Positions 1 through 64,000 of a DNA stretch of 64,000 nucleotides are shown piece by piece. The translations under genes and the position numbers were made by a program. Numbering within the stretch: position 1 is the stretch's first letter; each line of letters begins with the position of its first letter. Source of the stretch: Planctomycetota bacterium (lineage in GTDB: Bacteria; Planctomycetota; JAJSAM01; JAJVHW01); the NCBI GenBank assembly GCA_965248445.1, contig CBDFJG010000003.1, forward strand, positions 352,001 through 416,000. Reading direction: 5' to 3'. Below the pieces are notes generated by a model that was given only the letters and a program-made list of their open reading frames with translations, searched no databases and had not been told where the DNA came from.

Positions 1-531
1 CGCACGCTCGGCGTTGCGTTCGAAGTCGAGGAAGCGGGCGTGGACGAACGTCACGCGGCGGCCACGCCACCGATCGAGGTGACCCTCGAACTCGCCGAAC
101 GGAAGGCGCGCGCGGTCGCGGCTCGGCGGCCGGACGCCCTCGTGCTGGGCGCCGACACCGTGGTCGTTGCTCCGACCGGCGAGATCCTCGGTAAGCCGCG
201 AGATGACGACGACGCCCGGCGCATGCTGCGCCTGCACTCCGGTGCGACGCAGCAGGTGGTGACCGGCGTCGCCTTGCTCGGACCAGGCGTCCGGGCGGCC
301 GAGGCCTCCACGACGCGCGTGAGCATGCGCGCTCTCGACGACGCGGAGATCGACGCGTACATACGCAGCGGCGAACCGTTCGGCAAGGCGGGTGGCTACG
401 CAATCCAGGAGACCGGAGACCGCTTCGTGACGTCGATCGACGGATCCCACAGCAACGTCGTGGGGCTGCCGTTGGAGGTCGTGCGGCGACTGCTTCGTGA
501 GGCGGGAGTCCCGCTCCCCGCGATGACATGA
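1..531 (+). CDS. maf: Maf-family nucleotide pyrophosphatase (5' truncated by window edge)
   Basis: Frame open from base 1; motifs LGADTVV, ILGKP, GKAGGYAIQ, NVVGLP. Confidence 0.93.
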   Translation, partial: RTLGVAFEVEEAGVDERHAAATPPIEVTLELAERKARAVAARRPDALVLGADTVVVAPTGEILGKPRDDDDARRMLRLHSGATQQVVTGVALLGPGVRAAEASTTRVSMRALDDAEIDAYIRSGEPFGKAGGYAIQETGDRFVTSIDGSHSNVVGLPLEVVRRLLREAGVPLPAMT

Positions 532-1064
532 GGTCGTGCATCCTCCTTGCTGCACTCGCCGCGTCGCTCGCCGCCTGCGGCAACGACGAGTCCCCCGAGC
601 CCGATCCCCCGATTCGAGTCACGCCCGTGGACCCGCAAGGTGCCGCGCGGCTGACGGTGCTGCCACACGGAACCGCGCCCGCCGACGGGGTGCGGCCGGT
701 GGTCTACGTGGATGTGGCCGCGACCCACGAGGCGCGGCGCCGCGGATTGGGCGGCCGCGACCACCTCCCCGCGTACGCCGGCATGCTCTTCGTCTACCGG
801 CAGGCCGCGCTCAGGACGTTCTGGATGAAGGACTGCGCGATCGCGCTCGACATCGCCTACCTCGACGACGACGGCCGCATCGTCAGCACGGCCACCCTCG
901 GTCCGGGCACCGGCGTTCCGCCCGAGGATGTCCCGCGTGCGCACTCGGCAGCACCGGCGCGGTTCGTCTTGGAGGCCAACGCCGGGTTCCTGGCCCGCCA
1001 CGGCGTGGGCAGCGGTGACCGCGTGGACGTGACGGCCGCCACGGAGGGCGTCGAGCCCGAGTGA
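528..1064 (+). CDS. DUF192-family lipoprotein
   Basis: Lipobox LAAC; RGL..R, GMLFV, FWMK, LDIAY, VLE.NAG motifs; ATGA overlap with maf. Confidence 0.85.
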   Translation: MRSCILLAALAASLAACGNDESPEPDPPIRVTPVDPQGAARLTVLPHGTAPADGVRPVVYVDVAATHEARRRGLGGRDHLPAYAGMLFVYRQAALRTFWMKDCAIALDIAYLDDDGRIVSTATLGPGTGVPPEDVPRAHSAAPARFVLEANAGFLARHGVGSGDRVDVTAATEGVEPE

Positions 1065-1200
1065 GCCGGGCCGAGCCGGGGGTACCGAGAGGGCCGTCCG
1101 CTGCCGATGATCAGGGAGAGAGCCGCGCGGGTGGTTCGGCACCGCTGATTCGGTGTACGCGTGGCCTCGTGCGGGGGGCCGGTCCTCCCGGGAGGTACCT

Positions 1201-1659
1201 GTGACATCGCTCCGCTCACTTGCGATGGTCGGCTTCATGGCCGTCATCGCATGCACGCTGATGTACCTGTTCACCATGAAGCAGGTGACGGACACCGGCG
1301 GCCCCGCCATCGCGAAGAAGGTCGGCGCCATGCTGTCGCGCAGCCTGGCGGCCGAGGCGCCGGCGAAGATGACCGTCTACAAACAGGGCACCGGCTCGAG
1401 CACGCGCCGTCACTACGTTCTGACGCTGACGCCTTCGGAGGCGGTGGCCGCGAACGACAAGGCGGTCATCCGGCTGCTCAGCCGCGCCGCGGAACTCGTG
1501 ACGTACGAGCTCGGTGCGCCGAAGAAGAGCGTCACGATCACGTGCGTCGCGCGACTGTCCGACGACGAACGACGCGCGTCGTTCGACATGTACGGCCGGC
1601 CGACCGAAGAGCCCGCTGCCCCCGCCTCCGCCTCCGCCTCCGCAGACGCGGGCGGCTGA
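1201..1659 (+). CDS. hypothetical protein with N-terminal membrane anchor
   Basis: GGAGGT at 1191-1196 before GTG 1201; hydrophobic N-terminus; TGATG coupling to next gene. Confidence 0.7.
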   Translation: MTSLRSLAMVGFMAVIACTLMYLFTMKQVTDTGGPAIAKKVGAMLSRSLAAEAPAKMTVYKQGTGSSTRRHYVLTLTPSEAVAANDKAVIRLLSRAAELVTYELGAPKKSVTITCVARLSDDERRASFDMYGRPTEEPAAPASASASADAGG

Positions 1660-2639
1660 TGCGACCGGCCGCCCCGGTCGTCGATCTGCACGCCGACCTG
1701 CTGTGGCGGACTGCGGAGGGCGGCAAGGACCCGTGGGCGCACTGCGACGGCGAGATGCTCGATCTCCCCCGCATGCTCGCGGGGGGGCCGTCGCTGCAGT
1801 GCTTCACTCTCTACACGCCCGGTGAATACAGCGGCGCCGATGCTACGCAGTACGCCGAGCGGCTCCACGGCATCTGGAGTGACGTCGTCACCCGTGGCGA
1901 GGGGCGACTCGGATGGGTGCGGTCGCGCGCGGATCTGTCAACCGTGACGACCGCGACGCTCTGCGGCATGCTCACGATGGAAGGCGCGTCTCCGTTGCGG
2001 GGCGAGATCGCGATGCTCGATCACTTCTTCGAACTCGGAGTCCGCTCTCTCGGTCTGACGCACAACCCCCGCAACGAGGCGGGGGACGGATGCATGGTTC
2101 CGGCCGCGGAACGCTGCGGACTGACACCGTTCGGGCGCGAACTCGTCCGCCGGTCGGCGGAACTCGGTGTGCTGCTCGACGTGGCCCACCTGGCTCCCGA
2201 GGGGATCGCCGATCTGCTCGACGAGGCGGCGCGGACGCCGCAGCAACCTCCCGTCGTTTCGACGCACACCGGCTGCAAGGCGCTCACCGAACACCCGCGG
2301 AACCTCACCGACGATCAGCTGCGCGGGCTAGCCGCGACCGGCGGGCTGGTGGGCATCACGCTCTACCCGCCTCACATCCGGATCGCGGGCCGGGAGGACT
2401 CGTTCGAGAATGCGCTCGACCACGCCGCGTACGTCGCAGAGGTCTGCGGTATCGAGCACCTGGCCGTGGGAGCCGACCTGGACGGGTTCAGTCCGCCGGG
2501 CCTCCCGGGCGGAGGCGACACGCCCGCGTGTTATGCCCTATTCGAGCAGGGTCTGGCCTCTCGTGGGTTCGGCCCGGACGACGTGGCGGCGGTGCTGGGC
2601 GGCAACGCCCTGCGCGTGCTGTCGATCGTGCTGAGCTGA
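1659..2639 (+). CDS. membrane dipeptidase family (M19, amidohydrolase fold)
   Basis: DLHAD, MEG, LGLTHN, GLT.FG, DVAH, STH, RNL.D, G.DLDG, GGNA motifs; start overlaps upstream stop. Confidence 0.9.
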   Translation: MRPAAPVVDLHADLLWRTAEGGKDPWAHCDGEMLDLPRMLAGGPSLQCFTLYTPGEYSGADATQYAERLHGIWSDVVTRGEGRLGWVRSRADLSTVTTATLCGMLTMEGASPLRGEIAMLDHFFELGVRSLGLTHNPRNEAGDGCMVPAAERCGLTPFGRELVRRSAELGVLLDVAHLAPEGIADLLDEAARTPQQPPVVSTHTGCKALTEHPRNLTDDQLRGLAATGGLVGITLYPPHIRIAGREDSFENALDHAAYVAEVCGIEHLAVGADLDGFSPPGLPGGGDTPACYALFEQGLASRGFGPDDVAAVLGGNALRVLSIVLS

Positions 2640-2762
2640 GCCCGCACCGAGGCACGGGGGGGGCGAAAGACTTGGCCCCGCCGGGTCCCTGGGTACGCTG
2701 GGCGGCTTCATTCGGGGAGTCCGGCCGAAGTGCGCCGCGGCAACCTCCGGAGAGGAGTCGAG

Positions 2763-3230
2763 ATGAAGCAGGGCATCCACCCCAAGTACGAAGACTGCCA
2801 CGTCAAGTGCGGTTGCGGCGAGACGTTCGTGACCCAGTCGACCGCCAAGGAGATCAAGGTCGACATCTGCTCGGCGTGCCACCCGTTCTATACCGGCCGA
2901 CAGAAGTTCGTCGACACGGCGGGCCGCATCGAGAAGTTCAACAGCAAGTACAAGGGCTTCGATTCCAGCGCCGAGTCCGAAGCGGAAGTCGAGGCGGAAG
3001 CCGAGTCTGCGCCGAAGCCGAAGCCGAAGGCGAAGGCGAAGGCGAAAGCCAAGCCCAAGGCAAAGCCCAAGCCGAAGCCGAAGGCCGAGGAGAGGGCAGA
3101 GCCGAAGGCAGGGGCGAAGGCAGAGGCGAAGGCAGAGGCCGAGCCGGTGGCGGTGGCGGAAGCAGCGGCCGACGACGCGGCGCCCGCGGCCGACGCCGAG
3201 TCCGACAGCAAGCCCGACTCCGAGTCCTAG
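2763..3230 (+). CDS. rpmE: 50S ribosomal protein L31 (zinc-binding type) with long low-complexity C-terminal tail
   Basis: [41 protein letters not shown]. Confidence 0.95.
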
Positions 3231-3241
3231 CTGCGCTCTCC

Positions 3242-3279
3242 CCGGCCCCGCTGCAGTGACCGTGCTGCAGCGGGGCCGG
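3242..3279 (+). terminator. GC-rich hairpin downstream of rpmE (15-bp stem, no U-tract)
   Basis: ccggccccgctgcag / ctgcagcggggccgg perfect inverted repeat, 8-nt loop. Confidence 0.55.
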
Positions 3280-3309
3280 TCGATTCACGCGGGCGTTGAT
3301 ATGACGAAC

Positions 3310-3343
3310 GGTCATGAGGTCATGAGGTCATGAGGTCATGAGG
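3310..3343. repeat. tandem repeat (GGTCATGA)x4 abutting the prfA RBS
   Basis: Four exact 8-mers at 3310, 3318, 3326, 3334. Confidence 0.95.
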
Positions 3344-3354
3344 AGCAGAGCGCA

Positions 3355-4467
3355 ATGATCCGACGCGACCTCCTGCTGCGTGCACTGGCCGGCAAGGCGG
3401 CGCGCCACGCCGAAATCACGCTCCTCCTGCAGCAGCAGGAGGTCGTCACCAACATGGAGCGCCTGCGCACGCTCTCTCGCGAGCTCGGTCAGCTGAAGGC
3501 GTATGCGGCGTTGCACGCCACGATCTCGACGTCCGAGTCGGGTGTGGCGGACGCCGAGGAGATGCTCGCCGGGGACGACGAGGAGATGCGCGGCCTGGCC
3601 GAGGCCGAGAAGGAAGAGCTGACCGCGCGGCTTGACGAGGCGTACGGCCGCGCGGAGGAATTGCTCGCAGAGGACGACGAACTCGCGGCCCGCGACGTCA
3701 TCCTCGAGATCCGCGCGGGTGTCGGCGGCGCCGAGGCGGCGCTGTTCGCGGGCGACCTGTTCACCATGTACTCGCACTTCTGCGCCGAGCGGAAACTCAA
3801 GATCGCCGTCCTCGATTCGAACGCCGGTGAGATGGGCGGCTTCAAGGAGATCACTGCCGAGATCTCGGGCACCGGCGCGTACAAGGCGCTTCGCTTCGAG
3901 AGTGGCGGACACCGCGTGCAGCGGGTTCCCAAGACCGAGAGCCAGGGACGGATACACACCTCGGCGGCGACGGTCGCCGTGCTGCCGAAGGCCGAAGAGG
4001 TGGACGTCGACATCGACTGGATCAAGGACGTGCGCGAGGACAAGATGCGCGCGGGCGGCCCGGGCGGACAGAAGGTCAACAAGACCGAGAGCGCGATCCG
4101 GCTGACGCACCTCGAGACCGGTCTCACCGCCCACATCCAGGACGAGAAGAGTCAGCACAAGAACCGCGCGAAGGCGCGCAGCATCCTCGCGGCGCGCTTG
4201 CTCGATCATCACCGGCGGAAAGCCGACTCGGCACGCGCTGCGCAGCGCAAGGGCATGATCGGGTCGGGTGATCGGAGCCAGCGCATCCGGACGTACAACT
4301 TCCCGCAGAGTCGCGTGACGGATCACCGGATCGAGTTCAGCGTGCACGACCTCGAAGGGGTCCTGCTCGGCGGACTCGACAAGTTCCACGAGCGCCTCAG
4401 GCTGTCCGAGCGCGAGGCCCGGCTCGAGAGCCTGGCCGAGGAGCTGGAGGCGGCTGGGCCGGAGTAG
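3355..4467 (+). CDS. prfA: peptide chain release factor 1
   Basis: GGQ motif ([12 protein letters not shown]), PxT anticodon tripeptide ([14 protein letters not shown]), [15 protein letters not shown]. Confidence 0.97.
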
Positions 4468-4638
4468 GGTGAGCTGGAGTAGCCGCTGGGCCGGAATCAA
4501 CCGACCTCGGGACGCCCGAACTCCGGGCGCGGCCGTCCGTTACGACCGAGAGCGGCGCACCCTTCGCCCACCCGGAGCCCAAGGGGTAGCATCGCGCGCT
4601 CCTCCGGCCGGGCCGGGGAACGCGGAAGGAAGGACACG

Positions 4639-5280
4639 ATGAGTTCAGACGACGAAGACGAGACCAGGGACGCGGAAGCCGACCTGGACACCGGTGTGGG
4701 CGACGGCGGCGAGGCCGGCCTCGCTGACGCGACGGACGGCGGCGGCGGCGAATCCGAGACGAAGCTCTGCCGGTACTGCTACTCGGAGATCGACGGCGCC
4801 TCGAAACGGTGCTGCCGCTGCGGCGGGGATCTGCGCTTCATCGAGAAGACGGACATCAAGCAGAACTGGACCATGCTGTTCCTCTGCGTGTCCGTGTTCG
4901 TGTCGTGCATCTGGCTCCCGATAGAGCGGCACGACGGTCACTTCCTGTATCCGTCGCACTCGTTCTCCGGCGGCTTCCTCACGATCTTCGCCGCGTACGG
5001 GATGCTCGCGAGCTACGCCAACATCCTGCAGCGCAAGGCGATCTACTGGCCGATGCTGTTCATGGCGTTCGACGGTCTGTACCACGCGATCACGCGCTAC
5101 ATCTCGCTGTTCAAGCAGATCCCCGAGGGCGCCGAAGCACGCGACTACATCCTGATGGGCGGTCCCGCACTGCCGATCATCCTGTTCTGCTCGTTGATGA
5201 CGCTCTGGACCTTCATGAAGGGCGCCGCTTCGGGACGCGCGAAGGACAAGGCCGTCAAGGACGCGGCGCGACGCCGCTGA
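4639..5280 (+). CDS. hypothetical membrane protein with zinc-ribbon
   Basis: Acidic N-terminus, CRYC-x10-CRC motif, about 4 hydrophobic segments; AAGGA RBS. Confidence 0.75.
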   Translation: MSSDDEDETRDAEADLDTGVGDGGEAGLADATDGGGGESETKLCRYCYSEIDGASKRCCRCGGDLRFIEKTDIKQNWTMLFLCVSVFVSCIWLPIERHDGHFLYPSHSFSGGFLTIFAAYGMLASYANILQRKAIYWPMLFMAFDGLYHAITRYISLFKQIPEGAEARDYILMGGPALPIILFCSLMTLWTFMKGAASGRAKDKAVKDAARRR

Positions 5281-6143
5281 GCGGCGTTCCCACGCCGACC
5301 GTCCTGAGTCTCCTCGCCGACGCCGAGGAGCGCCTGCAGCGAGCAGGCTGCTCCTCGGCCCGGCTCGACGCCGCGCTGCTCCTCGCGTTCGCGTTGAAGA
5401 CGGAGCGCGCGCGTCTGCCGCTCGAACCCGAGCGCCCGGTCTCTTCGGCCGAGTGCACGGAGTTCGAGCGCCTGCTCGCTCTGCGGGAGCGACGCCGTCC
5501 CGTCGCGCAGCTGCTCGGGCAAGCCGAGTTCTGGTCGCTGCCGTTCGAGGTCTCGGACGACGTGCTCGCACCGCGTCCCGAGACCGAGATGCTCGTCGAG
5601 GCGGCGGCTGCGCACCTCTCGAGCACACCGACTGCGCTCGCGGCGGACGTGGGCACCGGGAGCGGCTGCATCGCCGTTGCCCTGGCAAACGAAGTTCCGG
5701 GCGCTCGCGTGCTCGCCACCGACACGAGCCCGCGCGCGCTCGCCGTCGCCGGGCGGAACGCCGTGGCTAACGCCGTCGCCGATCGCGTGACGCTTCTGCG
5801 CGGAGACCTCCTGGCGCCGCTCGATCCGGGTCGGCCGCTCGACGCGGTGCTCTCGAATCCGCCGTACGTCCGACGGTCCGAGGCGGGGGAGGTGGACCCG
5901 GAAGTCCTGTGGGAGCCGGCGAGCGCGGTCTTCTGCGAGGGCACTCCCGCGAAGCTCTACGCCCGCATCGCCGCCGACGCTGCGCCACTCCTTCGTGCGG
6001 GCGGCATCCTGCTCCTCGAGACCCCGGACCGGGGAACTGATGCGATCGTGGCCGCCGTCGCCGCAGCGGGCGCCTATCGCGAGATCGTCGTCGAGCGGGA
6101 CCTCGCGGGGAAGCTGCGGATGCTCCGAGCGGTCCGTCAGTAG
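5277..6143 (+). CDS. prmC: release factor glutamine methyltransferase (start uncertain, probably CTG)
   Basis: PRPETE, DVGTGSGCIA, SNPPY, RDLAG motifs; located in prfA operon. Confidence 0.92.
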   Translation: MSGVPTPTVLSLLADAEERLQRAGCSSARLDAALLLAFALKTERARLPLEPERPVSSAECTEFERLLALRERRRPVAQLLGQAEFWSLPFEVSDDVLAPRPETEMLVEAAAAHLSSTPTALAADVGTGSGCIAVALANEVPGARVLATDTSPRALAVAGRNAVANAVADRVTLLRGDLLAPLDPGRPLDAVLSNPPYVRRSEAGEVDPEVLWEPASAVFCEGTPAKLYARIAADAAPLLRAGGILLLETPDRGTDAIVAAVAAAGAYREIVVERDLAGKLRMLRAVRQ

Positions 6144-6167
6144 GAGTCCGTCGAACGGGGGCTCACC

Positions 6168-6938
6168 TCACCCTGCGTCCCCGCGCGCCACCTTCACCGC
6201 GCGCGTGAACACTGCCAGGCCCTCGCCGCCGGCGTTGCCGCGCGTCCAGCGGGGGTGGTGCCACGACTCGACGTTGCGCTCCGGGTGTGGCATCAGGCCC
6301 AGCACCCGCCCGGTCGGGTCGCAGATTCCCGCGATGTCGTGGCGCGAGCCGTTCGGGTTCCACGGGTACTCGGCGGGGCCGCCGGACGGACCGGTGTAGC
6401 GGAACGCGACCTGGCCGTTTTCCTCGATCGACGTCCGCGCGGCGTCGGACGTGACGAAGCGTCCCTCCGCGTGCGCGACGGGGCACTCGATGACCTGGCC
6501 GCGCTCGAGCATCACGGAGCGGTCGGTGACGCACTCCAGGCGAACCCAGCGGCACTCGAAGTGACCCGACGCGTTGGGTTGCAGGCTGGCCGTCACGTCG
6601 CCGTCGCTGCCGGGGAGCAGCCCGGCACGGGTCAGGATCTGGAAGCCGTTGCAGATGCCCAGCACCAGCGCGCCATCGGCGATTCGCGAGCGCAGCTCGG
6701 GTAGCACCGCCCGCCTCATCTCCACCGCGAAGACGGTACCCGCGGCGATGTCGTCGCCGTAGGTGAACCCACCCGGGAACACGACGATGCCGAATGCGCG
6801 CAGGCGCTCCGGTTCCTCGATCACGGCGTGCAGGTGCACCAAATCCACCGAGGCCCCGGCGCGCTCCAGCGCGTGCACGGTCTCGCTGTCGCAGTTGGTG
6901 CCCGCGGTGCGCAGGACGGCAGCGCGAACGGCGCTCAT
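6168..6938 (-). CDS. purQ: phosphoribosylformylglycinamidine synthase glutaminase subunit
   Basis: GTNCD, PGGFTYGD, GICNGFQ, AHAEG, NPNGS, MPHPER. Confidence 0.95.
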   Translation of the reverse strand: MSAVRAAVLRTAGTNCDSETVHALERAGASVDLVHLHAVIEEPERLRAFGIVVFPGGFTYGDDIAAGTVFAVEMRRAVLPELRSRIADGALVLGICNGFQILTRAGLLPGSDGDVTASLQPNASGHFECRWVRLECVTDRSVMLERGQVIECPVAHAEGRFVTSDAARTSIEENGQVAFRYTGPSGGPAEYPWNPNGSRHDIAGICDPTGRVLGLMPHPERNVESWHHPRWTRGNAGGEGLAVFTRAVKVARGDAG

Positions 6939-9907
6939 GATGCGCCTCCCCCGCCTGCTCCGCCACCGTGGCGCAGCGGTGCAGTGAACGCCTCGCGCAA
7001 GTCCTCGATGGACTCGTCGACGACCACGTGGTCGCGGAGGCCGTGAAGCACGACGCGATCCGTGTCCGTGACAACGCCGATGCGCGCGCGCGGTGCACGG
7101 CCCAGCGCCTGCTCGAACGCCGTCGCACAGTCCGGCGGCACCTCGCACACGAATCGCCCGGGGCTCTCGGAGAACAACAGCGTGTCGTCGCTGGCGCCCT
7201 GACCATCCGATTCCTCGAACGGTGCGTGCACCAGATGCGCCTCGACACCGAGGCATCCCGCGAACGCCATCTCGGCGAGCGCGGCTGCCAATCCGCCCTC
7301 GCTGCAGTCGTGACAGGCGCGGACGAGTCCAGACTGGATCGCGGCATGGAGCCCGCTCATGGCGGCGCGGCTCTCGTCGAACCGGACGCGCGGCACGGTG
7401 CCGCCCGAGACGCCCCGGACGAGTCCGATGTGCGATCCGCCGAACTCCGGCCGCGTGACGCCCACCGCGTACAGCAGGTTCCCGGGCGCGGCGAGGTCCA
7501 TCGTGACGAGGGTGCGAACGTCCGGGACGACGGTGAACGCGGAGACCAGCAGCGTCGGCGGGATCGCGATCGTCTTCCCGCCGACCTGGAACTCGTTGTT
7601 GAGCGAGTCCTTGCCGGACACGAACGGCGTCCCGTACGCCAGTGCCGCGTCCTTCAGTCCCTCCGAGGCGCGCACGATCGATCCGAGCCGGTCGGGCTTG
7701 TTCGTGTTGCCCCAGGAGAAATTGTCGAGCAGCGCCGCGGCGAACGGGTCGGCGCCGACGGCCGTGAGGTTGCGCAGCGCCTCGTCCACCGCCCCCGCGG
7801 CCATGTCGTACGGCGAGCCGTCCCCGAGCCGCGGGTTCAGACCACTCGACACGGCCACACCACGCGGGTTGCCGGCGATGGGGGTGACGACGGTGGCGTC
7901 GCCCGGGCCGTCCGCGTGCACTCCGACCAGCGGCTTGAGCGCACTCCCGCCCTGGACTTCGTGGTCGTATTGACGGATCACCCACTCTTTCGAGCAGACG
8001 TTCCAGGACGACAGGATCGCCCGCAGTTCGCGGCCGTGCTGGGCGGCGCCGGTGTCGGCCGCGAACGGCGGGGTCTCGGGGGTGTGCCACTCGGCCTCGC
8101 GCTGCACGCGCGGCACGCCGTCGTGCAGGAACTCCATCGGCAGGTCGCCGACAGGATTGCCCTGGTACGTGAGCACCAGGCGGCCGTCGTCGGTGAACTC
8201 GCCGAGGTCGGTCACCTCGACGTCCTCCCGTTCGAACAACTGCCGGACACGCGCGACGTTCGCAGGCGGGACGGCCAGGACCATGCGCTCCTGCGCCTCG
8301 CTGATCCAGATCTCCGAGTAAGTGAGCCCCGCGTACTTGAGCGGAGCGGACGCGAGCTCGACGCGCGCTCCGGTCTTCTCGCCCATTTCGCCGACCGCAG
8401 ACGAGAAGCCCCCGGCGCCGCAATCCGTCAGAGCGCTGAGCAGTCCCTCGTCGCGCACGACGAGCAGGGCGTCGAGAACGCGCTTCTCCTCAATCGGGTT
8501 GCCGATCTGCACCGCGCCAGCGCTCACGGTCTCGCTCTCCTCGGTCAGCTCGACCGACGAGAACGTGGCGCCGTGAATGCCGTCCCTGCCGGTGCGCCCG
8601 CCGACGGCAATGATGCGGTCGCCGGGTCGGGCGGCCTTCTCGACGAACTTCCGCGGGATGAGGCCGACGGTGCCCGCGTACACGAGCGGGTTTCCGACGT
8701 AGCGGTCATCGAAGAACAGGCCACCGGACGCGGTGGGGAGGCCCATACGGTTGCCGTAGTCGCGCACGCCGCCCACGACTCCGTGCATGATCCGGCGAGG
8801 GTGCAGGCAGCCCTTCGGGACGTCGTCGTCGGGCATGTCCGGCTCCGCGAAGCAGAACACGTCGGTGTTGAGGAACGGCCGCGCGCCGAGCCCGGTGCCG
8901 AGTATGTCGCGGATCACGCCGCCGATCCCGGTCCCGGCGCCGCCGTAGGGCTCGATCGCCGACGGGTGGTTGTGCGTCTCGACTTTCATGCAGACGCCGT
9001 GCTCGTCGTCGAACGCGATGACGCCGGCGTTGTCGACGAATACGGAGAGGCAGTCCGCGCGGTCGAGCTGCGTCGTCGCGTCGAAGACCGTCTGCTTGAG
9101 CAAGTTCTCGTAGGTGCGGTCACCGCCCTCGCCTCGGAAGCGGACGGGACCTGCGAGCGTCTTGTGCTTGCAGTGCTCGGACCACGTCTGCGCGAGGGTC
9201 TCGAGTTCCACGTCGGTCGGTTCGCGGCCGGCGGCTACGAAGTAGTCGCGCGCCGCCTGCATCTCCAGCAGAGACAGCGACAGCTCCATGTGCTGCGAGA
9301 TCTCGACCAGGCGGTCGTCGCTCGCGTCGCGGAGGGCGACCTCGATGCGCTCGAAGACGTAGGGCGCCGGGTGCACGGGCCGCACGTCGAGCTCGGCGCC
9401 GGTGCGGATCTCCTCGATGACCTCGTTCGCCAGAGTGGTGCGAGCCGCCTCCACCAGGGACGCGGGCTCGCAGCCGGCCGTCGCGGTCACCACGTAGCGG
9501 CGGACGGTGCGTACGTCGTCGAGTTCGAGACCCGCGGCGCGGCACGCCCGTAGGCACGAGGCCTGCACGGGATCGGTCACACCGGGGCGCCGCAGCACCG
9601 ACACGACCTGAGCCCCGGCCTCGGCCGCGGCGCGGGCGCTCGGCGGCAGGGCATCTACGGCGAACGCCTGGGAGACCGGGTCGGCGAGGACGTCCCTGCC
9701 TGCCTGCTGGGCGGCCTCTGCCGCGTTGGACCCGTCGAGGATGTAGCCCTGCACGAACAGGACGCTGAGTCCGTCGGCGCCAGGTAGTGCGGCGCGAAGT
9801 GCAGCCTCGGCATGGGCTGCCGTGGGGTCGCGCAGGCCCGCGCGCACCTCCACCTGGACTAGGACTGGGACCTCTACGAGGTCCGGCGATTGCGTCGCAG
9901 CAGCCAT
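6935..9907 (-). CDS. purL: phosphoribosylformylglycinamidine synthase PurL with N-terminal PurS-like domains
   Basis: QTWSEHCKHK, VETHNHPSAIEP, TGRDGIHG, SEAQERM, SGKDSL.N, HDCSEGG; ~180-aa N-terminal region with GVTDP / LANEVIE PurS-like motifs. Confidence 0.95.
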   Translation of the reverse strand: MAAATQSPDLVEVPVLVQVEVRAGLRDPTAAHAEAALRAALPGADGLSVLFVQGYILDGSNAAEAAQQAGRDVLADPVSQAFAVDALPPSARAAAEAGAQVVSVLRRPGVTDPVQASCLRACRAAGLELDDVRTVRRYVVTATAGCEPASLVEAARTTLANEVIEEIRTGAELDVRPVHPAPYVFERIEVALRDASDDRLVEISQHMELSLSLLEMQAARDYFVAAGREPTDVELETLAQTWSEHCKHKTLAGPVRFRGEGGDRTYENLLKQTVFDATTQLDRADCLSVFVDNAGVIAFDDEHGVCMKVETHNHPSAIEPYGGAGTGIGGVIRDILGTGLGARPFLNTDVFCFAEPDMPDDDVPKGCLHPRRIMHGVVGGVRDYGNRMGLPTASGGLFFDDRYVGNPLVYAGTVGLIPRKFVEKAARPGDRIIAVGGRTGRDGIHGATFSSVELTEESETVSAGAVQIGNPIEEKRVLDALLVVRDEGLLSALTDCGAGGFSSAVGEMGEKTGARVELASAPLKYAGLTYSEIWISEAQERMVLAVPPANVARVRQLFEREDVEVTDLGEFTDDGRLVLTYQGNPVGDLPMEFLHDGVPRVQREAEWHTPETPPFAADTGAAQHGRELRAILSSWNVCSKEWVIRQYDHEVQGGSALKPLVGVHADGPGDATVVTPIAGNPRGVAVSSGLNPRLGDGSPYDMAAGAVDEALRNLTAVGADPFAAALLDNFSWGNTNKPDRLGSIVRASEGLKDAALAYGTPFVSGKDSLNNEFQVGGKTIAIPPTLLVSAFTVVPDVRTLVTMDLAAPGNLLYAVGVTRPEFGGSHIGLVRGVSGGTVPRVRFDESRAAMSGLHAAIQSGLVRACHDCSEGGLAAALAEMAFAGCLGVEAHLVHAPFEESDGQGASDDTLLFSESPGRFVCEVPPDCATAFEQALGRAPRARIGVVTDTDRVVLHGLRDHVVVDESIEDLREAFTAPLRHGGGAGGGGAS

Positions 9908-10049
9908 GCGCGCAGCCTCGCACACGGTTCGTGGGACGCGGACGTTATCCCGGGCTCGCGGCAGTCGCTTCCGGCACCTGCTTCCCGCGCTTGCTTGCCG
10001 GACTTGCTTGCCTGGGGCGTCCACGGAGCCGGAGGGGTATCTTGCCGGG

Positions 10050-11015
10050 ATGGCGCGGAGCAAGGGGCTGGCGTTCGAGCGACCGATCCTCGAGCAACTG
10101 GACGAGGTGGACCGTCTCCGCCGCGCTCAGGGCGAGAGCGAGGCCGATCTGTCGGCAGAGATTCGCGAAGCCGAGGCGCGCGCGCAGGCACTGACGCGCG
10201 AGATCTTCGCCCGGCTCTCTCCGTGGGAGCGCGTCCAGCTGGCGCGCCACGTGGACCGCCCGCAGGTGGCGGACTACGTCGAGAGCATGTTCACCGACGT
10301 GGTCGAACTCCATGGCGACCGCGGGTTCGCCGACGACCACGCGATCTTGACGGCCCTGGCGCGGCTGGGTCCACACCGCGTCATGCTGGTCGGACATCGC
10401 AAGGGGCGGGACCTCAAGGAGCGCAAGGCCTGCAACTTCGGCATGCCGAACCCGGAGGGGTATCGCAAGGCGATCCTGAAGATGCGGCTCGCTGAGCGCT
10501 TCGGGGTTCCGATCGTGTGCCTCGTGGACACGCCTGGCGCGTATCCCGGGATCGGTGCCGAGGAGCGCGGGCAGGCCTGGGCGATTGCCGAGAACATCGA
10601 GGCCATGAGCGCGCTCCGCACGCCGGTGGTGGTCATCGTCATCGGCGAGGGCGGCTCCGGCGGCGCTCTCGGCATCGGCGTCGGCGACCGGGTCCTCATG
10701 ATGGAGAACGCGTACTACTCCGTGATCACGCCCGAGGGTTGTGCTGCCATCCTCTGGAAGAGCGCCGAGAAAGCCTCGGAAGCGGCGGAGCAACTCCGGC
10801 TGACGGCCCTCGACCTGCGCCGACTCGGCATCATCGACGACATCGTCGACGAGCCGATGGGTGGCGCGCACCGCAACCCGCAGCACGCGGCCGCCACCGT
10901 CAAGCAGGCGCTCGAGCGCGCCCTGCGGGAGCTCTCGGGTGTGCCGATCGATCTGCTCCTCGAACAGCGGTACCGGAAGTTCCGCGCAATCGGCTCGCAC
11001 CTGTTCGAGGAGTAG
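10050..11015 (+). CDS. accA: acetyl-CoA carboxylase carboxyltransferase subunit alpha
   Basis: ELHGDR, FGMPNPEGYRKA, DTPGAYPG..AEERGQ, GEGGSGGAL. Confidence 0.97.
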   Translation: MARSKGLAFERPILEQLDEVDRLRRAQGESEADLSAEIREAEARAQALTREIFARLSPWERVQLARHVDRPQVADYVESMFTDVVELHGDRGFADDHAILTALARLGPHRVMLVGHRKGRDLKERKACNFGMPNPEGYRKAILKMRLAERFGVPIVCLVDTPGAYPGIGAEERGQAWAIAENIEAMSALRTPVVVIVIGEGGSGGALGIGVGDRVLMMENAYYSVITPEGCAAILWKSAEKASEAAEQLRLTALDLRRLGIIDDIVDEPMGGAHRNPQHAAATVKQALERALRELSGVPIDLLLEQRYRKFRAIGSHLFEE

Positions 11016-11022
11016 GGGTGGA

Positions 11023-12420
<1,398 letters not shown>

Positions 12421-12423
12421 GGT

Positions 12424-13035
12424 CTAGCTCTTCGGCGTCTCCTTGAGCGTCTCGACCACCTCGTCCACGAGTCCGTACTCCTTGGCTTGGGCTGCGGAGA
12501 GGAACTTGTCGCGGTCGGTGTCGCGCGCGATCTCCTCGATGTCGCGGCCGCTGTGCTTGGCGAGGATGCCGTTCAGCGTGTCGCGCATGTTCAGGATCTC
12601 CTCGGCGTGGATCTCGATGTCCGCCGCCGTTCCGCGCGCGCCGCCCCACGGCTGGTGGATCATGACGCGGGAGTGGGGCAGCGCGAACCGCTTGCCCTTG
12701 GCGCCGGCCGCGAGCAGCACAGCGCCCATCGACGCGGCCTGGCCGATGCAGTACGTCGCCACGTCGCACTGGACGAACTGCATCGTGTCGTAGATCGCAA
12801 GCCCCGCGGTCACGATGCCGCCGGGGGAGTTCACGTACAGGTTGATGTCCTGGTGCTTGTTCTCCTTCTGGAGGAACAGCATCTGCGCGATCACCACGTT
12901 CGCGACGTGGTCGTCGACGGTGCTGCCGAGGAACACGATCCGGTCCTCGAGAAGCCGCGAGTAGATGTCGTAGGCGCGTTCGCCGCGCCCGGTCTTCTCG
13001 ATCACCATCGGGATCACGTAGTTGCTGGGGGACAT
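12424..13035 (-). CDS. clpP: ATP-dependent Clp protease proteolytic subunit
   Basis: DIYSRLL, NSPGG, GQAASMG, MIHQP, DRD motifs. Confidence 0.97.
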
Positions 13036-13084
13036 GCTCTTCGTGGTTTCCTCTCGTCCAATCTAGGAGTAACCGATCGCGCCA

Positions 13085-13153
13085 GTCGTGTCGTCTGCGT
13101 CAGCGGGCGAACCAGAAATGTCGTGTCATCTGCGTCAGCGGATGAACCAGAAA
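13085..13153. repeat. two tandem 34-bp hairpin-forming repeats (dispersed family)
   Basis: gtcgtgtcgtctgcgtcagcgggcgaaccagaaa (13085-13118) and gtcgtgtcatctgcgtcagcggatgaaccagaaa (13120-13153). Confidence 0.9.
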
Positions 13154-13165
13154 CACGTCGCCGGG

Positions 13166-14497
13166 TCAGCCCGTGACGGAAATCGTCTTCCGGAGGTCGG
13201 CTAGCGTCTTGCGCTCGCGGATCGAGGAGCGCAGCGAGGCCATCATCCCGCGCTCCTCCATCTCATTCTCCATCTCCTGTGTACTTCGATTGTAACTCGT
13301 CGCCATTCCCGCGAGGCTCTGCTGGACCTCGGTCTCGGTGGCGAACACCTTGCGCTCAGTGGCGATCCGGTCGAGCACGAAGCTGGCCCGCAGGTCGCGG
13401 GACACGCGCGTCTCGGCCTCGGCCCGTGCGTGGGCCACCTCGTCGCCGATGCGGTCCTCCTCGACCCCGTCCTGCTGCAGCTGGGTGTGGAACCGCTGCA
13501 GCATGCGTCCGGTCTCGCGCTTGACGAGGGACGGCGGGAGTTCGAAGGGGGTCGCCTCGAGGATCGCGTCGAGGATGCGGTCGTCCAGGGCGCGGTCCCG
13601 GGCGTCGTCGAGTCCGCGCTCGAGCTGCCTCTTCACGTCGTCCTGGAGCTCCTCCACGTCGTCGTAGTCGAGCTCCGCCGCGAACGAGTCGTCGAGGTCG
13701 GGGATCGTCACCTTCTGGACGCTGCCGACGGTCAGGTCGAGTCTGGCGTCCTTGCCGCGGAACTGCTCGGAGACGAAGTTGTCGGGCAGCGTGACCGTCA
13801 GCTCGACCGAGTCGCCCGTCTTCTTACCCAGGAGCGCGGCCGGCATGTCGGCGACCACCATCCCGCCCAGCACGTCCGAGGGGTGCTGCCACTCGACTTC
13901 GCCCTCGTCGACGACTGTCTCGCCCTCGATCTCGATCTTGACGGCCAGGATTGCGATCCCGCGGTCCTCGAGCGGCTCGTCGCCCGCGTCTGCGGCTGTG
14001 GCGCGGGCCATGCGGAGCTTCTCGATCTCCTGCTCGACGTCCTCGTCGGTCACCTTCAGGTCGGGGCGTTCGACGGAGACCCTCGAGAGATCCGGCAGGT
14101 CGAACCCGGGGCGGACGTCAACGGTGACCTCGAACGAGAGGTCGCTGCCCTTCGTGATCTCGATGTCCTCCCACTCGGCCTGGGCGTCGCCGATCGTCTG
14201 CAGCTCGCGTTCCTCGACCGCTTCGCCGACGACCGTCTGCACGAGTCGCTCCTTGACTTCGGCCAGGACGCGCTCGCCGAGTCGGGCTTCGACCATCTTG
14301 CGCGGCGCCTTGCCGGGTCGGAACCCCTTGAACTGGACGCTCTGCTGCACGTTCTTGAACGTCTGCTCGATCTCCTCGTCAACGCGCTCCGCGGGCACCG
14401 TGATGCGCATCTTCTTCGAGCAGGGACCGACGTCCTCGATCTCGATCGCAAGGGAGGACTGTTGGGGTGTCATGGGGAGCGTCTCCGGGGTGTTCAT
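13166..14497 (-). CDS. tig: trigger factor (alternative start 14473)
   Basis: GFRPGKAP ribosome-binding signature; tig-clpP-clpX synteny. Confidence 0.93.
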   Translation of the reverse strand: MNTPETLPMTPQQSSLAIEIEDVGPCSKKMRITVPAERVDEEIEQTFKNVQQSVQFKGFRPGKAPRKMVEARLGERVLAEVKERLVQTVVGEAVEERELQTIGDAQAEWEDIEITKGSDLSFEVTVDVRPGFDLPDLSRVSVERPDLKVTDEDVEQEIEKLRMARATAADAGDEPLEDRGIAILAVKIEIEGETVVDEGEVEWQHPSDVLGGMVVADMPAALLGKKTGDSVELTVTLPDNFVSEQFRGKDARLDLTVGSVQKVTIPDLDDSFAAELDYDDVEELQDDVKRQLERGLDDARDRALDDRILDAILEATPFELPPSLVKRETGRMLQRFHTQLQQDGVEEDRIGDEVAHARAEAETRVSRDLRASFVLDRIATERKVFATETEVQQSLAGMATSYNRSTQEMENEMEERGMMASLRSSIRERKTLADLRKTISVTG

Positions 14498-14677
14498 CGG
14501 CCGGGGCCTCTGTGAGCCACGAGACCTCTCTGGTCGTGGCCGGATTCGTGCGTCGGCCGCCAGATCCACGGCCAGCCCCGTATCGTACGGAAATCGCCGA
14601 TGTGCTCACCGTTTCCCGGCGTGTCAGGGTGACCGGACGGGTGGCCTCCGCCCCGAGCGCCGATGCCGGGCCTGCCG

Positions 14678-15442
14678 CTAGTCGAAGATGTCCTCGAAGA
14701 TGTCCTCGAAGTCCTCGCCCAGGGCAGGCTTGCGCGGACGGCCAAGGAAGTCCTTCGCGAGCTCCTTCCCGAGCACGTCCTCGACCCGCTTCTTCACGCG
14801 ATTCTCGTACGTCGCGATCTTGCCGAGATTGGCGAATGCGCGGGTTGCGAACGTCTGCACCAGGCGTGCCTGCTCGTCCGGATCGTCCTTGGCGCGCTGG
14901 ACCACGTCCCGGATCTCCGCGATCCGCATGTCGCCGAAGAAGATCTGGAGCATCTCCTCCTCGGACTCGCGGAGCACGACGTCGAGCGTTGCTTCCTGGT
15001 TCGCCGAGAGGTGCATGTCGTCGGCGATCTCGCCGATCGACTTCGGCGGGTCGGGTGTGGCGAACCGGTTCTCGCCGGTGGCGACGCCGGCCAGACGCTC
15101 CGCCAGCAACTTGTCCACCTCGGCGCGGGACATGTAGGCCGTCCCGTCCGGCGACTGCATCGGCGTGTCGCCCTCGGCGGCCGGGGCACCGACGGCGGCA
15201 CGGGCTGCGGCCGCGTCCTGGCGCGCGGCCCGCGCCTCGTCGGTGGCGCGGTCGATCCGGCGCAGCGCGGTGTCCACCTTCGCATCCGACTCGCGGACGG
15301 ACGTGGACACGTCGGCCTCGAGGTCCTTCATTCGCTGGCTCGTCTCATGGCGGCCGTCGAGACCGAGGCTGAACACGATGAGACACGTCGCGAGGCTGGC
15401 GAGCACCGCGGCGACGATCGAGATCAGGATCTGCTTCCCCAT
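14678..15442 (-). CDS. hypothetical membrane-anchored coiled-coil protein
   Basis: GGGAG before ATG 15442, N-terminal TM segment, helical body, GC3-rich frame. Confidence 0.75.
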   Translation of the reverse strand: MGKQILISIVAAVLASLATCLIVFSLGLDGRHETSQRMKDLEADVSTSVRESDAKVDTALRRIDRATDEARAARQDAAAARAAVGAPAAEGDTPMQSPDGTAYMSRAEVDKLLAERLAGVATGENRFATPDPPKSIGEIADDMHLSANQEATLDVVLRESEEEMLQIFFGDMRIAEIRDVVQRAKDDPDEQARLVQTFATRAFANLGKIATYENRVKKRVEDVLGKELAKDFLGRPRKPALGEDFEDIFEDIFD

Positions 15443-15612
15443 GCGCTCCCTCCGCGACCGCACGCGCGGCCTCTTACTGAGTTGGACGGGCGAGCATCCT
15501 CGGCAGCGCAGAGGATCCTATCGCGCAGCCTCGAACGAGTCAGCGGGCGAACCAGCCCGTCCGGTCCGATCGTTCTTCCCGCCCCGGTACGATGATCGGC
15601 TCGGCCGCCGCG

Positions 15613-15693
15613 GGGAGAGTGGCGGAATGGCAGACGCGCGGGCCTTAGGAGTCCGTGGGGAAACCCGTGCGGGTTCGAGTCCCGCCTCTCCCA
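15613..15693 (+). tRNA. tRNA-Leu (anticodon TAG), CCA not encoded
   Basis: Acceptor gggagag/ctctccc, D-loop ggaatggcagac, anticodon arm cgggc-cttagga-gtccg, long variable arm, T-arm gcggg-ttcgagt-cccgc. Confidence 0.96.
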
Positions 15694-15722
15694 GCCTTCG
15701 CCGCGGCCCGCGGCGAAGGCTG
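15692..15722 (+). terminator. hairpin immediately 3' of tRNA-Leu
   Basis: cagccttcgccgcg / cgcggcgaaggctg 14-bp perfect stem. Confidence 0.6.
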
Positions 15723-15751
15723 CGTGCAGTGTTGTTGGTTCGTCCGCGTTG

Positions 15752-15780
15752 TTTGGCTCGTCTTCTGACGAAGACGAGCG
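15752..15780. repeat. divergent copy of dispersed TGAC-loop hairpin repeat
   Basis: tttg-gctcgtcttc-TGAC-gaagacgagc; same loop and flank as the reverse complement of the 13085 repeats. Confidence 0.7.
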
Positions 15781-15820
15781 AGCCGGCTGAGATCGGTCAT
15801 CAATCAGGAGTGACCCGACG

Positions 15821-16417
15821 TTGTCCTCACGTACCCGACTGCTGGCCGCGAGCCTGGCACTCATCCTGGGCTTCCTGAGCGTGTACCTCGTCCGCGAGTA
15901 CATGCATACCGAGCAGGACTGGGAAGAGCAGATGGAGGGGGACTTCGAGACGGCGCTCTCGGTGCTCACCGGCATCCGGAGCGGCCGCCTGCCGCTCGAC
16001 ATGGCGGGAGAAGATGCGTTCTGGCGGCGGTGGGATCGCCGCATGGACCTCTACGACTCGGAGCATCGGGCAGAGTTGGGCGGGCACCTCGCGCTCTACT
16101 TGGAGTTCATCCAGGCCGAGTACGCGGACATGTCCGAGATCTACCGCAACGGCGATGGATCGAAGGCGGCCTCGGACGCCGCGGTAGCCGCGCGCGGATC
16201 CGTGTCGGAGCGCCTGGGTGAGGTGGGCCGGAAGCTCATCACAGACGCCGACGAACTGCGCGAGGACGCCTACAACGCGTCGCCTGTGCACTCGGGGCTC
16301 GATCCCGATCTCGTGGACTACATCATGGAGAACGAGGTCGTGAAGACCTGGGCTCCCGAGGCTCAGCGGCTCATCGCGCGCATGGTGGAGGAGCCGGATA
16401 AGCGGACCGGACGGTGA
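15821..16417 (+). CDS. hypothetical protein with N-terminal TM segment
   Basis: AGGAG upstream, TTG start, GC3-rich frame, GTGA overlap with next gene. Confidence 0.7.
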   Translation: MSSRTRLLAASLALILGFLSVYLVREYMHTEQDWEEQMEGDFETALSVLTGIRSGRLPLDMAGEDAFWRRWDRRMDLYDSEHRAELGGHLALYLEFIQAEYADMSEIYRNGDGSKAASDAAVAARGSVSERLGEVGRKLITDADELREDAYNASPVHSGLDPDLVDYIMENEVVKTWAPEAQRLIARMVEEPDKRTGR

Positions 16418-17202
16418 CGCCGCCCGGGTACCTTCCCCCCGTGCTGGTCTCCGTGGTCGTGCCGATGATGGATGAGGAGGGTTCGCTCCCACTTCTCGCC
16501 GCCGAGCTGGACGCGCTGCGGCTATCGCTCGGCGCGCGCGGCGCCGTCCTCGAAGTCGTGCTCGTGGATGACGGATCCACGGACGGGACCGCCGCGGCCG
16601 CATGGGAGTTGGTGCGGCACCACACGTCCTGGCGCCTGCTCGCTCACGCGCAGAATCGTGGGTTCGGCGCCGGATTCCGCACCGGCGCACGCGCCGCGCG
16701 CGGCGACTTCATCGTCTCCTACGACGCGGACTGCGCGTACCCGGCGGCTGACGTGCACAAACTGCTCGGCCAACTGGAAGAAGGCGCCGACATCGCCTCT
16801 GCGACGCCGTTCGTGCCCGGCGGATCCGCGGCCCTCGGCGGGCTGCGTGTGCTGCTGTCGCGCGCGTGTTCGCTTGCCTATCGCGTCGCGCTGCGCGGAC
16901 GCGCCACGGACGTGCACACGTTCACCTGTGCGTTCCGCGCATATCGCGGTCCGGTGCTGCGACGCATCGACTGGGAGGCGGACGGGTTCCTCGCCGCGGC
17001 CGAGATCCTCTCGCGTGCGCTGCTCGCCGGTGCGCGCGTGACCGAGGTGCCGTCCACGCTGCGCGCGCGAACCGCCGGCCGCTCCAAGATGCGTGTCGCC
17101 GCGACGGCGGTCGCCCACCTCGGACTCCTCGTGCGCCTGCGCTTCGCGCGCGGGTCCACGCAGCAGCCGGCACCGGCGCGGGTTCACGGGAGCGCCGCCT
17201 GA
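16414..17202 (+). CDS. GT2 glycosyltransferase, polyprenol-phosphate sugar synthase (DPM1-like)
   Basis: SVVVP, VDDGSTDGT, NRGFG, DAD, EVP...R..GRSKM. Confidence 0.9.
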   Translation: MTPPGYLPPVLVSVVVPMMDEEGSLPLLAAELDALRLSLGARGAVLEVVLVDDGSTDGTAAAAWELVRHHTSWRLLAHAQNRGFGAGFRTGARAARGDFIVSYDADCAYPAADVHKLLGQLEEGADIASATPFVPGGSAALGGLRVLLSRACSLAYRVALRGRATDVHTFTCAFRAYRGPVLRRIDWEADGFLAAAEILSRALLAGARVTEVPSTLRARTAGRSKMRVAATAVAHLGLLVRLRFARGSTQQPAPARVHGSAA

Positions 17203-17215
17203 GCGGTTACCGCGG

Positions 17216-19099
17216 ATGTGCGGCATCGCCGGATCGTGGACGAACGGCGCACGCGCTCCCGCGCGTGCGGCGTCACAGGTACGCGACATGCTCGCGGTGT
17301 TGCGTCATCGCGGTCCCGACGACTCTGGTGTCCACGATTCGGGCGGCGCCGTGATCGGCGCGGTCCGTCTCGCGGTGCTGGACCCCGAGCGCGGCGCGCA
17401 GCCGATGTCCACCCCCGACGGGCGCCACGTGCTGGTCTGGAACGGCGAGATCACCAACCACACCGCTCTTCGCGACGAATTGGCCCGCGCGGGCGTTGAA
17501 TTCCGGACGCGCTGCGACACGGAGGTCCTGCTCCATCTTCTGGCGCGCGAGGGTGTGGCCGGCCTGGCGCACGCGAACGGGATGTTCGCCGGCGCGTTGC
17601 TCGACACCGTCAGCGGCGAGCTGACTCTATTCCGCGACCCTTGCGGAATCAAACCGCTCTACGTGGCGATGGACGGACAGGACGTGCTGTTCGCGAGCGA
17701 GCCCCGCGGACTGCTCGCAGCGATGGGCCCGCGCCCGGCAGTCGACCGGCTCGCACTCCTGGACTACCTCTCGTACCAGCTCCCGCTTACCACACGGACG
17801 CTCTTCGAAGGCGTGGAGCGCGTGCCCCCGGGGACTGTGCTCTCGTTCGCAAGGGACCGCGCAGTGGTGACGAGCGCACTCCCGGCGTGGCCCGCGCCCG
17901 GGGCGATTCCCGGCACGCGCACCGAGGCGGCCGAGATGCTGGGCGGGATCCTCGCGAGCGCGGTGCGCGAGCACCTGCGCAGCGACGTCCCGGTGGGCGC
18001 ACACCTGTCCGGCGGGACCGACTCGTCCCTGGTCTGCGCGCTCGCCGCGCCGCACGTAGATGGTCCTCTGCAGGTGTTCACGGGTGCGTTCGACGAGGCG
18101 CGCTTCGATGAGCGGCGGCACGCCCGGGCGGTCGCTGCGGAGATCGGCGCGCGTCTGCACGAGGTGGTCATCAGCCCGGACGACTTGATGGAGTCGCTGC
18201 CTTCGGCGATCGGCGCCATGGACGAGCCGCTGGCCGGCCCGGGCCTTCTTGCGCAGTGGTGCGTGGCGCGCGCTGCGCGCGACCACGTCACTGTGGTGCT
18301 GGGCGGACAGGGCGGGGACGAGCTCTTCGGTGGGTACGTGCGGCACCTGGTCCTGCGGCTCGGCGCGGTGCTCGCCGACCTCGTGCACGGCGGCGACACG
18401 CTCTCGATTCGCGATCTGGCGCCACACCTCGGTGCGCTGGACGGCTACGGACCGCTGCTGCGCCGCACCCTTTCCGGGGGGCTGACACAGCCGGCGCCGG
18501 ATCGGTACTTCTCTCTCCTGTTCCGCGGGGCCGGACTGGACAGTCTGATCAGTGGAGACCTCGCCGAGGCGCTGCGTGCGCACGACGCGCGCGGGCGCTT
18601 CCTCGCAGCGTTCGGGGAGTGCGCCTCGGGACGCGAGGGCACGACGGCGCGCGTCGCCGATGCCATGCGCTTTGACCGGCGGCACGTGCTGCCCGCCCTG
18701 CTCGAGGTCGAGGACCGCACGAGCATGGCGTTCTCGCTCGAGAGCCGCGTCCCGCTGCTCGATCGGCGGGTACTGGCGTTCGTGGACGCGCTGCCCGATG
18801 AATGGCTGGTGGGCGACGGCGAGCCGAAGGGAGTTCTGCGGGCGGCAGCCGGTGAACGGCTGCCTGCCGCCGCGCGCACGCGACGGGACAAGATGGGCTT
18901 TCCGGTTCCGCTCGCGAACTGGGCGCGCGGTCCCCTTCGCGCGCCGCTGCGCGACCTGCTGCTCGGCGGCGCTTTGCGTGAACGCGGATTCGTGCAGGCG
19001 GATGCCGTGGACCGCATGCTCGACGGCGCGTCCGTCGAGGCCCGTCATCTCTGGGCGCTGCTGAATCTCGAGTTGTGGCACCGGAGGCACGCCGCGTGA
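17216..19099 (+). CDS. asnB: asparagine synthase (glutamine-hydrolysing) family amidotransferase
   Basis: N-terminal MCGIAG, HRGPD, NGEI.N, RDP.GIKPLY, LSGG.DSS, GGDELFGGY, RVPLLD, KMGFPVP. Confidence 0.9.
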   Translation: MCGIAGSWTNGARAPARAASQVRDMLAVLRHRGPDDSGVHDSGGAVIGAVRLAVLDPERGAQPMSTPDGRHVLVWNGEITNHTALRDELARAGVEFRTRCDTEVLLHLLAREGVAGLAHANGMFAGALLDTVSGELTLFRDPCGIKPLYVAMDGQDVLFASEPRGLLAAMGPRPAVDRLALLDYLSYQLPLTTRTLFEGVERVPPGTVLSFARDRAVVTSALPAWPAPGAIPGTRTEAAEMLGGILASAVREHLRSDVPVGAHLSGGTDSSLVCALAAPHVDGPLQVFTGAFDEARFDERRHARAVAAEIGARLHEVVISPDDLMESLPSAIGAMDEPLAGPGLLAQWCVARAARDHVTVVLGGQGGDELFGGYVRHLVLRLGAVLADLVHGGDTLSIRDLAPHLGALDGYGPLLRRTLSGGLTQPAPDRYFSLLFRGAGLDSLISGDLAEALRAHDARGRFLAAFGECASGREGTTARVADAMRFDRRHVLPALLEVEDRTSMAFSLESRVPLLDRRVLAFVDALPDEWLVGDGEPKGVLRAAAGERLPAAARTRRDKMGFPVPLANWARGPLRAPLRDLLLGGALRERGFVQADAVDRMLDGASVEARHLWALLNLELWHRRHAA

Positions 19100-22000
19100 C
19101 TGGCTCGGCAGAGACGGGCGAGCCGGGCGAACCGCAGCCGGGACGGGTGCGGGGCGCGCCTCTGATTGCGGCGGCCGCGGCCCTTCTCCTGTACGTCGTC
19201 GTCCCCCTGATCTCGCTCGGCCGGACGTGGGGACTGACCAACTACGACGATCCGTTCGTCGCGAGCGCCGACAACCCAGCCATCGGAGAGGGATGGGGCG
19301 GCTTCTGGTCGATCCTCCCGCCGTGGGGCGAGGCGTTCATGCACGCCTGGCTGCCGCTCTACTACGGCAGCCTCGGACTCGACAACGCGCTCTTCGGTGA
19401 CGCTTTCGTGTGGTGGCACGTGCACTCGGCCGTGCTCTGGGCGGTAGCCGCCGGGCTCGTGGTGCTCGTTGCGCGCGCGCTGGGCTTGCGCGGGTTCGCG
19501 CCGCTCACGGCGGGCATCGTGCTGGCCGTCCATCCGGTGGGTGTCGAGTCCGTCGCGTGGATCGCCAGTCGGAAGGAGCAACTCTCTCTCGTCTGGTCGC
19601 TGGTCGCCGTGCTCGCATACCTGCGGGCGTCTGAACGGCGCGACACGGTCCTGCACGCGGCCGGGTGTGTGGCGCTCGCTCTCGCGCTGACGGCCAAGGC
19701 AAGCGCACTCGTCGTCCCGCTTCTGCTAGTGCTGCACGCGTTGACGGTCGGCGGGGGCAAGGGCGCGCGGCGCCTGCTGCCGGCGGCGCCCTACGCGGCC
19801 GTCGCACTCGTCATGGGCATCCTGCACTGGCGCGTCGCGAGCGGCGAGGGCACGGTCGGTGCCGGCACCGGCGCGACGCTGCTGGAACTGCTGTACGCCG
19901 ATCTCGAGGTCACGTGGCTGGCGGCACGGTCGCTCTTCATCCCGTGGGCGAAGTGGCTGTCCGTCGAACACGACCTCAGCCCATTCTCGGTGCACACCGG
20001 ACGCGCAACGCTGGGAGCGGGGCTGGCCGTTGCGGCGATCGTCGTGGCGTGGCGGATGCGCAGGCGCCCGTGGGTCGTTCTCGCCGTGCTCGCGCTGCCG
20101 GTCGCGTACGCGCCGTTCAACAACGTGCTCCCACGCACGAGCGTTCTGTTCGCCGAGCGCTATCTGACAATTCCTCTCGCGGTGACGGCCCTGATCGCCG
20201 GCGCCGTTGCTGCGCGGCATCTCCGACGTTGGGCGCCGTTCGCCGCCGCCGCACTACTCGGCGCGCTGGCGACGACCCGCGTCCCCGCGTGGTACGACGC
20301 CGTGTCATTGTGGCGAGAGGCGGAGCGCGTGTCGCCGACGAGCGCGCTCGTGCAGATGCAACTGGCGGACGCTTACGGCACACGGGCGAGGACCGAGGCC
20401 GGCCCGGATGCTGCACGGGACCCTGATGCTGCGCGGGACCTGCGGCGGGCCGAGAACTCTTGGCGCTCGGCGCGCGAGTCGGCCCGCCGAGACGTCGACG
20501 ATGTGACGGCATCGCGCGGCGAGACGCCGTTCGTCCTGTCGATCCGTCGGGTGCAGGCGGAGACGGGACTTGCCGGCCATCTGCTCGCGACGGCGGGCGG
20601 GCACGAGGACCCGGCGGCCCGCGTGCACGACGCGATCGGCTATCTGGACTCCGCGGAGCGGGGTCTGGCTGCGCTGCCCGGGGCGCACGGCCGGGGCGAA
20701 CGGTTGGGGCTCGTGCTCTCGAACCGCGCCGCCGCGCGCGAGGCGCTCGGTGAACACGACGCGGCACTCGCCGATTGGCGTCGCGCAGCCCGTCTCGACA
20801 CCGACGCGTGGCTTCCGATGAACGCTGTCGCGCGCGTGCAACTGCTCCTGCGTCGCCCGTCGGAGGCACTCGCTGCGCTGGCCGAGGCGCGGGCCCGCGC
20901 GCCGGACGTGCCCGCCGCAGCCGCCGAGCGCGCCCGTCTCATGTTGGCGATCGGCGAACCGGCCGCAGCGAAGGCCGAACTGGCCCCGGCCCTGGCCGCG
21001 CATCCCGACGACGCCGACCTGTTGATCGCGTCGGCGCGACTTGACCTGATGCTGATGCGCCCACTCTCTGCCGAGGAGGGCTTTCGCAAGGCGCTCGCGA
21101 TCCGGCCGGACGATCAGGCGCTGCGCAACGAACTGGCCGGCTCGCTCATCCAGCAGGCGCAGGCGTACGCCGCGCGGGACGACGTTGATGGCGCCCGGGA
21201 CGCGGCGCGCCGTGCGGCGGACATCGCACCCGGGTCGTCGGCGCCGGATCAGATCCTCGGCATCACGGCACGGCGGCGCGGCGACCTGGACGGGGCGATC
21301 GAGCACTTCCGCAACGCTTACGATCTGCAACCACAGGGCATCCGGATCCGCGAAGCGCTCGCGTCGGTGCTCGCCGAGCGCGCCGCCGTGCTGATTCGCG
21401 AGGAGCGTGAGGCCGCCGCCCAGGTATTGCTCGAAGAGGCCGTCGCAACCGGGTCGGAGACACTCGCTACGCCGGCCGTGCGGCTGCGTTACGGCGTGTC
21501 GGGCTGGCCGCCCCTCACTGACTCTTCTGGCGGCCGGGAACTCGTCGTCCGGCGGGCGGCCACTGCGGGGCTCGCGTTTCTCGCGGCCGGGGATCCCGAC
21601 CGCGCGTTGCTCGAACTGCGCGTGGGGGACGCGGGGGCCGAACGCTCGGACACGGATCTCCTCAGCGTGATCCTGCCGCTGATGGCGCGTGCCGCGTATC
21701 TCGCCGGCGACGAGGCGGGTGCCATGGAGGCTATCGCCCGGCTGCCGCAGGTTGCTGACCGGCATGCCGGGATGACGCGATGGGAGGCACTCGATCAGCA
21801 GTGCGAGTTGAGCATCGAGATCGGGATTGCCCGCCGCGGTCGCGGGGAACGGGAAGCGTCGGACGAGGCGCTCGAGCACGCGCGCAGCGTCCTCGGGTAC
21901 GCCGCGGAGGCGGGTCTGCCACGCGGTCGTGCGGCGCAGCGTCGCGGAGAGATCCTGTTCGCCGAGGAGGAGTTCCTCGGCGCGACCCGCGCGTTCGACG

Positions 22001-23088
22001 AGGCCGTCGAGAACGCACCGGCGAACCCCGAGCCGCTTCTGAATCGCGCAGCAGTGTGGCGCTCGCTCTTCGCGATCGAGCAGGACAGGTCCTACCTGGA
22101 CGGCTCCGAGGAGGACCTGCGACAGGCGCTGACGATCGCCCCGTCGGACGGTCGGATCATGTCCGCGCTCGGCGAGACGCTGCTGCTGGGGCAGCGGGCC
22201 GGCGAGGCCTTCCCGTGGCTCTCCCGCGCCGTGCTCGCGGATCCCTCACAGCGCAGCGCACGCGCGCAGCTCGCGCTGTTGCTCGTGCGCGCCGGACGCG
22301 CGAACCTCGAACGCCGCGCCGAGAGCGGAGACGAATCGGAGCTGCAGGCGGCCCAGGACGCAGCGGATCGTGCAGTGGCACTCGACGTGCCGGATCCGGG
22401 GCCGCTGACGCTGCTCGCTGAGGTGCGGCGCGCTGCGGGCGACTGGGACGGGGCGCGCCTGTCCTTTGAAGAGGCGGCGCGGGCGTTCCCGAACCGGAGC
22501 GAAGCGCACGACGCGCTCGCGTCGTTCTACCGCGACCTGGGCCACGGCTTCCTGCTCAAGGGCGACGAGCGACGCGCCATCGAGTGGTTCCGTGAGGCGC
22601 TCGCCGTCGAGGGCGTCGCGGAGGCGGATCTCTCGGGCATCGAGGACCGTCTGCACGGCATCGCGGTTGGCTCGTTCACCCGGGGCCGAGATGCGCTGCA
22701 GGCGAAGAAGCCCGCCGACGCCGTGGTCGAGTTCGGGCTCTCCGCCCGCGCAGAAGAGACGCCGGAGACGCACTATCTCCTCGGCATCGCGCTGGCGGCC
22801 GCGGCCGGGGAGGACGACGCGGAGTCACTGCGCGAAGCGGCCGACTCCGGCCGCCGGGCGCTGCAGTTGGATGCGGACCTCCAGCCGGCGCGGCTGGCTC
22901 TCGCGGACGTGCTCGCGCGTCTCGGTCGACCGGGCGAGGCGGCCATCGAATTGGGCGAGTGGCTGACGCGGGCCGACGCGGAAGATGAACGTCTCCCGGC
23001 GGTGAGGCGGCGGAAAGAGACCCTCGAGGAACTCGAGAACGAGATCTCCCGCGAGATCGAGGAGAGGCTCGGCGGCGAGCCGGAGTGA
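19096..23088 (+). CDS. TMTC-like multi-pass GT-C membrane protein with long TPR C-terminus
   Basis: NYDD after TM1, HP..VESVAWI..R, AK.SA, AERYL motifs in ~400-aa membrane part; ~900 aa of TPR-like repeats. Confidence 0.8.
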   Translation: MTGSAETGEPGEPQPGRVRGAPLIAAAAALLLYVVVPLISLGRTWGLTNYDDPFVASADNPAIGEGWGGFWSILPPWGEAFMHAWLPLYYGSLGLDNALFGDAFVWWHVHSAVLWAVAAGLVVLVARALGLRGFAPLTAGIVLAVHPVGVESVAWIASRKEQLSLVWSLVAVLAYLRASERRDTVLHAAGCVALALALTAKASALVVPLLLVLHALTVGGGKGARRLLPAAPYAAVALVMGILHWRVASGEGTVGAGTGATLLELLYADLEVTWLAARSLFIPWAKWLSVEHDLSPFSVHTGRATLGAGLAVAAIVVAWRMRRRPWVVLAVLALPVAYAPFNNVLPRTSVLFAERYLTIPLAVTALIAGAVAARHLRRWAPFAAAALLGALATTRVPAWYDAVSLWREAERVSPTSALVQMQLADAYGTRARTEAGPDAARDPDAARDLRRAENSWRSARESARRDVDDVTASRGETPFVLSIRRVQAETGLAGHLLATAGGHEDPAARVHDAIGYLDSAERGLAALPGAHGRGERLGLVLSNRAAAREALGEHDAALADWRRAARLDTDAWLPMNAVARVQLLLRRPSEALAALAEARARAPDVPAAAAERARLMLAIGEPAAAKAELAPALAAHPDDADLLIASARLDLMLMRPLSAEEGFRKALAIRPDDQALRNELAGSLIQQAQAYAARDDVDGARDAARRAADIAPGSSAPDQILGITARRRGDLDGAIEHFRNAYDLQPQGIRIREALASVLAERAAVLIREEREAAAQVLLEEAVATGSETLATPAVRLRYGVSGWPPLTDSSGGRELVVRRAATAGLAFLAAGDPDRALLELRVGDAGAERSDTDLLSVILPLMARAAYLAGDEAGAMEAIARLPQVADRHAGMTRWEALDQQCELSIEIGIARRGRGEREASDEALEHARSVLGYAAEAGLPRGRAAQRRGEILFAEEEFLGATRAFDEAVENAPANPEPLLNRAAVWRSLFAIEQDRSYLDGSEEDLRQALTIAPSDGRIMSALGETLLLGQRAGEAFPWLSRAVLADPSQRSARAQLALLLVRAGRANLERRAESGDESELQAAQDAADRAVALDVPDPGPLTLLAEVRRAAGDWDGARLSFEEAARAFPNRSEAHDALASFYRDLGHGFLLKGDERRAIEWFREALAVEGVAEADLSGIEDRLHGIAVGSFTRGRDALQAKKPADAVVEFGLSARAEETPETHYLLGIALAAAAGEDDAESLREAADSGRRALQLDADLQPARLALADVLARLGRPGEAAIELGEWLTRADAEDERLPAVRRRKETLEELENEISREIEERLGGEPE

Positions 23089-23157
23089 CCGCTCTCTTTC
23101 GAGGTCTCACGAGTGGCACCACCCGCACGTCGGGCGCTTTCGCCTAGAATCGTGGAC

Positions 23158-24876
23158 ATGTCGAAGAGTTCCCGACTCGCGGGGTTGCGGGGGTTCGTCG
23201 ACCGGGCCCAGGACACGGAGGACTCTCCTCTTCGTTCCGAGGACGGTCGGCGCCGCCTGGTCCTGGACGATCTGGACGACGGCCCCTCGGAGCTGCCGGA
23301 CCTGGGCCGCGAGGCGCGCGCCCTACGCCGCGTGCTCGCCACGTCCCGCCGCCTCGCGCGTGCCGCGGACGAAGACGAACTCATGGCGGACCTCCTGGAC
23401 GCAGCGCTCCTGCTGCTCGGCGGAGACCGCGCCGCACTCGTGCGCGTAGACGGCGAGACCGTGGCGGTCGAACGCGCGCGGGACGCGTCCGGCGACGCCA
23501 CGGCCTCCGTCAACGGCGGGCTGCCGCTGGCACACGCGCGGACCGCCGGAACCGCCGGGCGCCCGTCGAGCGGCGAGGAGGAGGTCGAGGGCGGCGCGGA
23601 GCGCTCGGTCGTGGCCGCGCCGGCGCCGGCGCCGCTCGACGGTGTGCTCGTCGTCGATGCGCCGCCGGATCCCGGCATCTTCGGTCCGCTCGAAGGGGAC
23701 CTGCTCCGCACCCTGGCCGAGCAGGGCGCCTTGGCGCTGGCCCGCGTCCGACTCACCCGTCACGCCGAGCGCCAGACGCGCGATCTCGCCGAGGCCGATG
23801 CGCGCGCGGCGCGACTGAACCGCAGGCTGGCTGATCTGCTCGAACGCAGGACCAGCGAACTTCGGGAGACGCGCGAGCGCCTGGCGCGCATCGACGCGAC
23901 GGAGGGGTTCGCCGACCGCTACAGCGAGATCGTCGGACGCGGTCCGGCGATGCTCGCGCTGCTGCGGCAGGTGGATCGCATCGCCGCCACCACCGTTCCG
24001 GTTCTGTTCGAAGGCGAGAGCGGCTCGGGCAAGGAGGTCATCGCCCAGGCCGTGCAAGGCGCCGGCGACCGTGCGGGCGAGCCGTTCGTCACGGAGAACT
24101 GCGGCGCGCTGCCGGAGTCGTTGCTCGAGAACGAGTTGTTCGGGCACGAACGGGGCGCGTTCACCGGCGCCGAGACCACCACGGCCGGTCTGTTCGAGCG
24201 CGCGGACGGCGGGACTCTCTTCCTCGACGAAGTCGGCGAGATGAGCCCCAAGCTCCAGACGCGGCTGCTCCGCGTGCTGCAGGAGGGCGAGGTCCGCCGC
24301 GTCGGCGGCGACACCGTCCGCAAGGTGGACGTGCGGCTCCTGACCGCCACGAATCGCGACCTCCGTAAAATGGTCCGCGAGGGCACGTTTCGCGAGGACC
24401 TGTTCTACCGGCTCGCGGTGGTCACGATTCGCGTGCCGTCCCTGCGCGAGCGCAGGGAGGACATCCCGGCGCTGGTGGGGCACTTCGCCGAGCGATTCAG
24501 CGAGAGCGGGCTGCCACTCCGTGTGACCGACGACGCGCTGGACGCGCTCGTGCGCTACGACTGGCCCGGGAACGTCCGGCAACTGCAGAACGAGTTGCGC
24601 CGCTCCGCGGCTCTGTCCCGCGGCGAGATCGACGTCGACAGCCTCTCGAACGAGGTGCGTGAGTGCCGCCCGGAGATCGACGACGTCGTGAGCGATCCGA
24701 TTCGTTACCTGGATGGGCGCGACTTGCGATCACTCGTGGAAGAGGTCGAGAAGCGCGTTCTGCGAGCCGTGCTCGGCCGCGAGAACGGGAACATCACGCA
24801 CGCGGCTCGGTCGCTCGGGCTCTCACGCCTGGGACTGCGCAAGAAGTTGCGCCGATACGGACTGTACGAGGGGTGA
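23158..24876 (+). CDS. sigma54-dependent Fis-family transcriptional activator with degenerate GAF domain
   Basis: GESGSGKE, ELFGHERGAFTGA, LFLDEVGE, FREDLFYRL, WPGNVRQL, C-terminal HTH. Confidence 0.95.
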   Translation: MSKSSRLAGLRGFVDRAQDTEDSPLRSEDGRRRLVLDDLDDGPSELPDLGREARALRRVLATSRRLARAADEDELMADLLDAALLLLGGDRAALVRVDGETVAVERARDASGDATASVNGGLPLAHARTAGTAGRPSSGEEEVEGGAERSVVAAPAPAPLDGVLVVDAPPDPGIFGPLEGDLLRTLAEQGALALARVRLTRHAERQTRDLAEADARAARLNRRLADLLERRTSELRETRERLARIDATEGFADRYSEIVGRGPAMLALLRQVDRIAATTVPVLFEGESGSGKEVIAQAVQGAGDRAGEPFVTENCGALPESLLENELFGHERGAFTGAETTTAGLFERADGGTLFLDEVGEMSPKLQTRLLRVLQEGEVRRVGGDTVRKVDVRLLTATNRDLRKMVREGTFREDLFYRLAVVTIRVPSLRERREDIPALVGHFAERFSESGLPLRVTDDALDALVRYDWPGNVRQLQNELRRSAALSRGEIDVDSLSNEVRECRPEIDDVVSDPIRYLDGRDLRSLVEEVEKRVLRAVLGRENGNITHAARSLGLSRLGLRKKLRRYGLYEG

Positions 24877-25319
24877 TTCAGCACGCATCAAGACCCCGGG
24901 CTCCGTGGGAGCAAGGGGACCCGGCCACCCCGATCGCGGGGGGCCACCGGCGAGGGCGTCGAGGAGACCCGGGGACGCGGACGCAAGTCCGGCACTGACC
25001 GCACGTTGGAGACCACTGACGGGGGATCGCGGAGGCTCCCGTTGAGGCGAAATTGGTCTATCAGGCGCTCGCTCGCCCGATCTATACTCCGGCCCTTAGT
25101 AGGAAGCTCACTCCTGGGGCGGGAATCGGCCGGGGGGGTCCGCGTGCGGACCCACCCGGCAATTCGGCTTGGCGGTCTGCGTGGAGCGGTGCGACGGGGC
25201 GTGGGATCCGTCGTAACGATCTCCTCCGCGCAGTGCGCCACGCGTACCGATGCCCTCCGTCACGGGAGACGTCGCCGTGGGTCCATTGCGGTCTCACGTC
25301 GGCGGCGGGAGGACGACGC

Positions 25320-27737
25320 ATGCCGAAGCTGACGTACACCTATGAGGGTGAAGAGCACACCGTCGAGGTGACCGATTCGTGCTCGATCGGTCGAGCCGAG
25401 ACCAACACGGTCCCCCTGGCCAAGGAGCCTGGAGCCTCCCGCCGGCACGCGCAGATCATGAAACTCTCGAAGAGCTTCGAGATGACCGATCTCGGCAGTA
25501 CCAACGGCACCAAAGTGAATGGCAAGACCGTCAAGCGGCACCGACTCGAGCACGGCGACCGCATCTCCATCGGCGAGACACACCTCGTCTGGACGGAGCG
25601 CGAGGACCGCGGAGTCGAACTCGAGGAGGAGATCTCCCTCGACGGCGGCGCCGCGCCCGCCACCAAGACGGCCAACAAGACCGGAGCCGATTGCTACCTC
25701 GTGTTCGCGGGTGGCGATCGCGACGGCGAGCGGATCGCACTGGACAAGTCGCGGGTCACGTTCGGCCGCAAGGCTTCGAACACCATGGTGTTCGAGAGTT
25801 CTTCTGTGTCGGGGTACCACTGCGAGATCTCGCGCGAAGGCGGGGCCTACATCCTGCGCGATCTCGGCAGCACCAACGGAACCCTGCTCGACGGGGAGCC
25901 GGTGACGGAGGTTGCACTCCAGCACGGCGGTCGCATCCGTGTCGGCGATCGCCGGCTCGTGTTCGTCGATCCGTCGGTCAGCGACTTCGAGAAGGCCATG
26001 GCGGCCGTGGACGATCTCGGCTCGGAGTGGGGCATGCTCCGCGCCGAGATGGACATGTCGCGCGTCCAGAAGGCGCGCCGCAGCCAGCTCGTCGGCGTGC
26101 TCGGGCTGTTCGCGATTCTCGCGGCAGTCGGTTACGTGCTGCTGACGAAGCCGGAGTTGTTCTCGACGCCGGCGGTCGAGCTCGAGAACCGCGACGGCAA
26201 CATGATCGACGACCACTCCTTTGAGGATCTAGCGGACGGCTGGGCGGCGGTCAGCGGTTCCCCGGCGCGTGGGGCGTTCGAGAGCGACGGCGCCAAGCAG
26301 GGCTCGGCGGCGTACTCGGTGGCACGTGCCGGCTCGGGCGCGCCGCTGGCGGTCGTCGAGTTCGCCGGACGCACGTACTCGGCTCGCCCGGGCCAGGCGT
26401 ACGAGTTCGGCGCTGCGGCCAAGGCGAGCGGCGGCGGTCGCGCCGCGGTGCGCATCCAGTGGCTGGGTGCCGGCGAAGGCGTCGCGGCCCGCTATGCGTC
26501 CACCACGCTGGTCGAGGGCTCGTCCTGGACGGACGTGTCCGCGATCGCGGTGGCGCCGAAGAACACGACCGGCGTGCGCGTGCAGCTCGTGAACGCCGGC
26601 GAAGGCAAGGCGGAGTTCGACGACATCTTCCTCGTCACCGGCTCGGGGCGCGCAGCGACCGCGACGGACGGTGCCATCACGATCTCCGCCGGTCCGTCCG
26701 GTCGCATCAGCATCAGCCGCGGGTCGGACGTGCTTCTCGACGACGTAGCCGTAGTGGGCGGCCTCTTCGCGACCGCTGCCGACACCGGCGAGCGCGCGGA
26801 GCGGGGTGGCGGCAGTGCTGCTGCGGCCTCCGTGTCGTCCGATGGCGGCGTGGTCGTCAAGGGCAAGGTCATCGATCCCGCGACCGGCGAGGGCGGCGCA
26901 TACTCAGTCACCGTGTCGGCCGAGGGCGGCCGCTACGTGAACATCATCGCCGAACTGCCCGGCGGCGCCGGGCTCGAAGGCATCGTGGCCGCCGGGTTCA
27001 TGGACGAGGGCATCGGCTTCTACACCTCGTCCGGCACGTTCCGCGAGCGCGCCTCCCGCACGGCCAGCGGCGTGCAGAGTGCGACCATCGGCGGATTGAA
27101 CCTCTACGAGGTGTCCAGCGTGACGCCATGCCGCGTCGCGATGACGACCGACTCCGGCACTGCCGTCGCGTTCGGGCCCGCAGAGGGCACGGCGCTTACG
27201 CTGCGCATCGACACCTCCTCCACCGAGATCGTGAAGGCGCGCGATCAGAAGTATCAGGACGCACGCACCGCGGAGCAGACAGGCCGGTACGGCGACGCCA
27301 AGAAGCTGTACGAGGAGTTCGCTTCGAGTCTGCCCGAGGGCGACTCCAAGCGCGTGGAGGCCGAGAAGAAGGCGGCCCAGTTCGCTGCCGACCTCAAGCA
27401 ACAGCTCGACTCGCTGCGCCGCGCGCTCGTGGGCGCGAAGAAGTTCTCGGAGGTTCCCAGCCTCGTCTCCGTGCAGCGCGTGGCCGAGAAGCTCCAGGAC
27501 GAATACGGCGACAAGGGCGCTGAGGGGATCGCGAAGGAAGCGCATGACGCGCTGAAGTCGCTCGGTGCCGCCGACGCGTCGTCGAAGGCGACGCCCCTCC
27601 TGGCGCGCGCTGCGGACTTTGCCAAGTCGAAGATGAACACGCTCGCGCGGCTCTCGTACCAGGACATCGTGAAGCGTTTCGAAGGCACCGAGGCGGCCAA
27701 GACCGCCCAAGAGGCGCTGCGCGCGCTCGGAGAGTAG
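25320..27737 (+). CDS. double-FHA single-pass membrane protein with carbohydrate-binding-like and helical extracytoplasmic domains
   Basis: Two FHA signatures (IGR..SRRHA..DLGSTNGT; FGR..SGYH..DLGSTNGT), one TM, then SFE..W / PGQAYEF / FDDI CBM4/9-like segment; GGAGG RBS. Confidence 0.85.
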   Translation: MPKLTYTYEGEEHTVEVTDSCSIGRAETNTVPLAKEPGASRRHAQIMKLSKSFEMTDLGSTNGTKVNGKTVKRHRLEHGDRISIGETHLVWTEREDRGVELEEEISLDGGAAPATKTANKTGADCYLVFAGGDRDGERIALDKSRVTFGRKASNTMVFESSSVSGYHCEISREGGAYILRDLGSTNGTLLDGEPVTEVALQHGGRIRVGDRRLVFVDPSVSDFEKAMAAVDDLGSEWGMLRAEMDMSRVQKARRSQLVGVLGLFAILAAVGYVLLTKPELFSTPAVELENRDGNMIDDHSFEDLADGWAAVSGSPARGAFESDGAKQGSAAYSVARAGSGAPLAVVEFAGRTYSARPGQAYEFGAAAKASGGGRAAVRIQWLGAGEGVAARYASTTLVEGSSWTDVSAIAVAPKNTTGVRVQLVNAGEGKAEFDDIFLVTGSGRAATATDGAITISAGPSGRISISRGSDVLLDDVAVVGGLFATAADTGERAERGGGSAAAASVSSDGGVVVKGKVIDPATGEGGAYSVTVSAEGGRYVNIIAELPGGAGLEGIVAAGFMDEGIGFYTSSGTFRERASRTASGVQSATIGGLNLYEVSSVTPCRVAMTTDSGTAVAFGPAEGTALTLRIDTSSTEIVKARDQKYQDARTAEQTGRYGDAKKLYEEFASSLPEGDSKRVEAEKKAAQFAADLKQQLDSLRRALVGAKKFSEVPSLVSVQRVAEKLQDEYGDKGAEGIAKEAHDALKSLGAADASSKATPLLARAADFAKSKMNTLARLSYQDIVKRFEGTEAAKTAQEALRALGE

Positions 27738-27745
27738 GAGGAGCG

Positions 27746-29458
27746 ATGGCCTCGGTCGGAACCGGCGTCACGATCGGATCGCGAACGATCCGTGTCGTGC
27801 AGGTGCGCCAGCAGAAGGACGGCTCCTGGCTCGTGGAGTCGGCACTCAGCGCGCCGATGAAGGGACACGACGTGCCCGACGCCCGCCGCGTGGCGGAAGC
27901 GCGGGCCGCGCTCGCGACGTCGGGCGTGAAGGGACGCGCGCTGGTCGGGCTCTCCGGCCGCGACCTGATCGTCCGCTACACCCAGGTGCCTCCGGTTCCC
28001 GACTGGCGCCTCGAGATGCTGATGAACTTCGAGATCCAGGAGGTCTCGGAGCAGTCCGGCGGCGACCTCTCGGCGGACTACGCGCTCCTCGAAGTGGACG
28101 ACACGACGAGCGGCGACAACGTCGTGCTCGTCGCGCTGGCGAAGAACGGCTTCCTGAACCCGCGGCTCGAGGCGCTCAAGGCCGCGGGCCTCGACGTCAT
28201 CGGCGGCTGCCCGCGAGCCGTCGCGGCATTCTGGAGCTACAAGGAGAACGGCCGCCTGCGGCACGACGAGACCGTCGTGATCATGCACATCGGTCACGAA
28301 AACACCGACGTGGCGATCGCGCGGTCGGGTGTCCTCCTGTTCGCGCGCAACGTCGCAGGCGGCGGCAAGATGTTCACCGACTCGCTCGTCGAGAACATGC
28401 GCGTCAACGCCGCGACGGCCGAGAAGCTGAAGATCACCAAGGGCAACCTGACGCCGCGCGGTCGCGCACGCTATCGCGACTCGGGCGAGGAGAAGGTCGC
28501 CAACAACCTGATGGGCGTCGGCGGACACTTCGTCTCCGCGTTCAACTCGTCGGTGATGTTCGCGAAGGCCCAGACCAAGGTGCCGGACTGCAACCCGGAC
28601 CGTCTCGTGCTCATGGGCGGCGGCGCGCTCTTGCGCGGCCTGCCCGAGTACCTCGAGAGCAACCTCGGCGTCCCGGTCGAACTGTTCGACCCGATGGAGG
28701 ACGTCGATCTCGGCGGCCTCACCGCCGAGCAGCAGAACGCGCTGCGCCAGGAACAGGGTGCGATGGCCGTCACGCTGGGTCTCGCTCAGATGGCGGCCGA
28801 CGAGAACGCCATCCACGTCGAGGTCCTGCCCGAAGCGGACAAGAAGGCGCGGCACTTCAAGCAGCACACACTGTGGATGATCCTCGCGGCGGCCCTGCTC
28901 GTCGCCGCGGTCGTCGCTGCATTCGTGCTCGCCGGGCAGGCGCAGTCGCGGGCCGACGCCGAGAAGGAGATCCTCGACAAGCGCAAGACGGACTACAGCA
29001 CGAACTACGCTGAGTACGTCGCGGCGCGCGACAACGTCGCGCGCATCAACAACGAGAAGTACCGGCTGCGGCGGCAGACCGCGCTCGGCCCCGCCTTGCA
29101 GCGTGTGACCGACGCGATCCAGTCGGTCATCAAGGGCGGCAAGTTCGACGAGATCCACGTCGCGGACCTCGCGGGCGCGATGAAGGAAGTCGTGCGCGAT
29201 GGCGAGCGGGACGTGTTCCCCGAGTTCGAGTGCGAGGCGATCGTCGAGTCGACAGGCGGTCGCCCGACGCAGCAGGCGATCACCGAATTCAGCCAATTGC
29301 TGCAGATGAAACTCAAGAGCATGGGTGGCCTCACCTACGACGAGGTGGGGCGTCCGAAGGATCTCGATGGCCAGCGCTGGAAGATGACGTTCCGCGTGCG
29401 CCAGGAGACGTTCCCCGAGAAGGTCGCTGACGAACCAGCGGCCGGCAACGGAGAGTAA
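27746..29458 (+). CDS. PilM-like actin-fold protein fused to a PilN-like TM/coiled-coil domain
   Basis: GVTIGSRTIRVV, IGHENTD, GGKMFT, LMGGGALLRGL.EYL...LGVPVE..DP; then EVLP + TM + coiled coil. Confidence 0.82.
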   Translation: MASVGTGVTIGSRTIRVVQVRQQKDGSWLVESALSAPMKGHDVPDARRVAEARAALATSGVKGRALVGLSGRDLIVRYTQVPPVPDWRLEMLMNFEIQEVSEQSGGDLSADYALLEVDDTTSGDNVVLVALAKNGFLNPRLEALKAAGLDVIGGCPRAVAAFWSYKENGRLRHDETVVIMHIGHENTDVAIARSGVLLFARNVAGGGKMFTDSLVENMRVNAATAEKLKITKGNLTPRGRARYRDSGEEKVANNLMGVGGHFVSAFNSSVMFAKAQTKVPDCNPDRLVLMGGGALLRGLPEYLESNLGVPVELFDPMEDVDLGGLTAEQQNALRQEQGAMAVTLGLAQMAADENAIHVEVLPEADKKARHFKQHTLWMILAAALLVAAVVAAFVLAGQAQSRADAEKEILDKRKTDYSTNYAEYVAARDNVARINNEKYRLRRQTALGPALQRVTDAIQSVIKGGKFDEIHVADLAGAMKEVVRDGERDVFPEFECEAIVESTGGRPTQQAITEFSQLLQMKLKSMGGLTYDEVGRPKDLDGQRWKMTFRVRQETFPEKVADEPAAGNGE

Positions 29459-29464
29459 GCCCCG

Positions 29465-30334
29465 ATGGACGAGATCTGGCAACGCCACAAGGCCTTCATC
29501 CTCCAATGCGTGATCGGGGGCATCGTGTTCCTGATCGCGTGGGGCGTGAAGGCGAACATGTACGACCGCGTCGAGGACGCGCAAGCGACCAACGAGCGCG
29601 CCAAGACGTTGCTCAAGGAGCAACTCAGCGCCGGCAAGGCGCCGTCGCGCAAGTCGATCGCCGAACAGGAGCGCTTGGCCAAGGTCGGGCAGGCGAACTT
29701 CCGCAAGCTCGCAGCGTCCGTCGCGTCGGTTGCCGAACCCGCCGACGGCAAGATCGCGTATGTCCGCGAGAACATCGGCTGGGTGCTCTCGAACATCGGC
29801 AAGCAGTCGGAGCTCGACAGCTTCGTCAACCAATACCGCACGCTGCCGCAAGGCTGCCTCTTCCGGCTGAAGGAGGAGGCACGCGGCGTCCTCGTGGGCC
29901 GGGCCGCGCAGCTCGGGAAGACCGTGGACCGTTCGCTCGGACTGGCGACGGCGTTCACCGACGACGAGGTGCCGGTCGCGCTGCACGGGCTGGCACTCGC
30001 GACGGAGATTGTGACGCGCGCACTCAACTCGAGCGAAGCAGAGGGCATCGACGGGATCCTCGACATGCGCATTGCGCCTCGTCAGCGGCGCAAGGTGAGC
30101 GAGGGCGACGACGCCTCGCGCGTGAACAGCTTCCCGGTGGCCTTCCGCCTGCTCGGCCATCCCGAGGACGTGCACGCGATCCTTCGCTCGTTCAACCGTC
30201 CCGGCGGTTCCGCCATCAAGCGATTGATCGTGCTGGATGCCATCGAGGGAATCTCCCGTCCGCGGGAGGAAGAAGTCACGATCGACGCCCAGATCCGGAT
30301 CCTCGGCCTGCACCACCTGGGCGTGGCGGAATGA
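29465..30334 (+). CDS. hypothetical bitopic protein, positional PilO/GspM equivalent
   Basis: N-terminal TM, coiled coil, alternating beta/alpha C-terminus; follows PilMN. Confidence 0.6.
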   Translation: MDEIWQRHKAFILQCVIGGIVFLIAWGVKANMYDRVEDAQATNERAKTLLKEQLSAGKAPSRKSIAEQERLAKVGQANFRKLAASVASVAEPADGKIAYVRENIGWVLSNIGKQSELDSFVNQYRTLPQGCLFRLKEEARGVLVGRAAQLGKTVDRSLGLATAFTDDEVPVALHGLALATEIVTRALNSSEAEGIDGILDMRIAPRQRRKVSEGDDASRVNSFPVAFRLLGHPEDVHAILRSFNRPGGSAIKRLIVLDAIEGISRPREEEVTIDAQIRILGLHHLGVAE

Positions 30335-30368
30335 TGGCTCGGCGTAGCGGAGTGAGGGAGCCCGTCAG

Positions 30369-33134
30369 ATGAAGAAGGAACAACTGCTCTTGGTCGCCTG
30401 CGCCGTGATTGCGGCGCTGTTCTTCTGGATGAACCTCGGCCTCTACGAAGACGTCAACGCGAGCGAGCTCGCCACCGGCACCGACGTGCCGACGGCTCCG
30501 CCGGTCGAGTACGACCTCTCGGCGGGGCTCGAGGCGCCTCCCGGCGGACGCAGCCTCTTCCAGCCGCAGATCCGCGAAGTGCGCGGCGAACTGCCCGAGC
30601 TCGCGCCGCCGGCGGCTCTGGACCCGACGTGGATCCGCCCGCTGATGGACCCGCCCGCTCCGGCGGCCGCGTGGTCCGAGCTGCGGACGCCGCTCACCAT
30701 CGCGCGGCCCGCCGACACCGGCGACGAGACCGGCAATGAGGACGGCGAGGACGGGGCCGACGGCGAGGATGTCGACTTCGACGAGAACCCGTTCGAGACG
30801 GGTCCGGAGCGCGACATGACGAAGGTCGCGCGCCTCGTCCGCAAGGACGGCAGCGGCGAGATCGCCGTGCTCGTCGAACCGCGCGGCGCACTCAAGGACC
30901 AGCCGGAGTGGCGCATTCTCGAGCTGTGGCCGAACGCCGAGTTCATGGTCACCGAGCTGAACGAGGGCGGCACGCGCCGCGGGACGTGGGTCGGCGATGC
31001 GAGCAGCCTCGCGCGCTACTCGCGATTCGTGCCCACTCGCAACTGCGAGAACGAGTACCACGAGGAGCGCATCCGGCGCGCCGTGCGTGACACGGATCGC
31101 GGCGGACTCATGGAACTCGCGCAGTGGTGTCTCGACACGTTGTCGAAGACGTACGGCACCGAGGCGGTCAAGAAGGCCGTCACGACGCTCGAACAGGCGT
31201 ACGCCGTCAAGGCGGACGCTGCGATCGCCCGCCAGCTCGCCAGCGCGTACAGCGCCGCGTACGACCCCGAGGGCGAGGTGCGCACTCTGCTGCGCTACCT
31301 TGACAAAGAGTCGCGAGACGTGGCGGTCATGCGTGACGCGGCCGACGCTCTCGACCGCGTCGGAATGGGCGGCACGGCGCGCGGACTGTGGGAAGAGGCC
31401 GCCAAGGGCGGCGATCTCGGCGCGTATCTCGGCCTCGGATGGAACAAGCTCGCAAACGGCGAGCTGGATGCCGCTCTCACGGAGTTCAAGCGCGTGCAAT
31501 CCGGCAGCGACCGCGCGCAACTTGCCAGTGCGTTCGCGGGCACGTGCGACGCACAGATCCGGCTGGGCGATTTCAAGGCCGCGGTGGCGGCAGCCAAGAG
31601 CGCGGCTCAGTACACCTCGACGGATCAGGACGTGCTGGCCCGTGCAGGCGCTGCGTACTACTACGCCGGCGACTTCACGACGGCCGAGTCGGTCCTGCGC
31701 AAGGCGGCAGCCGTTGCACCGAACCACGAATCGCGGGCCCGCTCGAACCTCGGCTTCGTGCTGCTGGCCAAGGGAGACCTGGCCGGTGCGCGCGCCGCGT
31801 TCGAGCAGTGCCTGGCAGACGACCCGCTCAACTTCGTCGATCCGCATGTCGGTCTCGGTTGCGTCAATCAGCGCGAAGGCGACCCCGCCGCTGCGAACGA
31901 CTCGTTCGCTGCGGCCCTCAGGGCGGATACGGAGAACGCCTGGATCCGCATGCGCACCGCGACGATGAAGCAGCAGGACGGCGTCCCCAAGGACGCGCTC
32001 ATGCTGGCGCGCGAGACGCTGCAGCGGGCCCCGGGTTCGATCGAGGCGCTGCGCACGGCAGGCGTGGCCGCGGACGACATGGGCGATGGCGACACAGCCG
32101 TCGAGTACCTCGGTCGCGCCGTGGACAAGGCCCCTGACAGTGCCGAGGTCATCTACGAGTTCGGCCGGGCCCTGGCGAACGCTGATCGGGGCAGCCAGTC
32201 CGTGGCGTTCCTCGCGCAGGCGACCAACGTGACGGCGGGCCCGGCGCGCCGCGACGGAAACTGCCTGATCCTCTACGCGTACGCGCTCTACAAGAACCGC
32301 TCGGGACTCGACTCGGTGCTCGACGCGATCCAGCGCGCTAACCGCGCGGCGCAGTCGCCCGCCTCCGGGGCGTACCTGAAGGAGATGCGCACGAAGATCG
32401 CCGACTGGGATGCGACGCGCATCTGGACGGACAACTTCAACCGACAGGCCGACGAGAAGCTCTACAACGGCTGGATCGAGGACGACGACCGTCTCGGCCC
32501 CGCGATCCGGGGCGACGGCACCTCTGCGATCTTCCGCGGCACCATGCGTGCGGTCGCCGATCCGCGCCAGGGTACGTCGATGTCCCGGCCGGGCGACCTG
32601 AAGGGGTTCATGGAGGCGGAAGTCTCGTTCCGGCGCGGCTCCGACACCGAGGTCGTGATCGGTATCTCGATCGGTGCGCTGTCACCGCCTCCGGGCACCG
32701 AAGACCCCGGCAAGCGCCGCGGTGGCCGCAACGTGGGGCACGAACTCGCTCTCGCCGTGGACCGGGACTCCAAGGTCTGGATCTGGGCGACCACGAAGAC
32801 AGGCCGGGGCTCGACCGTCGGTCTCAAGCGCTTTGCGGTCCTAGGTGCCGACGGCGACCAGGTGACGTACCCCGAGGGGACCGACTGGCACACGTGCCGG
32901 TTCGCCCGCACGGGTCCGTCGGACAAGGCGGGATTCGAAGTGTCCTTCGACGGCGGGCTCGTGAGCGCGAAGTTGGAGGACGAGGGCGCGGAGCCCGTGA
33001 GCGCGTTCGAAATCAGCGGTCTGGCGGCCAAGAGCGGGCGGGAGTACACCCTGTCCGTAATCGTTGACGCCGACCGTGGCACGGATGTTGATGTACGAAT
33101 CGACGACGTCACTCTCACGCGGAAGATCAACTGA
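30369..33134 (+). CDS. exported TPR protein with C-terminal beta-sandwich region
   Basis: N-terminal hydrophobic segment, Pro/acidic linker, many TPR-like repeats, beta-rich C-terminus starting WTDNFNR. Confidence 0.75.
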   Translation: MKKEQLLLVACAVIAALFFWMNLGLYEDVNASELATGTDVPTAPPVEYDLSAGLEAPPGGRSLFQPQIREVRGELPELAPPAALDPTWIRPLMDPPAPAAAWSELRTPLTIARPADTGDETGNEDGEDGADGEDVDFDENPFETGPERDMTKVARLVRKDGSGEIAVLVEPRGALKDQPEWRILELWPNAEFMVTELNEGGTRRGTWVGDASSLARYSRFVPTRNCENEYHEERIRRAVRDTDRGGLMELAQWCLDTLSKTYGTEAVKKAVTTLEQAYAVKADAAIARQLASAYSAAYDPEGEVRTLLRYLDKESRDVAVMRDAADALDRVGMGGTARGLWEEAAKGGDLGAYLGLGWNKLANGELDAALTEFKRVQSGSDRAQLASAFAGTCDAQIRLGDFKAAVAAAKSAAQYTSTDQDVLARAGAAYYYAGDFTTAESVLRKAAAVAPNHESRARSNLGFVLLAKGDLAGARAAFEQCLADDPLNFVDPHVGLGCVNQREGDPAAANDSFAAALRADTENAWIRMRTATMKQQDGVPKDALMLARETLQRAPGSIEALRTAGVAADDMGDGDTAVEYLGRAVDKAPDSAEVIYEFGRALANADRGSQSVAFLAQATNVTAGPARRDGNCLILYAYALYKNRSGLDSVLDAIQRANRAAQSPASGAYLKEMRTKIADWDATRIWTDNFNRQADEKLYNGWIEDDDRLGPAIRGDGTSAIFRGTMRAVADPRQGTSMSRPGDLKGFMEAEVSFRRGSDTEVVIGISIGALSPPPGTEDPGKRRGGRNVGHELALAVDRDSKVWIWATTKTGRGSTVGLKRFAVLGADGDQVTYPEGTDWHTCRFARTGPSDKAGFEVSFDGGLVSAKLEDEGAEPVSAFEISGLAAKSGREYTLSVIVDADRGTDVDVRIDDVTLTRKIN

Positions 33135-33168
33135 TCCCGCGGGGTCGGTGAGGACGAAGGAGACGCAG

Positions 33169-33870
33169 ATGCAGAGGCCGACAACCCAAGGACCGACAAT
33201 CCAGGGAGCTGGGCGGCGTGCTCAGGCCGAAGCCGGTGGTTTCTCCATGATCGAGCTGCTGGTCGTCATCACGATCCTCGCGGCGCTGGCCGCCGCCGGC
33301 ACCATCTGGTTCGGCATGGCGGAGAGGGCGAAGCTCAAGGCGATCACGACCTCGCGGCTGACTGCGATCGCCACCGGGCTCGAGTCTCTCAAGCTCGCCA
33401 CGGGCGCCTACCCGTCGACGGACAACGAGAGTCTGCGCGGTCCGAACCGCGAGAAGATCGGTGCGGCGATCGGCACGCCGAACGAGAGCAATCAGGGGAT
33501 CGAGACGGTCTACGTCGCGTTCCACATGACCGGCGTCTCCATCAGCACGGACGACCTCGGCGACTCGGCGATCGCGAACCTCGACGAGGACGGAGCCATC
33601 GAAACGACGGGCACGTCGCTCACGAGCAACGAGTTGTTCGAGTACGTGGATGCCTGGGGCAACCCGTTCGTCTACTTCAACGGCAAGGACTACAAGGACG
33701 TCAGCAAGGTCTCCGCGTACGTGAACTACAAGCTCGAGGACGTCACCGCCGCCCCCATGGCGAGCGAGAAGACCGGCGCGTTCCTGCGTGCCGCGTCGTT
33801 CCAGCTGTTCAGCATGGGCTCGGACGGACAGCCGAACACCGAAGACGACATTGCCTGGGGAACGAAGTAG
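33169..33870 (+). CDS. GspG-like major pseudopilin
   Basis: G|FSMIELLVVI prepilin site; DAWGNPF and FQLFSMGSDGQPNTEDDI GspG-type C-terminus; AAGGAG RBS. Confidence 0.85.
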   Translation: MQRPTTQGPTIQGAGRRAQAEAGGFSMIELLVVITILAALAAAGTIWFGMAERAKLKAITTSRLTAIATGLESLKLATGAYPSTDNESLRGPNREKIGAAIGTPNESNQGIETVYVAFHMTGVSISTDDLGDSAIANLDEDGAIETTGTSLTSNELFEYVDAWGNPFVYFNGKDYKDVSKVSAYVNYKLEDVTAAPMASEKTGAFLRAASFQLFSMGSDGQPNTEDDIAWGTK

Positions 33871-33884
33871 GTAGGAGAGAGCGC

Positions 33885-35015
33885 ATGCGGACACCAGCGC
33901 ACTGTTCTCGAGCGGGACTTCGGTCGGCCGCCGGCTACACGCTCATGGAGCTCATGCTCGTGCTCACCCTGATGGGCGTGCTCATGGGATTCGGCATCGG
34001 CGCATTCGTGTCACTCGGCAAGCGCACCGCGTACGAGCAGACTCTCGCGAGTACCACCGGCCTGGTGAACAAGGTCAAGAATGCGTCCTCGCGGTTCCCA
34101 GCCGCACTCGTCACCGATCCCGCCGAGCGCCGCATCTACGGGCGCACAGAGCAGATCCTGCAGGAGCTGCACTTCGAGCCCAGGAGGGGTGACGGCGAGG
34201 CGCTGGATGACTTCGCCAAGGGCATCGGCGGTCTGGACGTCGATGTCATCGGCGGCGACCTGCTCCCGGAGGGCGGGCGAGTCGGCGGCGGACTGAAGGT
34301 GACGGGCGGCGGCGTCGACTGCGGGAACTACGCGGCCTACGACGTCGAGGACGGCATCTCGATCGAACTCTGGATCCAGCCGGAGACCGTCGGGATGGCG
34401 CAGCTGGTCGAGAAGGGTGACGCGTTCAACGTGGCGATCCTGCCCAGCAGTAGCGGCCCCGGCCGCATTCGTGTTCGCATGAGCGTGCGCGACATGGGCG
34501 ACCGCGAGGAGATCAGTCACGAGGCAGAGATCCCGCGGGTGCGCGCCGGCAAGTGGATGGGGATCATCGTCGGGTACGACCGGAGCGAGATCACCGTGCG
34601 CACGGACGACGGTTTCGGCCCCGTGCTCCGCGGCTCCTTCCCCGAGACGCGGCCTCTCTACACCGACCCGGACGCGTCGCTGCGCGTCGCGACGGACTTC
34701 GTGGGCGTCATCGACGACTTCCGTTTCGGCGGCGTGCGCGTCGAGGACCCGGTCCTGTTGCCCGCAGGCGTCTACCTGGCGGGGAACGCGACCACGCTGC
34801 ACTTCTCGTCGGGCAAGCTCGACCCGCGGAAGCACCCGGGCGTCGTAAGGATCTTCCTCGGATCAAAGGAAGAGAAGGCCGTGATCGAGATCGGACAGAA
34901 CGGGACCGTGCAGCGGGTCGCCCGTCCCAAGGAAGGCGAGTGGCCGACCGACGACGGGAGCACGCTCCAGCCGCCGGGGACGGACGTCGAGACGACCCCC
35001 GAAAAGGACGAGTAG
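33885..35015 (+). CDS. GspH-like minor pseudopilin with LamG-like domain
   Basis: G|YTLMELMLV; ISIELWIQP, LVEKG, W.GI...YD, F.G.IDDFR LamG-like motifs. Confidence 0.78.
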   Translation: MRTPAHCSRAGLRSAAGYTLMELMLVLTLMGVLMGFGIGAFVSLGKRTAYEQTLASTTGLVNKVKNASSRFPAALVTDPAERRIYGRTEQILQELHFEPRRGDGEALDDFAKGIGGLDVDVIGGDLLPEGGRVGGGLKVTGGGVDCGNYAAYDVEDGISIELWIQPETVGMAQLVEKGDAFNVAILPSSSGPGRIRVRMSVRDMGDREEISHEAEIPRVRAGKWMGIIVGYDRSEITVRTDDGFGPVLRGSFPETRPLYTDPDASLRVATDFVGVIDDFRFGGVRVEDPVLLPAGVYLAGNATTLHFSSGKLDPRKHPGVVRIFLGSKEEKAVIEIGQNGTVQRVARPKEGEWPTDDGSTLQPPGTDVETTPEKDE

Positions 35016-35155
35016 GGGCGAGTAGGACGAGGGGCCACTCCCGCCGTGGTTCGGAACGGAAGTTGAGACTCTCTCCCCGGGATCGCAGTGGCAGGCCGCT
35101 GCAGCAAGAAGAAGCGCCCTCGCCAGCCAGGAGAGCGGGGGACCGGAGGTGTCAG

Positions 35156-38100
35156 GTGATCACAAAGTTGCCAATCGCTGATAACCAGATGACCAGTCCA
35201 GGGGCCGGCTCAGGGGCCGATTCAGGGGGTCGGAGGGCCGTCGATCGGGCGTCCCACGAGCGGGAGCGCGGCATCGCGCTGGTGTCCGTCGTGGCGGTCC
35301 TGGTGCTGCTCGCCATCGTCTCCACCCCGTTCCTCGTGAGCATGCGTGACAGCGCGGCCCGCGGTCAGAAGTTCCTCTACTCCGCCCGCGCCGACTGGGA
35401 GGCCGAGAGCCTCTTCGAACGGGTCCGCTCGCATCTGACGCTGTCTCTCGAACACATCGAGCGGCGCAAGCTCGATGACTCCAGCGCCGGCGCCGTGGAC
35501 AGCGGGCGTCCGCCCGACGACGCGACGCCCACCAGCGACACGACCGCCGAGATCACACTGCCGCGCGCGATCCTGGATGAGTTCAACATCGACTCCGCGC
35601 GCGAACAGCGCGTGTGGGACGTCGAGATCGTCGACCTGCAGGGCCGCCTGAACGCGAACAACTGCTCGTACCCGGTTCTGGCCAACATCCTCGGCCGCAC
35701 CGAGCTGGGCGATCAGCTCTCCTCCGATGACAACCGAGTGCCTCTGGTGGACGGCAGCATGTTCCCCGCCGATGGCGGGGTCGTGCGCATCGGCACCGAG
35801 GCGATCAAGTACGAACAGCGCCTCGGCAACGAACTGTCCGGCTGCGAACGCGGCTACCGAGGCGACGTGGCCGGCAACAGCGCCGCCGGTGACTGGGACC
35901 AGGGCGACGTCGTCATCCTCGAGGCCGCGTACCAGATCGCGACGCGTCCGTTCCGCGCGCGGCCGGGCGCGTACGTCCGCTACACCAACATCTACCAGTT
36001 GCGGAGCATCGCCGACCAGGGCGTCGCCGCACTATCGCCCGAGCAGTTCGACTCCCTGCGTCCGTTCGTCACCACGTGGAACGGCAACATCGTCGGAGAC
36101 GGGTGGTCGAACCCGCAAGTCGTCCGCAACGCGATCACCGCCGCCGACTCGTCGCAGCGCTACGCCGACCTCAAGAACAACCGCTACTTCGGTGAGGGCA
36201 CGATCTTCCGTATCACCGACGGCGTGAACGACGACTACGGCGTCATCACGAAGGTGCGCGGCGACAGTCAGGTGCTCCTGGGCGGGAACATCGAGAACGA
36301 CTACTCGGCGGACCAGTCGCGCATGTACTCGCTCGCCCGCTCGCCGGTCAACGTGAACGTGGCCGACGAAGACCTGCTGGCGATCGTGTTCAGCGGGCTG
36401 AAGATGCGCGGCCGCGGCACGGCCATCCCACCCGAGAAGGCGCGGCGCATCGCCAAGCACCTGAAGGAGTGGGTCGTCTCCGACGAGGACGCGCCCGGCG
36501 TGTACCGGAACTGGGAAGACTTCACGAATGCGCTCGAGGCCGCCCGCGACGAGATGGGCATCATCAGCGGTGATGAATTCGAGGCTCTGCTCCGGAACGC
36601 GATGAACGCGAACGACTCGGGCCTCTCGTTCTCCACGGTGCCCTTCGTGTTCCGCTCGTTCGACCTCTATCAGGTCGACGCAACGGCGGCGATCATGGAC
36701 TCGACGGGCCGCGAGCTCGCCCGCCGCGAACTGTCCCGCGTGTTCCACGCTTCGAGCACCCGCTCGGGCACGTTCGTCGTGGAGACGCAGGACGACTTCC
36801 AGCGCCACATCATGAAGTCGCGCGACTCCAAGTGGTTCGCCACGTTCCCCGACAACATCAACGCGTACTACGACTCCCGGAACATCCCCGCGTCCGAGTA
36901 CGAAGCGTTCGCGACCAAGTCGCGCTTCCCGTCGACCAAGCGCTCGGACGCGGACGGGGACGTGCGGCTCCTGCCGGCGGCCTATCGCTTCTCGCCGCAG
37001 GGCACGGCGCAGGGCACGACGGAACGCGTGCACCACTTCGACGAATCGGATCTGCCGGACGGTCTGGATCTCGCGAAGGACGAACTCACATTCACGGTCG
37101 ACGGTCCGTACAGCGTCGAGGACCGCCAGGCCGACATCGTCGACCTCCAGGACATCCCGGGTGTCGGCTCGGGCATCGAGATGGGTCTGAAGGAATTCGC
37201 CTACTCGATGTGGTACCGGCCGGCGTGGAGCCGCAGCGGCAGCGACGAAGTACTGTTCGACTACGGCGCCGAGGGCGACGACTTCAACCGCGTGAGCCTG
37301 CGTTACGACGGCGAGCGCGATGTGCTGCTGCTGGCGGTCGCCGATGCGACCCGCGAGGGGCGCTCGTGCGAGATCTTCTACGAGTTCGACCACACGACGT
37401 GGGACGCCGACCAGTGGTACCACATCGGCGTCAACGTGGCCGGCTGCCACCCCTCGCTCATCGAGCTGTTCATCGACGGTGAGAAGCAGGGCCGCGCGTC
37501 GGGCATCACGCGTCTGACGTCGAACATCGCGCCGACCGGTGCGGTACTCGAGCTCAGCGTCGAGGATGCGTCATCGTTCCCGGACTACGGCGTGGTCATG
37601 ATCCGCGCGGAAGAGGGGATGGAGCTCTTCGAGTACTCCTCGCGCACCGAAGGCTCGTTCATCCTCTCGAAGCGCAAGGCGCGCAACATCGACGTCGTGG
37701 ACGAAGCAGACGAACCGCGCACGCACGTCAGCGGCGCCGTCGTCGAGCTGTACGGGTTCGCCGGGTCGCTGCTGAGCGACATCAAGCGCGGCGGTTCGAC
37801 CACGGACTCGACGTTCGGACCGTTCCGCATCTATCGGTTCCACTACTACGGGCAAGACGTGATGATCGACGACGGGACGATCATCTGCCATGGTCTCGCG
37901 GCGACGACTCAGCACGTGCTCCCGATTGCGGATATCACGCTGACGGAGTGGGATACGGGGTCCGCCGACCAGGACATCTTGGACGATCTCGGACCCACCG
38001 GAACCGAGGGCCTGGCGCTCATCGTCTCCAGGTCGCCGGTGAGGATCATTCCGACCGGCGGCACCACGATCATCATCGGGAACGGCGGCAGCCTGGCCGT

Positions 38101-40375
38101 GGGTTCGGGTGACCTCCAGTCCGGGACGTTCACCGGGAGCGAGCTCGTTGCATACCGAGTGACCGACCCCGGCACGGTCGAGATCACGCAACGAAACCTG
38201 GATTCTCAGCACGTTCAGTTCGAACCGAACGGCCAGGACGCCAACCCACGCTTCATCCCCGGCTACTCGTGGGCAGACGATCAGGCGAGCTCTGCCCCGG
38301 AGAACATGCTTCTCAACACCACGACGGACTTCGGGGTCAAGACAGCGTTCATCCCGGTCGCATTGATCGCACAGGGCACTGGTGAGTACCTCAACCCGCT
38401 GGACGAGGAACCACAGCTTGGTGGATTCGCGTACGCCCAGGTCGACGGCGAGTGGATCAAGTACGACACGTACGACGACCAGATCCTGCCGGGCAAGATC
38501 GCGTTCTACCGCGACATGCGCTGGGACGACATCAGCGCGCGTCTGGGCTCAGCGACTCTCTCGACGGCGCAGGCCACGGCACAGGCGAGCACCGGGGCCG
38601 CAGGGGGCTCGGGTGGCAACTCGAACGGGGCGACCGAGCCGCCGCGGGCCACGGACCTCAATGACGAGAACAACCTGCCACCAGAGCCTCAGGCCGGCAC
38701 GGCGCCCAATGGCACCGGCGTGAACGGCGCCGCCAAGGACTGGAGGATCCCGGAGGAAACCGCGTTCGAGCTCGCACAGGATGCCGACTTCCGTGGCATG
38801 CTGCTCCCGAACCAGCAGAACGAACTGCGCATCGCCAACACCATTCCTGCCGAGCACGCAGCCGGGGTCGAGATCCTCCCGTGCTTCTTCGTGGTGGCAG
38901 GCAACGATCTCGCGACGGGCGACATCCGCCGCGGCGCGAACCCCGGCTTCGACGATCTGATCACGCTGCGCGACGCCAACTTGAACGACGAGCACGTTCG
39001 GGTGCAGTGGGGCTACCGCGGCTGGGCCGGCCTGACACAGATCACGACGCAGACGTGGAACTGGGACCGGCCGCAGCAGGTCCGACATCTGCGCAGCTTC
39101 GACTCGCGCATGTGGACACGTGCGCTCAAGTTCCCGTCCCGCGAGCTTCCGGATGCCGGACTCACGACCGGCGAGGAGTTGATGCGCGTCGGCGCCCCCT
39201 ACAACAACCCCGGCGTGACGAGTGCCGCGGTCGTCGACGAGGCGTGGTTCGCCGGATTCGACACCATCGATCCAGGGCGCGCGAAGTACGCGTTCCTCGG
39301 CGAGGTGCCGCCCGAGCTGTTCCCCACGTTCACGGCGCCCGCGAGCGGCACGGCGCCCGATCCGCGATTCAACGCGATCGACGACCAGGTCGACGAGTTC
39401 GCGGTGAACTTCCCGTACTTCGACGAGGTGCAGCTCGCGACGATCGTCAACGGGCTGCCCATCGACGAGAACCTCTACGACGACGACGGCGGTGTGATCC
39501 GCATCGACGACGAGTTGATCATCTACTCGGAGTTCGATCCGAACAACGGCCTCTTCTCGGGCTGCGTCCGCGGCTCCTTCGGCACCGAAGCGCTGCCACA
39601 CGGCTTCGGCGCGATCGTGGGGCCCGTCCGGACGTTCGCAACGTCCGCTCTGGTCAGCGATGCCGACGAGTCGTCGGCAGCGTTCGACCTGGTGGATGCA
39701 ACCGACTTCCCCGACGACGGGTACATCCGAATCGGAGACAGCCTCGAACTCATCGGCTACACGGAGCGCGGGGCGAACACGCTCTCTGGGCCGCTCGGGC
39801 GCATCGATCCGACCACCGAGCGCGCGCCCGGCGACGCCGACGCACGCGTCGGCGGCGGCCTGTTCCGGGGACGCTTCGGCACCGGTGACGGTGTGCGCGG
39901 ATACTCCTCGGGCGAGGTTGTGGTCGCGATGCCGTTCCGGCACTACGACCGCTACGCGGAGTACAGTGACGACGCCGAGCTGTCCTACACGCAGCTCACG
40001 TGGACCAAGCCCGGCGCGGTGTGGAAGCGCATCACCTGGGACGAGGACCCGCGGCAGAACGTCGAGATCATCGCACTGGTCCGCTTTGCCGGCGGACCGC
40101 CGTGGGATTCCGCCGACGTGATTCTCGTGGGCCAGGGCGCCATGCCGTCGACCGACCGCAGGAAGCACCTCTACGAGATCGCGGACCCGAAGGCCGAGAA
40201 CCTCCTGAACGTGGAATCCGACCGGTGCGAAGTGCGACTCCTGATCCGGTTCGTGACGGGCGCGTACGACCGCTTTGCGGACGTCGCTCCGGACAACTGG
40301 AAGGAGACGCCGCGCATCCAGAAGGTCGTCGTCGAATACGTTGCGCCGCCGCAGGTGCTGTATGAGGACAACTGA
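35156..40375 (+). CDS. giant GspK/PilX-like minor pseudopilin (1739 aa) with LamG-like and repeated beta modules
   Basis: ERG|IALVSVVAVL lacking Glu5; IVDLQGRLNAN, LRPFVT, PVNVNVA GspK-type motifs; GGAGGT RBS before GTG 35156 (alternative ATG 35189). Confidence 0.78.
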   Translation: MITKLPIADNQMTSPGAGSGADSGGRRAVDRASHERERGIALVSVVAVLVLLAIVSTPFLVSMRDSAARGQKFLYSARADWEAESLFERVRSHLTLSLEHIERRKLDDSSAGAVDSGRPPDDATPTSDTTAEITLPRAILDEFNIDSAREQRVWDVEIVDLQGRLNANNCSYPVLANILGRTELGDQLSSDDNRVPLVDGSMFPADGGVVRIGTEAIKYEQRLGNELSGCERGYRGDVAGNSAAGDWDQGDVVILEAAYQIATRPFRARPGAYVRYTNIYQLRSIADQGVAALSPEQFDSLRPFVTTWNGNIVGDGWSNPQVVRNAITAADSSQRYADLKNNRYFGEGTIFRITDGVNDDYGVITKVRGDSQVLLGGNIENDYSADQSRMYSLARSPVNVNVADEDLLAIVFSGLKMRGRGTAIPPEKARRIAKHLKEWVVSDEDAPGVYRNWEDFTNALEAARDEMGIISGDEFEALLRNAMNANDSGLSFSTVPFVFRSFDLYQVDATAAIMDSTGRELARRELSRVFHASSTRSGTFVVETQDDFQRHIMKSRDSKWFATFPDNINAYYDSRNIPASEYEAFATKSRFPSTKRSDADGDVRLLPAAYRFSPQGTAQGTTERVHHFDESDLPDGLDLAKDELTFTVDGPYSVEDRQADIVDLQDIPGVGSGIEMGLKEFAYSMWYRPAWSRSGSDEVLFDYGAEGDDFNRVSLRYDGERDVLLLAVADATREGRSCEIFYEFDHTTWDADQWYHIGVNVAGCHPSLIELFIDGEKQGRASGITRLTSNIAPTGAVLELSVEDASSFPDYGVVMIRAEEGMELFEYSSRTEGSFILSKRKARNIDVVDEADEPRTHVSGAVVELYGFAGSLLSDIKRGGSTTDSTFGPFRIYRFHYYGQDVMIDDGTIICHGLAATTQHVLPIADITLTEWDTGSADQDILDDLGPTGTEGLALIVSRSPVRIIPTGGTTIIIGNGGSLAVGSGDLQSGTFTGSELVAYRVTDPGTVEITQRNLDSQHVQFEPNGQDANPRFIPGYSWADDQASSAPENMLLNTTTDFGVKTAFIPVALIAQGTGEYLNPLDEEPQLGGFAYAQVDGEWIKYDTYDDQILPGKIAFYRDMRWDDISARLGSATLSTAQATAQASTGAAGGSGGNSNGATEPPRATDLNDENNLPPEPQAGTAPNGTGVNGAAKDWRIPEETAFELAQDADFRGMLLPNQQNELRIANTIPAEHAAGVEILPCFFVVAGNDLATGDIRRGANPGFDDLITLRDANLNDEHVRVQWGYRGWAGLTQITTQTWNWDRPQQVRHLRSFDSRMWTRALKFPSRELPDAGLTTGEELMRVGAPYNNPGVTSAAVVDEAWFAGFDTIDPGRAKYAFLGEVPPELFPTFTAPASGTAPDPRFNAIDDQVDEFAVNFPYFDEVQLATIVNGLPIDENLYDDDGGVIRIDDELIIYSEFDPNNGLFSGCVRGSFGTEALPHGFGAIVGPVRTFATSALVSDADESSAAFDLVDATDFPDDGYIRIGDSLELIGYTERGANTLSGPLGRIDPTTERAPGDADARVGGGLFRGRFGTGDGVRGYSSGEVVVAMPFRHYDRYAEYSDDAELSYTQLTWTKPGAVWKRITWDEDPRQNVEIIALVRFAGGPPWDSADVILVGQGAMPSTDRRKHLYEIADPKAENLLNVESDRCEVRLLIRFVTGAYDRFADVAPDNWKETPRIQKVVVEYVAPPQVLYEDN

Positions 40376-40376
40376 C

Positions 40377-41633
40377 ATGACCCCAACGACACGACTCCGC
40401 GCCGGACCCCGCCCAAGCGGATTTGGGCGTTCAGCCGGTTACACCCTGATGGAGCTGCTCCTCGCAATGGGGCTGTTCTCCTTCCTCGGTGTCGGCATGG
40501 TGGCGCTGCTCTCTCGCGCCAGCGACTTCCTGACGGTTGGCGCGTCGACGGCGGAGACGCTGGATTCGCTCCAGACGTTCACCGAGGCGTTCGGCGACGA
40601 TATCTCGACGCTCTACACGGCGGCGGACAGCGAGACCGGACGTCCCGACGTGCGGCTCTACTCCGACATGGCCACCTGCAAGCTCTCGGACGACAAGGCG
40701 GAGCGCGCGCGCATCCGGCGCCTCTTCTTCGTCCGCCTCATTCCGCGCGAGGGCACGGCTTCGATGACTCGGCGGGCCGGCACGAGCCTCGAGGCCACCG
40801 GCGTGATGGATCAGAAGAACGACAGAGCCGAGGCGGACGACGGACTGTTGCGCGCCACCGGCGGCCTGATGGAAGTCGTCTGGGCGGCCGTGCCGGAGGA
40901 CCCGCAGGACCTCGCACGCATGCGCCTCTATCGCGGCTACCGCAGTCCGATCGGCGGCGTGGGCTCGCTGCTTCCGACGCGCGTCGAGACGGATCGCGGC
41001 GCAACGGTCGGCGAGCGCGGCCCGCGGGATGCAGCCGAGATCAAGAGCGTCGCCGAGCCGATCCTGTCGGGAGTGTTGCACTTCGACGTCGAGTTCTGGG
41101 CACGCAAGACGAAGACCTGGGCGCACGACACGCCAGCCCGCTCGGGCGGCGCACTGCACACCTGGGACTCGTCGCGCGGCATCCTCGGGGCGCTGCCGAC
41201 CCGTGCCCTGTACGACGGCTTCTACCTGGCGAAGGATGCGTCCTCGATCACCGATCCCACGGACGACACGTTCCCGCGGCGCGTGCGCGTCACGCTGGTC
41301 GTCGAGGAGATCGGCGCGAAGACGTCGGTGGGGTACCTGTCCGGGGACCTCGACGACTCCGCGAAGTTCGTCGAGCTCGAGTCCGCGCAGTTCGTTCCCG
41401 CCACCGACACGGCGACCAGGTACGTGAAGATCGGAGCGGAGTGGATCGAGTTCACGGGCGTCGACGGCACCACGCTGATCGGCTGCCGGCGCGGCGTGCG
41501 GGGGACCGAGGCGCTGCCTCACGACGCCGGATCCACGGTGCACCATGGCCGGACAGTCGTGCGCGAGTACGGCATCTCGACCTTCCGCGACACGTATGCC
41601 GACGAGCTCGGCAGCTCGGTTGGCCGCCGATGA
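40377..41633 (+). CDS. GspJ/PilW-like minor pseudopilin
   Basis: G|YTLMELLLAM; FPRRVRVTL late motif; extra C-terminal beta module. Confidence 0.78.
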   Translation: MTPTTRLRAGPRPSGFGRSAGYTLMELLLAMGLFSFLGVGMVALLSRASDFLTVGASTAETLDSLQTFTEAFGDDISTLYTAADSETGRPDVRLYSDMATCKLSDDKAERARIRRLFFVRLIPREGTASMTRRAGTSLEATGVMDQKNDRAEADDGLLRATGGLMEVVWAAVPEDPQDLARMRLYRGYRSPIGGVGSLLPTRVETDRGATVGERGPRDAAEIKSVAEPILSGVLHFDVEFWARKTKTWAHDTPARSGGALHTWDSSRGILGALPTRALYDGFYLAKDASSITDPTDDTFPRRVRVTLVVEEIGAKTSVGYLSGDLDDSAKFVELESAQFVPATDTATRYVKIGAEWIEFTGVDGTTLIGCRRGVRGTEALPHDAGSTVHHGRTVVREYGISTFRDTYADELGSSVGRR

Positions 41634-41688
41634 GTCGAGCCGGGGGCGCGTTCTCGGCGCGGGCAGGTAGAATCCCGGAGGGATGGCG

Positions 41689-42219
41689 ATGAGACCACGA
41701 CCCAAGACAGCCCGTGTGTTGAGCGGGGGCGGCGGATCGAGCGGGGGGTTCACCCTTCTCGAAGTGCTCCTGGCCACGTCGCTCCTGGCGGTGGGGGCGG
41801 TCTCGGTGCTGGTTGTGCTGGCGTCCGCCGCGGGCTTCGCCGCGCAGCGCCAGGGACAGCAGCGCCTCACGCAGGTCCTCGAGGAAGCCCGCAACGACGC
41901 TCGCGCGATCGCGAACTCGTTCCGGCCCACCAAGGACGCGCCGCTCCCCGGCGGTAGCGACGCGACGTTCGAGCCGAAGACCAGCGCGCTCTACATCGGG
42001 TACCAGTGGACGTCGAAGTTCGCCCACGTGGACAACGACGTGCCCGAAGCCGGGTATCGCGTCCGTGTCTCGGTGGTGTACGGCGACGAGCAGGAGCACG
42101 TCGAGAACCTCATCGTCGGAACCGACACGGTGCCCGACGAGGAGTTCCTGACGTCCAGAACGTACGAGGAACAGAAGGCCGGCGAGGCGGATACCTCCGG
42201 CGGCCGCGAGTCGCGCTAG
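41689..42219 (+). CDS. GspI/PilV-like minor pseudopilin
   Basis: G|FTLLEVLLA; short domain with YRVRVSV; GGAGGG RBS. Confidence 0.8.
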   Translation: MRPRPKTARVLSGGGGSSGGFTLLEVLLATSLLAVGAVSVLVVLASAAGFAAQRQGQQRLTQVLEEARNDARAIANSFRPTKDAPLPGGSDATFEPKTSALYIGYQWTSKFAHVDNDVPEAGYRVRVSVVYGDEQEHVENLIVGTDTVPDEEFLTSRTYEEQKAGEADTSGGRESR

Positions 42220-42296
42220 ACGAGTCACAGAGAGCGGGGCGGAAGCGCCGCGCACAGATCGAGTCGCGCATCAGGATGCGAAAAGGAGAACGAGAG

Positions 42297-43790
42297 ATGT
42301 CACGCAGTATTGAATCGTTGCGGGGAATCAGATCGTTGCGGGTTCTCTGCTTGGCCGCGCTCGTGGGCGTCGCCACGCTGGCGCCGCCCGCGCAGGCCGA
42401 CGTCATCGAACTGGCCGACGGCCGCATCCTGCACGGCAAGATCATCGACGGCGAGACGAACGAGGACGGCCTGGCCGTTCAGGTGTTCTCGACCGGTGGC
42501 ACGATCACCATCAGCTGGGACCACGTTCTCGAGTCCCGCCGCAAGCAGTTGCGCATCGACTACGGGATCGACATCCCGGAAGAGGAACAGGTCACGGTCC
42601 CCGGCCACATGGTCACGCTCGTCACCGGCAAGAAGGTGCGGGGCGTCGCCAAGGGCGGAGCCGACGCGCGCCCGCTCGTCCTGAAGACGCGCACCGGTGA
42701 GCAGAGTTACGATGGCTCGCAGGTGGCGGCCGTCGTCGAGATCGGCCTGCCGATCCTCGAGGCCTACACGATCCCCGAGGCCTATGCGCTCCAGGCAGCC
42801 AAGCAGCCCGTCGACTCTGCGTCGGCGCACTTCGCGATGGCGGACTTCAGTATGCGCATCGGCGACTTCGCACACGCCGTCGAGCACCTGAACAGCGCTG
42901 CCGCGGACGGCGATTTCGCGGCCACCACCGATGGCAAGACCATCGCCACGCGCCTGCGCCGCGCGAGCATCCTGCTCGAGGCGGAGGGCGCCCGCAAGCT
43001 GGCCGAGAAGATCAAGTTCGCGATGTACAAGAAGGACTGGAACGACGCGCTGTCCAAGCTGAAGGATCTCGACGGCGACTACCCCGACGAGCAGATCCGC
43101 GGGGCGATCGGCTTCGATCGTCTGCGCTCGCGCGTCGAGAAGGGTCGTGAGAAGCACTTCAAGGCCCGCGTCCAGACGGCGGTCTACAGGAAGATGATCG
43201 ATCTCATGCGCGACAAGGCGCGTCAGAAGAAGGCACTTCGTTCTGACGACGACCGTCCGGGCGCGGCGGTGGCGGGCACGCTCGCCGGCGCCAAGCAGTG
43301 GCTCAACCGCGAGCTGCCCACGCTGCTCTGGGAGGGCGTCGCCTCAGATCTCGGACTCGAGCAGGAGGAGATGGACCGGTTCTGGTCGCAGCGCTCGAGC
43401 AAGCGCCCGCGGATCGGCCTCTACGGCACGGGGTCGTTCATCGTCGTGAAGACCGCAGCCAGATCCGGGGGGGCCAAGCGTCCGCGCCGCCGTCCCCCTG
43501 GTCCCCGGGCCGGCAACAGGGGACCGGGCTCGCAGAAGGAAGCCAAGCCGATGACCGATGAGGGGTGGTGGGCCGGCCGCAAGACCGGCGACCGCGTCAA
43601 GTGGCTGGAGGCCTACTTCGCCAAGAACAGCGGGCTGTTCGAGGTCCTCAGCGTCGACGACACGAAGCTCTGCGACAACTGCGCCGGCGAGGGCATCCTG
43701 ACGGCGGGGTCCGTTGACGGCGGCCAGAACTCGTCGTACTGCCCGAAGTGCAACGGCGCGGGCAAGTTCAGAAGGGTGAGTTATCGATGA
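42297..43790 (+). CDS. secreted hypothetical protein with C-terminal CxxCxGxG zinc finger
   Basis: Signal peptide ending AQA|DVIELADG; CDNCAGEG and CPKCNGAG; AAGGAG RBS. Confidence 0.75.
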   Translation: MSRSIESLRGIRSLRVLCLAALVGVATLAPPAQADVIELADGRILHGKIIDGETNEDGLAVQVFSTGGTITISWDHVLESRRKQLRIDYGIDIPEEEQVTVPGHMVTLVTGKKVRGVAKGGADARPLVLKTRTGEQSYDGSQVAAVVEIGLPILEAYTIPEAYALQAAKQPVDSASAHFAMADFSMRIGDFAHAVEHLNSAAADGDFAATTDGKTIATRLRRASILLEAEGARKLAEKIKFAMYKKDWNDALSKLKDLDGDYPDEQIRGAIGFDRLRSRVEKGREKHFKARVQTAVYRKMIDLMRDKARQKKALRSDDDRPGAAVAGTLAGAKQWLNRELPTLLWEGVASDLGLEQEEMDRFWSQRSSKRPRIGLYGTGSFIVVKTAARSGGAKRPRRRPPGPRAGNRGPGSQKEAKPMTDEGWWAGRKTGDRVKWLEAYFAKNSGLFEVLSVDDTKLCDNCAGEGILTAGSVDGGQNSSYCPKCNGAGKFRRVSYR

Positions 43791-44368
43791 TCTCCGGTTC
43801 GGCCACGCGACGTGCCCTGCTCGCACTGACCGCGCTCGCGGTCCTTGCGTTCCCGCTGACGGCCTCGGCCAAGAGCCCGAAGTCCGGCGAGCGCCCGTCC
43901 GTCGAGCAGTTGCTGCAGAAGCACACGAAAGCCAAGGCCGACGCCGAAGCAGCGGCGATCGAGGCGTCCCGCGATCCGCACAGAGAGACGATCGAGGGGT
44001 ACAAGGACGGCACGACCCCGCTCGCCGACTACGAGGCGCTCATGGAGCTGATCGCCAACGAGAAGGACGACAAGATGCGGAAGTACCGGCGCCCCGCGGC
44101 GACGGCACTCATGGAGCGGTTCATCAAGGCCGGAGCCGACGGCGACGACCGCGTGCGGGAGCTGCGCGCTGCGGCAGTGCTCGAGATCCTGCACCTCATG
44201 AAGTCGAGCAAGAAGGAGACGCTCAGCCTCGCGATCATCCACGACATCCTGAGCGAGTTCTGGAAGCGCAAGATGAGCGACTACAACTTCAAGGCCACGA
44301 AGGAGCTGAAGGACCGGCGCAAGGCCTACAACTCCATGAAGAAGTACCTGCAAGGCCAAGAGCGCTGA
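43787..44368 (+). CDS. secreted helical hypothetical protein
   Basis: ATGA overlap; signal peptide ending ASA; Lys/Glu-rich helices. Confidence 0.7.
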   Translation: MISGSATRRALLALTALAVLAFPLTASAKSPKSGERPSVEQLLQKHTKAKADAEAAAIEASRDPHRETIEGYKDGTTPLADYEALMELIANEKDDKMRKYRRPAATALMERFIKAGADGDDRVRELRAAAVLEILHLMKSSKKETLSLAIIHDILSEFWKRKMSDYNFKATKELKDRRKAYNSMKKYLQGQER

Positions 44369-45460
44369 GTGGCGTCCCGCATCCGCGCACTCTGGCTGTG
44401 CGCCGTTGTCTTCGTCCCGCTCTGTTCGTGCGCGACGTCGCACGTGCCGCCGCCGCCGGCCCCGGTTCTGGTCGATCAACCGGGACGCGCTTTCGACTGG
44501 CCCGCCGACGACGGCGCAGCGCGCTCCTTGCCGCCGCTGCCGAGTGTGACGGCCGCCGCGCCCGCGCGGGCGGGAGGGCTCCCGTCACCGGGCAACGGCG
44601 CGGACGACACGCTGTACGTGATCGGCGGTCGCAGCATCGGCGAGTCGGACCTGGGCCGCTTCATGCTGCGGTACTTCCCGGACCACGCGCGGGAGGCGCT
44701 CATCCAGCTGGTCGACGTCGTGCTCGTGGAGGCGGAGGCAGCGCGCCTGGGCGTCACCGCGGACGAACGGCTCGTGCGGGAGAAGACGTCCGCCTACGTC
44801 GAGGAGCGGGCGCGGCAGACGCGGGAGCAGTACGGGGAGGATGCCCGTCTCTCCGATCTTCTCGAGGAGAAGTACGGGCGAGATCTCGCGAGGTTCACGC
44901 GCGATGCCGAACGGCTGGCCCGCGTCGCCGTGCTGCGCGACGTGCTCGTACGCTACGACCAGGCGGCGACGCCGCGCGCGACCCTCCGGGTGCTCGTGGC
45001 CCCCGACGAGGCTGCCGCGGCGGACCTCGCCGATCGCCTGCGGCGGGGGGCGGACCCGGTGCTCCTGGCGCGCTCGATCGGCATGGAGGAGCCCGTCTCC
45101 CCGCCGCCGCTCGCGCGCGACGAGATCCGGCCCGACACGCTCGGGGCGGCCGTGTTCGGCGCGTCACCCGGGGAAGTGATCGGCCCGTTCCCGTTCACGG
45201 CTGAGGACGGCACCACGTGGTTTCAGGTCGTGCGCGTGGTCGCGCGCACGGACGGAAGTGGCGCCGGCTACCCGACGCTGGCCGAGGCGGTCGGCCGTGA
45301 CATCGCCTCTCGGCCGGTCGGTGTGGACGAGTATCTTGCCTGGCGGCAGCGCGCCCTGGCGCGACGGAGTGTCGAGGTGCGCCGCGAGGCGGGACGGATG
45401 GTCCCGTGGATTGAGAACGCGCCGATTCAGCACGCGCCGCGTTCGGGTGCGTCGAAGTGA
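44369..45460 (+). CDS. SurA/PrsA-like (degenerate parvulin) chaperone, possible lipoprotein
   Basis: L..LVD..L...EA.RLGV SurA N-domain pattern; A..L..G...LA..S and AVF...PGEVIGP parvulin-like pattern. Confidence 0.65.
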   Translation: MASRIRALWLCAVVFVPLCSCATSHVPPPPAPVLVDQPGRAFDWPADDGAARSLPPLPSVTAAAPARAGGLPSPGNGADDTLYVIGGRSIGESDLGRFMLRYFPDHAREALIQLVDVVLVEAEAARLGVTADERLVREKTSAYVEERARQTREQYGEDARLSDLLEEKYGRDLARFTRDAERLARVAVLRDVLVRYDQAATPRATLRVLVAPDEAAAADLADRLRRGADPVLLARSIGMEEPVSPPPLARDEIRPDTLGAAVFGASPGEVIGPFPFTAEDGTTWFQVVRVVARTDGSGAGYPTLAEAVGRDIASRPVGVDEYLAWRQRALARRSVEVRREAGRMVPWIENAPIQHAPRSGASK

Positions 45461-45482
45461 GTCACGTGGCCGGAGGTGCGCA

Positions 45483-46259
45483 GTGAGCGAGATGGACGGC
45501 AACGGCAACGGCAACGGCGGAGGAATGGGATCGCTCACTTCTTCTGGCTCGTCCGCTGACGCGGACGATGCGGCGTTGCCCCGGATTGCGCCGAGTGCGC
45601 TCCGGGCGGCGACGTTGTCTTCTGGCTCGTCTGCTGACGCAGACGACGCGCTTGGTGGCGGTGCCGAAGCAGATGACGGGATCGAGGAACTTGAGCAGCT
45701 CGAGGAGCTGGACGAGCATGCCGTTGCTTGGCGTGCTTTGCCTCTCCAGACGCGCATCGAGGCGCTGCTGTTCGCGGCCACCGAGCCGCTGTCGCTGCGG
45801 CGACTTGCGCACGCGGCGGGGGACGTCGAGAGCGGGGAGGTGAGCGCGGCGCTCGAGGCGCTGTCGTCGCACTATCGCCACACCGCCCGCGCCTTCGACC
45901 TGCGCGAGATCGGCGGCGGATACCAGCTGCGGACCACACCGGAGCTGGCCGGGCTGGTCGCCCGCGTCGGGCGCAAGCCGCGCGCCGAATCCCTCTCGAA
46001 GGCCGCCATGGAGACCCTCGCGATCGTCGCGTATCGCCAGCCGGTGCTCCGGGCGGACGTCGAGAAGATCCGCGGAGTGGCGAGCGGCGAGGTCCTCCGG
46101 ACGCTCATCGAGAAGGGTCTCGCCCGCGTGGCCGGCCGGGCCGATCTGCCGGGCGCCCCACTCCTCTACGGGACGACGTCCGACTTCCTCGAGCTGTTCG
46201 GGCTGCGCAACCTGAACGACCTGCCCTCGGACGGCGACCTGCTGCGGCGGAGCCTCTGA
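45483..46259 (+). CDS. scpB: SMC-Scp complex subunit ScpB with N-terminal low-complexity extension
   Basis: IEALLF, GGYQLRT, LSKAAMETLAIVAYRQP, IRGV, YGTT..FL..FGL; GGAGGT RBS. Confidence 0.93.
   Translation: MSEMDGNGNGNGGGMGSLTSSGSSADADDAALPRIAPSALRAATLSSGSSADADDALGGGAEADDGIEELEQLEELDEHAVAWRALPLQTRIEALLFAATEPLSLRRLAHAAGDVESGEVSAALEALSSHYRHTARAFDLREIGGGYQLRTTPELAGLVARVGRKPRAESLSKAAMETLAIVAYRQPVLRADVEKIRGVASGEVLRTLIEKGLARVAGRADLPGAPLLYGTTSDFLELFGLRNLNDLPSDGDLLRRSL
45540..45650. repeat. two 33-bp copies of the TGAC-loop hairpin repeat, in frame inside scpB
   Basis: tcttctggctcgtccgctgacgcggacgatgcg (45540-45572) and tcttctggctcgtctgctgacgcagacgacgcg (45618-45650). Confidence 0.9.
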
Positions 46260-46416
46260 GGGCGCCCGGGCAGGGTCTGAGTAGGCCCGGGCAGGGCAAG
46301 GCTGCGCTCCCGGTCGTCGCCTCCTTCCGCCCCCTCGCCGCCCCCGAGTAGGATCATGGGTTCGGCCGGTAGGGACCGGATGCCGGGTAGCCGGGAACCA
46401 CGAGGAACGCTGTGCC

Positions 46417-48429
46417 ATGAAGGATGAGAATCCTCTCGATCTCGAGCAGCACGCCGACGAGACGGCCTGGGATGTCTGGAAGCGGCGGCTGATCTTCGGA
46501 CTGATCATCCTCCTGTGCATCACGTTCGCGGCTCCCGCGTTCGGGAGTTGCAGCAGTGCGTTCGACTCCGAAGACGTCGTCGCGACCTATCGCTTGAACG
46601 GGGAACTGCGCGCCGTCGGCGACGAGGAGTTCCGCGACCTGCAGCAGCGTCTCTACCAGTCGCACGCCGTGCTCAGTGGCCGGAGCCCCCAGGAGGACGA
46701 AGTCTGGGGGCACTTCCTGCTGAACCAGGCCGCACTCGCCGAGGGGATCTACGTCTCCGACGACGCCGCGATGACGTGGGTCCGCGACGTGCCCGATTTC
46801 CAGGCCGGCGGCAGGTTTGACGAGGACGCCTACCTGGGCACGCTCGCGAACGCCACGAGCGGGAGGCTCACGCACAAGAGTTTCCTGCGCACGGTGAAGG
46901 AGATCCTGCGCGGCCGCGAGTACCGGCGAATGTTCGCACTCGCGGTGCTGTCGCAGCCCTCCGAGGACGCGTTCATCACCTGGCAGGAGCAGAACAAGAA
47001 GATCTCACTCGAGTACATCGTGCAGGAGTTCGATCCCGTGGCGGCCGACGTCGCTGCGATCGAGCCGACCGAGGACGACCTACGCGTGTTCGTCACGCTC
47101 CCGACGATCGAAGCCCGGCTGCGCCTGCCGCCGCGGAAAGTCGTTGAAGCGGCCTACGTGAGGGTCCTGGAACTCGAGGCGTCGCAGAAGACGGAGCTCG
47201 AGACTCTGCTGACCGAGCGCGGGCGGCTCGACAAGGCCCTGGTCAGGCTGGCGAAGCAGGAGTGGGCGGCGGGCGCCGAGCGCGTCTACACCGAGAAGAA
47301 CTGGAAGGACTCCAAGCGCCGGCTGCGCCAGCTCCAGATCGACGACCTCGTCAAGGACTGGGTGGAGGGCGGCAACCAGGGCGACCTGCCCGACGACAAG
47401 TACCCACCCGACCCCTCGGCGATCGAGTGGCCGGCGAACGTCCTCGACCAGTTCGAGAAGTTCTGGCGCGACGACCTCGAACGAGAGGTCTTGATCCGCG
47501 AGTACGTGAAGCTGGTCGCAGAGCAGGCCGAGCGCGAGGGGAAGTCGTTCGCGGACCTCGCGACAGAGCACGCCGTGCACGGACTGAAGATCGTGCGCAA
47601 CGCCGAGGCCCAGACTGACAACGACCTCGTCGAGCAGTTCCCCGAGGGTCTCGGCCGCGACTCCGAATTCAGCAACGTCGTGCGCACGTTCCTCACCGGG
47701 CCGCGAGACGGAACGGCGTTCCTTCCGAAGGTGCACGTGGAACCGGTGCCGACGACGTCACTCGGCTCTGCGCTCGAGGACCGCGGATACATGGTGTTGC
47801 GCCTCGCGGACTTCGAAGCTGCGCGGCCGCGGCGTGTGGACGAAGCGCGTGACGAGATCGTCAAGATCTGGCGGGAGCACGAAGTCAGCAGGGTCGTGCG
47901 AGAGAAGATCGAAGCGGTGCGTGAGTCCGTGCGCGACACCGTCACGTTCGCCGACGCGGCGAAGACCGCCGGTCTGACAGTCCAGTCGCTGCGCAACGTG
48001 AACCGGAAGACGCGGAAGACGGGCTCCCGGGCCGGACCTACGGCAGGACCGGGCGAGACCCTGGACGACGCCACAGCCGCCGTCGCGCGCCGGCTGCGCC
48101 ACCGCAACCGCGTTCTCGATGCGTACCCGCAGCTCCGCATGACCAAGATCGACGATCTGATGGCGCCCGGCTCGATCATCCTGGATGACCGGACCCGCGC
48201 TGCGTACCTGATCCGCGTGACGGCGAAGGTGGACCCGCGTCCGATCGAGATGACTGAGTCGGACCTTCGACGGGTGCAGCAGCAGAACTCGCTCCAGGCG
48301 ATGCAGGCGCTCAACGATCTCGTCGGCCTCGACGCGCTGAAGCGGCGCCTCTCGTTCAAGGAGATCGAGCGCACGTCACCGAGCGACGACGCCGAGGACG
48401 AGGAAGCCCGCTCCGACGACGACAGCTAA
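46417..48429 (+). CDS. PpiD/SurA-N-like membrane-anchored periplasmic chaperone
   Basis: N-terminal TM; LL..AA...GI.VSD, F..GGRFD..Y, ..DEAR.EI...W patterns typical of PpiD. Confidence 0.6.
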   Translation: MKDENPLDLEQHADETAWDVWKRRLIFGLIILLCITFAAPAFGSCSSAFDSEDVVATYRLNGELRAVGDEEFRDLQQRLYQSHAVLSGRSPQEDEVWGHFLLNQAALAEGIYVSDDAAMTWVRDVPDFQAGGRFDEDAYLGTLANATSGRLTHKSFLRTVKEILRGREYRRMFALAVLSQPSEDAFITWQEQNKKISLEYIVQEFDPVAADVAAIEPTEDDLRVFVTLPTIEARLRLPPRKVVEAAYVRVLELEASQKTELETLLTERGRLDKALVRLAKQEWAAGAERVYTEKNWKDSKRRLRQLQIDDLVKDWVEGGNQGDLPDDKYPPDPSAIEWPANVLDQFEKFWRDDLEREVLIREYVKLVAEQAEREGKSFADLATEHAVHGLKIVRNAEAQTDNDLVEQFPEGLGRDSEFSNVVRTFLTGPRDGTAFLPKVHVEPVPTTSLGSALEDRGYMVLRLADFEAARPRRVDEARDEIVKIWREHEVSRVVREKIEAVRESVRDTVTFADAAKTAGLTVQSLRNVNRKTRKTGSRAGPTAGPGETLDDATAAVARRLRHRNRVLDAYPQLRMTKIDDLMAPGSIILDDRTRAAYLIRVTAKVDPRPIEMTESDLRRVQQQNSLQAMQALNDLVGLDALKRRLSFKEIERTSPSDDAEDEEARSDDDS

Positions 48430-48434
48430 CCGCG

Positions 48435-48719
48435 TCAGTCCTGGGGCGTCTCGCGCGACTCGGATGTGGGCACCGGCACCGGGTCGTACCCGCCCTCGCA
48501 GCCCGGCCGGCAACGCAGGATGCGGCGCGCGGTCATCCAGCCACCGCGCATGGCACCGTGTGCGGTCACGGCCTCGATGGCATACGCCGAGCAGGTCGGA
48601 TGAAATCGACATGCCGCCGGGAGCAGTGGCGAGACACCCAGGCGGTAGGCCCGGACCAGGATGACCACCACCCACGCGAGCGGACTTCGCCGCTCCGGCC
48701 CGTCCGCCACTGCCGTCAC
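48435..48719 (-). CDS. yidD: membrane protein insertion efficiency factor
   Basis: CRFHPTCSAYA, RILRC.P...GGYDPVP. Confidence 0.93.
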   Translation of the reverse strand: MTAVADGPERRSPLAWVVVILVRAYRLGVSPLLPAACRFHPTCSAYAIEAVTAHGAMRGGWMTARRILRCRPGCEGGYDPVPVPTSESRETPQD

Positions 48720-49180
48720 CGCCGCCGCCGCTGCCGCGGCGGATCCCGGTTCGGTCCGTCCGCGGCCAGGCGTGCGACCGCCCGTCCCGCCGCCGTGATC
48801 AGGTTGTCGCGGATCTGCTCCATCCCGAGTTCATGCAGCGCGGACCTCGGCAAGAGCACGAGGTCGTGCCCTTCCGGCAGACGCGGCCGCGCGGTCCGGA
48901 AGGCCTCCCGCAAGAGCCGCCGGACGCGGTTACGGCGGACGGCGCCTCCCCAACGACGTCCCACGACGAGGGCCAGCCGGGGTGGCCGGTCGTCGGCGCG
49001 GTCGAACGCGTAGACGACCACCGGCCCCGCAGCTGCGCTGCGTCCACGATCGAACGCCCTGCGGACCTCCCGAGAGCGCTTGACGCGGGCCCCCTTGGGC
49101 AGGGTCCGCCGGGCCCCGGGCTGGGTGACCGGCGCGACCGGGGCGGGCTCTGGGAGCGGAGGGGGCTCGGATCGGGGCAC
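48716..49180 (-). CDS. rnpA: ribonuclease P protein component
   Basis: RL.LVVGRR.GGAVRRNRVRRLLREAFR RNR motif; upstream of yidD. Confidence 0.92.
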   Translation of the reverse strand: MPRSEPPPLPEPAPVAPVTQPGARRTLPKGARVKRSREVRRAFDRGRSAAAGPVVVYAFDRADDRPPRLALVVGRRWGGAVRRNRVRRLLREAFRTARPRLPEGHDLVLLPRSALHELGMEQIRDNLITAAGRAVARLAADGPNRDPPRQRRRR

Positions 49181-49221
49181 GACCCGCGGATCGTACGGTC
49201 CACGTGCCGCACACTTCCCGG

Positions 49222-49271
49222 TTGACGGGTCTGTTAGTGTCTGTTAGTACTTTGTTCGATAACTAAACGAC
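49222..49271 (+). promoter_or_regulatory. candidate lexA promoter/operator
   Basis: AT-rich island; TTGACG -35-like hexamer at 49222; GTCTGTTAGT twice (49229, 49239) plus imperfect inverted copy ACTAAACGAC (49262). Confidence 0.65.
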
Positions 49272-49333
49272 AACGGCTCCCCAGGCCAGATCGCGAGATC
49301 ACTGGGAGCTCGGCACGAGCGGGGACGACCCAG

Positions 49334-49408
49334 ATGCAACTGATCCTGACTGAACTGCCCGTGTTCCTGTTCCTCGTGGTGGTCGTGGCCGGAGCGCTCC
49401 TCTCGTGA
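49334..49408 (+). CDS. 24-aa hydrophobic small protein MQLILTELPVFLFLVVVVAGALLS
   Basis: GGGGA at 49321-49325, ATG 49334, 20 of 24 codons end in G/C, TGA overlaps lexA GTG (GTGA). Confidence 0.6.
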   Translation: MQLILTELPVFLFLVVVVAGALLS

Positions 49409-50001
49409 AGCCCTACACCCCGCGCCAGCGGTCGATCCTCGTCTTCGTGCGCGACTACCTGCGCGAGCACGGCGTGGCTCCGACCCTCGAAGAGATCGGG
49501 CGGTCGTTCGGGGTGCACAGGGTCACGATCTTTCAGCACATGAACGCGCTGGAGCGGCGCGGCGCCGTCCGCCGGCACCCGACTCTCGCCCGCGCGATCG
49601 AGATCCTGGATCCCGACTATCAGCCCGACACGGGTGTACAGATCCTCGGCCGCATCGCGGCCGGCGCTCCGATCGAGGCGATCGAGCATCCCGAGCCCCT
49701 GCTTCCAGATGACGTCCTCCCCAGCGACGGCGATCACTACGCGTTGCGCGTCGAGGGAGACTCCATGATCGAGGACGCCATTTGCGATGGCGACCTGGTC
49801 GTGGTGCGACGGACGAACCGAGCGCGCAACGGCGATGTGGTCGTCGCGGTGCTACCGGGCGGAGACGCGACGCTGAAGCGCTTCCGGCCACTCAAGGGCG
49901 GCCGCGTTCGGCTGGAGCCCGCGAATGCCCGCCTCGAACCGATCGAAGTGGACGCAGTCGAGATCCGTGGCGTCGTGACAGCCGTCGTACGCCAGCTGTA
50001 A
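49405..50001 (+). CDS. lexA: SOS repressor LexA
   Basis: TPRQ..IL, PTLEEIG, RAIE; GRIAAG.P Ala-Gly cleavage site, GDSM Ser and ATLKR Lys dyad. Confidence 0.95.
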   Translation: MKPYTPRQRSILVFVRDYLREHGVAPTLEEIGRSFGVHRVTIFQHMNALERRGAVRRHPTLARAIEILDPDYQPDTGVQILGRIAAGAPIEAIEHPEPLLPDDVLPSDGDHYALRVEGDSMIEDAICDGDLVVVRRTNRARNGDVVVAVLPGGDATLKRFRPLKGGRVRLEPANARLEPIEVDAVEIRGVVTAVVRQL

Positions 50002-50070
50002 GGGCGCCCGCCCCTGCGGAACCGTGCGTCGCAACCGCGTGTCGCCGCGGGTCTTCGGTATCGTGGTGCC

Positions 50071-52368
50071 GTGATTCGCTTCAGCGTCGTGTCGTTCGCG
50101 CTCCTCTTCGCCGCGGCCTGCGCTTCCGTCGCGGGAGAACGTGGTCCGTCGCTCGAGTTCGAACCACTACCCGGCAGCGCCGCGGGTGAGTGGTCTGCTC
50201 CTGCGCTGGTCTCCGGCACAACCGAGCGCTTCGGTGACGCGCAGCAACTGGCGCGCGCCGGACGCGTCGGCGAGGCAGTGCGGGCGCTCCGCGCACTGAT
50301 CGAAGACGAACCACGGGCCGTCGAGGCACATCGACTGTTGCAGGATCTCCTGCTCGTCTCGCCGGGGGACTGGTGGGTGCGCCGGTACTACCGAGCTCTC
50401 CTCGAACGGTCACCCAGTGACGCCGACGCGCTCTACCTGAACGGCAGGATCGAGCCGGACCCCGAGCGCCAGAGTGAACTCTTCGAACGGGCGCTGAGCG
50501 AGAACCCGGCGCATCCTTACGCGCGCATCGGCCGCGCGCTCACCCTGCAACGCGCCGAGCGGTACCAGGACGCGCTCGACGAGGCGCGTGCGGCCGCCCT
50601 CTCGGCCCCGCACGTCCGGTTGCCTTGGCTCTTCATGGCGTCGCTGGCCCTGTCCCGGGGTAGCGACGATCTGGCTGACGAGTTGTTCGCAGAAGCCGGC
50701 CGGCGGCACATTCGCGATCCCCGGCCGTGGCTCGGCCGGATGGTGGTCGCATTCGAGGACGGCCGAATGGGCGACTCGAGTTCGCACGCACTCGCCGCGC
50801 TCACGCGAGCGCCCGGCGAAGCACGCACGCTCGCCGGCGCCGTCGGGATGCTCGTGGAGTCAGCGGTACCCGACCATCTCGCAAGTGCGGCCAAGATCCT
50901 GGGTACCGCCCGGGCCGACGCCGAGGACCCCGGGGCCGTGGACCTCGCCATCGGACGGTTGCAACTGGCGGTTGGCGATGCCGAGGCCGCGGAGCAGGCG
51001 CTCGTGCGCGGCGAAGCGGCCGGCCTGGATCCCTTCGAAACGGGGCGATACCTGCGGCGAGCGCGGATCCTCGCGGGACGCTACTCCTCGGCGGTGTCCG
51101 GCGCGCTCTCCGCGTTGCCCGCAGACGTGCTGCTGTCAGACAACTTGTACGCGGGGCGCTGGGCGCACCTCATCGAATGTGCGCGTACGGCGGACGCCCG
51201 TCCCCGCGACGGCGAGGCGCTGCGCGCCATGGCAGCCGCACTGCGCAGCGTAGGGTGGCGGCGCGAGGCGACCGTTGTACGCGCGCGCGCAGCGGCGGAA
51301 GCGCCGGGCGACGCAGCGCTTCGCGCCCAAGCCGCGGACGCGCGCGCGTTCGACCGCTTCCTGGACGCGTTGGCCGCGCTCGCTCGTGATCTCCGCGACG
51401 TGCGTCGCAGCGGAGGCAAGACGCCGTCTCTTGAGGTCGCCATGCAGCGCATCCGCGAGGCGTCGCTCGTGCACCTCGGCCGCGACGTCACGTCGGGCGC
51501 CGAAGTGCGCAGTTACCCGTTGCTGGGCAAGGTCGCCGCGAGCGTGGCATCCGGCGGCGCGTTCGCGGCGGAGTTCGATGATCGCGGTCTGTTGCTCCTG
51601 GTGGGTGAGCGCCGGGGGGACGGACTGCAAGTCGTCCTCGGACGACTCGTGCTCGTGCGGGCCGACACGGCGGAGGTCGTTCTGGGCCGCGAACTGACGC
51701 TCGACGAGTGCTGGCTCGAGACGTCCGGGCTGCCCCCGGATCTCGCCGGATTCCGTGGCGGTCTCGCCGGCCTCACCGTCGACCGGCTGGTGTTGCTGCA
51801 ACTCGAGACCTGCCTGCGCGCCCCGGAGCCCCTGCACCCCGGCGTGCCGTTCGAGCCGCGGCCGGCTGCGACCGAGGCGGACCTGATCGCGCTCGACACG
51901 CCGTCGGCGGTCGCGCAACGCATCGAACTCTCACTCGCTGCCAACGGCCGGGTCGGACTCGACGTGCTGGAAGCGGTTCGGCGGCACGAACTGGGGCACG
52001 TGCTCGACGCACGACGGATCCTCCCGATCGGGCGCAAGCCGCTGCGTGCGCTGGGTCTTCTCGCCGCATCCGGTTTCGATGGGGGCGCCGTGGAGCAGCG
52101 ACTCGAGGGGCGGGCCGCCGTAGTCGCGCTGGTCGAGGCCGCCAGTCCGCGCGCCGCGCTGGCTTCGTTGCTCGGCTTCCTGCCCGATCTTCAGGGCTCG
52201 ACCGCTCACGCTGCCGGCTACCGGGAGGTCGTGTCGACGGCCGTCGAGCTCTTGCGCGACGACCCGAAGTCGTTTCCGTCGGTGTCGCAGGATCAAAATC
52301 TGCTGCAGCAGATGGACCGACTCACCGACGCGGAGATCCGGGAACTGGGACGCCGCTTGCTCGACTAG
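50071..52368 (+). CDS. TPR protein (probable lipoprotein) with HExxH motif
   Basis: Signal ending AAAC, TPR-like repeats, RHELGH near C-terminus. Confidence 0.72.
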   Translation: MIRFSVVSFALLFAAACASVAGERGPSLEFEPLPGSAAGEWSAPALVSGTTERFGDAQQLARAGRVGEAVRALRALIEDEPRAVEAHRLLQDLLLVSPGDWWVRRYYRALLERSPSDADALYLNGRIEPDPERQSELFERALSENPAHPYARIGRALTLQRAERYQDALDEARAAALSAPHVRLPWLFMASLALSRGSDDLADELFAEAGRRHIRDPRPWLGRMVVAFEDGRMGDSSSHALAALTRAPGEARTLAGAVGMLVESAVPDHLASAAKILGTARADAEDPGAVDLAIGRLQLAVGDAEAAEQALVRGEAAGLDPFETGRYLRRARILAGRYSSAVSGALSALPADVLLSDNLYAGRWAHLIECARTADARPRDGEALRAMAAALRSVGWRREATVVRARAAAEAPGDAALRAQAADARAFDRFLDALAALARDLRDVRRSGGKTPSLEVAMQRIREASLVHLGRDVTSGAEVRSYPLLGKVAASVASGGAFAAEFDDRGLLLLVGERRGDGLQVVLGRLVLVRADTAEVVLGRELTLDECWLETSGLPPDLAGFRGGLAGLTVDRLVLLQLETCLRAPEPLHPGVPFEPRPAATEADLIALDTPSAVAQRIELSLAANGRVGLDVLEAVRRHELGHVLDARRILPIGRKPLRALGLLAASGFDGGAVEQRLEGRAAVVALVEAASPRAALASLLGFLPDLQGSTAHAAGYREVVSTAVELLRDDPKSFPSVSQDQNLLQQMDRLTDAEIRELGRRLLD

Positions 52369-52406
52369 CCCGCGTCGTTCAGCAGCCTAGCGTGGCGGCC
52401 AGCAGC

Positions 52407-53876
52407 CTAGCGCGGTGGCGCGACGTCGAACGCGGCAGGCTGCGCCATCAACGCCTCGATCTCTGCGCGCGTCTTCGGCACTCCGCTGGACAGCACTTCG
52501 TATCCATCTGTGGTGACGAGCACCGTGTCCTCGATGCGCACCCCGAGCGCCTGCTCCGCGATGTAGACGCCCGGCTCCACGGTCAGGACGCTGCCGACCT
52601 CCAGCGGGCGTGCGCGCGGGGGACTCCACGAATCGTGCACGTTCAACCCGACGCTGTGGCACGTGCCGTGGAAGAAGTACTGGTCCAGCCCGTGCTCACG
52701 CAGCGTCTCCCTCGCGACCTTGTGGATGTCGCCGAGCGTGACACCGGGCTTCACGATCGCTAACGCCTTGGTCTGGGCCTCCAGTACCGCGTCGTAGACC
52801 CTTGCCTGCTCCTTCGTGAACTTGCCGTTGACGGGGAACGAACGCGTGACGTCGGCGGCGTAGCCCTCGTACTCGCCACCTACATCCATCACGACGATGT
52901 CGCCGTTCTGCATGATCCGCTCGTTGTCGCGGTAGTGGAGGATGCACGAGTTGGGGCCGGAGCCGATGATCGAGGGAAAAGCCTGCTTCGCGCAGCCCGC
53001 CGCCTTGCAGTGGAACTCCAGGATCGCTGCGAGCTGGTACTCGGCGAGTCCCGGGCGCGCGACCGTCAGCGCATCATGGATCCCGCGCACCGTGGACGAC
53101 ACGGCCCGACGAATCTTATCGACCTCCCAGTCCGACTTCGCGGCGCGAAGATCCGTGATCAGGCGTCGCGCGGACTGCACCCACACCGCCCCGGGGACGT
53201 CTTCCGGCACACCGCTGTTCGGCATCGGCTTCAAGGAGCCTCCCTCCGGCATCAGCGCGCCGAGCACCTCTTCGAGGTCCTCGCGGCGCTCCTTGCCGTC
53301 GTCCGGTGCCGACGCGGAGATGAACAGGCGTTTGCGTGACTCCAGCAGCTCGGAGAGTTCGGCGCCGAGCGATTCGATCGGAAGCGCGCGATCGAACGAG
53401 AAGTGCTTGGCGGTCGCTTCATCCGGCCCGTGCTGCCGGCCGTTCCATCGCTCGAACGCCGGACGGCGGGGCTGCAGGAACAACGTCGAGTGCGGCTTTC
53501 CCGCCGCGAGGTGCAGGACCACCGCGCCCAGCGGCTCACGTGCCGGTGACACGTAGAAGAACTCGTCGCTGCGCGCACGATCGCTCAGCCCGCGGCCGGC
53601 ACCCGCGGCCAGCACGACCACGAGGGCGTCTTCGCCCGCGGCGCGTGCCAGCGCATCGCGACGTGCCCGGAACTCTGCAGCGTCCGGGTGACGGACGGTC
53701 TTGGCGTCGGCGACAGGCGGGCGCAGCGGTGCTTGCTGCGGCTTCGCGGGCGTGTCCCCTCGATCTTGTGCAGTGGCAGGTGTTGCGAGAACGGCGGCGA
53801 GCGCGAGGACACCCAGGCTGGCTCCCATGATCCCCACGTTCGCCCCCGGGATCCTCTGCGCGGGTCTGGCTCTCAT
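52407..53876 (-). CDS. Xaa-Pro aminopeptidase (M24B), with signal-peptide-like N-terminus
   Basis: LHY, DVGG...YAADVTR.FP, HGTCHSVGL.VHD, TVEPGVY, GVRIEDT. Confidence 0.93.
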   Translation of the reverse strand: MRARPAQRIPGANVGIMGASLGVLALAAVLATPATAQDRGDTPAKPQQAPLRPPVADAKTVRHPDAAEFRARRDALARAAGEDALVVVLAAGAGRGLSDRARSDEFFYVSPAREPLGAVVLHLAAGKPHSTLFLQPRRPAFERWNGRQHGPDEATAKHFSFDRALPIESLGAELSELLESRKRLFISASAPDDGKERREDLEEVLGALMPEGGSLKPMPNSGVPEDVPGAVWVQSARRLITDLRAAKSDWEVDKIRRAVSSTVRGIHDALTVARPGLAEYQLAAILEFHCKAAGCAKQAFPSIIGSGPNSCILHYRDNERIMQNGDIVVMDVGGEYEGYAADVTRSFPVNGKFTKEQARVYDAVLEAQTKALAIVKPGVTLGDIHKVARETLREHGLDQYFFHGTCHSVGLNVHDSWSPPRARPLEVGSVLTVEPGVYIAEQALGVRIEDTVLVTTDGYEVLSSGVPKTRAEIEALMAQPAAFDVAPPR

Positions 53877-53885
53877 GCAGGGAGT

Positions 53886-54338
53886 CTACTCGGACGGCGG
53901 GCGCAGAACCGCCACGAGGCCGCTCTCGTCCTCTGCCGTCAGCAGAGCGCTGCGCAGCTCTTCGCTCTTGAAGCGCTGCACGGCGGCGGCCAGGTACTGG
54001 AGGTAGCGGCGCTGCCGATCCGTCGGCCCGGCGATCAGGACCACGTGGTGGACGGGCTCGCCGTCGAACGCGTTCCAGTCGATGCCTTCGCGGGAGCGGC
54101 CGTAGGTGACGACGAAGTCTGTCACCGCGACGATCTTGGCGTGAGGCACCGCAACGCCACCGCCGATGCCGGTTGACTCGACGTCCTCGCGCTCGAGGAG
54201 AGCCTCGAGCAGGCGCTCCTTGTCCGTGACCTCGGAGGCACTCCCGAGAGACTCGACCATTTCGAGTAGGGCGGCATCTCGAGTGCGGCTTCGAAGGTCG
54301 CGGACGCGGGCGTCGGCGAGCAGATCGGTCGGGCTCAT
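53886..54338 (-). CDS. PTS EIIA (Ntr/Fru-type) domain protein
   Basis: ERE..STGIGGGVAVPHAK; GIDWNAFDGEPV. Confidence 0.9.
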   Translation of the reverse strand: MSPTDLLADARVRDLRSRTRDAALLEMVESLGSASEVTDKERLLEALLEREDVESTGIGGGVAVPHAKIVAVTDFVVTYGRSREGIDWNAFDGEPVHHVVLIAGPTDRQRRYLQYLAAAVQRFKSEELRSALLTAEDESGLVAVLRPPSE

Positions 54339-54353
54339 GCTGGTCTCGTCGGT

Positions 54354-54409
54354 GTGTGGATCAAAAAGCCGTTGTGTGGATCAGAAGCCGGGGTGTGGAT
54401 CAGAAGTCG
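54354..54409. repeat. three imperfect tandem copies of GTGTGGATCA(A/G)AAG.CG
   Basis: Copies start at 54354, 54374, 54393; the third contains the YraN-family gene stop. Confidence 0.9.
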
Positions 54410-54774
54410 AGGTTGGTGATCGGCACGAAGCGTACGACGGATGGCCGACCCTCCGCGTCGAGGTCCACGGCCGCGCCGAGGAACTCGCGCGGAGCGGAGC
54501 TCCGTCCGCGACTCGCCAGCAGGTGTTCGGCGGCCCGCGCGACGCGGCGGAGCTTCGTCGGCGTCAGCGCTTCCTCGGGGCCACCCGCAGTTCCGCCGGG
54601 CCGCCGTGCTTTCACCTCGACGAAGACGAACGTGCCGCGCTTCTCTGCGACGACGTCGATCTCGCCGTGCGGCGTCTGAACGTTGCGATCGAGGATGCGA
54701 CAGCCACGTCCACGCAGGGCCTGTGCCGCGAACTCCTCGGCATCTGCCCCGCGCTGGAGGTGCCCGCGCGACAC
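54400..54774 (-). CDS. YraN-family (UPF0102) protein
   Basis: G..AE..A, RN...GEIDVV, VFVEVKAR. Confidence 0.88.
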   Translation of the reverse strand: MSRGHLQRGADAEEFAAQALRGRGCRILDRNVQTPHGEIDVVAEKRGTFVFVEVKARRPGGTAGGPEEALTPTKLRRVARAAEHLLASRGRSSAPREFLGAAVDLDAEGRPSVVRFVPITNLDF

Positions 54775-54781
54775 GTCGCGG

Positions 54782-55165
54782 TTACTTCTTCTTCGCGACG
54801 ACGATGCGTTCGCGGAGTCGTGCGGACTTGCCGGAGCGCTCGCGCAGATAGTAGAGCTTGGCCCGTCGGACCCGCGCCTTGCGCTTGATGTTCACGTGTG
54901 CGACGCGCGGTGAGTGGATCGGGAAGACGCGCTCGACGCCCTCGCCCGCCACGATGCGGCGCACGGTGAACTTCTCGTTGATGCCGGCGCCGCGGCGCGC
55001 GATGACCACGCCGCCGAACGTCTGGATGCGCTGCTTCTCCTCGAGCTTGCCCTTCTTCTCGACGGTCTCGGTGATGACGACGCCGACGTCCACGGTGTCG
55101 CCCACGTCGAACTCGAGTGGCTTCTCGCGCAGGAAGGGCGTCTCGATGTCGCTGAGCTTTCTCAT
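54782..55165 (-). CDS. rplS: 50S ribosomal protein L19
   Basis: [38 protein letters not shown]. Confidence 0.97.
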
Positions 55166-55189
55166 GGTCTGTCTCCAGTGTCCCGCCGG

Positions 55190-55870
55190 TCAGTCTGCGC
55201 TGCTTGTCTTACGACGTGCGGCCGTTCGTCTCCGTGACATCTCCTCGCGCCAGGCTTCGATCCGGGCATGGTCTCCGGACAGCAGGACGTCGGGGACGCC
55301 GAGCTCCCGGAACTTCGGTGGACGGGTGTACTGCGGGCCCTCCAGGCGATCGCCGTGCGAGAACGACTCGCTGATCGCGGAGGAGGCGTCGCCGAGCGCG
55401 CCGGGCAGAAGCCTGACGACTGCGTCGATGATCGCGAGCGCCGGGATCTCCCCGCCCGTCAGCACGAAGTCGCCGAAGGAGACCTCATGGGGGGAGAGGA
55501 GTTCACGGATGCGCTCGTCGAAACCCTCGTACCGGCCGCACACCAGGATCAGGTGATCCTCGGCGGCGAACTGCCGCGCGAGGTCCTGCTGGAACCGCTC
55601 ACCCTGGGGGGAGAGCAGTACAACGTGACCCGGGCCGCGCTCCCGCAGGATGCGTTCCACGCACGGCACGACGACGTCGGCGCGCAGGAGCATCCCGGGA
55701 CCGCCACCGTACGGCCGGGCGTCCACCGACCGGTGCCGGTCGGAGGAGAAGTCGCGGATGTCATAGAGCCCTACGTCCACCACGCCGGCTTCCCTGGCAC
55801 GACCGAGGATGCTCGTTTCGAGCACGCCCTCGAGCATGCCTGGGAACAGCGTGGCGACGTCGATCTTCAC
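55190..55870 (-). CDS. trmD: tRNA (guanine37-N1)-methyltransferase
   Basis: TLFP, VD.RPYGGGPGM, CGRYEGFDER, GDFVLTGGE, YTRP, LLSGDH. Confidence 0.96.
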   Translation of the reverse strand: MKIDVATLFPGMLEGVLETSILGRAREAGVVDVGLYDIRDFSSDRHRSVDARPYGGGPGMLLRADVVVPCVERILRERGPGHVVLLSPQGERFQQDLARQFAAEDHLILVCGRYEGFDERIRELLSPHEVSFGDFVLTGGEIPALAIIDAVVRLLPGALGDASSAISESFSHGDRLEGPQYTRPPKFRELGVPDVLLSGDHARIEAWREEMSRRRTAARRKTSSAD

Positions 55871-56036
55871 GTTTCTCGAGTACGCTTCGATCTGCCCGGT
55901 GCCGTCCGGCGGGCCAACGGGCCCACGAGCGCCACCGAGCCCGGCATGATCCCAACTCCCCCGGCAGGCTCGCCTGGAAATCAGAGCGGGGCCCCAAATC
56001 TGGCGACCGGGCCGCGCGGGGCGGCAGGATGGCCAC

Positions 56037-56636
56037 ATGTACGGGGGAATCATCCCGGGGATCGGTCGCGTCGTGGCCGTCGAGGTTGCCGAGGGCGCGG
56101 CGCTGCGCCTCGCCGTGGACGTCTCCGTGCTCGGCCGCACCCCGCGGCACGGCGACTCGATCTCGATCGCCGGGGCGTGCTTGACGGTCGTGGAGTATGC
56201 CGACGGGGTGGCGCGCTTCGACGTGGTGGGGGAGACCGTGCGGCGTACCACGCTCGGTACGCTGGCCCCCGGTGACGCCGTCAACGTCGAGGGAAGCCTC
56301 CGGGTCGGTGATGAGATCGGTGGCCACCAGGTGTCAGGGCACATCGACGGCGTTGGCGAGGTCCGGTCGTTGGAGCGCCGTCCGGATGAGACCTGGATGA
56401 CCATCGCCGCGCCGCCGGAGGTGCTGGACACGCTCGCACCCAAGGGTTGGGTCGCGGTCGAGGGCGCGAGTCTGACGGTCGCAGACGTGGATGCGGCGGC
56501 GGGGACGTTCTCGATCGCGCTGATCCCCGCGACGCTCTCGCTGACGACCTTGGGCGCCGCGGTGGTGGGAACGCGGCTGAACCTCGAAGGCGATCCCATC
56601 GGCCGCCACGTCGCGCGGTTCCTTGCTTCACGTTGA
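56037..56636 (+). CDS. ribE: riboflavin synthase
   Basis: GDSISIAGACLTV, ET..RTTLG, VNVE, GGH.VSGHIDG, KG.VAVEG.SLTV, NLE.D. Confidence 0.92.
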   Translation: MYGGIIPGIGRVVAVEVAEGAALRLAVDVSVLGRTPRHGDSISIAGACLTVVEYADGVARFDVVGETVRRTTLGTLAPGDAVNVEGSLRVGDEIGGHQVSGHIDGVGEVRSLERRPDETWMTIAAPPEVLDTLAPKGWVAVEGASLTVADVDAAAGTFSIALIPATLSLTTLGAAVVGTRLNLEGDPIGRHVARFLASR

Positions 56637-56658
56637 GCGCCCGTGCGCGTGGCCTTCG

Positions 56659-56685
56659 GCTCGCGGCGCGATCAGCGCCGCGAGC
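56659..56685. terminator. hairpin between convergent genes
   Basis: gctcgcggcgc / gcgccgcgagc 11-bp perfect stem. Confidence 0.55.
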
Positions 56686-56691
56686 TTCAGA

Positions 56692-57855
56692 TCAGAACCC
56701 GCCGAAGAGGAACGACGCGAACGTCAGGATCGGTGCGTTCTCGCGTGCGTCGCCGGCGCCGGCGGTGAGCGCTTTCAGGGAGTCGCGCAGTTCCACGTAC
56801 AACTCCTCGTCCTGGATGAGCTTGCCGAGCGTTCCCTCGCCGCGGCGGATGCGTCCCGTGATCTGGGCGACGTCCTTCGAGATGTTGTCCACGCGCTCCC
56901 CGAGCTGCTCGTCGTAGAGGAGCTTGCCGAGCGCACCCTGCCCGGAGCGCACCGCCGCGGCCACAGCCTTCAGGTCCGAGGCCGTCGCCGCGAGATCGTC
57001 ATAGAGCGCCGGGTCGTTCAGCAGGCGCCCGAGTGAGCCGCCTCCCGAGTCGAGCTTGGTCGTGACCGACCGGACGTTCGACATGCTCGCCTTCAGGTCC
57101 GATGCGAAGGTCTGGTCGTGCAGCATCATGTCAAGTGCGCCGCCGCCCTGTTTCGCATCCCGCGCCACATCGCGGATGCCCGCGATCGCCTCCTTCAGGT
57201 CGTCGTACAGCGTCTCGTCCGTCAGCAGCTTGCCGATGGTGCCCCTGCCGTCGCGCAGATCCTGACTGATCGCCTTGGCGTCGGACACGACCTCTCGCGC
57301 CTCGGTCGCCACCGCGCGCGCTTCCTTCGCGAACTCGTCGAGGTTCTCCGCGATGTTTTCGCTGCGGTCCGCCAGGTCACCGGTGATCTTGCGGATGTTC
57401 TCGGCGCTCTCCTTGAGCGGTCCGCGCAACTCGGCGACCGTCTCGTTGAGCTCGTCGAACATCCCTCCGCCGCTCGTGCCGTTGACGACGCCCGGAGCCA
57501 TGGCCGGCTGATCCGGCGTACCCGGGTGGATCGACACGACCGCTCCCCCGAGTGCTGAACGCGCAGCGACCTCGATCTCCGCGTCGCCACGGAGGTTCGG
57601 GTCGTAGTCGAGCGCCATGTGCACCTCGACGTGTCCCGTCCCGTCGGGAGCGATCGAGGTGACGCGTCCGGCCTTCGTGCCGTAGACCCAGACGTCGTCG
57701 CCCTCGCGCAGACCGGCGACCTCGCGGAAGCGAGCCGTCATGTCGTGCTTGTCACCGCCGCCGAGGAAGTTCGGATCCTTGATCCAGAGAGTCATCGCCA
57801 TGAGCACTGCCAAGAGTGCGAAGAGCACGAGTCCGACCAAGAGTTGGCGAGTCAT
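56692..57855 (-). CDS. MlaD/MCE-family protein with long helical C-terminus
   Basis: TM, F..VAGL..G..V...G...GRV MCE domain, repeated G.G.LGKL..D..LY helices. Confidence 0.88.
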   Translation of the reverse strand: MTRQLLVGLVLFALLAVLMAMTLWIKDPNFLGGGDKHDMTARFREVAGLREGDDVWVYGTKAGRVTSIAPDGTGHVEVHMALDYDPNLRGDAEIEVAARSALGGAVVSIHPGTPDQPAMAPGVVNGTSGGGMFDELNETVAELRGPLKESAENIRKITGDLADRSENIAENLDEFAKEARAVATEAREVVSDAKAISQDLRDGRGTIGKLLTDETLYDDLKEAIAGIRDVARDAKQGGGALDMMLHDQTFASDLKASMSNVRSVTTKLDSGGGSLGRLLNDPALYDDLAATASDLKAVAAAVRSGQGALGKLLYDEQLGERVDNISKDVAQITGRIRRGEGTLGKLIQDEELYVELRDSLKALTAGAGDARENAPILTFASFLFGGF

Positions 57856-58622
57856 CAGTCCCTCCCGGCGCCGGTCTCTGCGACCGCGCCCTGTTCTACA
57901 AAACTGCGAATGATGGGGTGGTCGCTCGCGCGGAACTCGTCCGGTGTGAGCAGCCGGTCGATCCGCCCGTTGTCGAGCAGACCGATGTGGTCGCCGACGC
58001 GCAGCGCCGACGTGACGTCGTGACTGACGATGATCCCGGTCGCGCCGAGGTCGTCGCGCGCGTCCGTGATCAGCGTGTCGATCGTACGTGTCGTCATCGG
58101 GTCGAGTCCGGTCGTCGGCTCGTCGTACAGGACGAGCGCCGGCTCGAGCACGGTCGCGCGGGCGAAGCCCACGCGCTTGCGCATGCCTCCGGAGAGTTCT
58201 GCGGGGAACTTGTTCCCGATGTCGGCGAGGCCGACCGCGGCGAGGCGGGCATCGACCGTCTCGGTCACCTTGCGGTCGGGAACGCCGCGTTCGCGGAGAG
58301 GCAGCGCCACGTTCTCGCGGGCGCTCATCCAGTTGATGAGGGCGGCCCCTTGGAACACGAACCCCATGCGCTCACGGGCCGTGGCGAGATCCTGGCCCGA
58401 TGCGCCGTCGATTCGGATGCCGTCCACGTCGACCGAGCCGCCGTCCGCCGCGAGCAGACCGCACAGGATCTTCAGCGTGACGCTCTTGCCGGTGCCGGAC
58501 AGTCCCATGATGACGACGTTCGAGCCCCGCGGCACGTCGAGGTCCAGACCGTCGAGGACGACGTTGTCCCCGAACGCCTTGCGCACGCCGCGCAGCCGGA
58601 CCGCGGTCTCGCCACCGCTCAT
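57855..58622 (-). CDS. MlaF-like ABC transporter ATP-binding protein
   Basis: GLSGTGKS, FQGAAL, LSGGMRKRVG, LYDEPTTGLDP, SHD. Confidence 0.92.
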   Translation of the reverse strand: MSGGETAVRLRGVRKAFGDNVVLDGLDLDVPRGSNVVIMGLSGTGKSVTLKILCGLLAADGGSVDVDGIRIDGASGQDLATARERMGFVFQGAALINWMSARENVALPLRERGVPDRKVTETVDARLAAVGLADIGNKFPAELSGGMRKRVGFARATVLEPALVLYDEPTTGLDPMTTRTIDTLITDARDDLGATGIIVSHDVTSALRVGDHIGLLDNGRIDRLLTPDEFRASDHPIIRSFVEQGAVAETGAGRD

Positions 58623-59437
58623 GCGAGCACCACCCAGAAGAGCCACGTCATCACGTAGCCGACGACGAGCGTGAGGACGACTGCCGCGACGACGCTGCCT
58701 CGCACAGCTCGTCCCACACCGAGTGCGCCACCGCGGGCACGCAGTCCGAACGAGCACGAGAGGCCGCCGATCATCACGCCGAACACGAGCGACTTGATCA
58801 ATCCGGAGTACAGATCCTTCGAAAGCGATCCGAACGTCAACTTGCCGGCCAACGCGTCGCGTGCCTTCTCGAAGAAGTCGGCCATGGGCACGCCGTATTG
58901 GGTTTCCGTGACGATCGCAGCGCCGAAGATGCCGACGACGATGACGAGGACCGTGAGCAGCACGGATGACACAGCGAGCGCGTAGAGGCGTGGCGAGACG
59001 AGGAACGTGACCGGATCGACGTTCATGAGTTCGAGCGCGTCGATCTCCTCGCTGACCTTCATGGTGCCGAGTTCGGCTGCGATGGCGGCGCCCGCCGTCG
59101 CGGCGAGGATGATCGCGGTGATGAACGGCCCCATCTCGCGGGCGAGGGTCGCCGCGACGATGATCGCCAGCTCGCCCTCGACGCCGTAGCGGCTCAGCTC
59201 CTCGCCGGTCTGCAGCGCGAGGATCATCCCGACGAAGAGCCCGACGATGCTGACCACCACGAGGCTCTTGACCAGCTGCACGTGAAGCTGTTCGACGAGT
59301 CGACCGAGCGCGCGCATCGGCTGACGCGGCACCAATCCTCGCGTCAGCCCCTGCACGAGGAGGAGCGCGGTGTGGCCGGCGCCCTCGCAGCCGTCGGCCA
59401 GGCCGGTCAGCAGTCCGCGGCGGGTGTCGGCGCTCAC
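58619..59437 (-). CDS. MlaE-family ABC permease
   Basis: REMGP.ITA, AAELGTMKVSEEIDALE, LV.PR, KS.VFG, GA.GVG. Confidence 0.93.
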   Translation of the reverse strand: MSADTRRGLLTGLADGCEGAGHTALLLVQGLTRGLVPRQPMRALGRLVEQLHVQLVKSLVVVSIVGLFVGMILALQTGEELSRYGVEGELAIIVAATLAREMGPFITAIILAATAGAAIAAELGTMKVSEEIDALELMNVDPVTFLVSPRLYALAVSSVLLTVLVIVVGIFGAAIVTETQYGVPMADFFEKARDALAGKLTFGSLSKDLYSGLIKSLVFGVMIGGLSCSFGLRARGGALGVGRAVRGSVVAAVVLTLVVGYVMTWLFWVVLA

Positions 59438-60882
59438 TCGCCCGGTCCTTCGGTCTCGCCGGGTGCTCCGGGCACTACGGCAGTCGCAACGTTCTCCACA
59501 GAGCTGGGGGGCGACTCGGAGCCGAGAGGGATGTCGAGCCACCAGAAGAGGGTCAGCTTGCGCTGGCCGGTGCTTCCCTTCCGGTACCGCACGATCCCGA
59601 GCGGACCGTCCCACGCCTCCCGTCCCTCGGCGTCCGTGCGGCTCTTGAACAGGCTGATGAGGTCGGAGTAGACGCGCTCGCCGGCCTCCCACCCGACCAC
59701 CGGGATCAACGCGGGGATGCGGAGTGTGGAACGGCCGTCGGCGTGGCTCTCGGATGCGAACAGCGGCCAGGACTTGAGGGTGGTCTTCGTCGGCGCGCCG
59801 CCGGGCGGCCCGGACTCGCTCCGCATCCAGAATGGGACTATGTAGTCGCGCACGCGCGAGACGCCCGCCTGGACTTCCCACTGATGCCACACGATCGGCC
59901 AGGCCCAGAACGTGGACTGCTCGTTCTCTGCTGTGTAGTCCCCCCACAACGGCCACCACCATGTGGACTCGCTCTCACCGGGCCGGACCGACCGCTTGTA
60001 GAACGGCCAGAGTATCCCTGTGTATTCATCACCGGTCCGGTCGTCACTTGCGAACTGGAAGAACGGGTACAGAACGGTTGTCTGGCGTGAGCTGCCGTCG
60101 TCGGAGGTCCTGCGTCCCACGAACGGGAACACGAACCAGCCCGACAGCTTGCGATCTTCCTGCTGCTGCTCGTTCCAATGGATGATCGGCCACAGCGCGG
60201 AGCGGCGCGACGACGTGGCGTTGTCGCTCTGCGACCAGAACGGCAGGACACGGAAGTGACTTCGCTCATCTCCGTCGCCCCAGGCGATGAGGGGCCAGAG
60301 CACGTGGCGCGACTTCCAGTCGTTCGCACGGGTGTCCGCGTAGAGCGGGAAGCCCCGCACGCGGATCTCGTCGGCGAGTAACTTGCCCTTCAACTCGCCG
60401 TACAGCGGGAACAGCAGGAAGTACGGGCCCTCGCCGGGCTCGTCGCCCCAGAACGCGAACGGGAACACACCGAAATCGTCGTCCGACTCGTCCGCGGCGC
60501 GCTGCGCCTCCGTGCCCCAGGAGGAGTGGTAGAAGAAGGGCGCGATGTAGCGCTCCTCGTGCACGCCGTCCTTTGTGCGCAGATAGAACGGCGGGAGGAT
60601 CTGGTCCTGTCGCCCGTCGCCCTCGTGCTCGACCATTCCGAGCGGGCGCACGACTTGGGTGCGGATGTCCGGACCCTCCTCGTCCTCGTAGAGGCCGAAG
60701 AGCATGCGGGTGACGGTGGTCCCTCCCGGCAGGTCGGTCTCGACCTCGTAGAGGGGCGGGATGTTCGGAAACGAGCTGCAAGCGCCCAGGAAGAGGGCCA
60801 GCGCCGCGGCCGAGGCGGTCGCCCGGCACCCTGGTCGGCGCGAGGCGCGCTCGAGTGTCCGACGGCTCACCAGCCGCGGCAT
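59434..60882 (-). CDS. lipoprotein composed of aromatic-Pro (LWP/FWP) repeats
   Basis: Lipobox LGAC; many hydrophobic-x-P-aromatic units; GTGA-type overlap with the MlaE-family gene. Confidence 0.75.
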   Translation of the reverse strand: MPRLVSRRTLERASRRPGCRATASAAALALFLGACSSFPNIPPLYEVETDLPGGTTVTRMLFGLYEDEEGPDIRTQVVRPLGMVEHEGDGRQDQILPPFYLRTKDGVHEERYIAPFFYHSSWGTEAQRAADESDDDFGVFPFAFWGDEPGEGPYFLLFPLYGELKGKLLADEIRVRGFPLYADTRANDWKSRHVLWPLIAWGDGDERSHFRVLPFWSQSDNATSSRRSALWPIIHWNEQQQEDRKLSGWFVFPFVGRRTSDDGSSRQTTVLYPFFQFASDDRTGDEYTGILWPFYKRSVRPGESESTWWWPLWGDYTAENEQSTFWAWPIVWHQWEVQAGVSRVRDYIVPFWMRSESGPPGGAPTKTTLKSWPLFASESHADGRSTLRIPALIPVVGWEAGERVYSDLISLFKSRTDAEGREAWDGPLGIVRYRKGSTGQRKLTLFWWLDIPLGSESPPSSVENVATAVVPGAPGETEGPGE

Positions 60883-61071
60883 CCGCCCATGCCACTCCAC
60901 GCTCTCTCTCCTCCCACAAGTGCCCTCTCCGAGGCTACCAGCGACGCGGAAAACCCTGGGAGGCATCCGGGCCGACGGACGACGTACTCGCGCCGTCCCT
61001 GCGCCGTATCGGTCCCCGAACGATAGAATCGGGACTTGAACGCCCGCTGAACGGTCCCCCGTGGAGACAAC

Positions 61072-62463
61072 GTGCTGAACGTCGCCCTTCCTTCGCCCGC
61101 CCATCTGTTGCTCGTCGCCGCGGCCTTCGTCACCTCGCTCGGCGCCGGGGCCGCTCCTTCGTGTGCGGCGGATCGGGCCCTGCGTTCAAGGGTCCTCCAG
61201 GCGCTGAAAGAGAACGACGCGGGTCGCCGCGCCCGAGCGCTCGGGGACGCCCTGCGAGGCGCAAGGGGCGCCGCCGCGGCGAAGATCCTCGTCCGCACGG
61301 CGTTGCCCCGGGCCGAGAGCGAGCGCGACCGCGCCGTCTGCGTCGCCGCGCTGGGGCGGATGGACACGCACGACGAGATCGAGGAGATCGCGGCACGCGC
61401 GCGGGATGCCCGGTACGGCGTGCCGGGTCGGGCCCAGCTGGCGACGGCGCTGGGCCGGACCGGCAACGCGACGGCGCTGGATGAACTGCGCGCGCTCGCG
61501 GTGGACTCGGACACGCGCGTGCGCTGCGCGGCGGTCGTGGCGCTTGGCCGGTTCCCGGGGCCGGACTCGCTGGCCGCGCTCTCGACCGCCCTCGAGGACG
61601 ACGACCCGGCACTTCGCCTGTCCGCGACGCAGGCGCTCGGCCAGCACGAGGACGAACTCGGCCTTCCCTTGCTTGTCCAGGCGCTGAAGAGTGCCGACGG
61701 GCGCTTTGCGGACGACGTGGCCGCGGTCCTCGGGCGCCGCACCGGCGAGCGATTCGGCCCCTCGTGGTCGGCCTACGAACGGCTGTTGCGCACGCGCGCG
61801 AAGCAGCCGACGGACGACATCGTCACCTCGGATCCGCCGCCCCTCGACGTGTCTGGGCCCGCGACGGGTTTCCGCACCGGCGGCGTGCTGTTCGTGCTCG
61901 CGACTTCGAAGAGCATGGGTGAGCCGGTCAGTGCGGGTGGCGAGCCGCGCCGCCTCTCCGATGCCGGGGACGATCTCGTGCGCGAGTGGGGCGAGGCGGC
62001 AACCTGCCTCGATGTCGCGCGCGTTCACTTGCGTGCCCTGATCCGGTCCGTCGGTGACGGGGTTCCTTTCGACGTCGCGACGTACGCCGACTCGACGACG
62101 TTCGCCTTCGGCAAGCTCACCCCTGCCGATGCGCGCTCACGCAAGAAGGCCGAGTCCCGTGTCGCGCGTCTCAGCCCCGGCGGCGGCGCAAATCTCGCCG
62201 ACGCGTTGCGCCGCTGCTTCGATCCCCGCAACAAAGACCCGCTCGGAGCGCACCCCGGTCCCGACACCGTCGTGCTGATCACGAACGGACAGCTTGGCGA
62301 CCCCGGCGAGACGAACGGCGCCGAGGTGCTGGAAGGGGTGCGCCGCTTCGCGCGCTCCCGTCCGATGCGGTTCATCTGCATCGCGGTGGGACAGAGCGAC
62401 CGCAGCGTGCTCGGAACGCTCGCTTCGACGGCCCCTTCAGGTCGAATTGTCTCGGTTCCCTGA
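61072..62463 (+). CDS. HEAT-repeat protein with degenerate vWA domain
   Basis: D.D.RVR.AA..ALG repeats; FVLATSKSM, GGANLADAL, VLITNG vWA-like motifs lacking canonical MIDAS Asp residues. Confidence 0.75.
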   Translation: MLNVALPSPAHLLLVAAAFVTSLGAGAAPSCAADRALRSRVLQALKENDAGRRARALGDALRGARGAAAAKILVRTALPRAESERDRAVCVAALGRMDTHDEIEEIAARARDARYGVPGRAQLATALGRTGNATALDELRALAVDSDTRVRCAAVVALGRFPGPDSLAALSTALEDDDPALRLSATQALGQHEDELGLPLLVQALKSADGRFADDVAAVLGRRTGERFGPSWSAYERLLRTRAKQPTDDIVTSDPPPLDVSGPATGFRTGGVLFVLATSKSMGEPVSAGGEPRRLSDAGDDLVREWGEAATCLDVARVHLRALIRSVGDGVPFDVATYADSTTFAFGKLTPADARSRKKAESRVARLSPGGGANLADALRRCFDPRNKDPLGAHPGPDTVVLITNGQLGDPGETNGAEVLEGVRRFARSRPMRFICIAVGQSDRSVLGTLASTAPSGRIVSVP

Positions 62464-62586
62464 CAGGTTCCATCGATGCGCGCGCTGCGTGACTTGCACG
62501 CCGTGCAAACGTGCCGCACACTCCATCCGGATCTGTCGTCCTCCCCGACCGGCTTCCCCTGACGGTCGCGCTGGAGGAAACGCCTC

Positions 62587-63393
62587 ATGTCGAAGAGAGC
62601 ACGCCTCCGGCGTCTCGCCGCCGGTCACGGCCTCGCAGCCGTGCTCGCGCTGTCGGGGTGCGTCGTGACCGAGACGCGTCCGAATCCCTACTACCGCGGC
62701 TACGACCCGGCGACCGCCGAGGAGCACGTGTGGGTCGGGCCGCCCGGCGCAGATCCGGACGATCCCACGGCCGAAGGGCCTCCGGCGGAACCGCCCCGGT
62801 CGATCCGGGAAGAGCGTGCGGAGCAGCGAGACGCCGACATGCACGCGGCACGCGCGGCGGATGCCGAGCCCGACCCGCCCACGGTGCGGGACGAACCCGG
62901 TGAGACGAAGAGCACCGCGAAGACTGTGGTGATCCCCAAGAGCGTCGTCGACGAGATGGAGGGGTTCCTCGCTTCGCCGCGGCTATTGATCGGTGAGATC
63001 GTCGAAGTGGATCTCTCGCGCAACCCGTTCCTCTCGCGCAGCGCGTTCTCGCTCGATGAGTCGTCCGTGGAGCGCACGGACGCAGCGGACGAAGCACGCG
63101 GCGTGGTGACGATCGTGCTGATCAACGTCTCCGGTGTGAAGACCCTGATGAACACACTGCCGCAGGTGCACTTCGAGGGCCTGAAACTCGTGGCGATCGA
63201 CCGGCTCGTGCTGCGGTACTGGACGCGCCCGCGTGCCGAGCGGCCGATCCACCTGCGCGCGGTTGCCCGGGGGAAGGCGCTCTTCGACGACGACGGCGTG
63301 CTCGCCAAGGGGGGCCGGATCGCGGTGGATGCAGAGGTGGTGGACCGCGGCGCGGGGTTCCTCTTCGATCACGGGAAGCAGGTCGACCCATAG
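62587..63393 (+). CDS. hypothetical lipoprotein
   Basis: GGAGG RBS, lipobox LSGC, GC3-rich frame. Confidence 0.7.
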   Translation: MSKRARLRRLAAGHGLAAVLALSGCVVTETRPNPYYRGYDPATAEEHVWVGPPGADPDDPTAEGPPAEPPRSIREERAEQRDADMHAARAADAEPDPPTVRDEPGETKSTAKTVVIPKSVVDEMEGFLASPRLLIGEIVEVDLSRNPFLSRSAFSLDESSVERTDAADEARGVVTIVLINVSGVKTLMNTLPQVHFEGLKLVAIDRLVLRYWTRPRAERPIHLRAVARGKALFDDDGVLAKGGRIAVDAEVVDRGAGFLFDHGKQVDP

Positions 63394-63416
63394 CGGCGCG
63401 GATCGCTCCTTCGCTC

Positions 63417-64000
63417 GTGGCGGGCGCGCTCGGTGGCGCGGCAGCGGCACTCCTCGCAGTCTGGCTGCTCGGCGGGCACCCCGGACAGGGCGCTTCGGAC
63501 CTCGACGCGGTGCGTGCGGACGTGGCGGCGCTCGCGGATCTAGAGCGCGTGCGCGCCGCGACCGTGGACGCGCGGCTCGACGTGCTCACGGCGCGGCTTG
63601 CAGACGCTGCAGAGAACGGGAGCGCCGACGAACTGCGCCGGGCGATCGCGCAGACCGATGCATCGCTGCGCGCGCTGCGCGACGCCGTGCGCTACGAACT
63701 GGCGGCACTCGACGTCCACGTGAGCAGGATGCGGGACGCGCTGGACGTCCCTGCGACGGAGCCCTCGGCGGTCGGCGGACCACTCGACGAGCGGGATGAG
63801 TCCCGCTGGGTGGTCCTCGCTCGGGATCCGGACCCCGGCGTGCGGTTCTCGGCGCTTGCGCTGCTCGGCCGCCGGAAGAGCGACCGTAGCGTCGCCGCGT
63901 CGCGCGCAGCGCTCGGCGACGACGAGCCGATGGTCGCGTGGCAAGCGCTGCGCAACGTGGCCGCGTTCGCCGACCGGCAGGCCGCTCCCGAAGCAGCCGC
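63417..64000 (+). CDS. membrane-anchored HEAT-repeat protein (3' truncated by window edge)
   Basis: Frame open from GTG 63417 to window end: TM, coiled coil, DPDPGVRFSALALLG and LGDDEPMVAWQAL. Confidence 0.65.
   Translation, partial: MAGALGGAAAALLAVWLLGGHPGQGASDLDAVRADVAALADLERVRAATVDARLDVLTARLADAAENGSADELRRAIAQTDASLRALRDAVRYELAALDVHVSRMRDALDVPATEPSAVGGPLDERDESRWVVLARDPDPGVRFSALALLGRRKSDRSVAASRAALGDDEPMVAWQALRNVAAFADRQAAPEAA

Follow-up and report, generated by a model that had tools for sequence, protein, structure and literature searches.

The generic definition of the type IV filament superfamily used here (ATPase, inner-membrane platform, major pilin, secretin, and peptidase) comes from the available text of its principal survey, whose main text does not name the phylum Planctomycetota (PMC6668835). 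Among the closest described systems is the type II secretion system (T2SS), of whose anchor GspL a fused PilMN is a recognised orthologue (PMC4471445, available part). A PilM-containing locus of Akkermansia is tied to mucin uptake (PMC13174399, available part), and adhesins already described include modular tip pilins that bear lectin domains (PMC8179133, available part). Planctomycete fibres bind dextran, and the accessible text of PMC5394234 describes the uptake system as unidentified; as far as that text and that of PMC12673574 go, it is not known which components carry out macromolecule uptake and engulfment in planctomycetes.

Here, we describe a cassette of twelve genes at positions 25320-45460 of the window (the whole stretch of 64,000 nucleotides that was analysed), for which no description was found in the literature searched. 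Within the type IV filament family it is a variant form. The reading that we prefer, and to which we give an even chance, is that it encodes the pilins and the inner-membrane anchor of a retractile capture or uptake filament with a GspG-type fibre and a giant, predicted adhesive tip. The cassette thus offers a defined and widely conserved candidate, with named parts, for planctomycete uptake or engulfment.

Organization of the locus

Twelve open reading frames on the forward strand fill the cassette, and for most of them GC3 is 0.87–0.91, which is of the coding type. By coordinates, the gaps between them are 8, 6, 34, 34, 14, 140, 1, 49, 77, -4, and 0 bases, bearing out the sequence-only reading of twelve co-oriented, mostly tightly spaced genes. 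A profile scan of the proteins returned two FHA domains, PilM_2, TPRs, four N_methyl motifs, T2SSG, a weak LamG, CXXCXGXG, and a weak PPIase. In line with that reading, too, the scanned proteins of the window included no identifiable ATPase, platform, secretin, or prepilin peptidase.

A conserved block on the same strand (17093..24876) lies upstream and encodes an asparagine-synthase-like amidotransferase, a membrane and TPR protein, and a sigma-54 activator; in relatives it forms a bridge between the cassette and the twin secretins described below. The cassette is flanked by housekeeping genes (prfA, rpmE, purL, accA, clpPX, tig, scpB, lexA, rplS, trmD), and its GC content (0.66–0.70) is like that of the rest. 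A prophage or island was rejected because of these flanks and this composition.

The pilins

Four of the pilins (G, H, J, and I) have G↓F/Y-x-x-x-E starts. The fifth, K, starts RG↓IALVS and lacks Glu5, as is usual for GspK. The major pilin G (33169..33870, 209 residues when mature) keeps the GxYP, DxWGNP, and QLxSxGPDG..DD motifs in an alignment of 14 rows. Its best PDB match is PulG (5wda, E 1.3e-15), its C-terminal motif matches GspG only (29jd, 1t92), and it scores 42 bits on TIGR01710 against an equivalog cut-off of 88.85. Judged by these motifs and matches, it is a GspG-type major pilin, a T2SS feature, and the PilA type of the type IVa pilus (T4aP) was rejected on the same evidence. In the T2SS such a pilin forms a short periplasmic pseudopilus, an observation that counts against a capture filament.

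The minor pilin at the GspH position (33885..35015, 359 residues when mature) appears to carry a LamG/ConA-like domain; its scores on TIGR01708 (22.4 bits) and PF13385 (17.2 bits) are both below cut-off. That the LamG matches are below cut-off also speaks against capture. The small GspI-type pilin (41683..42219, 156 residues when mature) was assigned by alignment, with 20.2 bits on TIGR01707, again below cut-off. J (40377..41633, about 397 residues when mature) contains one inserted barrel. Its AlphaFold model (pLDDT 91.6) resembles XcpW (Z 12.5), EpsJ (Z 12.4), and GspJ (Z 11.8), with rmsd 3.4–4.0 over 147–154 aligned residues, and by this model J has the GspJ fold, a second T2SS feature. With its GspG motifs and a J that folds like GspJ, the pilin set is T2SS-type.

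The giant K and the phage-tail-like barrel

Translation of K most likely starts at 35156 because homologues begin at the matching residue, and this start gives a protein of 1,739 residues (35156..40375), so the very large tip subunit proposed from the sequence stands. K scores 25.7 bits on the GspK model NF037980 (cut-off 130) and matches XcpX (5vtm_X, E 0.05) in two motifs. Its predicted make-up is a K core with a LamG-like region and no fewer than four barrels of the phage-tail type. Scored with an iterated barrel HMM, copy 1 lies within the core (residues 180-259, 35693..35932, 58 bits), copy 2 at residues 783-864 (37502..37747, 38.7 bits), and copies 3 and 4 at residues 1434-1494 and 1495-1593 (39455..39934, 39.4 and 48.9 bits). 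Neighbours of K in the Atlas are 1,367 and 1,707 residues long, and LamG occurs in 19% of one cluster. The family, of about 1,700 residues and without a Pfam match, comprises at least 524 clusters at 50% identity (E<=1e-30).

The barrel of J (model residues 301-376, 41325..41552) superimposes over 74 residues on phage tail structures, namely 8jov_1 (Z 9.9, rmsd 2.0), the tail tip of phage Chi (Z 9.6, rmsd 1.7), and the JBD30 tip (Z 9.1, rmsd 2.0). At the sequence level it shares 39% identity with Pelagibacter phage tail tube B (E 6e-4), 73 of 111 J homologues match the PHROG tail family phrog_1101, and PHROG virion structural, baseplate, and tail families are matched by 5–9 of 18 C-terminal halves of K. 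A beta-barrel of 75 residues is therefore common to phage tail proteins, J (one copy), and K (at least four), a structural module found both at phage tail tips and in pilins at the tip of a bacterial filament. The shared fold by itself demonstrates no function.

The main rival to the capture filament, which we consider unlikely, is a T2SS-like exporter. Its short periplasmic pseudopilus would use the giant cap to pick out large folded substrates, perhaps hydrolases or the zinc-ribbon protein below, and drive them through a secretin, with PilMN as an ancestral-type GspL. All five pilins are T2SS-type, the order L-M-C-position-G-H-K-J-I resembles gsp operons, PilMN is a GspL orthologue, and the sequence of K suggests that, like GspK of the T2SS, it provides its own terminal strands (concept in the available part of PMC13533445). 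However, the 1,200 extra residues of adhesin-like modules in K suit a surface role.

Anchor, membrane, and accessory proteins

The cassette opens with a protein of 805 residues (25320..27737) in which two cytoplasmic FHA domains (PF00498, 129 bits over two stretches) precede one membrane span, a CBM4/9-like domain (PF02018, 23.5 bits, below cut-off), and a helical C-terminus. Both FHA domains retain the phosphothreonine-binding G-R, S-x-x-H, and N-G-T residues, which in FHA1 are invariant in 11 of 11 rows. Control by Ser/Thr phosphorylation is plausible from these residues; no kinase is encoded inside the cassette.

The anchor is a PilM-PilN fusion of 570 residues (27746..29458) equivalent to GspL. 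It matches PF11104 (PilM_2) over profile positions 1-336 of 340 with 77.8 bits (cut-off 27), and its PDB matches are PilM (3jc8, E 1.5e-18; 2ych, E 4.4e-15) and, over residues 6-362, the PilM-PilN peptide fusion 5eou. An INLLP-like linker motif precedes the membrane span, and the score on TIGR01175 is 99.8 bits against a cut-off of 133. On sequence grounds this is a PilM actin-like protein with a PilN peptide, a T4aP feature. A GspL with a truncated actin-like domain was rejected, given the full-length PilM profile, the PilM structures matched, and the absence of any GspL match in Pfam, NCBIfam, or PDB.

Directly downstream, in relatives as well, is a membrane protein of 289 residues (29465..30334) that had been labelled PilO; it is PilO-like only in its position (that of PilO or GspM) and membrane anchor, and it has no Pfam, NCBIfam, or PDB match. 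At the GspC/PilP position, a membrane-anchored TPR protein of 921 residues (30369..33134) matches TPR families and no GspC or PilP family in Pfam or NCBIfam; its gene keeps its order across relatives. Three genes follow the pilins. The first (42297..43790) encodes an exported protein of 497 residues, in no named family, with a signal peptide, a TPR-like repeat, and a C-terminal zinc ribbon whose four cysteines are invariant in 13 rows; its Atlas clusters are unnamed and most commonly from Planctomycetota. The second (43787..44368, 193 residues) encodes a small exported protein without a family assignment, with homologues in genomes of the same taxonomic family and order. The third, kept after the zinc-ribbon gene in relatives, encodes a PpiC/SurA-like putative lipoprotein of 363 residues (44369..45460; PF13145, 18.1 bits, weak).

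Conservation across the Planctomycetota

A profile of J matches 182 of 301 genomes of the phylum (60% of those sampled), including genomes of 2.1–2.9 Mb, and the named relatives are Planctomycetota. Gene order is kept across distant families; in genomes G024 and G086 the cassette is scattered. K is present in 48 of 49 J-positive genomes vs 2 of 31 J-negative ones, and the zinc-ribbon protein in 35 of 45 genomes with a strong J match vs 4 of 31 J-negative ones. In 33 of those 45, no more than about 12 kb separates K from the best PilMN match. The neighbourhood, whose loss in relatives would have told against the sequence-only reading, is thus conserved; the cassette is lineage-restricted, as that reading held, but broader than "lineage-specific" implied.

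This breadth bears on a further, quite improbable explanation, an apparatus for contact, predation, or surface motility, in which the filament, the FHA-TM and TPR proteins, and ExbBD form an envelope-spanning gripper of prey or substrate with a parts list analogous to myxobacterial Agl-Glt or Kil. FHA-TM, TPR, and ExbB/ExbD components do co-occur with the cassette, tip modules are shared with phage host-contact proteins, and the mechanisms of engulfment and crawling in the phylum are stated to be unknown (PMC12673574, 10.1101/817700, available parts). Yet no known predatory habit is as widespread as the cassette, GltG and GltE are matched in FHA and TPR regions only and far under cut-off, and no Tad-family match was found.

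Motor, platform, secretin, and peptidase elsewhere in the genome

Every part of the generic definition is present in the genome, and with parts counted genome-wide the cassette belongs to the type IV filament superfamily. The genes that the sequence-only reading had proposed to look for were all found elsewhere: a single PilD (G000:C3:1055.6k), a pilB-pilT-pilB operon (C3:737-742k), an orphan PilC (C4:722k), and two TPR-secretins (C3:972k and 985k). We infer that pilB-pilT-pilB, this PilC, and the TPR-secretins are the motor and secretin partners of the cassette. The candidate ATPases are of the PilB/PilT type, and PilT passes TIGR01420 (433.6 vs 319.1). In favour of the exporter, the 346 bits of the orphan PilC on GspF exceed what it reaches on PilC models; against it stand the PilT in the putative motor, the 76–79 bits of the twin secretins on GspD (TIGR02517, cut-off 351), and a separate T2SS in the same genome with its own gspDEFGHIJ, normal-size GspK, and GspL-like PilMN. 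On PilQ, the twin secretins score 78–91 bits vs 284. No PilY1 (PF05567) match was found in the genome, nor in 14 controls.

The pilC orthologue occurs in 79 of 80 genomes, in a near phylum-wide pilB-pilT-pilB-pilC operon. In non-carriers of the cassette the operon is followed by a different G-H-I-J-giant ORF set (G058, G083, G017, G081), or pilins are absent after pilC (G028, G063). Among carriers, no pilin was flagged downstream of it in G049, G162, and G086, and a K-like ORF lies just upstream in G086. This pilC is within 30 kb of the cassette in none of the 45 strong-J genomes. All five carriers checked hold three full-length PilC/GspF genes and several ATPases, so that assigning the motor by elimination is not decisive. 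It is very unlikely that the cassette is merely an accessory pilin set for the canonical T4aP or T2SS: no motor gene is linked to it and each genome has several systems, but a major pilin and an anchor are part of the cassette itself, the three platforms and three PilM-family genes of a genome agree with a count of three machines, and the other systems come with their own pilins. The T4aP, for example, has its own parts, pilMNOPQ with pilD-pilT-pilB-pilC-pilA.

In 10 of the 45 cassette-bearing genomes a twin-type secretin is found no more than 30 kb from PilMN or K, and the co-oriented order secretin-TPR-exbB-exbD-secretin-asnB-TPR-sigma54-FHA-PilMN is found in G087, G213, G072, and G027. The twin TPR-secretins usually flank exbB/exbD genes, and the best ExbB match adjoins a twin-type secretin in 31 of 45 strong-J genomes; an ExbBD motor may thus be paired here with the secretin of a type IV filament. 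Non-carriers also have twin secretins and exbB. A second PilMN paralogue adjoins the twin secretins (199–257 bits on Amuc_1101 vs 129 for the cassette PilMN), and the secretins and exbB may serve this paralogue instead. In favour of a capture filament are the pilin types, the conservation of the cassette, the secretins linked to it in some genomes, the motor operons that lack neighbouring pilins in the carriers checked, the separate parts of the other two systems, and the literature on lectin-bearing tip pilins, dextran-binding fibres, and the Akkermansia locus. The unlinked pilC, the pilin-free operons of G028 and G063, the K-like ORF upstream of the motor operon in G086, the twin secretins and exbB of non-carriers, and the scattered cassettes of G024 and G086 weigh against it.

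Proposed mechanism

As a capture filament, the cassette would work as follows. Pilins would be matured by the single PilD, and the fibre nucleated by I-J-K with H. PilMN and the PilO-position protein would couple it to the pilB-pilT-pilB motor and the orphan PilC, and it would exit via one or both TPR-secretins. LamG-like domains on H and K may bind glycans, and the barrels, like those of phage tail tips, may serve for binding or as stiff spacers. Surfaces, polymers, or cells would be captured and then pulled to the envelope as PilT retracts the fibre. More speculatively, exbB/exbD between the secretins might power gating or import, and assembly might be gated by phosphothreonine binding of the FHA protein. 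A broader conjecture, which we regard as doubtful, is that a single ancient envelope machine is common to the Planctomycetota, in which a PilT-retractable pseudopilus feeds twin TPR-secretins with an ExbB/ExbD proton motor, and that lineages have exchanged whole tip cassettes on it. The present cassette would then be the version that carries phage-tail-tip modules and is controlled by FHA, and this machine would supply the molecular basis, so far missing, of capture of macromolecules or prey by fibres in the phylum.

Comparison with known systems

Tad and the Kil apparatus of Myxococcus comprise a Flp pilin, TadA/B/C, and RcpA. The cassette proteins have no Tad-family match in Pfam or NCBIfam and the ATPases are PilB/PilT type, so membership was rejected; the earlier analogy with Kil reduces to the shared FHA domain. 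The Verru_Chthon cassette of Verrucomicrobia, a multi-copy set of four pilins in a PVC lineage, likewise combines a giant K-like pilin with I/J/H-like pilins. To our knowledge it lacks PilMN, FHA, and G, and no Verru_Chthon family was matched at E<=0.01 in an NCBIfam scan whose library may or may not include those models.

Akkermansia Amuc_1098-1102 (MUL2) belongs to the same superphylum and is linked to polymer uptake in the literature. Amuc_1101 is the best NCBIfam match of PilMN (129 bits, cut-off 650), and the secretin at 972k matches Amuc_1098 (86.7 bits, cut-off 750). Membership in these families was rejected on those scores (86.7 and 69.9 vs 750 bits for the secretins). MUL2, in contrast, is described with four genes and without a G/H/I/J/K set, and Amuc_1101 is more closely matched by the second planctomycete PilMN paralogue.

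Modular minor pilins (S. sanguinis PilB/PilC, Thermus ComZ, ETEC CofB, Caulobacter CpaL) also have modules grafted on or into a pilin, and LamG/ConA modules are a known type. Here, however, modules occur together in three of the five pilins, K has twice the 860 residues given as the extreme for modular pilins in the available part of PMC8179133, and phage-tail-like barrels are not mentioned for them in that part.

With the T4aP and MSHA (MshDOPQ), the cassette shares the PilM fold with its PilN peptide motif, PilT and an MshEN-bearing PilB in the putative motor, and a large (here predicted) adhesin at the tip. It differs in its GspG-like major pilin, the fusion of PilN, the lack of an identified PilP or PilQ, and an adhesin mass grafted on K, not on a separate PilY1/MshQ.

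With the T2SS (Gsp/Xcp/Eps), it shares a GspG-type major pilin, the GspJ fold, GspK motifs, the H/I/J/K set, and a one-chain anchor equal to GspL. Unlike the T2SS, its anchor has a full four-subdomain PilM-type actin domain, K is five times the normal size, J and K carry barrels and H a LamG-like domain, a TPR protein takes the place of GspC, FHA and zinc proteins are added, the putative motor has PilT and two PilB, and the linked secretins score far below the GspD cut-off. The "hybrid" of the earlier reading is a weaker claim than it was made out to be: T2SS-type pilins do occur with a PilM-type anchor, but this is no chimera by itself, because fused PilMN is a GspL orthologue and NCBIfam already has a family of fused PilM-like proteins from Akkermansia (NF045709). 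What matters as a trait of the T4aP is PilT in the putative motor.

Cassette organization and flanking genes

The twelve genes of the cassette all lie on the + strand at window positions 25320-45460 with short gaps, as read from open reading frames, and the co-oriented, mostly tightly packed cluster described in the sequence-only reading is confirmed. Family scans detect two FHA domains, PilM_2, TPRs, four prepilin motifs and a zinc motif, together with weak matches to GspK (in K), LamG (in H) and PPIase. The flanks are housekeeping genes and GC content is uniform across the window; an origin as a prophage or island was therefore rejected. No sigma-54 site with two or fewer mismatches was found upstream of the FHA gene, and sigma-54-like matches across the window number 38, against 47.9 expected. 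The search for sigma-70 promoters returned none, and terminator-like sites occur at chance frequency and at positions inside genes.

The block before the cassette (window 16414-24876) encodes a GT2 glycosyltransferase, an asparagine-synthase-like amidotransferase, a multi-membrane and TPR protein, and a sigma-54 activator. The last three are kept upstream of the cassette in distant families; the activator often carries an N-terminal FHA domain in relatives, which is absent here. This block could serve as a modifier or regulator of the pilins. After the cassette, window 45258-52368 holds scpB, a SurA/PpiD-like gene, lexA and a gene for a TPR lipoprotein, an order shared by all four family-level relatives compared. 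Elsewhere, PurL and a PurS-like domain occur within one chain (6935-10063), and a HEAT-repeat and VWA protein lies near an MlaD/ABC transporter set (61072-62463).

Conservation and taxonomic range

The neighbourhood proposed from the window proves to be conserved. Retrieval through PilMN gave 15 related loci, all from MAGs, with titles naming Planctomycetota or Planctomycetia in 14 cases and an "uncultured bacterium" in one. In nine relatives compared by tblastn, the order FHA-PilMN-PilO-TPR-G-H-K-J-I-Zn-(small)-lipoprotein-scpB is preserved within the stretches fetched, some small genes falling below threshold in the two most distant, and distant families show this order again in full or in part. 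Every J homologue with a taxon in its source name is from Planctomycetota, as are the few named cassette homologues; the genome-wide profile counts cover this phylum.

A J profile built from 15 rows matches 182 of 301 genomes sampled evenly across the phylum (E<=1e-20), and wholly J-negative families exist (0/16 in f6 and 0/17 in f15). Co-distribution was read in 80 of 300 genomes, hand-picked at about one per family, a non-random set in which kin are not independent: 45 have a strong J match (E<=2e-38), 4 a weak one and 31 are negative. K is present in 48/49 J-positive and 2/31 J-negative genomes, and the zinc protein in 35/45 strong, 1/4 weak and 4/31 negative ones. In 33 of the 45 strong-J genomes the best PilMN match and K are about 12 kb apart or less. 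The 12 others include contig breaks, genomes in which K alone is relocated (G041, G072 and G162) and genomes in which the cassette is scattered with no close PilMN (G024 and G086). In another genome, G020 (L068:15548-18058), the cassette PilMN is split across two frames by a frameshift or an assembly error.

The PilMN anchor and FHA domains

PilMN spans the entire PilM profile and matches Myxococcus PilM, Thermus PilM and the PilM-PilN peptide fusion 5eou; its linker is INLLP-like in the alignment. The alignment has 32 rows, with the genome's own canonical PilM row mis-framed, and served only as the source of quoted motifs. The PilM tree from 32 rows has an unresolved base, unsettled bootstrap and no outside references, and no origin is drawn from it. 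The phosphate-1 Asp is replaced in all six PilM rows from this order and retained in most distant rows; the phosphate-2 Asp is likewise replaced (PilM domain, window 27746-28350). Loss of both residues suggests altered nucleotide binding by the domain.

The sequence-only reading had taken the locus for a hybrid, with a T4aP-type PilM placed beside GspG/K pilins. The full PilM anchor stands, but it does not by itself make the locus a chimera: PilMN is the recognised GspL orthologue, according to a passage in PMC4471445. The cassette can therefore be read as L-M-(C position)-G-H-K-J-I, its actin domain being of an ancestral type. Both FHA domains retain the phosphothreonine-binding residues, so phosphoregulation through FHA is possible.

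The pilins and the phage-tail-like barrel

GspG motifs are present in G, whose best match among solved structures is PulG. The predicted model of J (pLDDT 91.6) matches XcpW, EpsJ and GspJ in a structure search (Z 12.5, 12.4 and 11.8). K shows two GspK motifs against XcpX (E 0.05), and its profile does not match the J of the genome's own gsp locus. T2SS-like secretion is a function to be weighed beside these matches, and we regard it as rather unlikely.

The core of K appears, from sequence alone, to end near residue 531 and to be followed by about 1,200 residues including a LamG-like region; the nested architecture (accessory residues 538-1735) has the same basis. Its family forms 524 clusters at 50% identity (E<=1e-30), and among the top 150 most members are 1,500-1,950 aa. 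A search for longer forms gave only two 3,500-aa YHYH proteins (P0278, P0279) with short K-profile matches. Against PDB sequences, the C-terminal half of K and the PilO-position protein returned nothing specific, and the zinc protein returned TPR matches only, also nothing specific. A PilY1 search found no match in the genome, nor in the control set, which makes the control uninformative.

Residues 301-376 of J form a separate beta-barrel in the predicted model. Its matches are the phage GP4 portal-tail protein (Z 9.9), the phage Chi tail tip (9.6), a Vibrio phage capsid protein (9.4) and the JBD30 tip protein (9.1), with rmsd 1.7-2.0 over 71-74 residues; unrelated barrels score Z <=5. Sequence matches agree with this phage-tail likeness: 73 of 111 J homologues match the phrog_1101 tail protein, 5-9 of 18 K C-terminal halves match virion, baseplate or tail families, the isolated barrel matches Pelagibacter phage tail tube B (39% identity), and there are matches to 80 viral models at E<=0.001. 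With an iterated barrel HMM, four copies are detected in K and a single one in J, and the remaining proteins among the 4,350 predicted for this genome have none; long K homologues mostly carry 4-6 copies (119/122 counted). The directional term "phage-derived" was rejected, since capsid and ATPase N-domain folds share the barrel at lower Z. In a non-carrier (G058:C1:2681342-2681542), the part of the J profile that covers the barrel also picks up an unrelated 661-aa frame. This match, together with those in the two YHYH proteins, raises the possibility that the module moves between large surface proteins.

Candidate motor, platform and secretins

The ATPase, platform, secretin and peptidase not seen in the window all have matches elsewhere in the genome: 11 T2SSE-family ATPase matches, 7 secretin matches, three full-length PilC/GspF proteins plus divergent ones, and one PilD, besides 3 PilM-family genes. 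Assigned to systems, these parts make up a canonical T4aP and a T2SS that has a normal GspK and a GspL-like PilMN of its own. Left over are pilB-pilT-pilB (C3:737-742k), an orphan pilC (C4:722k) and a pair of TPR-secretins on either side of TPR-TPR-exbB-exbD. Partners of the cassette are inferred from linkage and elimination among these.

Close relatives of the orphan pilC occur in 79 of the 80 genomes. Motor neighbourhoods were read at 11 loci, from four carriers and seven non-carriers. Three carriers have pilB-pilT-pilB-pilC with no pilin flagged downstream, and the fourth has pilC alone. Of the non-carriers, four have a different G-H-I-J set plus a giant ORF after pilB-pilT-pilB-pilC, one has small pilins there and two have none; the barrel HMM finds no barrel in these other pilin sets. 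In the four with the different set (L106-L111 and L114-L115; G058, G017, G083, G081), the pilins are large, at 200-700 aa, and the giant ORF at the K position has no Pfam match in the parts scanned. Two observations argue against the motor assignment: pilC never adjoins the cassette, and in the elimination test five of five carriers have three platforms, so that elimination does not decide the motor. Beside this stands the reading of the cassette as an accessory pilin set, which we consider very doubtful.

Near-identical 466-aa ORFs, probably transposases, lie at C3:735315-736715, where pilB-pilT-pilB ends, and at C4:723411-724811, where the orphan pilC starts. Their presence at both pieces suggests a recent rearrangement that broke up the motor operon. 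The canonical T4aP locus has a 460-aa ORF with many genome copies, probably an insertion sequence, between its pilM and pilN (C3:944931-946313).

The twin secretin locus (C3:972231-987827) contains two TPR-bearing secretins around two TPR genes, exbB and four exbD-like genes. Ten of 45 carriers, drawn from eight families, have secretins of this type no more than 30 kb from the cassette. Direct reading of G087, G213, G072 and G027 shows the order secretin-TPR-exbB-exbD-secretin-asnB-TPR-sigma54-FHA-PilMN, part of which is also present in G041 and G049. Counting against the assignment, twin secretins and exbB occur in non-carriers too, often beside a second PilMN paralogue nearer Amuc_1101. This paralogue, closer to the Akkermansia protein, is found beside two or three TPR-secretins in many phylum genomes (L116, L120, L139-L144). 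The best ExbB match adjoins a TPR-secretin in 31/45 carriers and several non-carriers, and the secretin-ExbBD pairing is worth study in its own right.

Proposed mechanism

In the proposed mechanism, PilD would cleave all five pilins, and I, J and K with H would initiate a fibre of G. PilMN and the PilO-position protein would couple PilB and PilT via PilC, and the fibre would exit through a TPR-secretin. It would present a tip of about 2,600 residues with two LamG-like regions and at least five barrels, and PilT would retract it. We give an even chance to a filament for capture, adhesion or uptake; a machine for predation or motility seems improbable.

Comparison with known systems

Planctomycete uptake machinery is called unknown in passages of PMC12673574 and PMC5394234. 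Planctomycete papers name T4P or T2SS genes only in general terms in the portions of text available (10.1101/817700, PMC6906331), and PMC11481906 mentions none. No description of the locus was found in the literature, supplements aside; some of its genes may be listed in the pilus gene tables accompanying 10.1101/817700 or in the T2SS table that belongs to PMC6906331. Modular tip pilins are already known (PMC8179133), and it is likewise known that the sheet of K can be completed in cis or by PilY1/MshQ (PMC13533445).

The cassette resembles a type IV filament in its proposed working and falls within the generic definition of one, as worded in a section of PMC6668835. It differs from each of the systems compared: its anchor lies outside T2SS by the GspL criterion, and the cassette lies outside T4aP by the PilA criterion, outside Tad by its defining tests and outside the Akkermansia Amuc_1098-1102 families by their membership tests. 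Support is good for the parts list and for the phage-tail-like modules, and the cassette is a real and widespread variant within the type IV filament family, one that has apparently not been described before.
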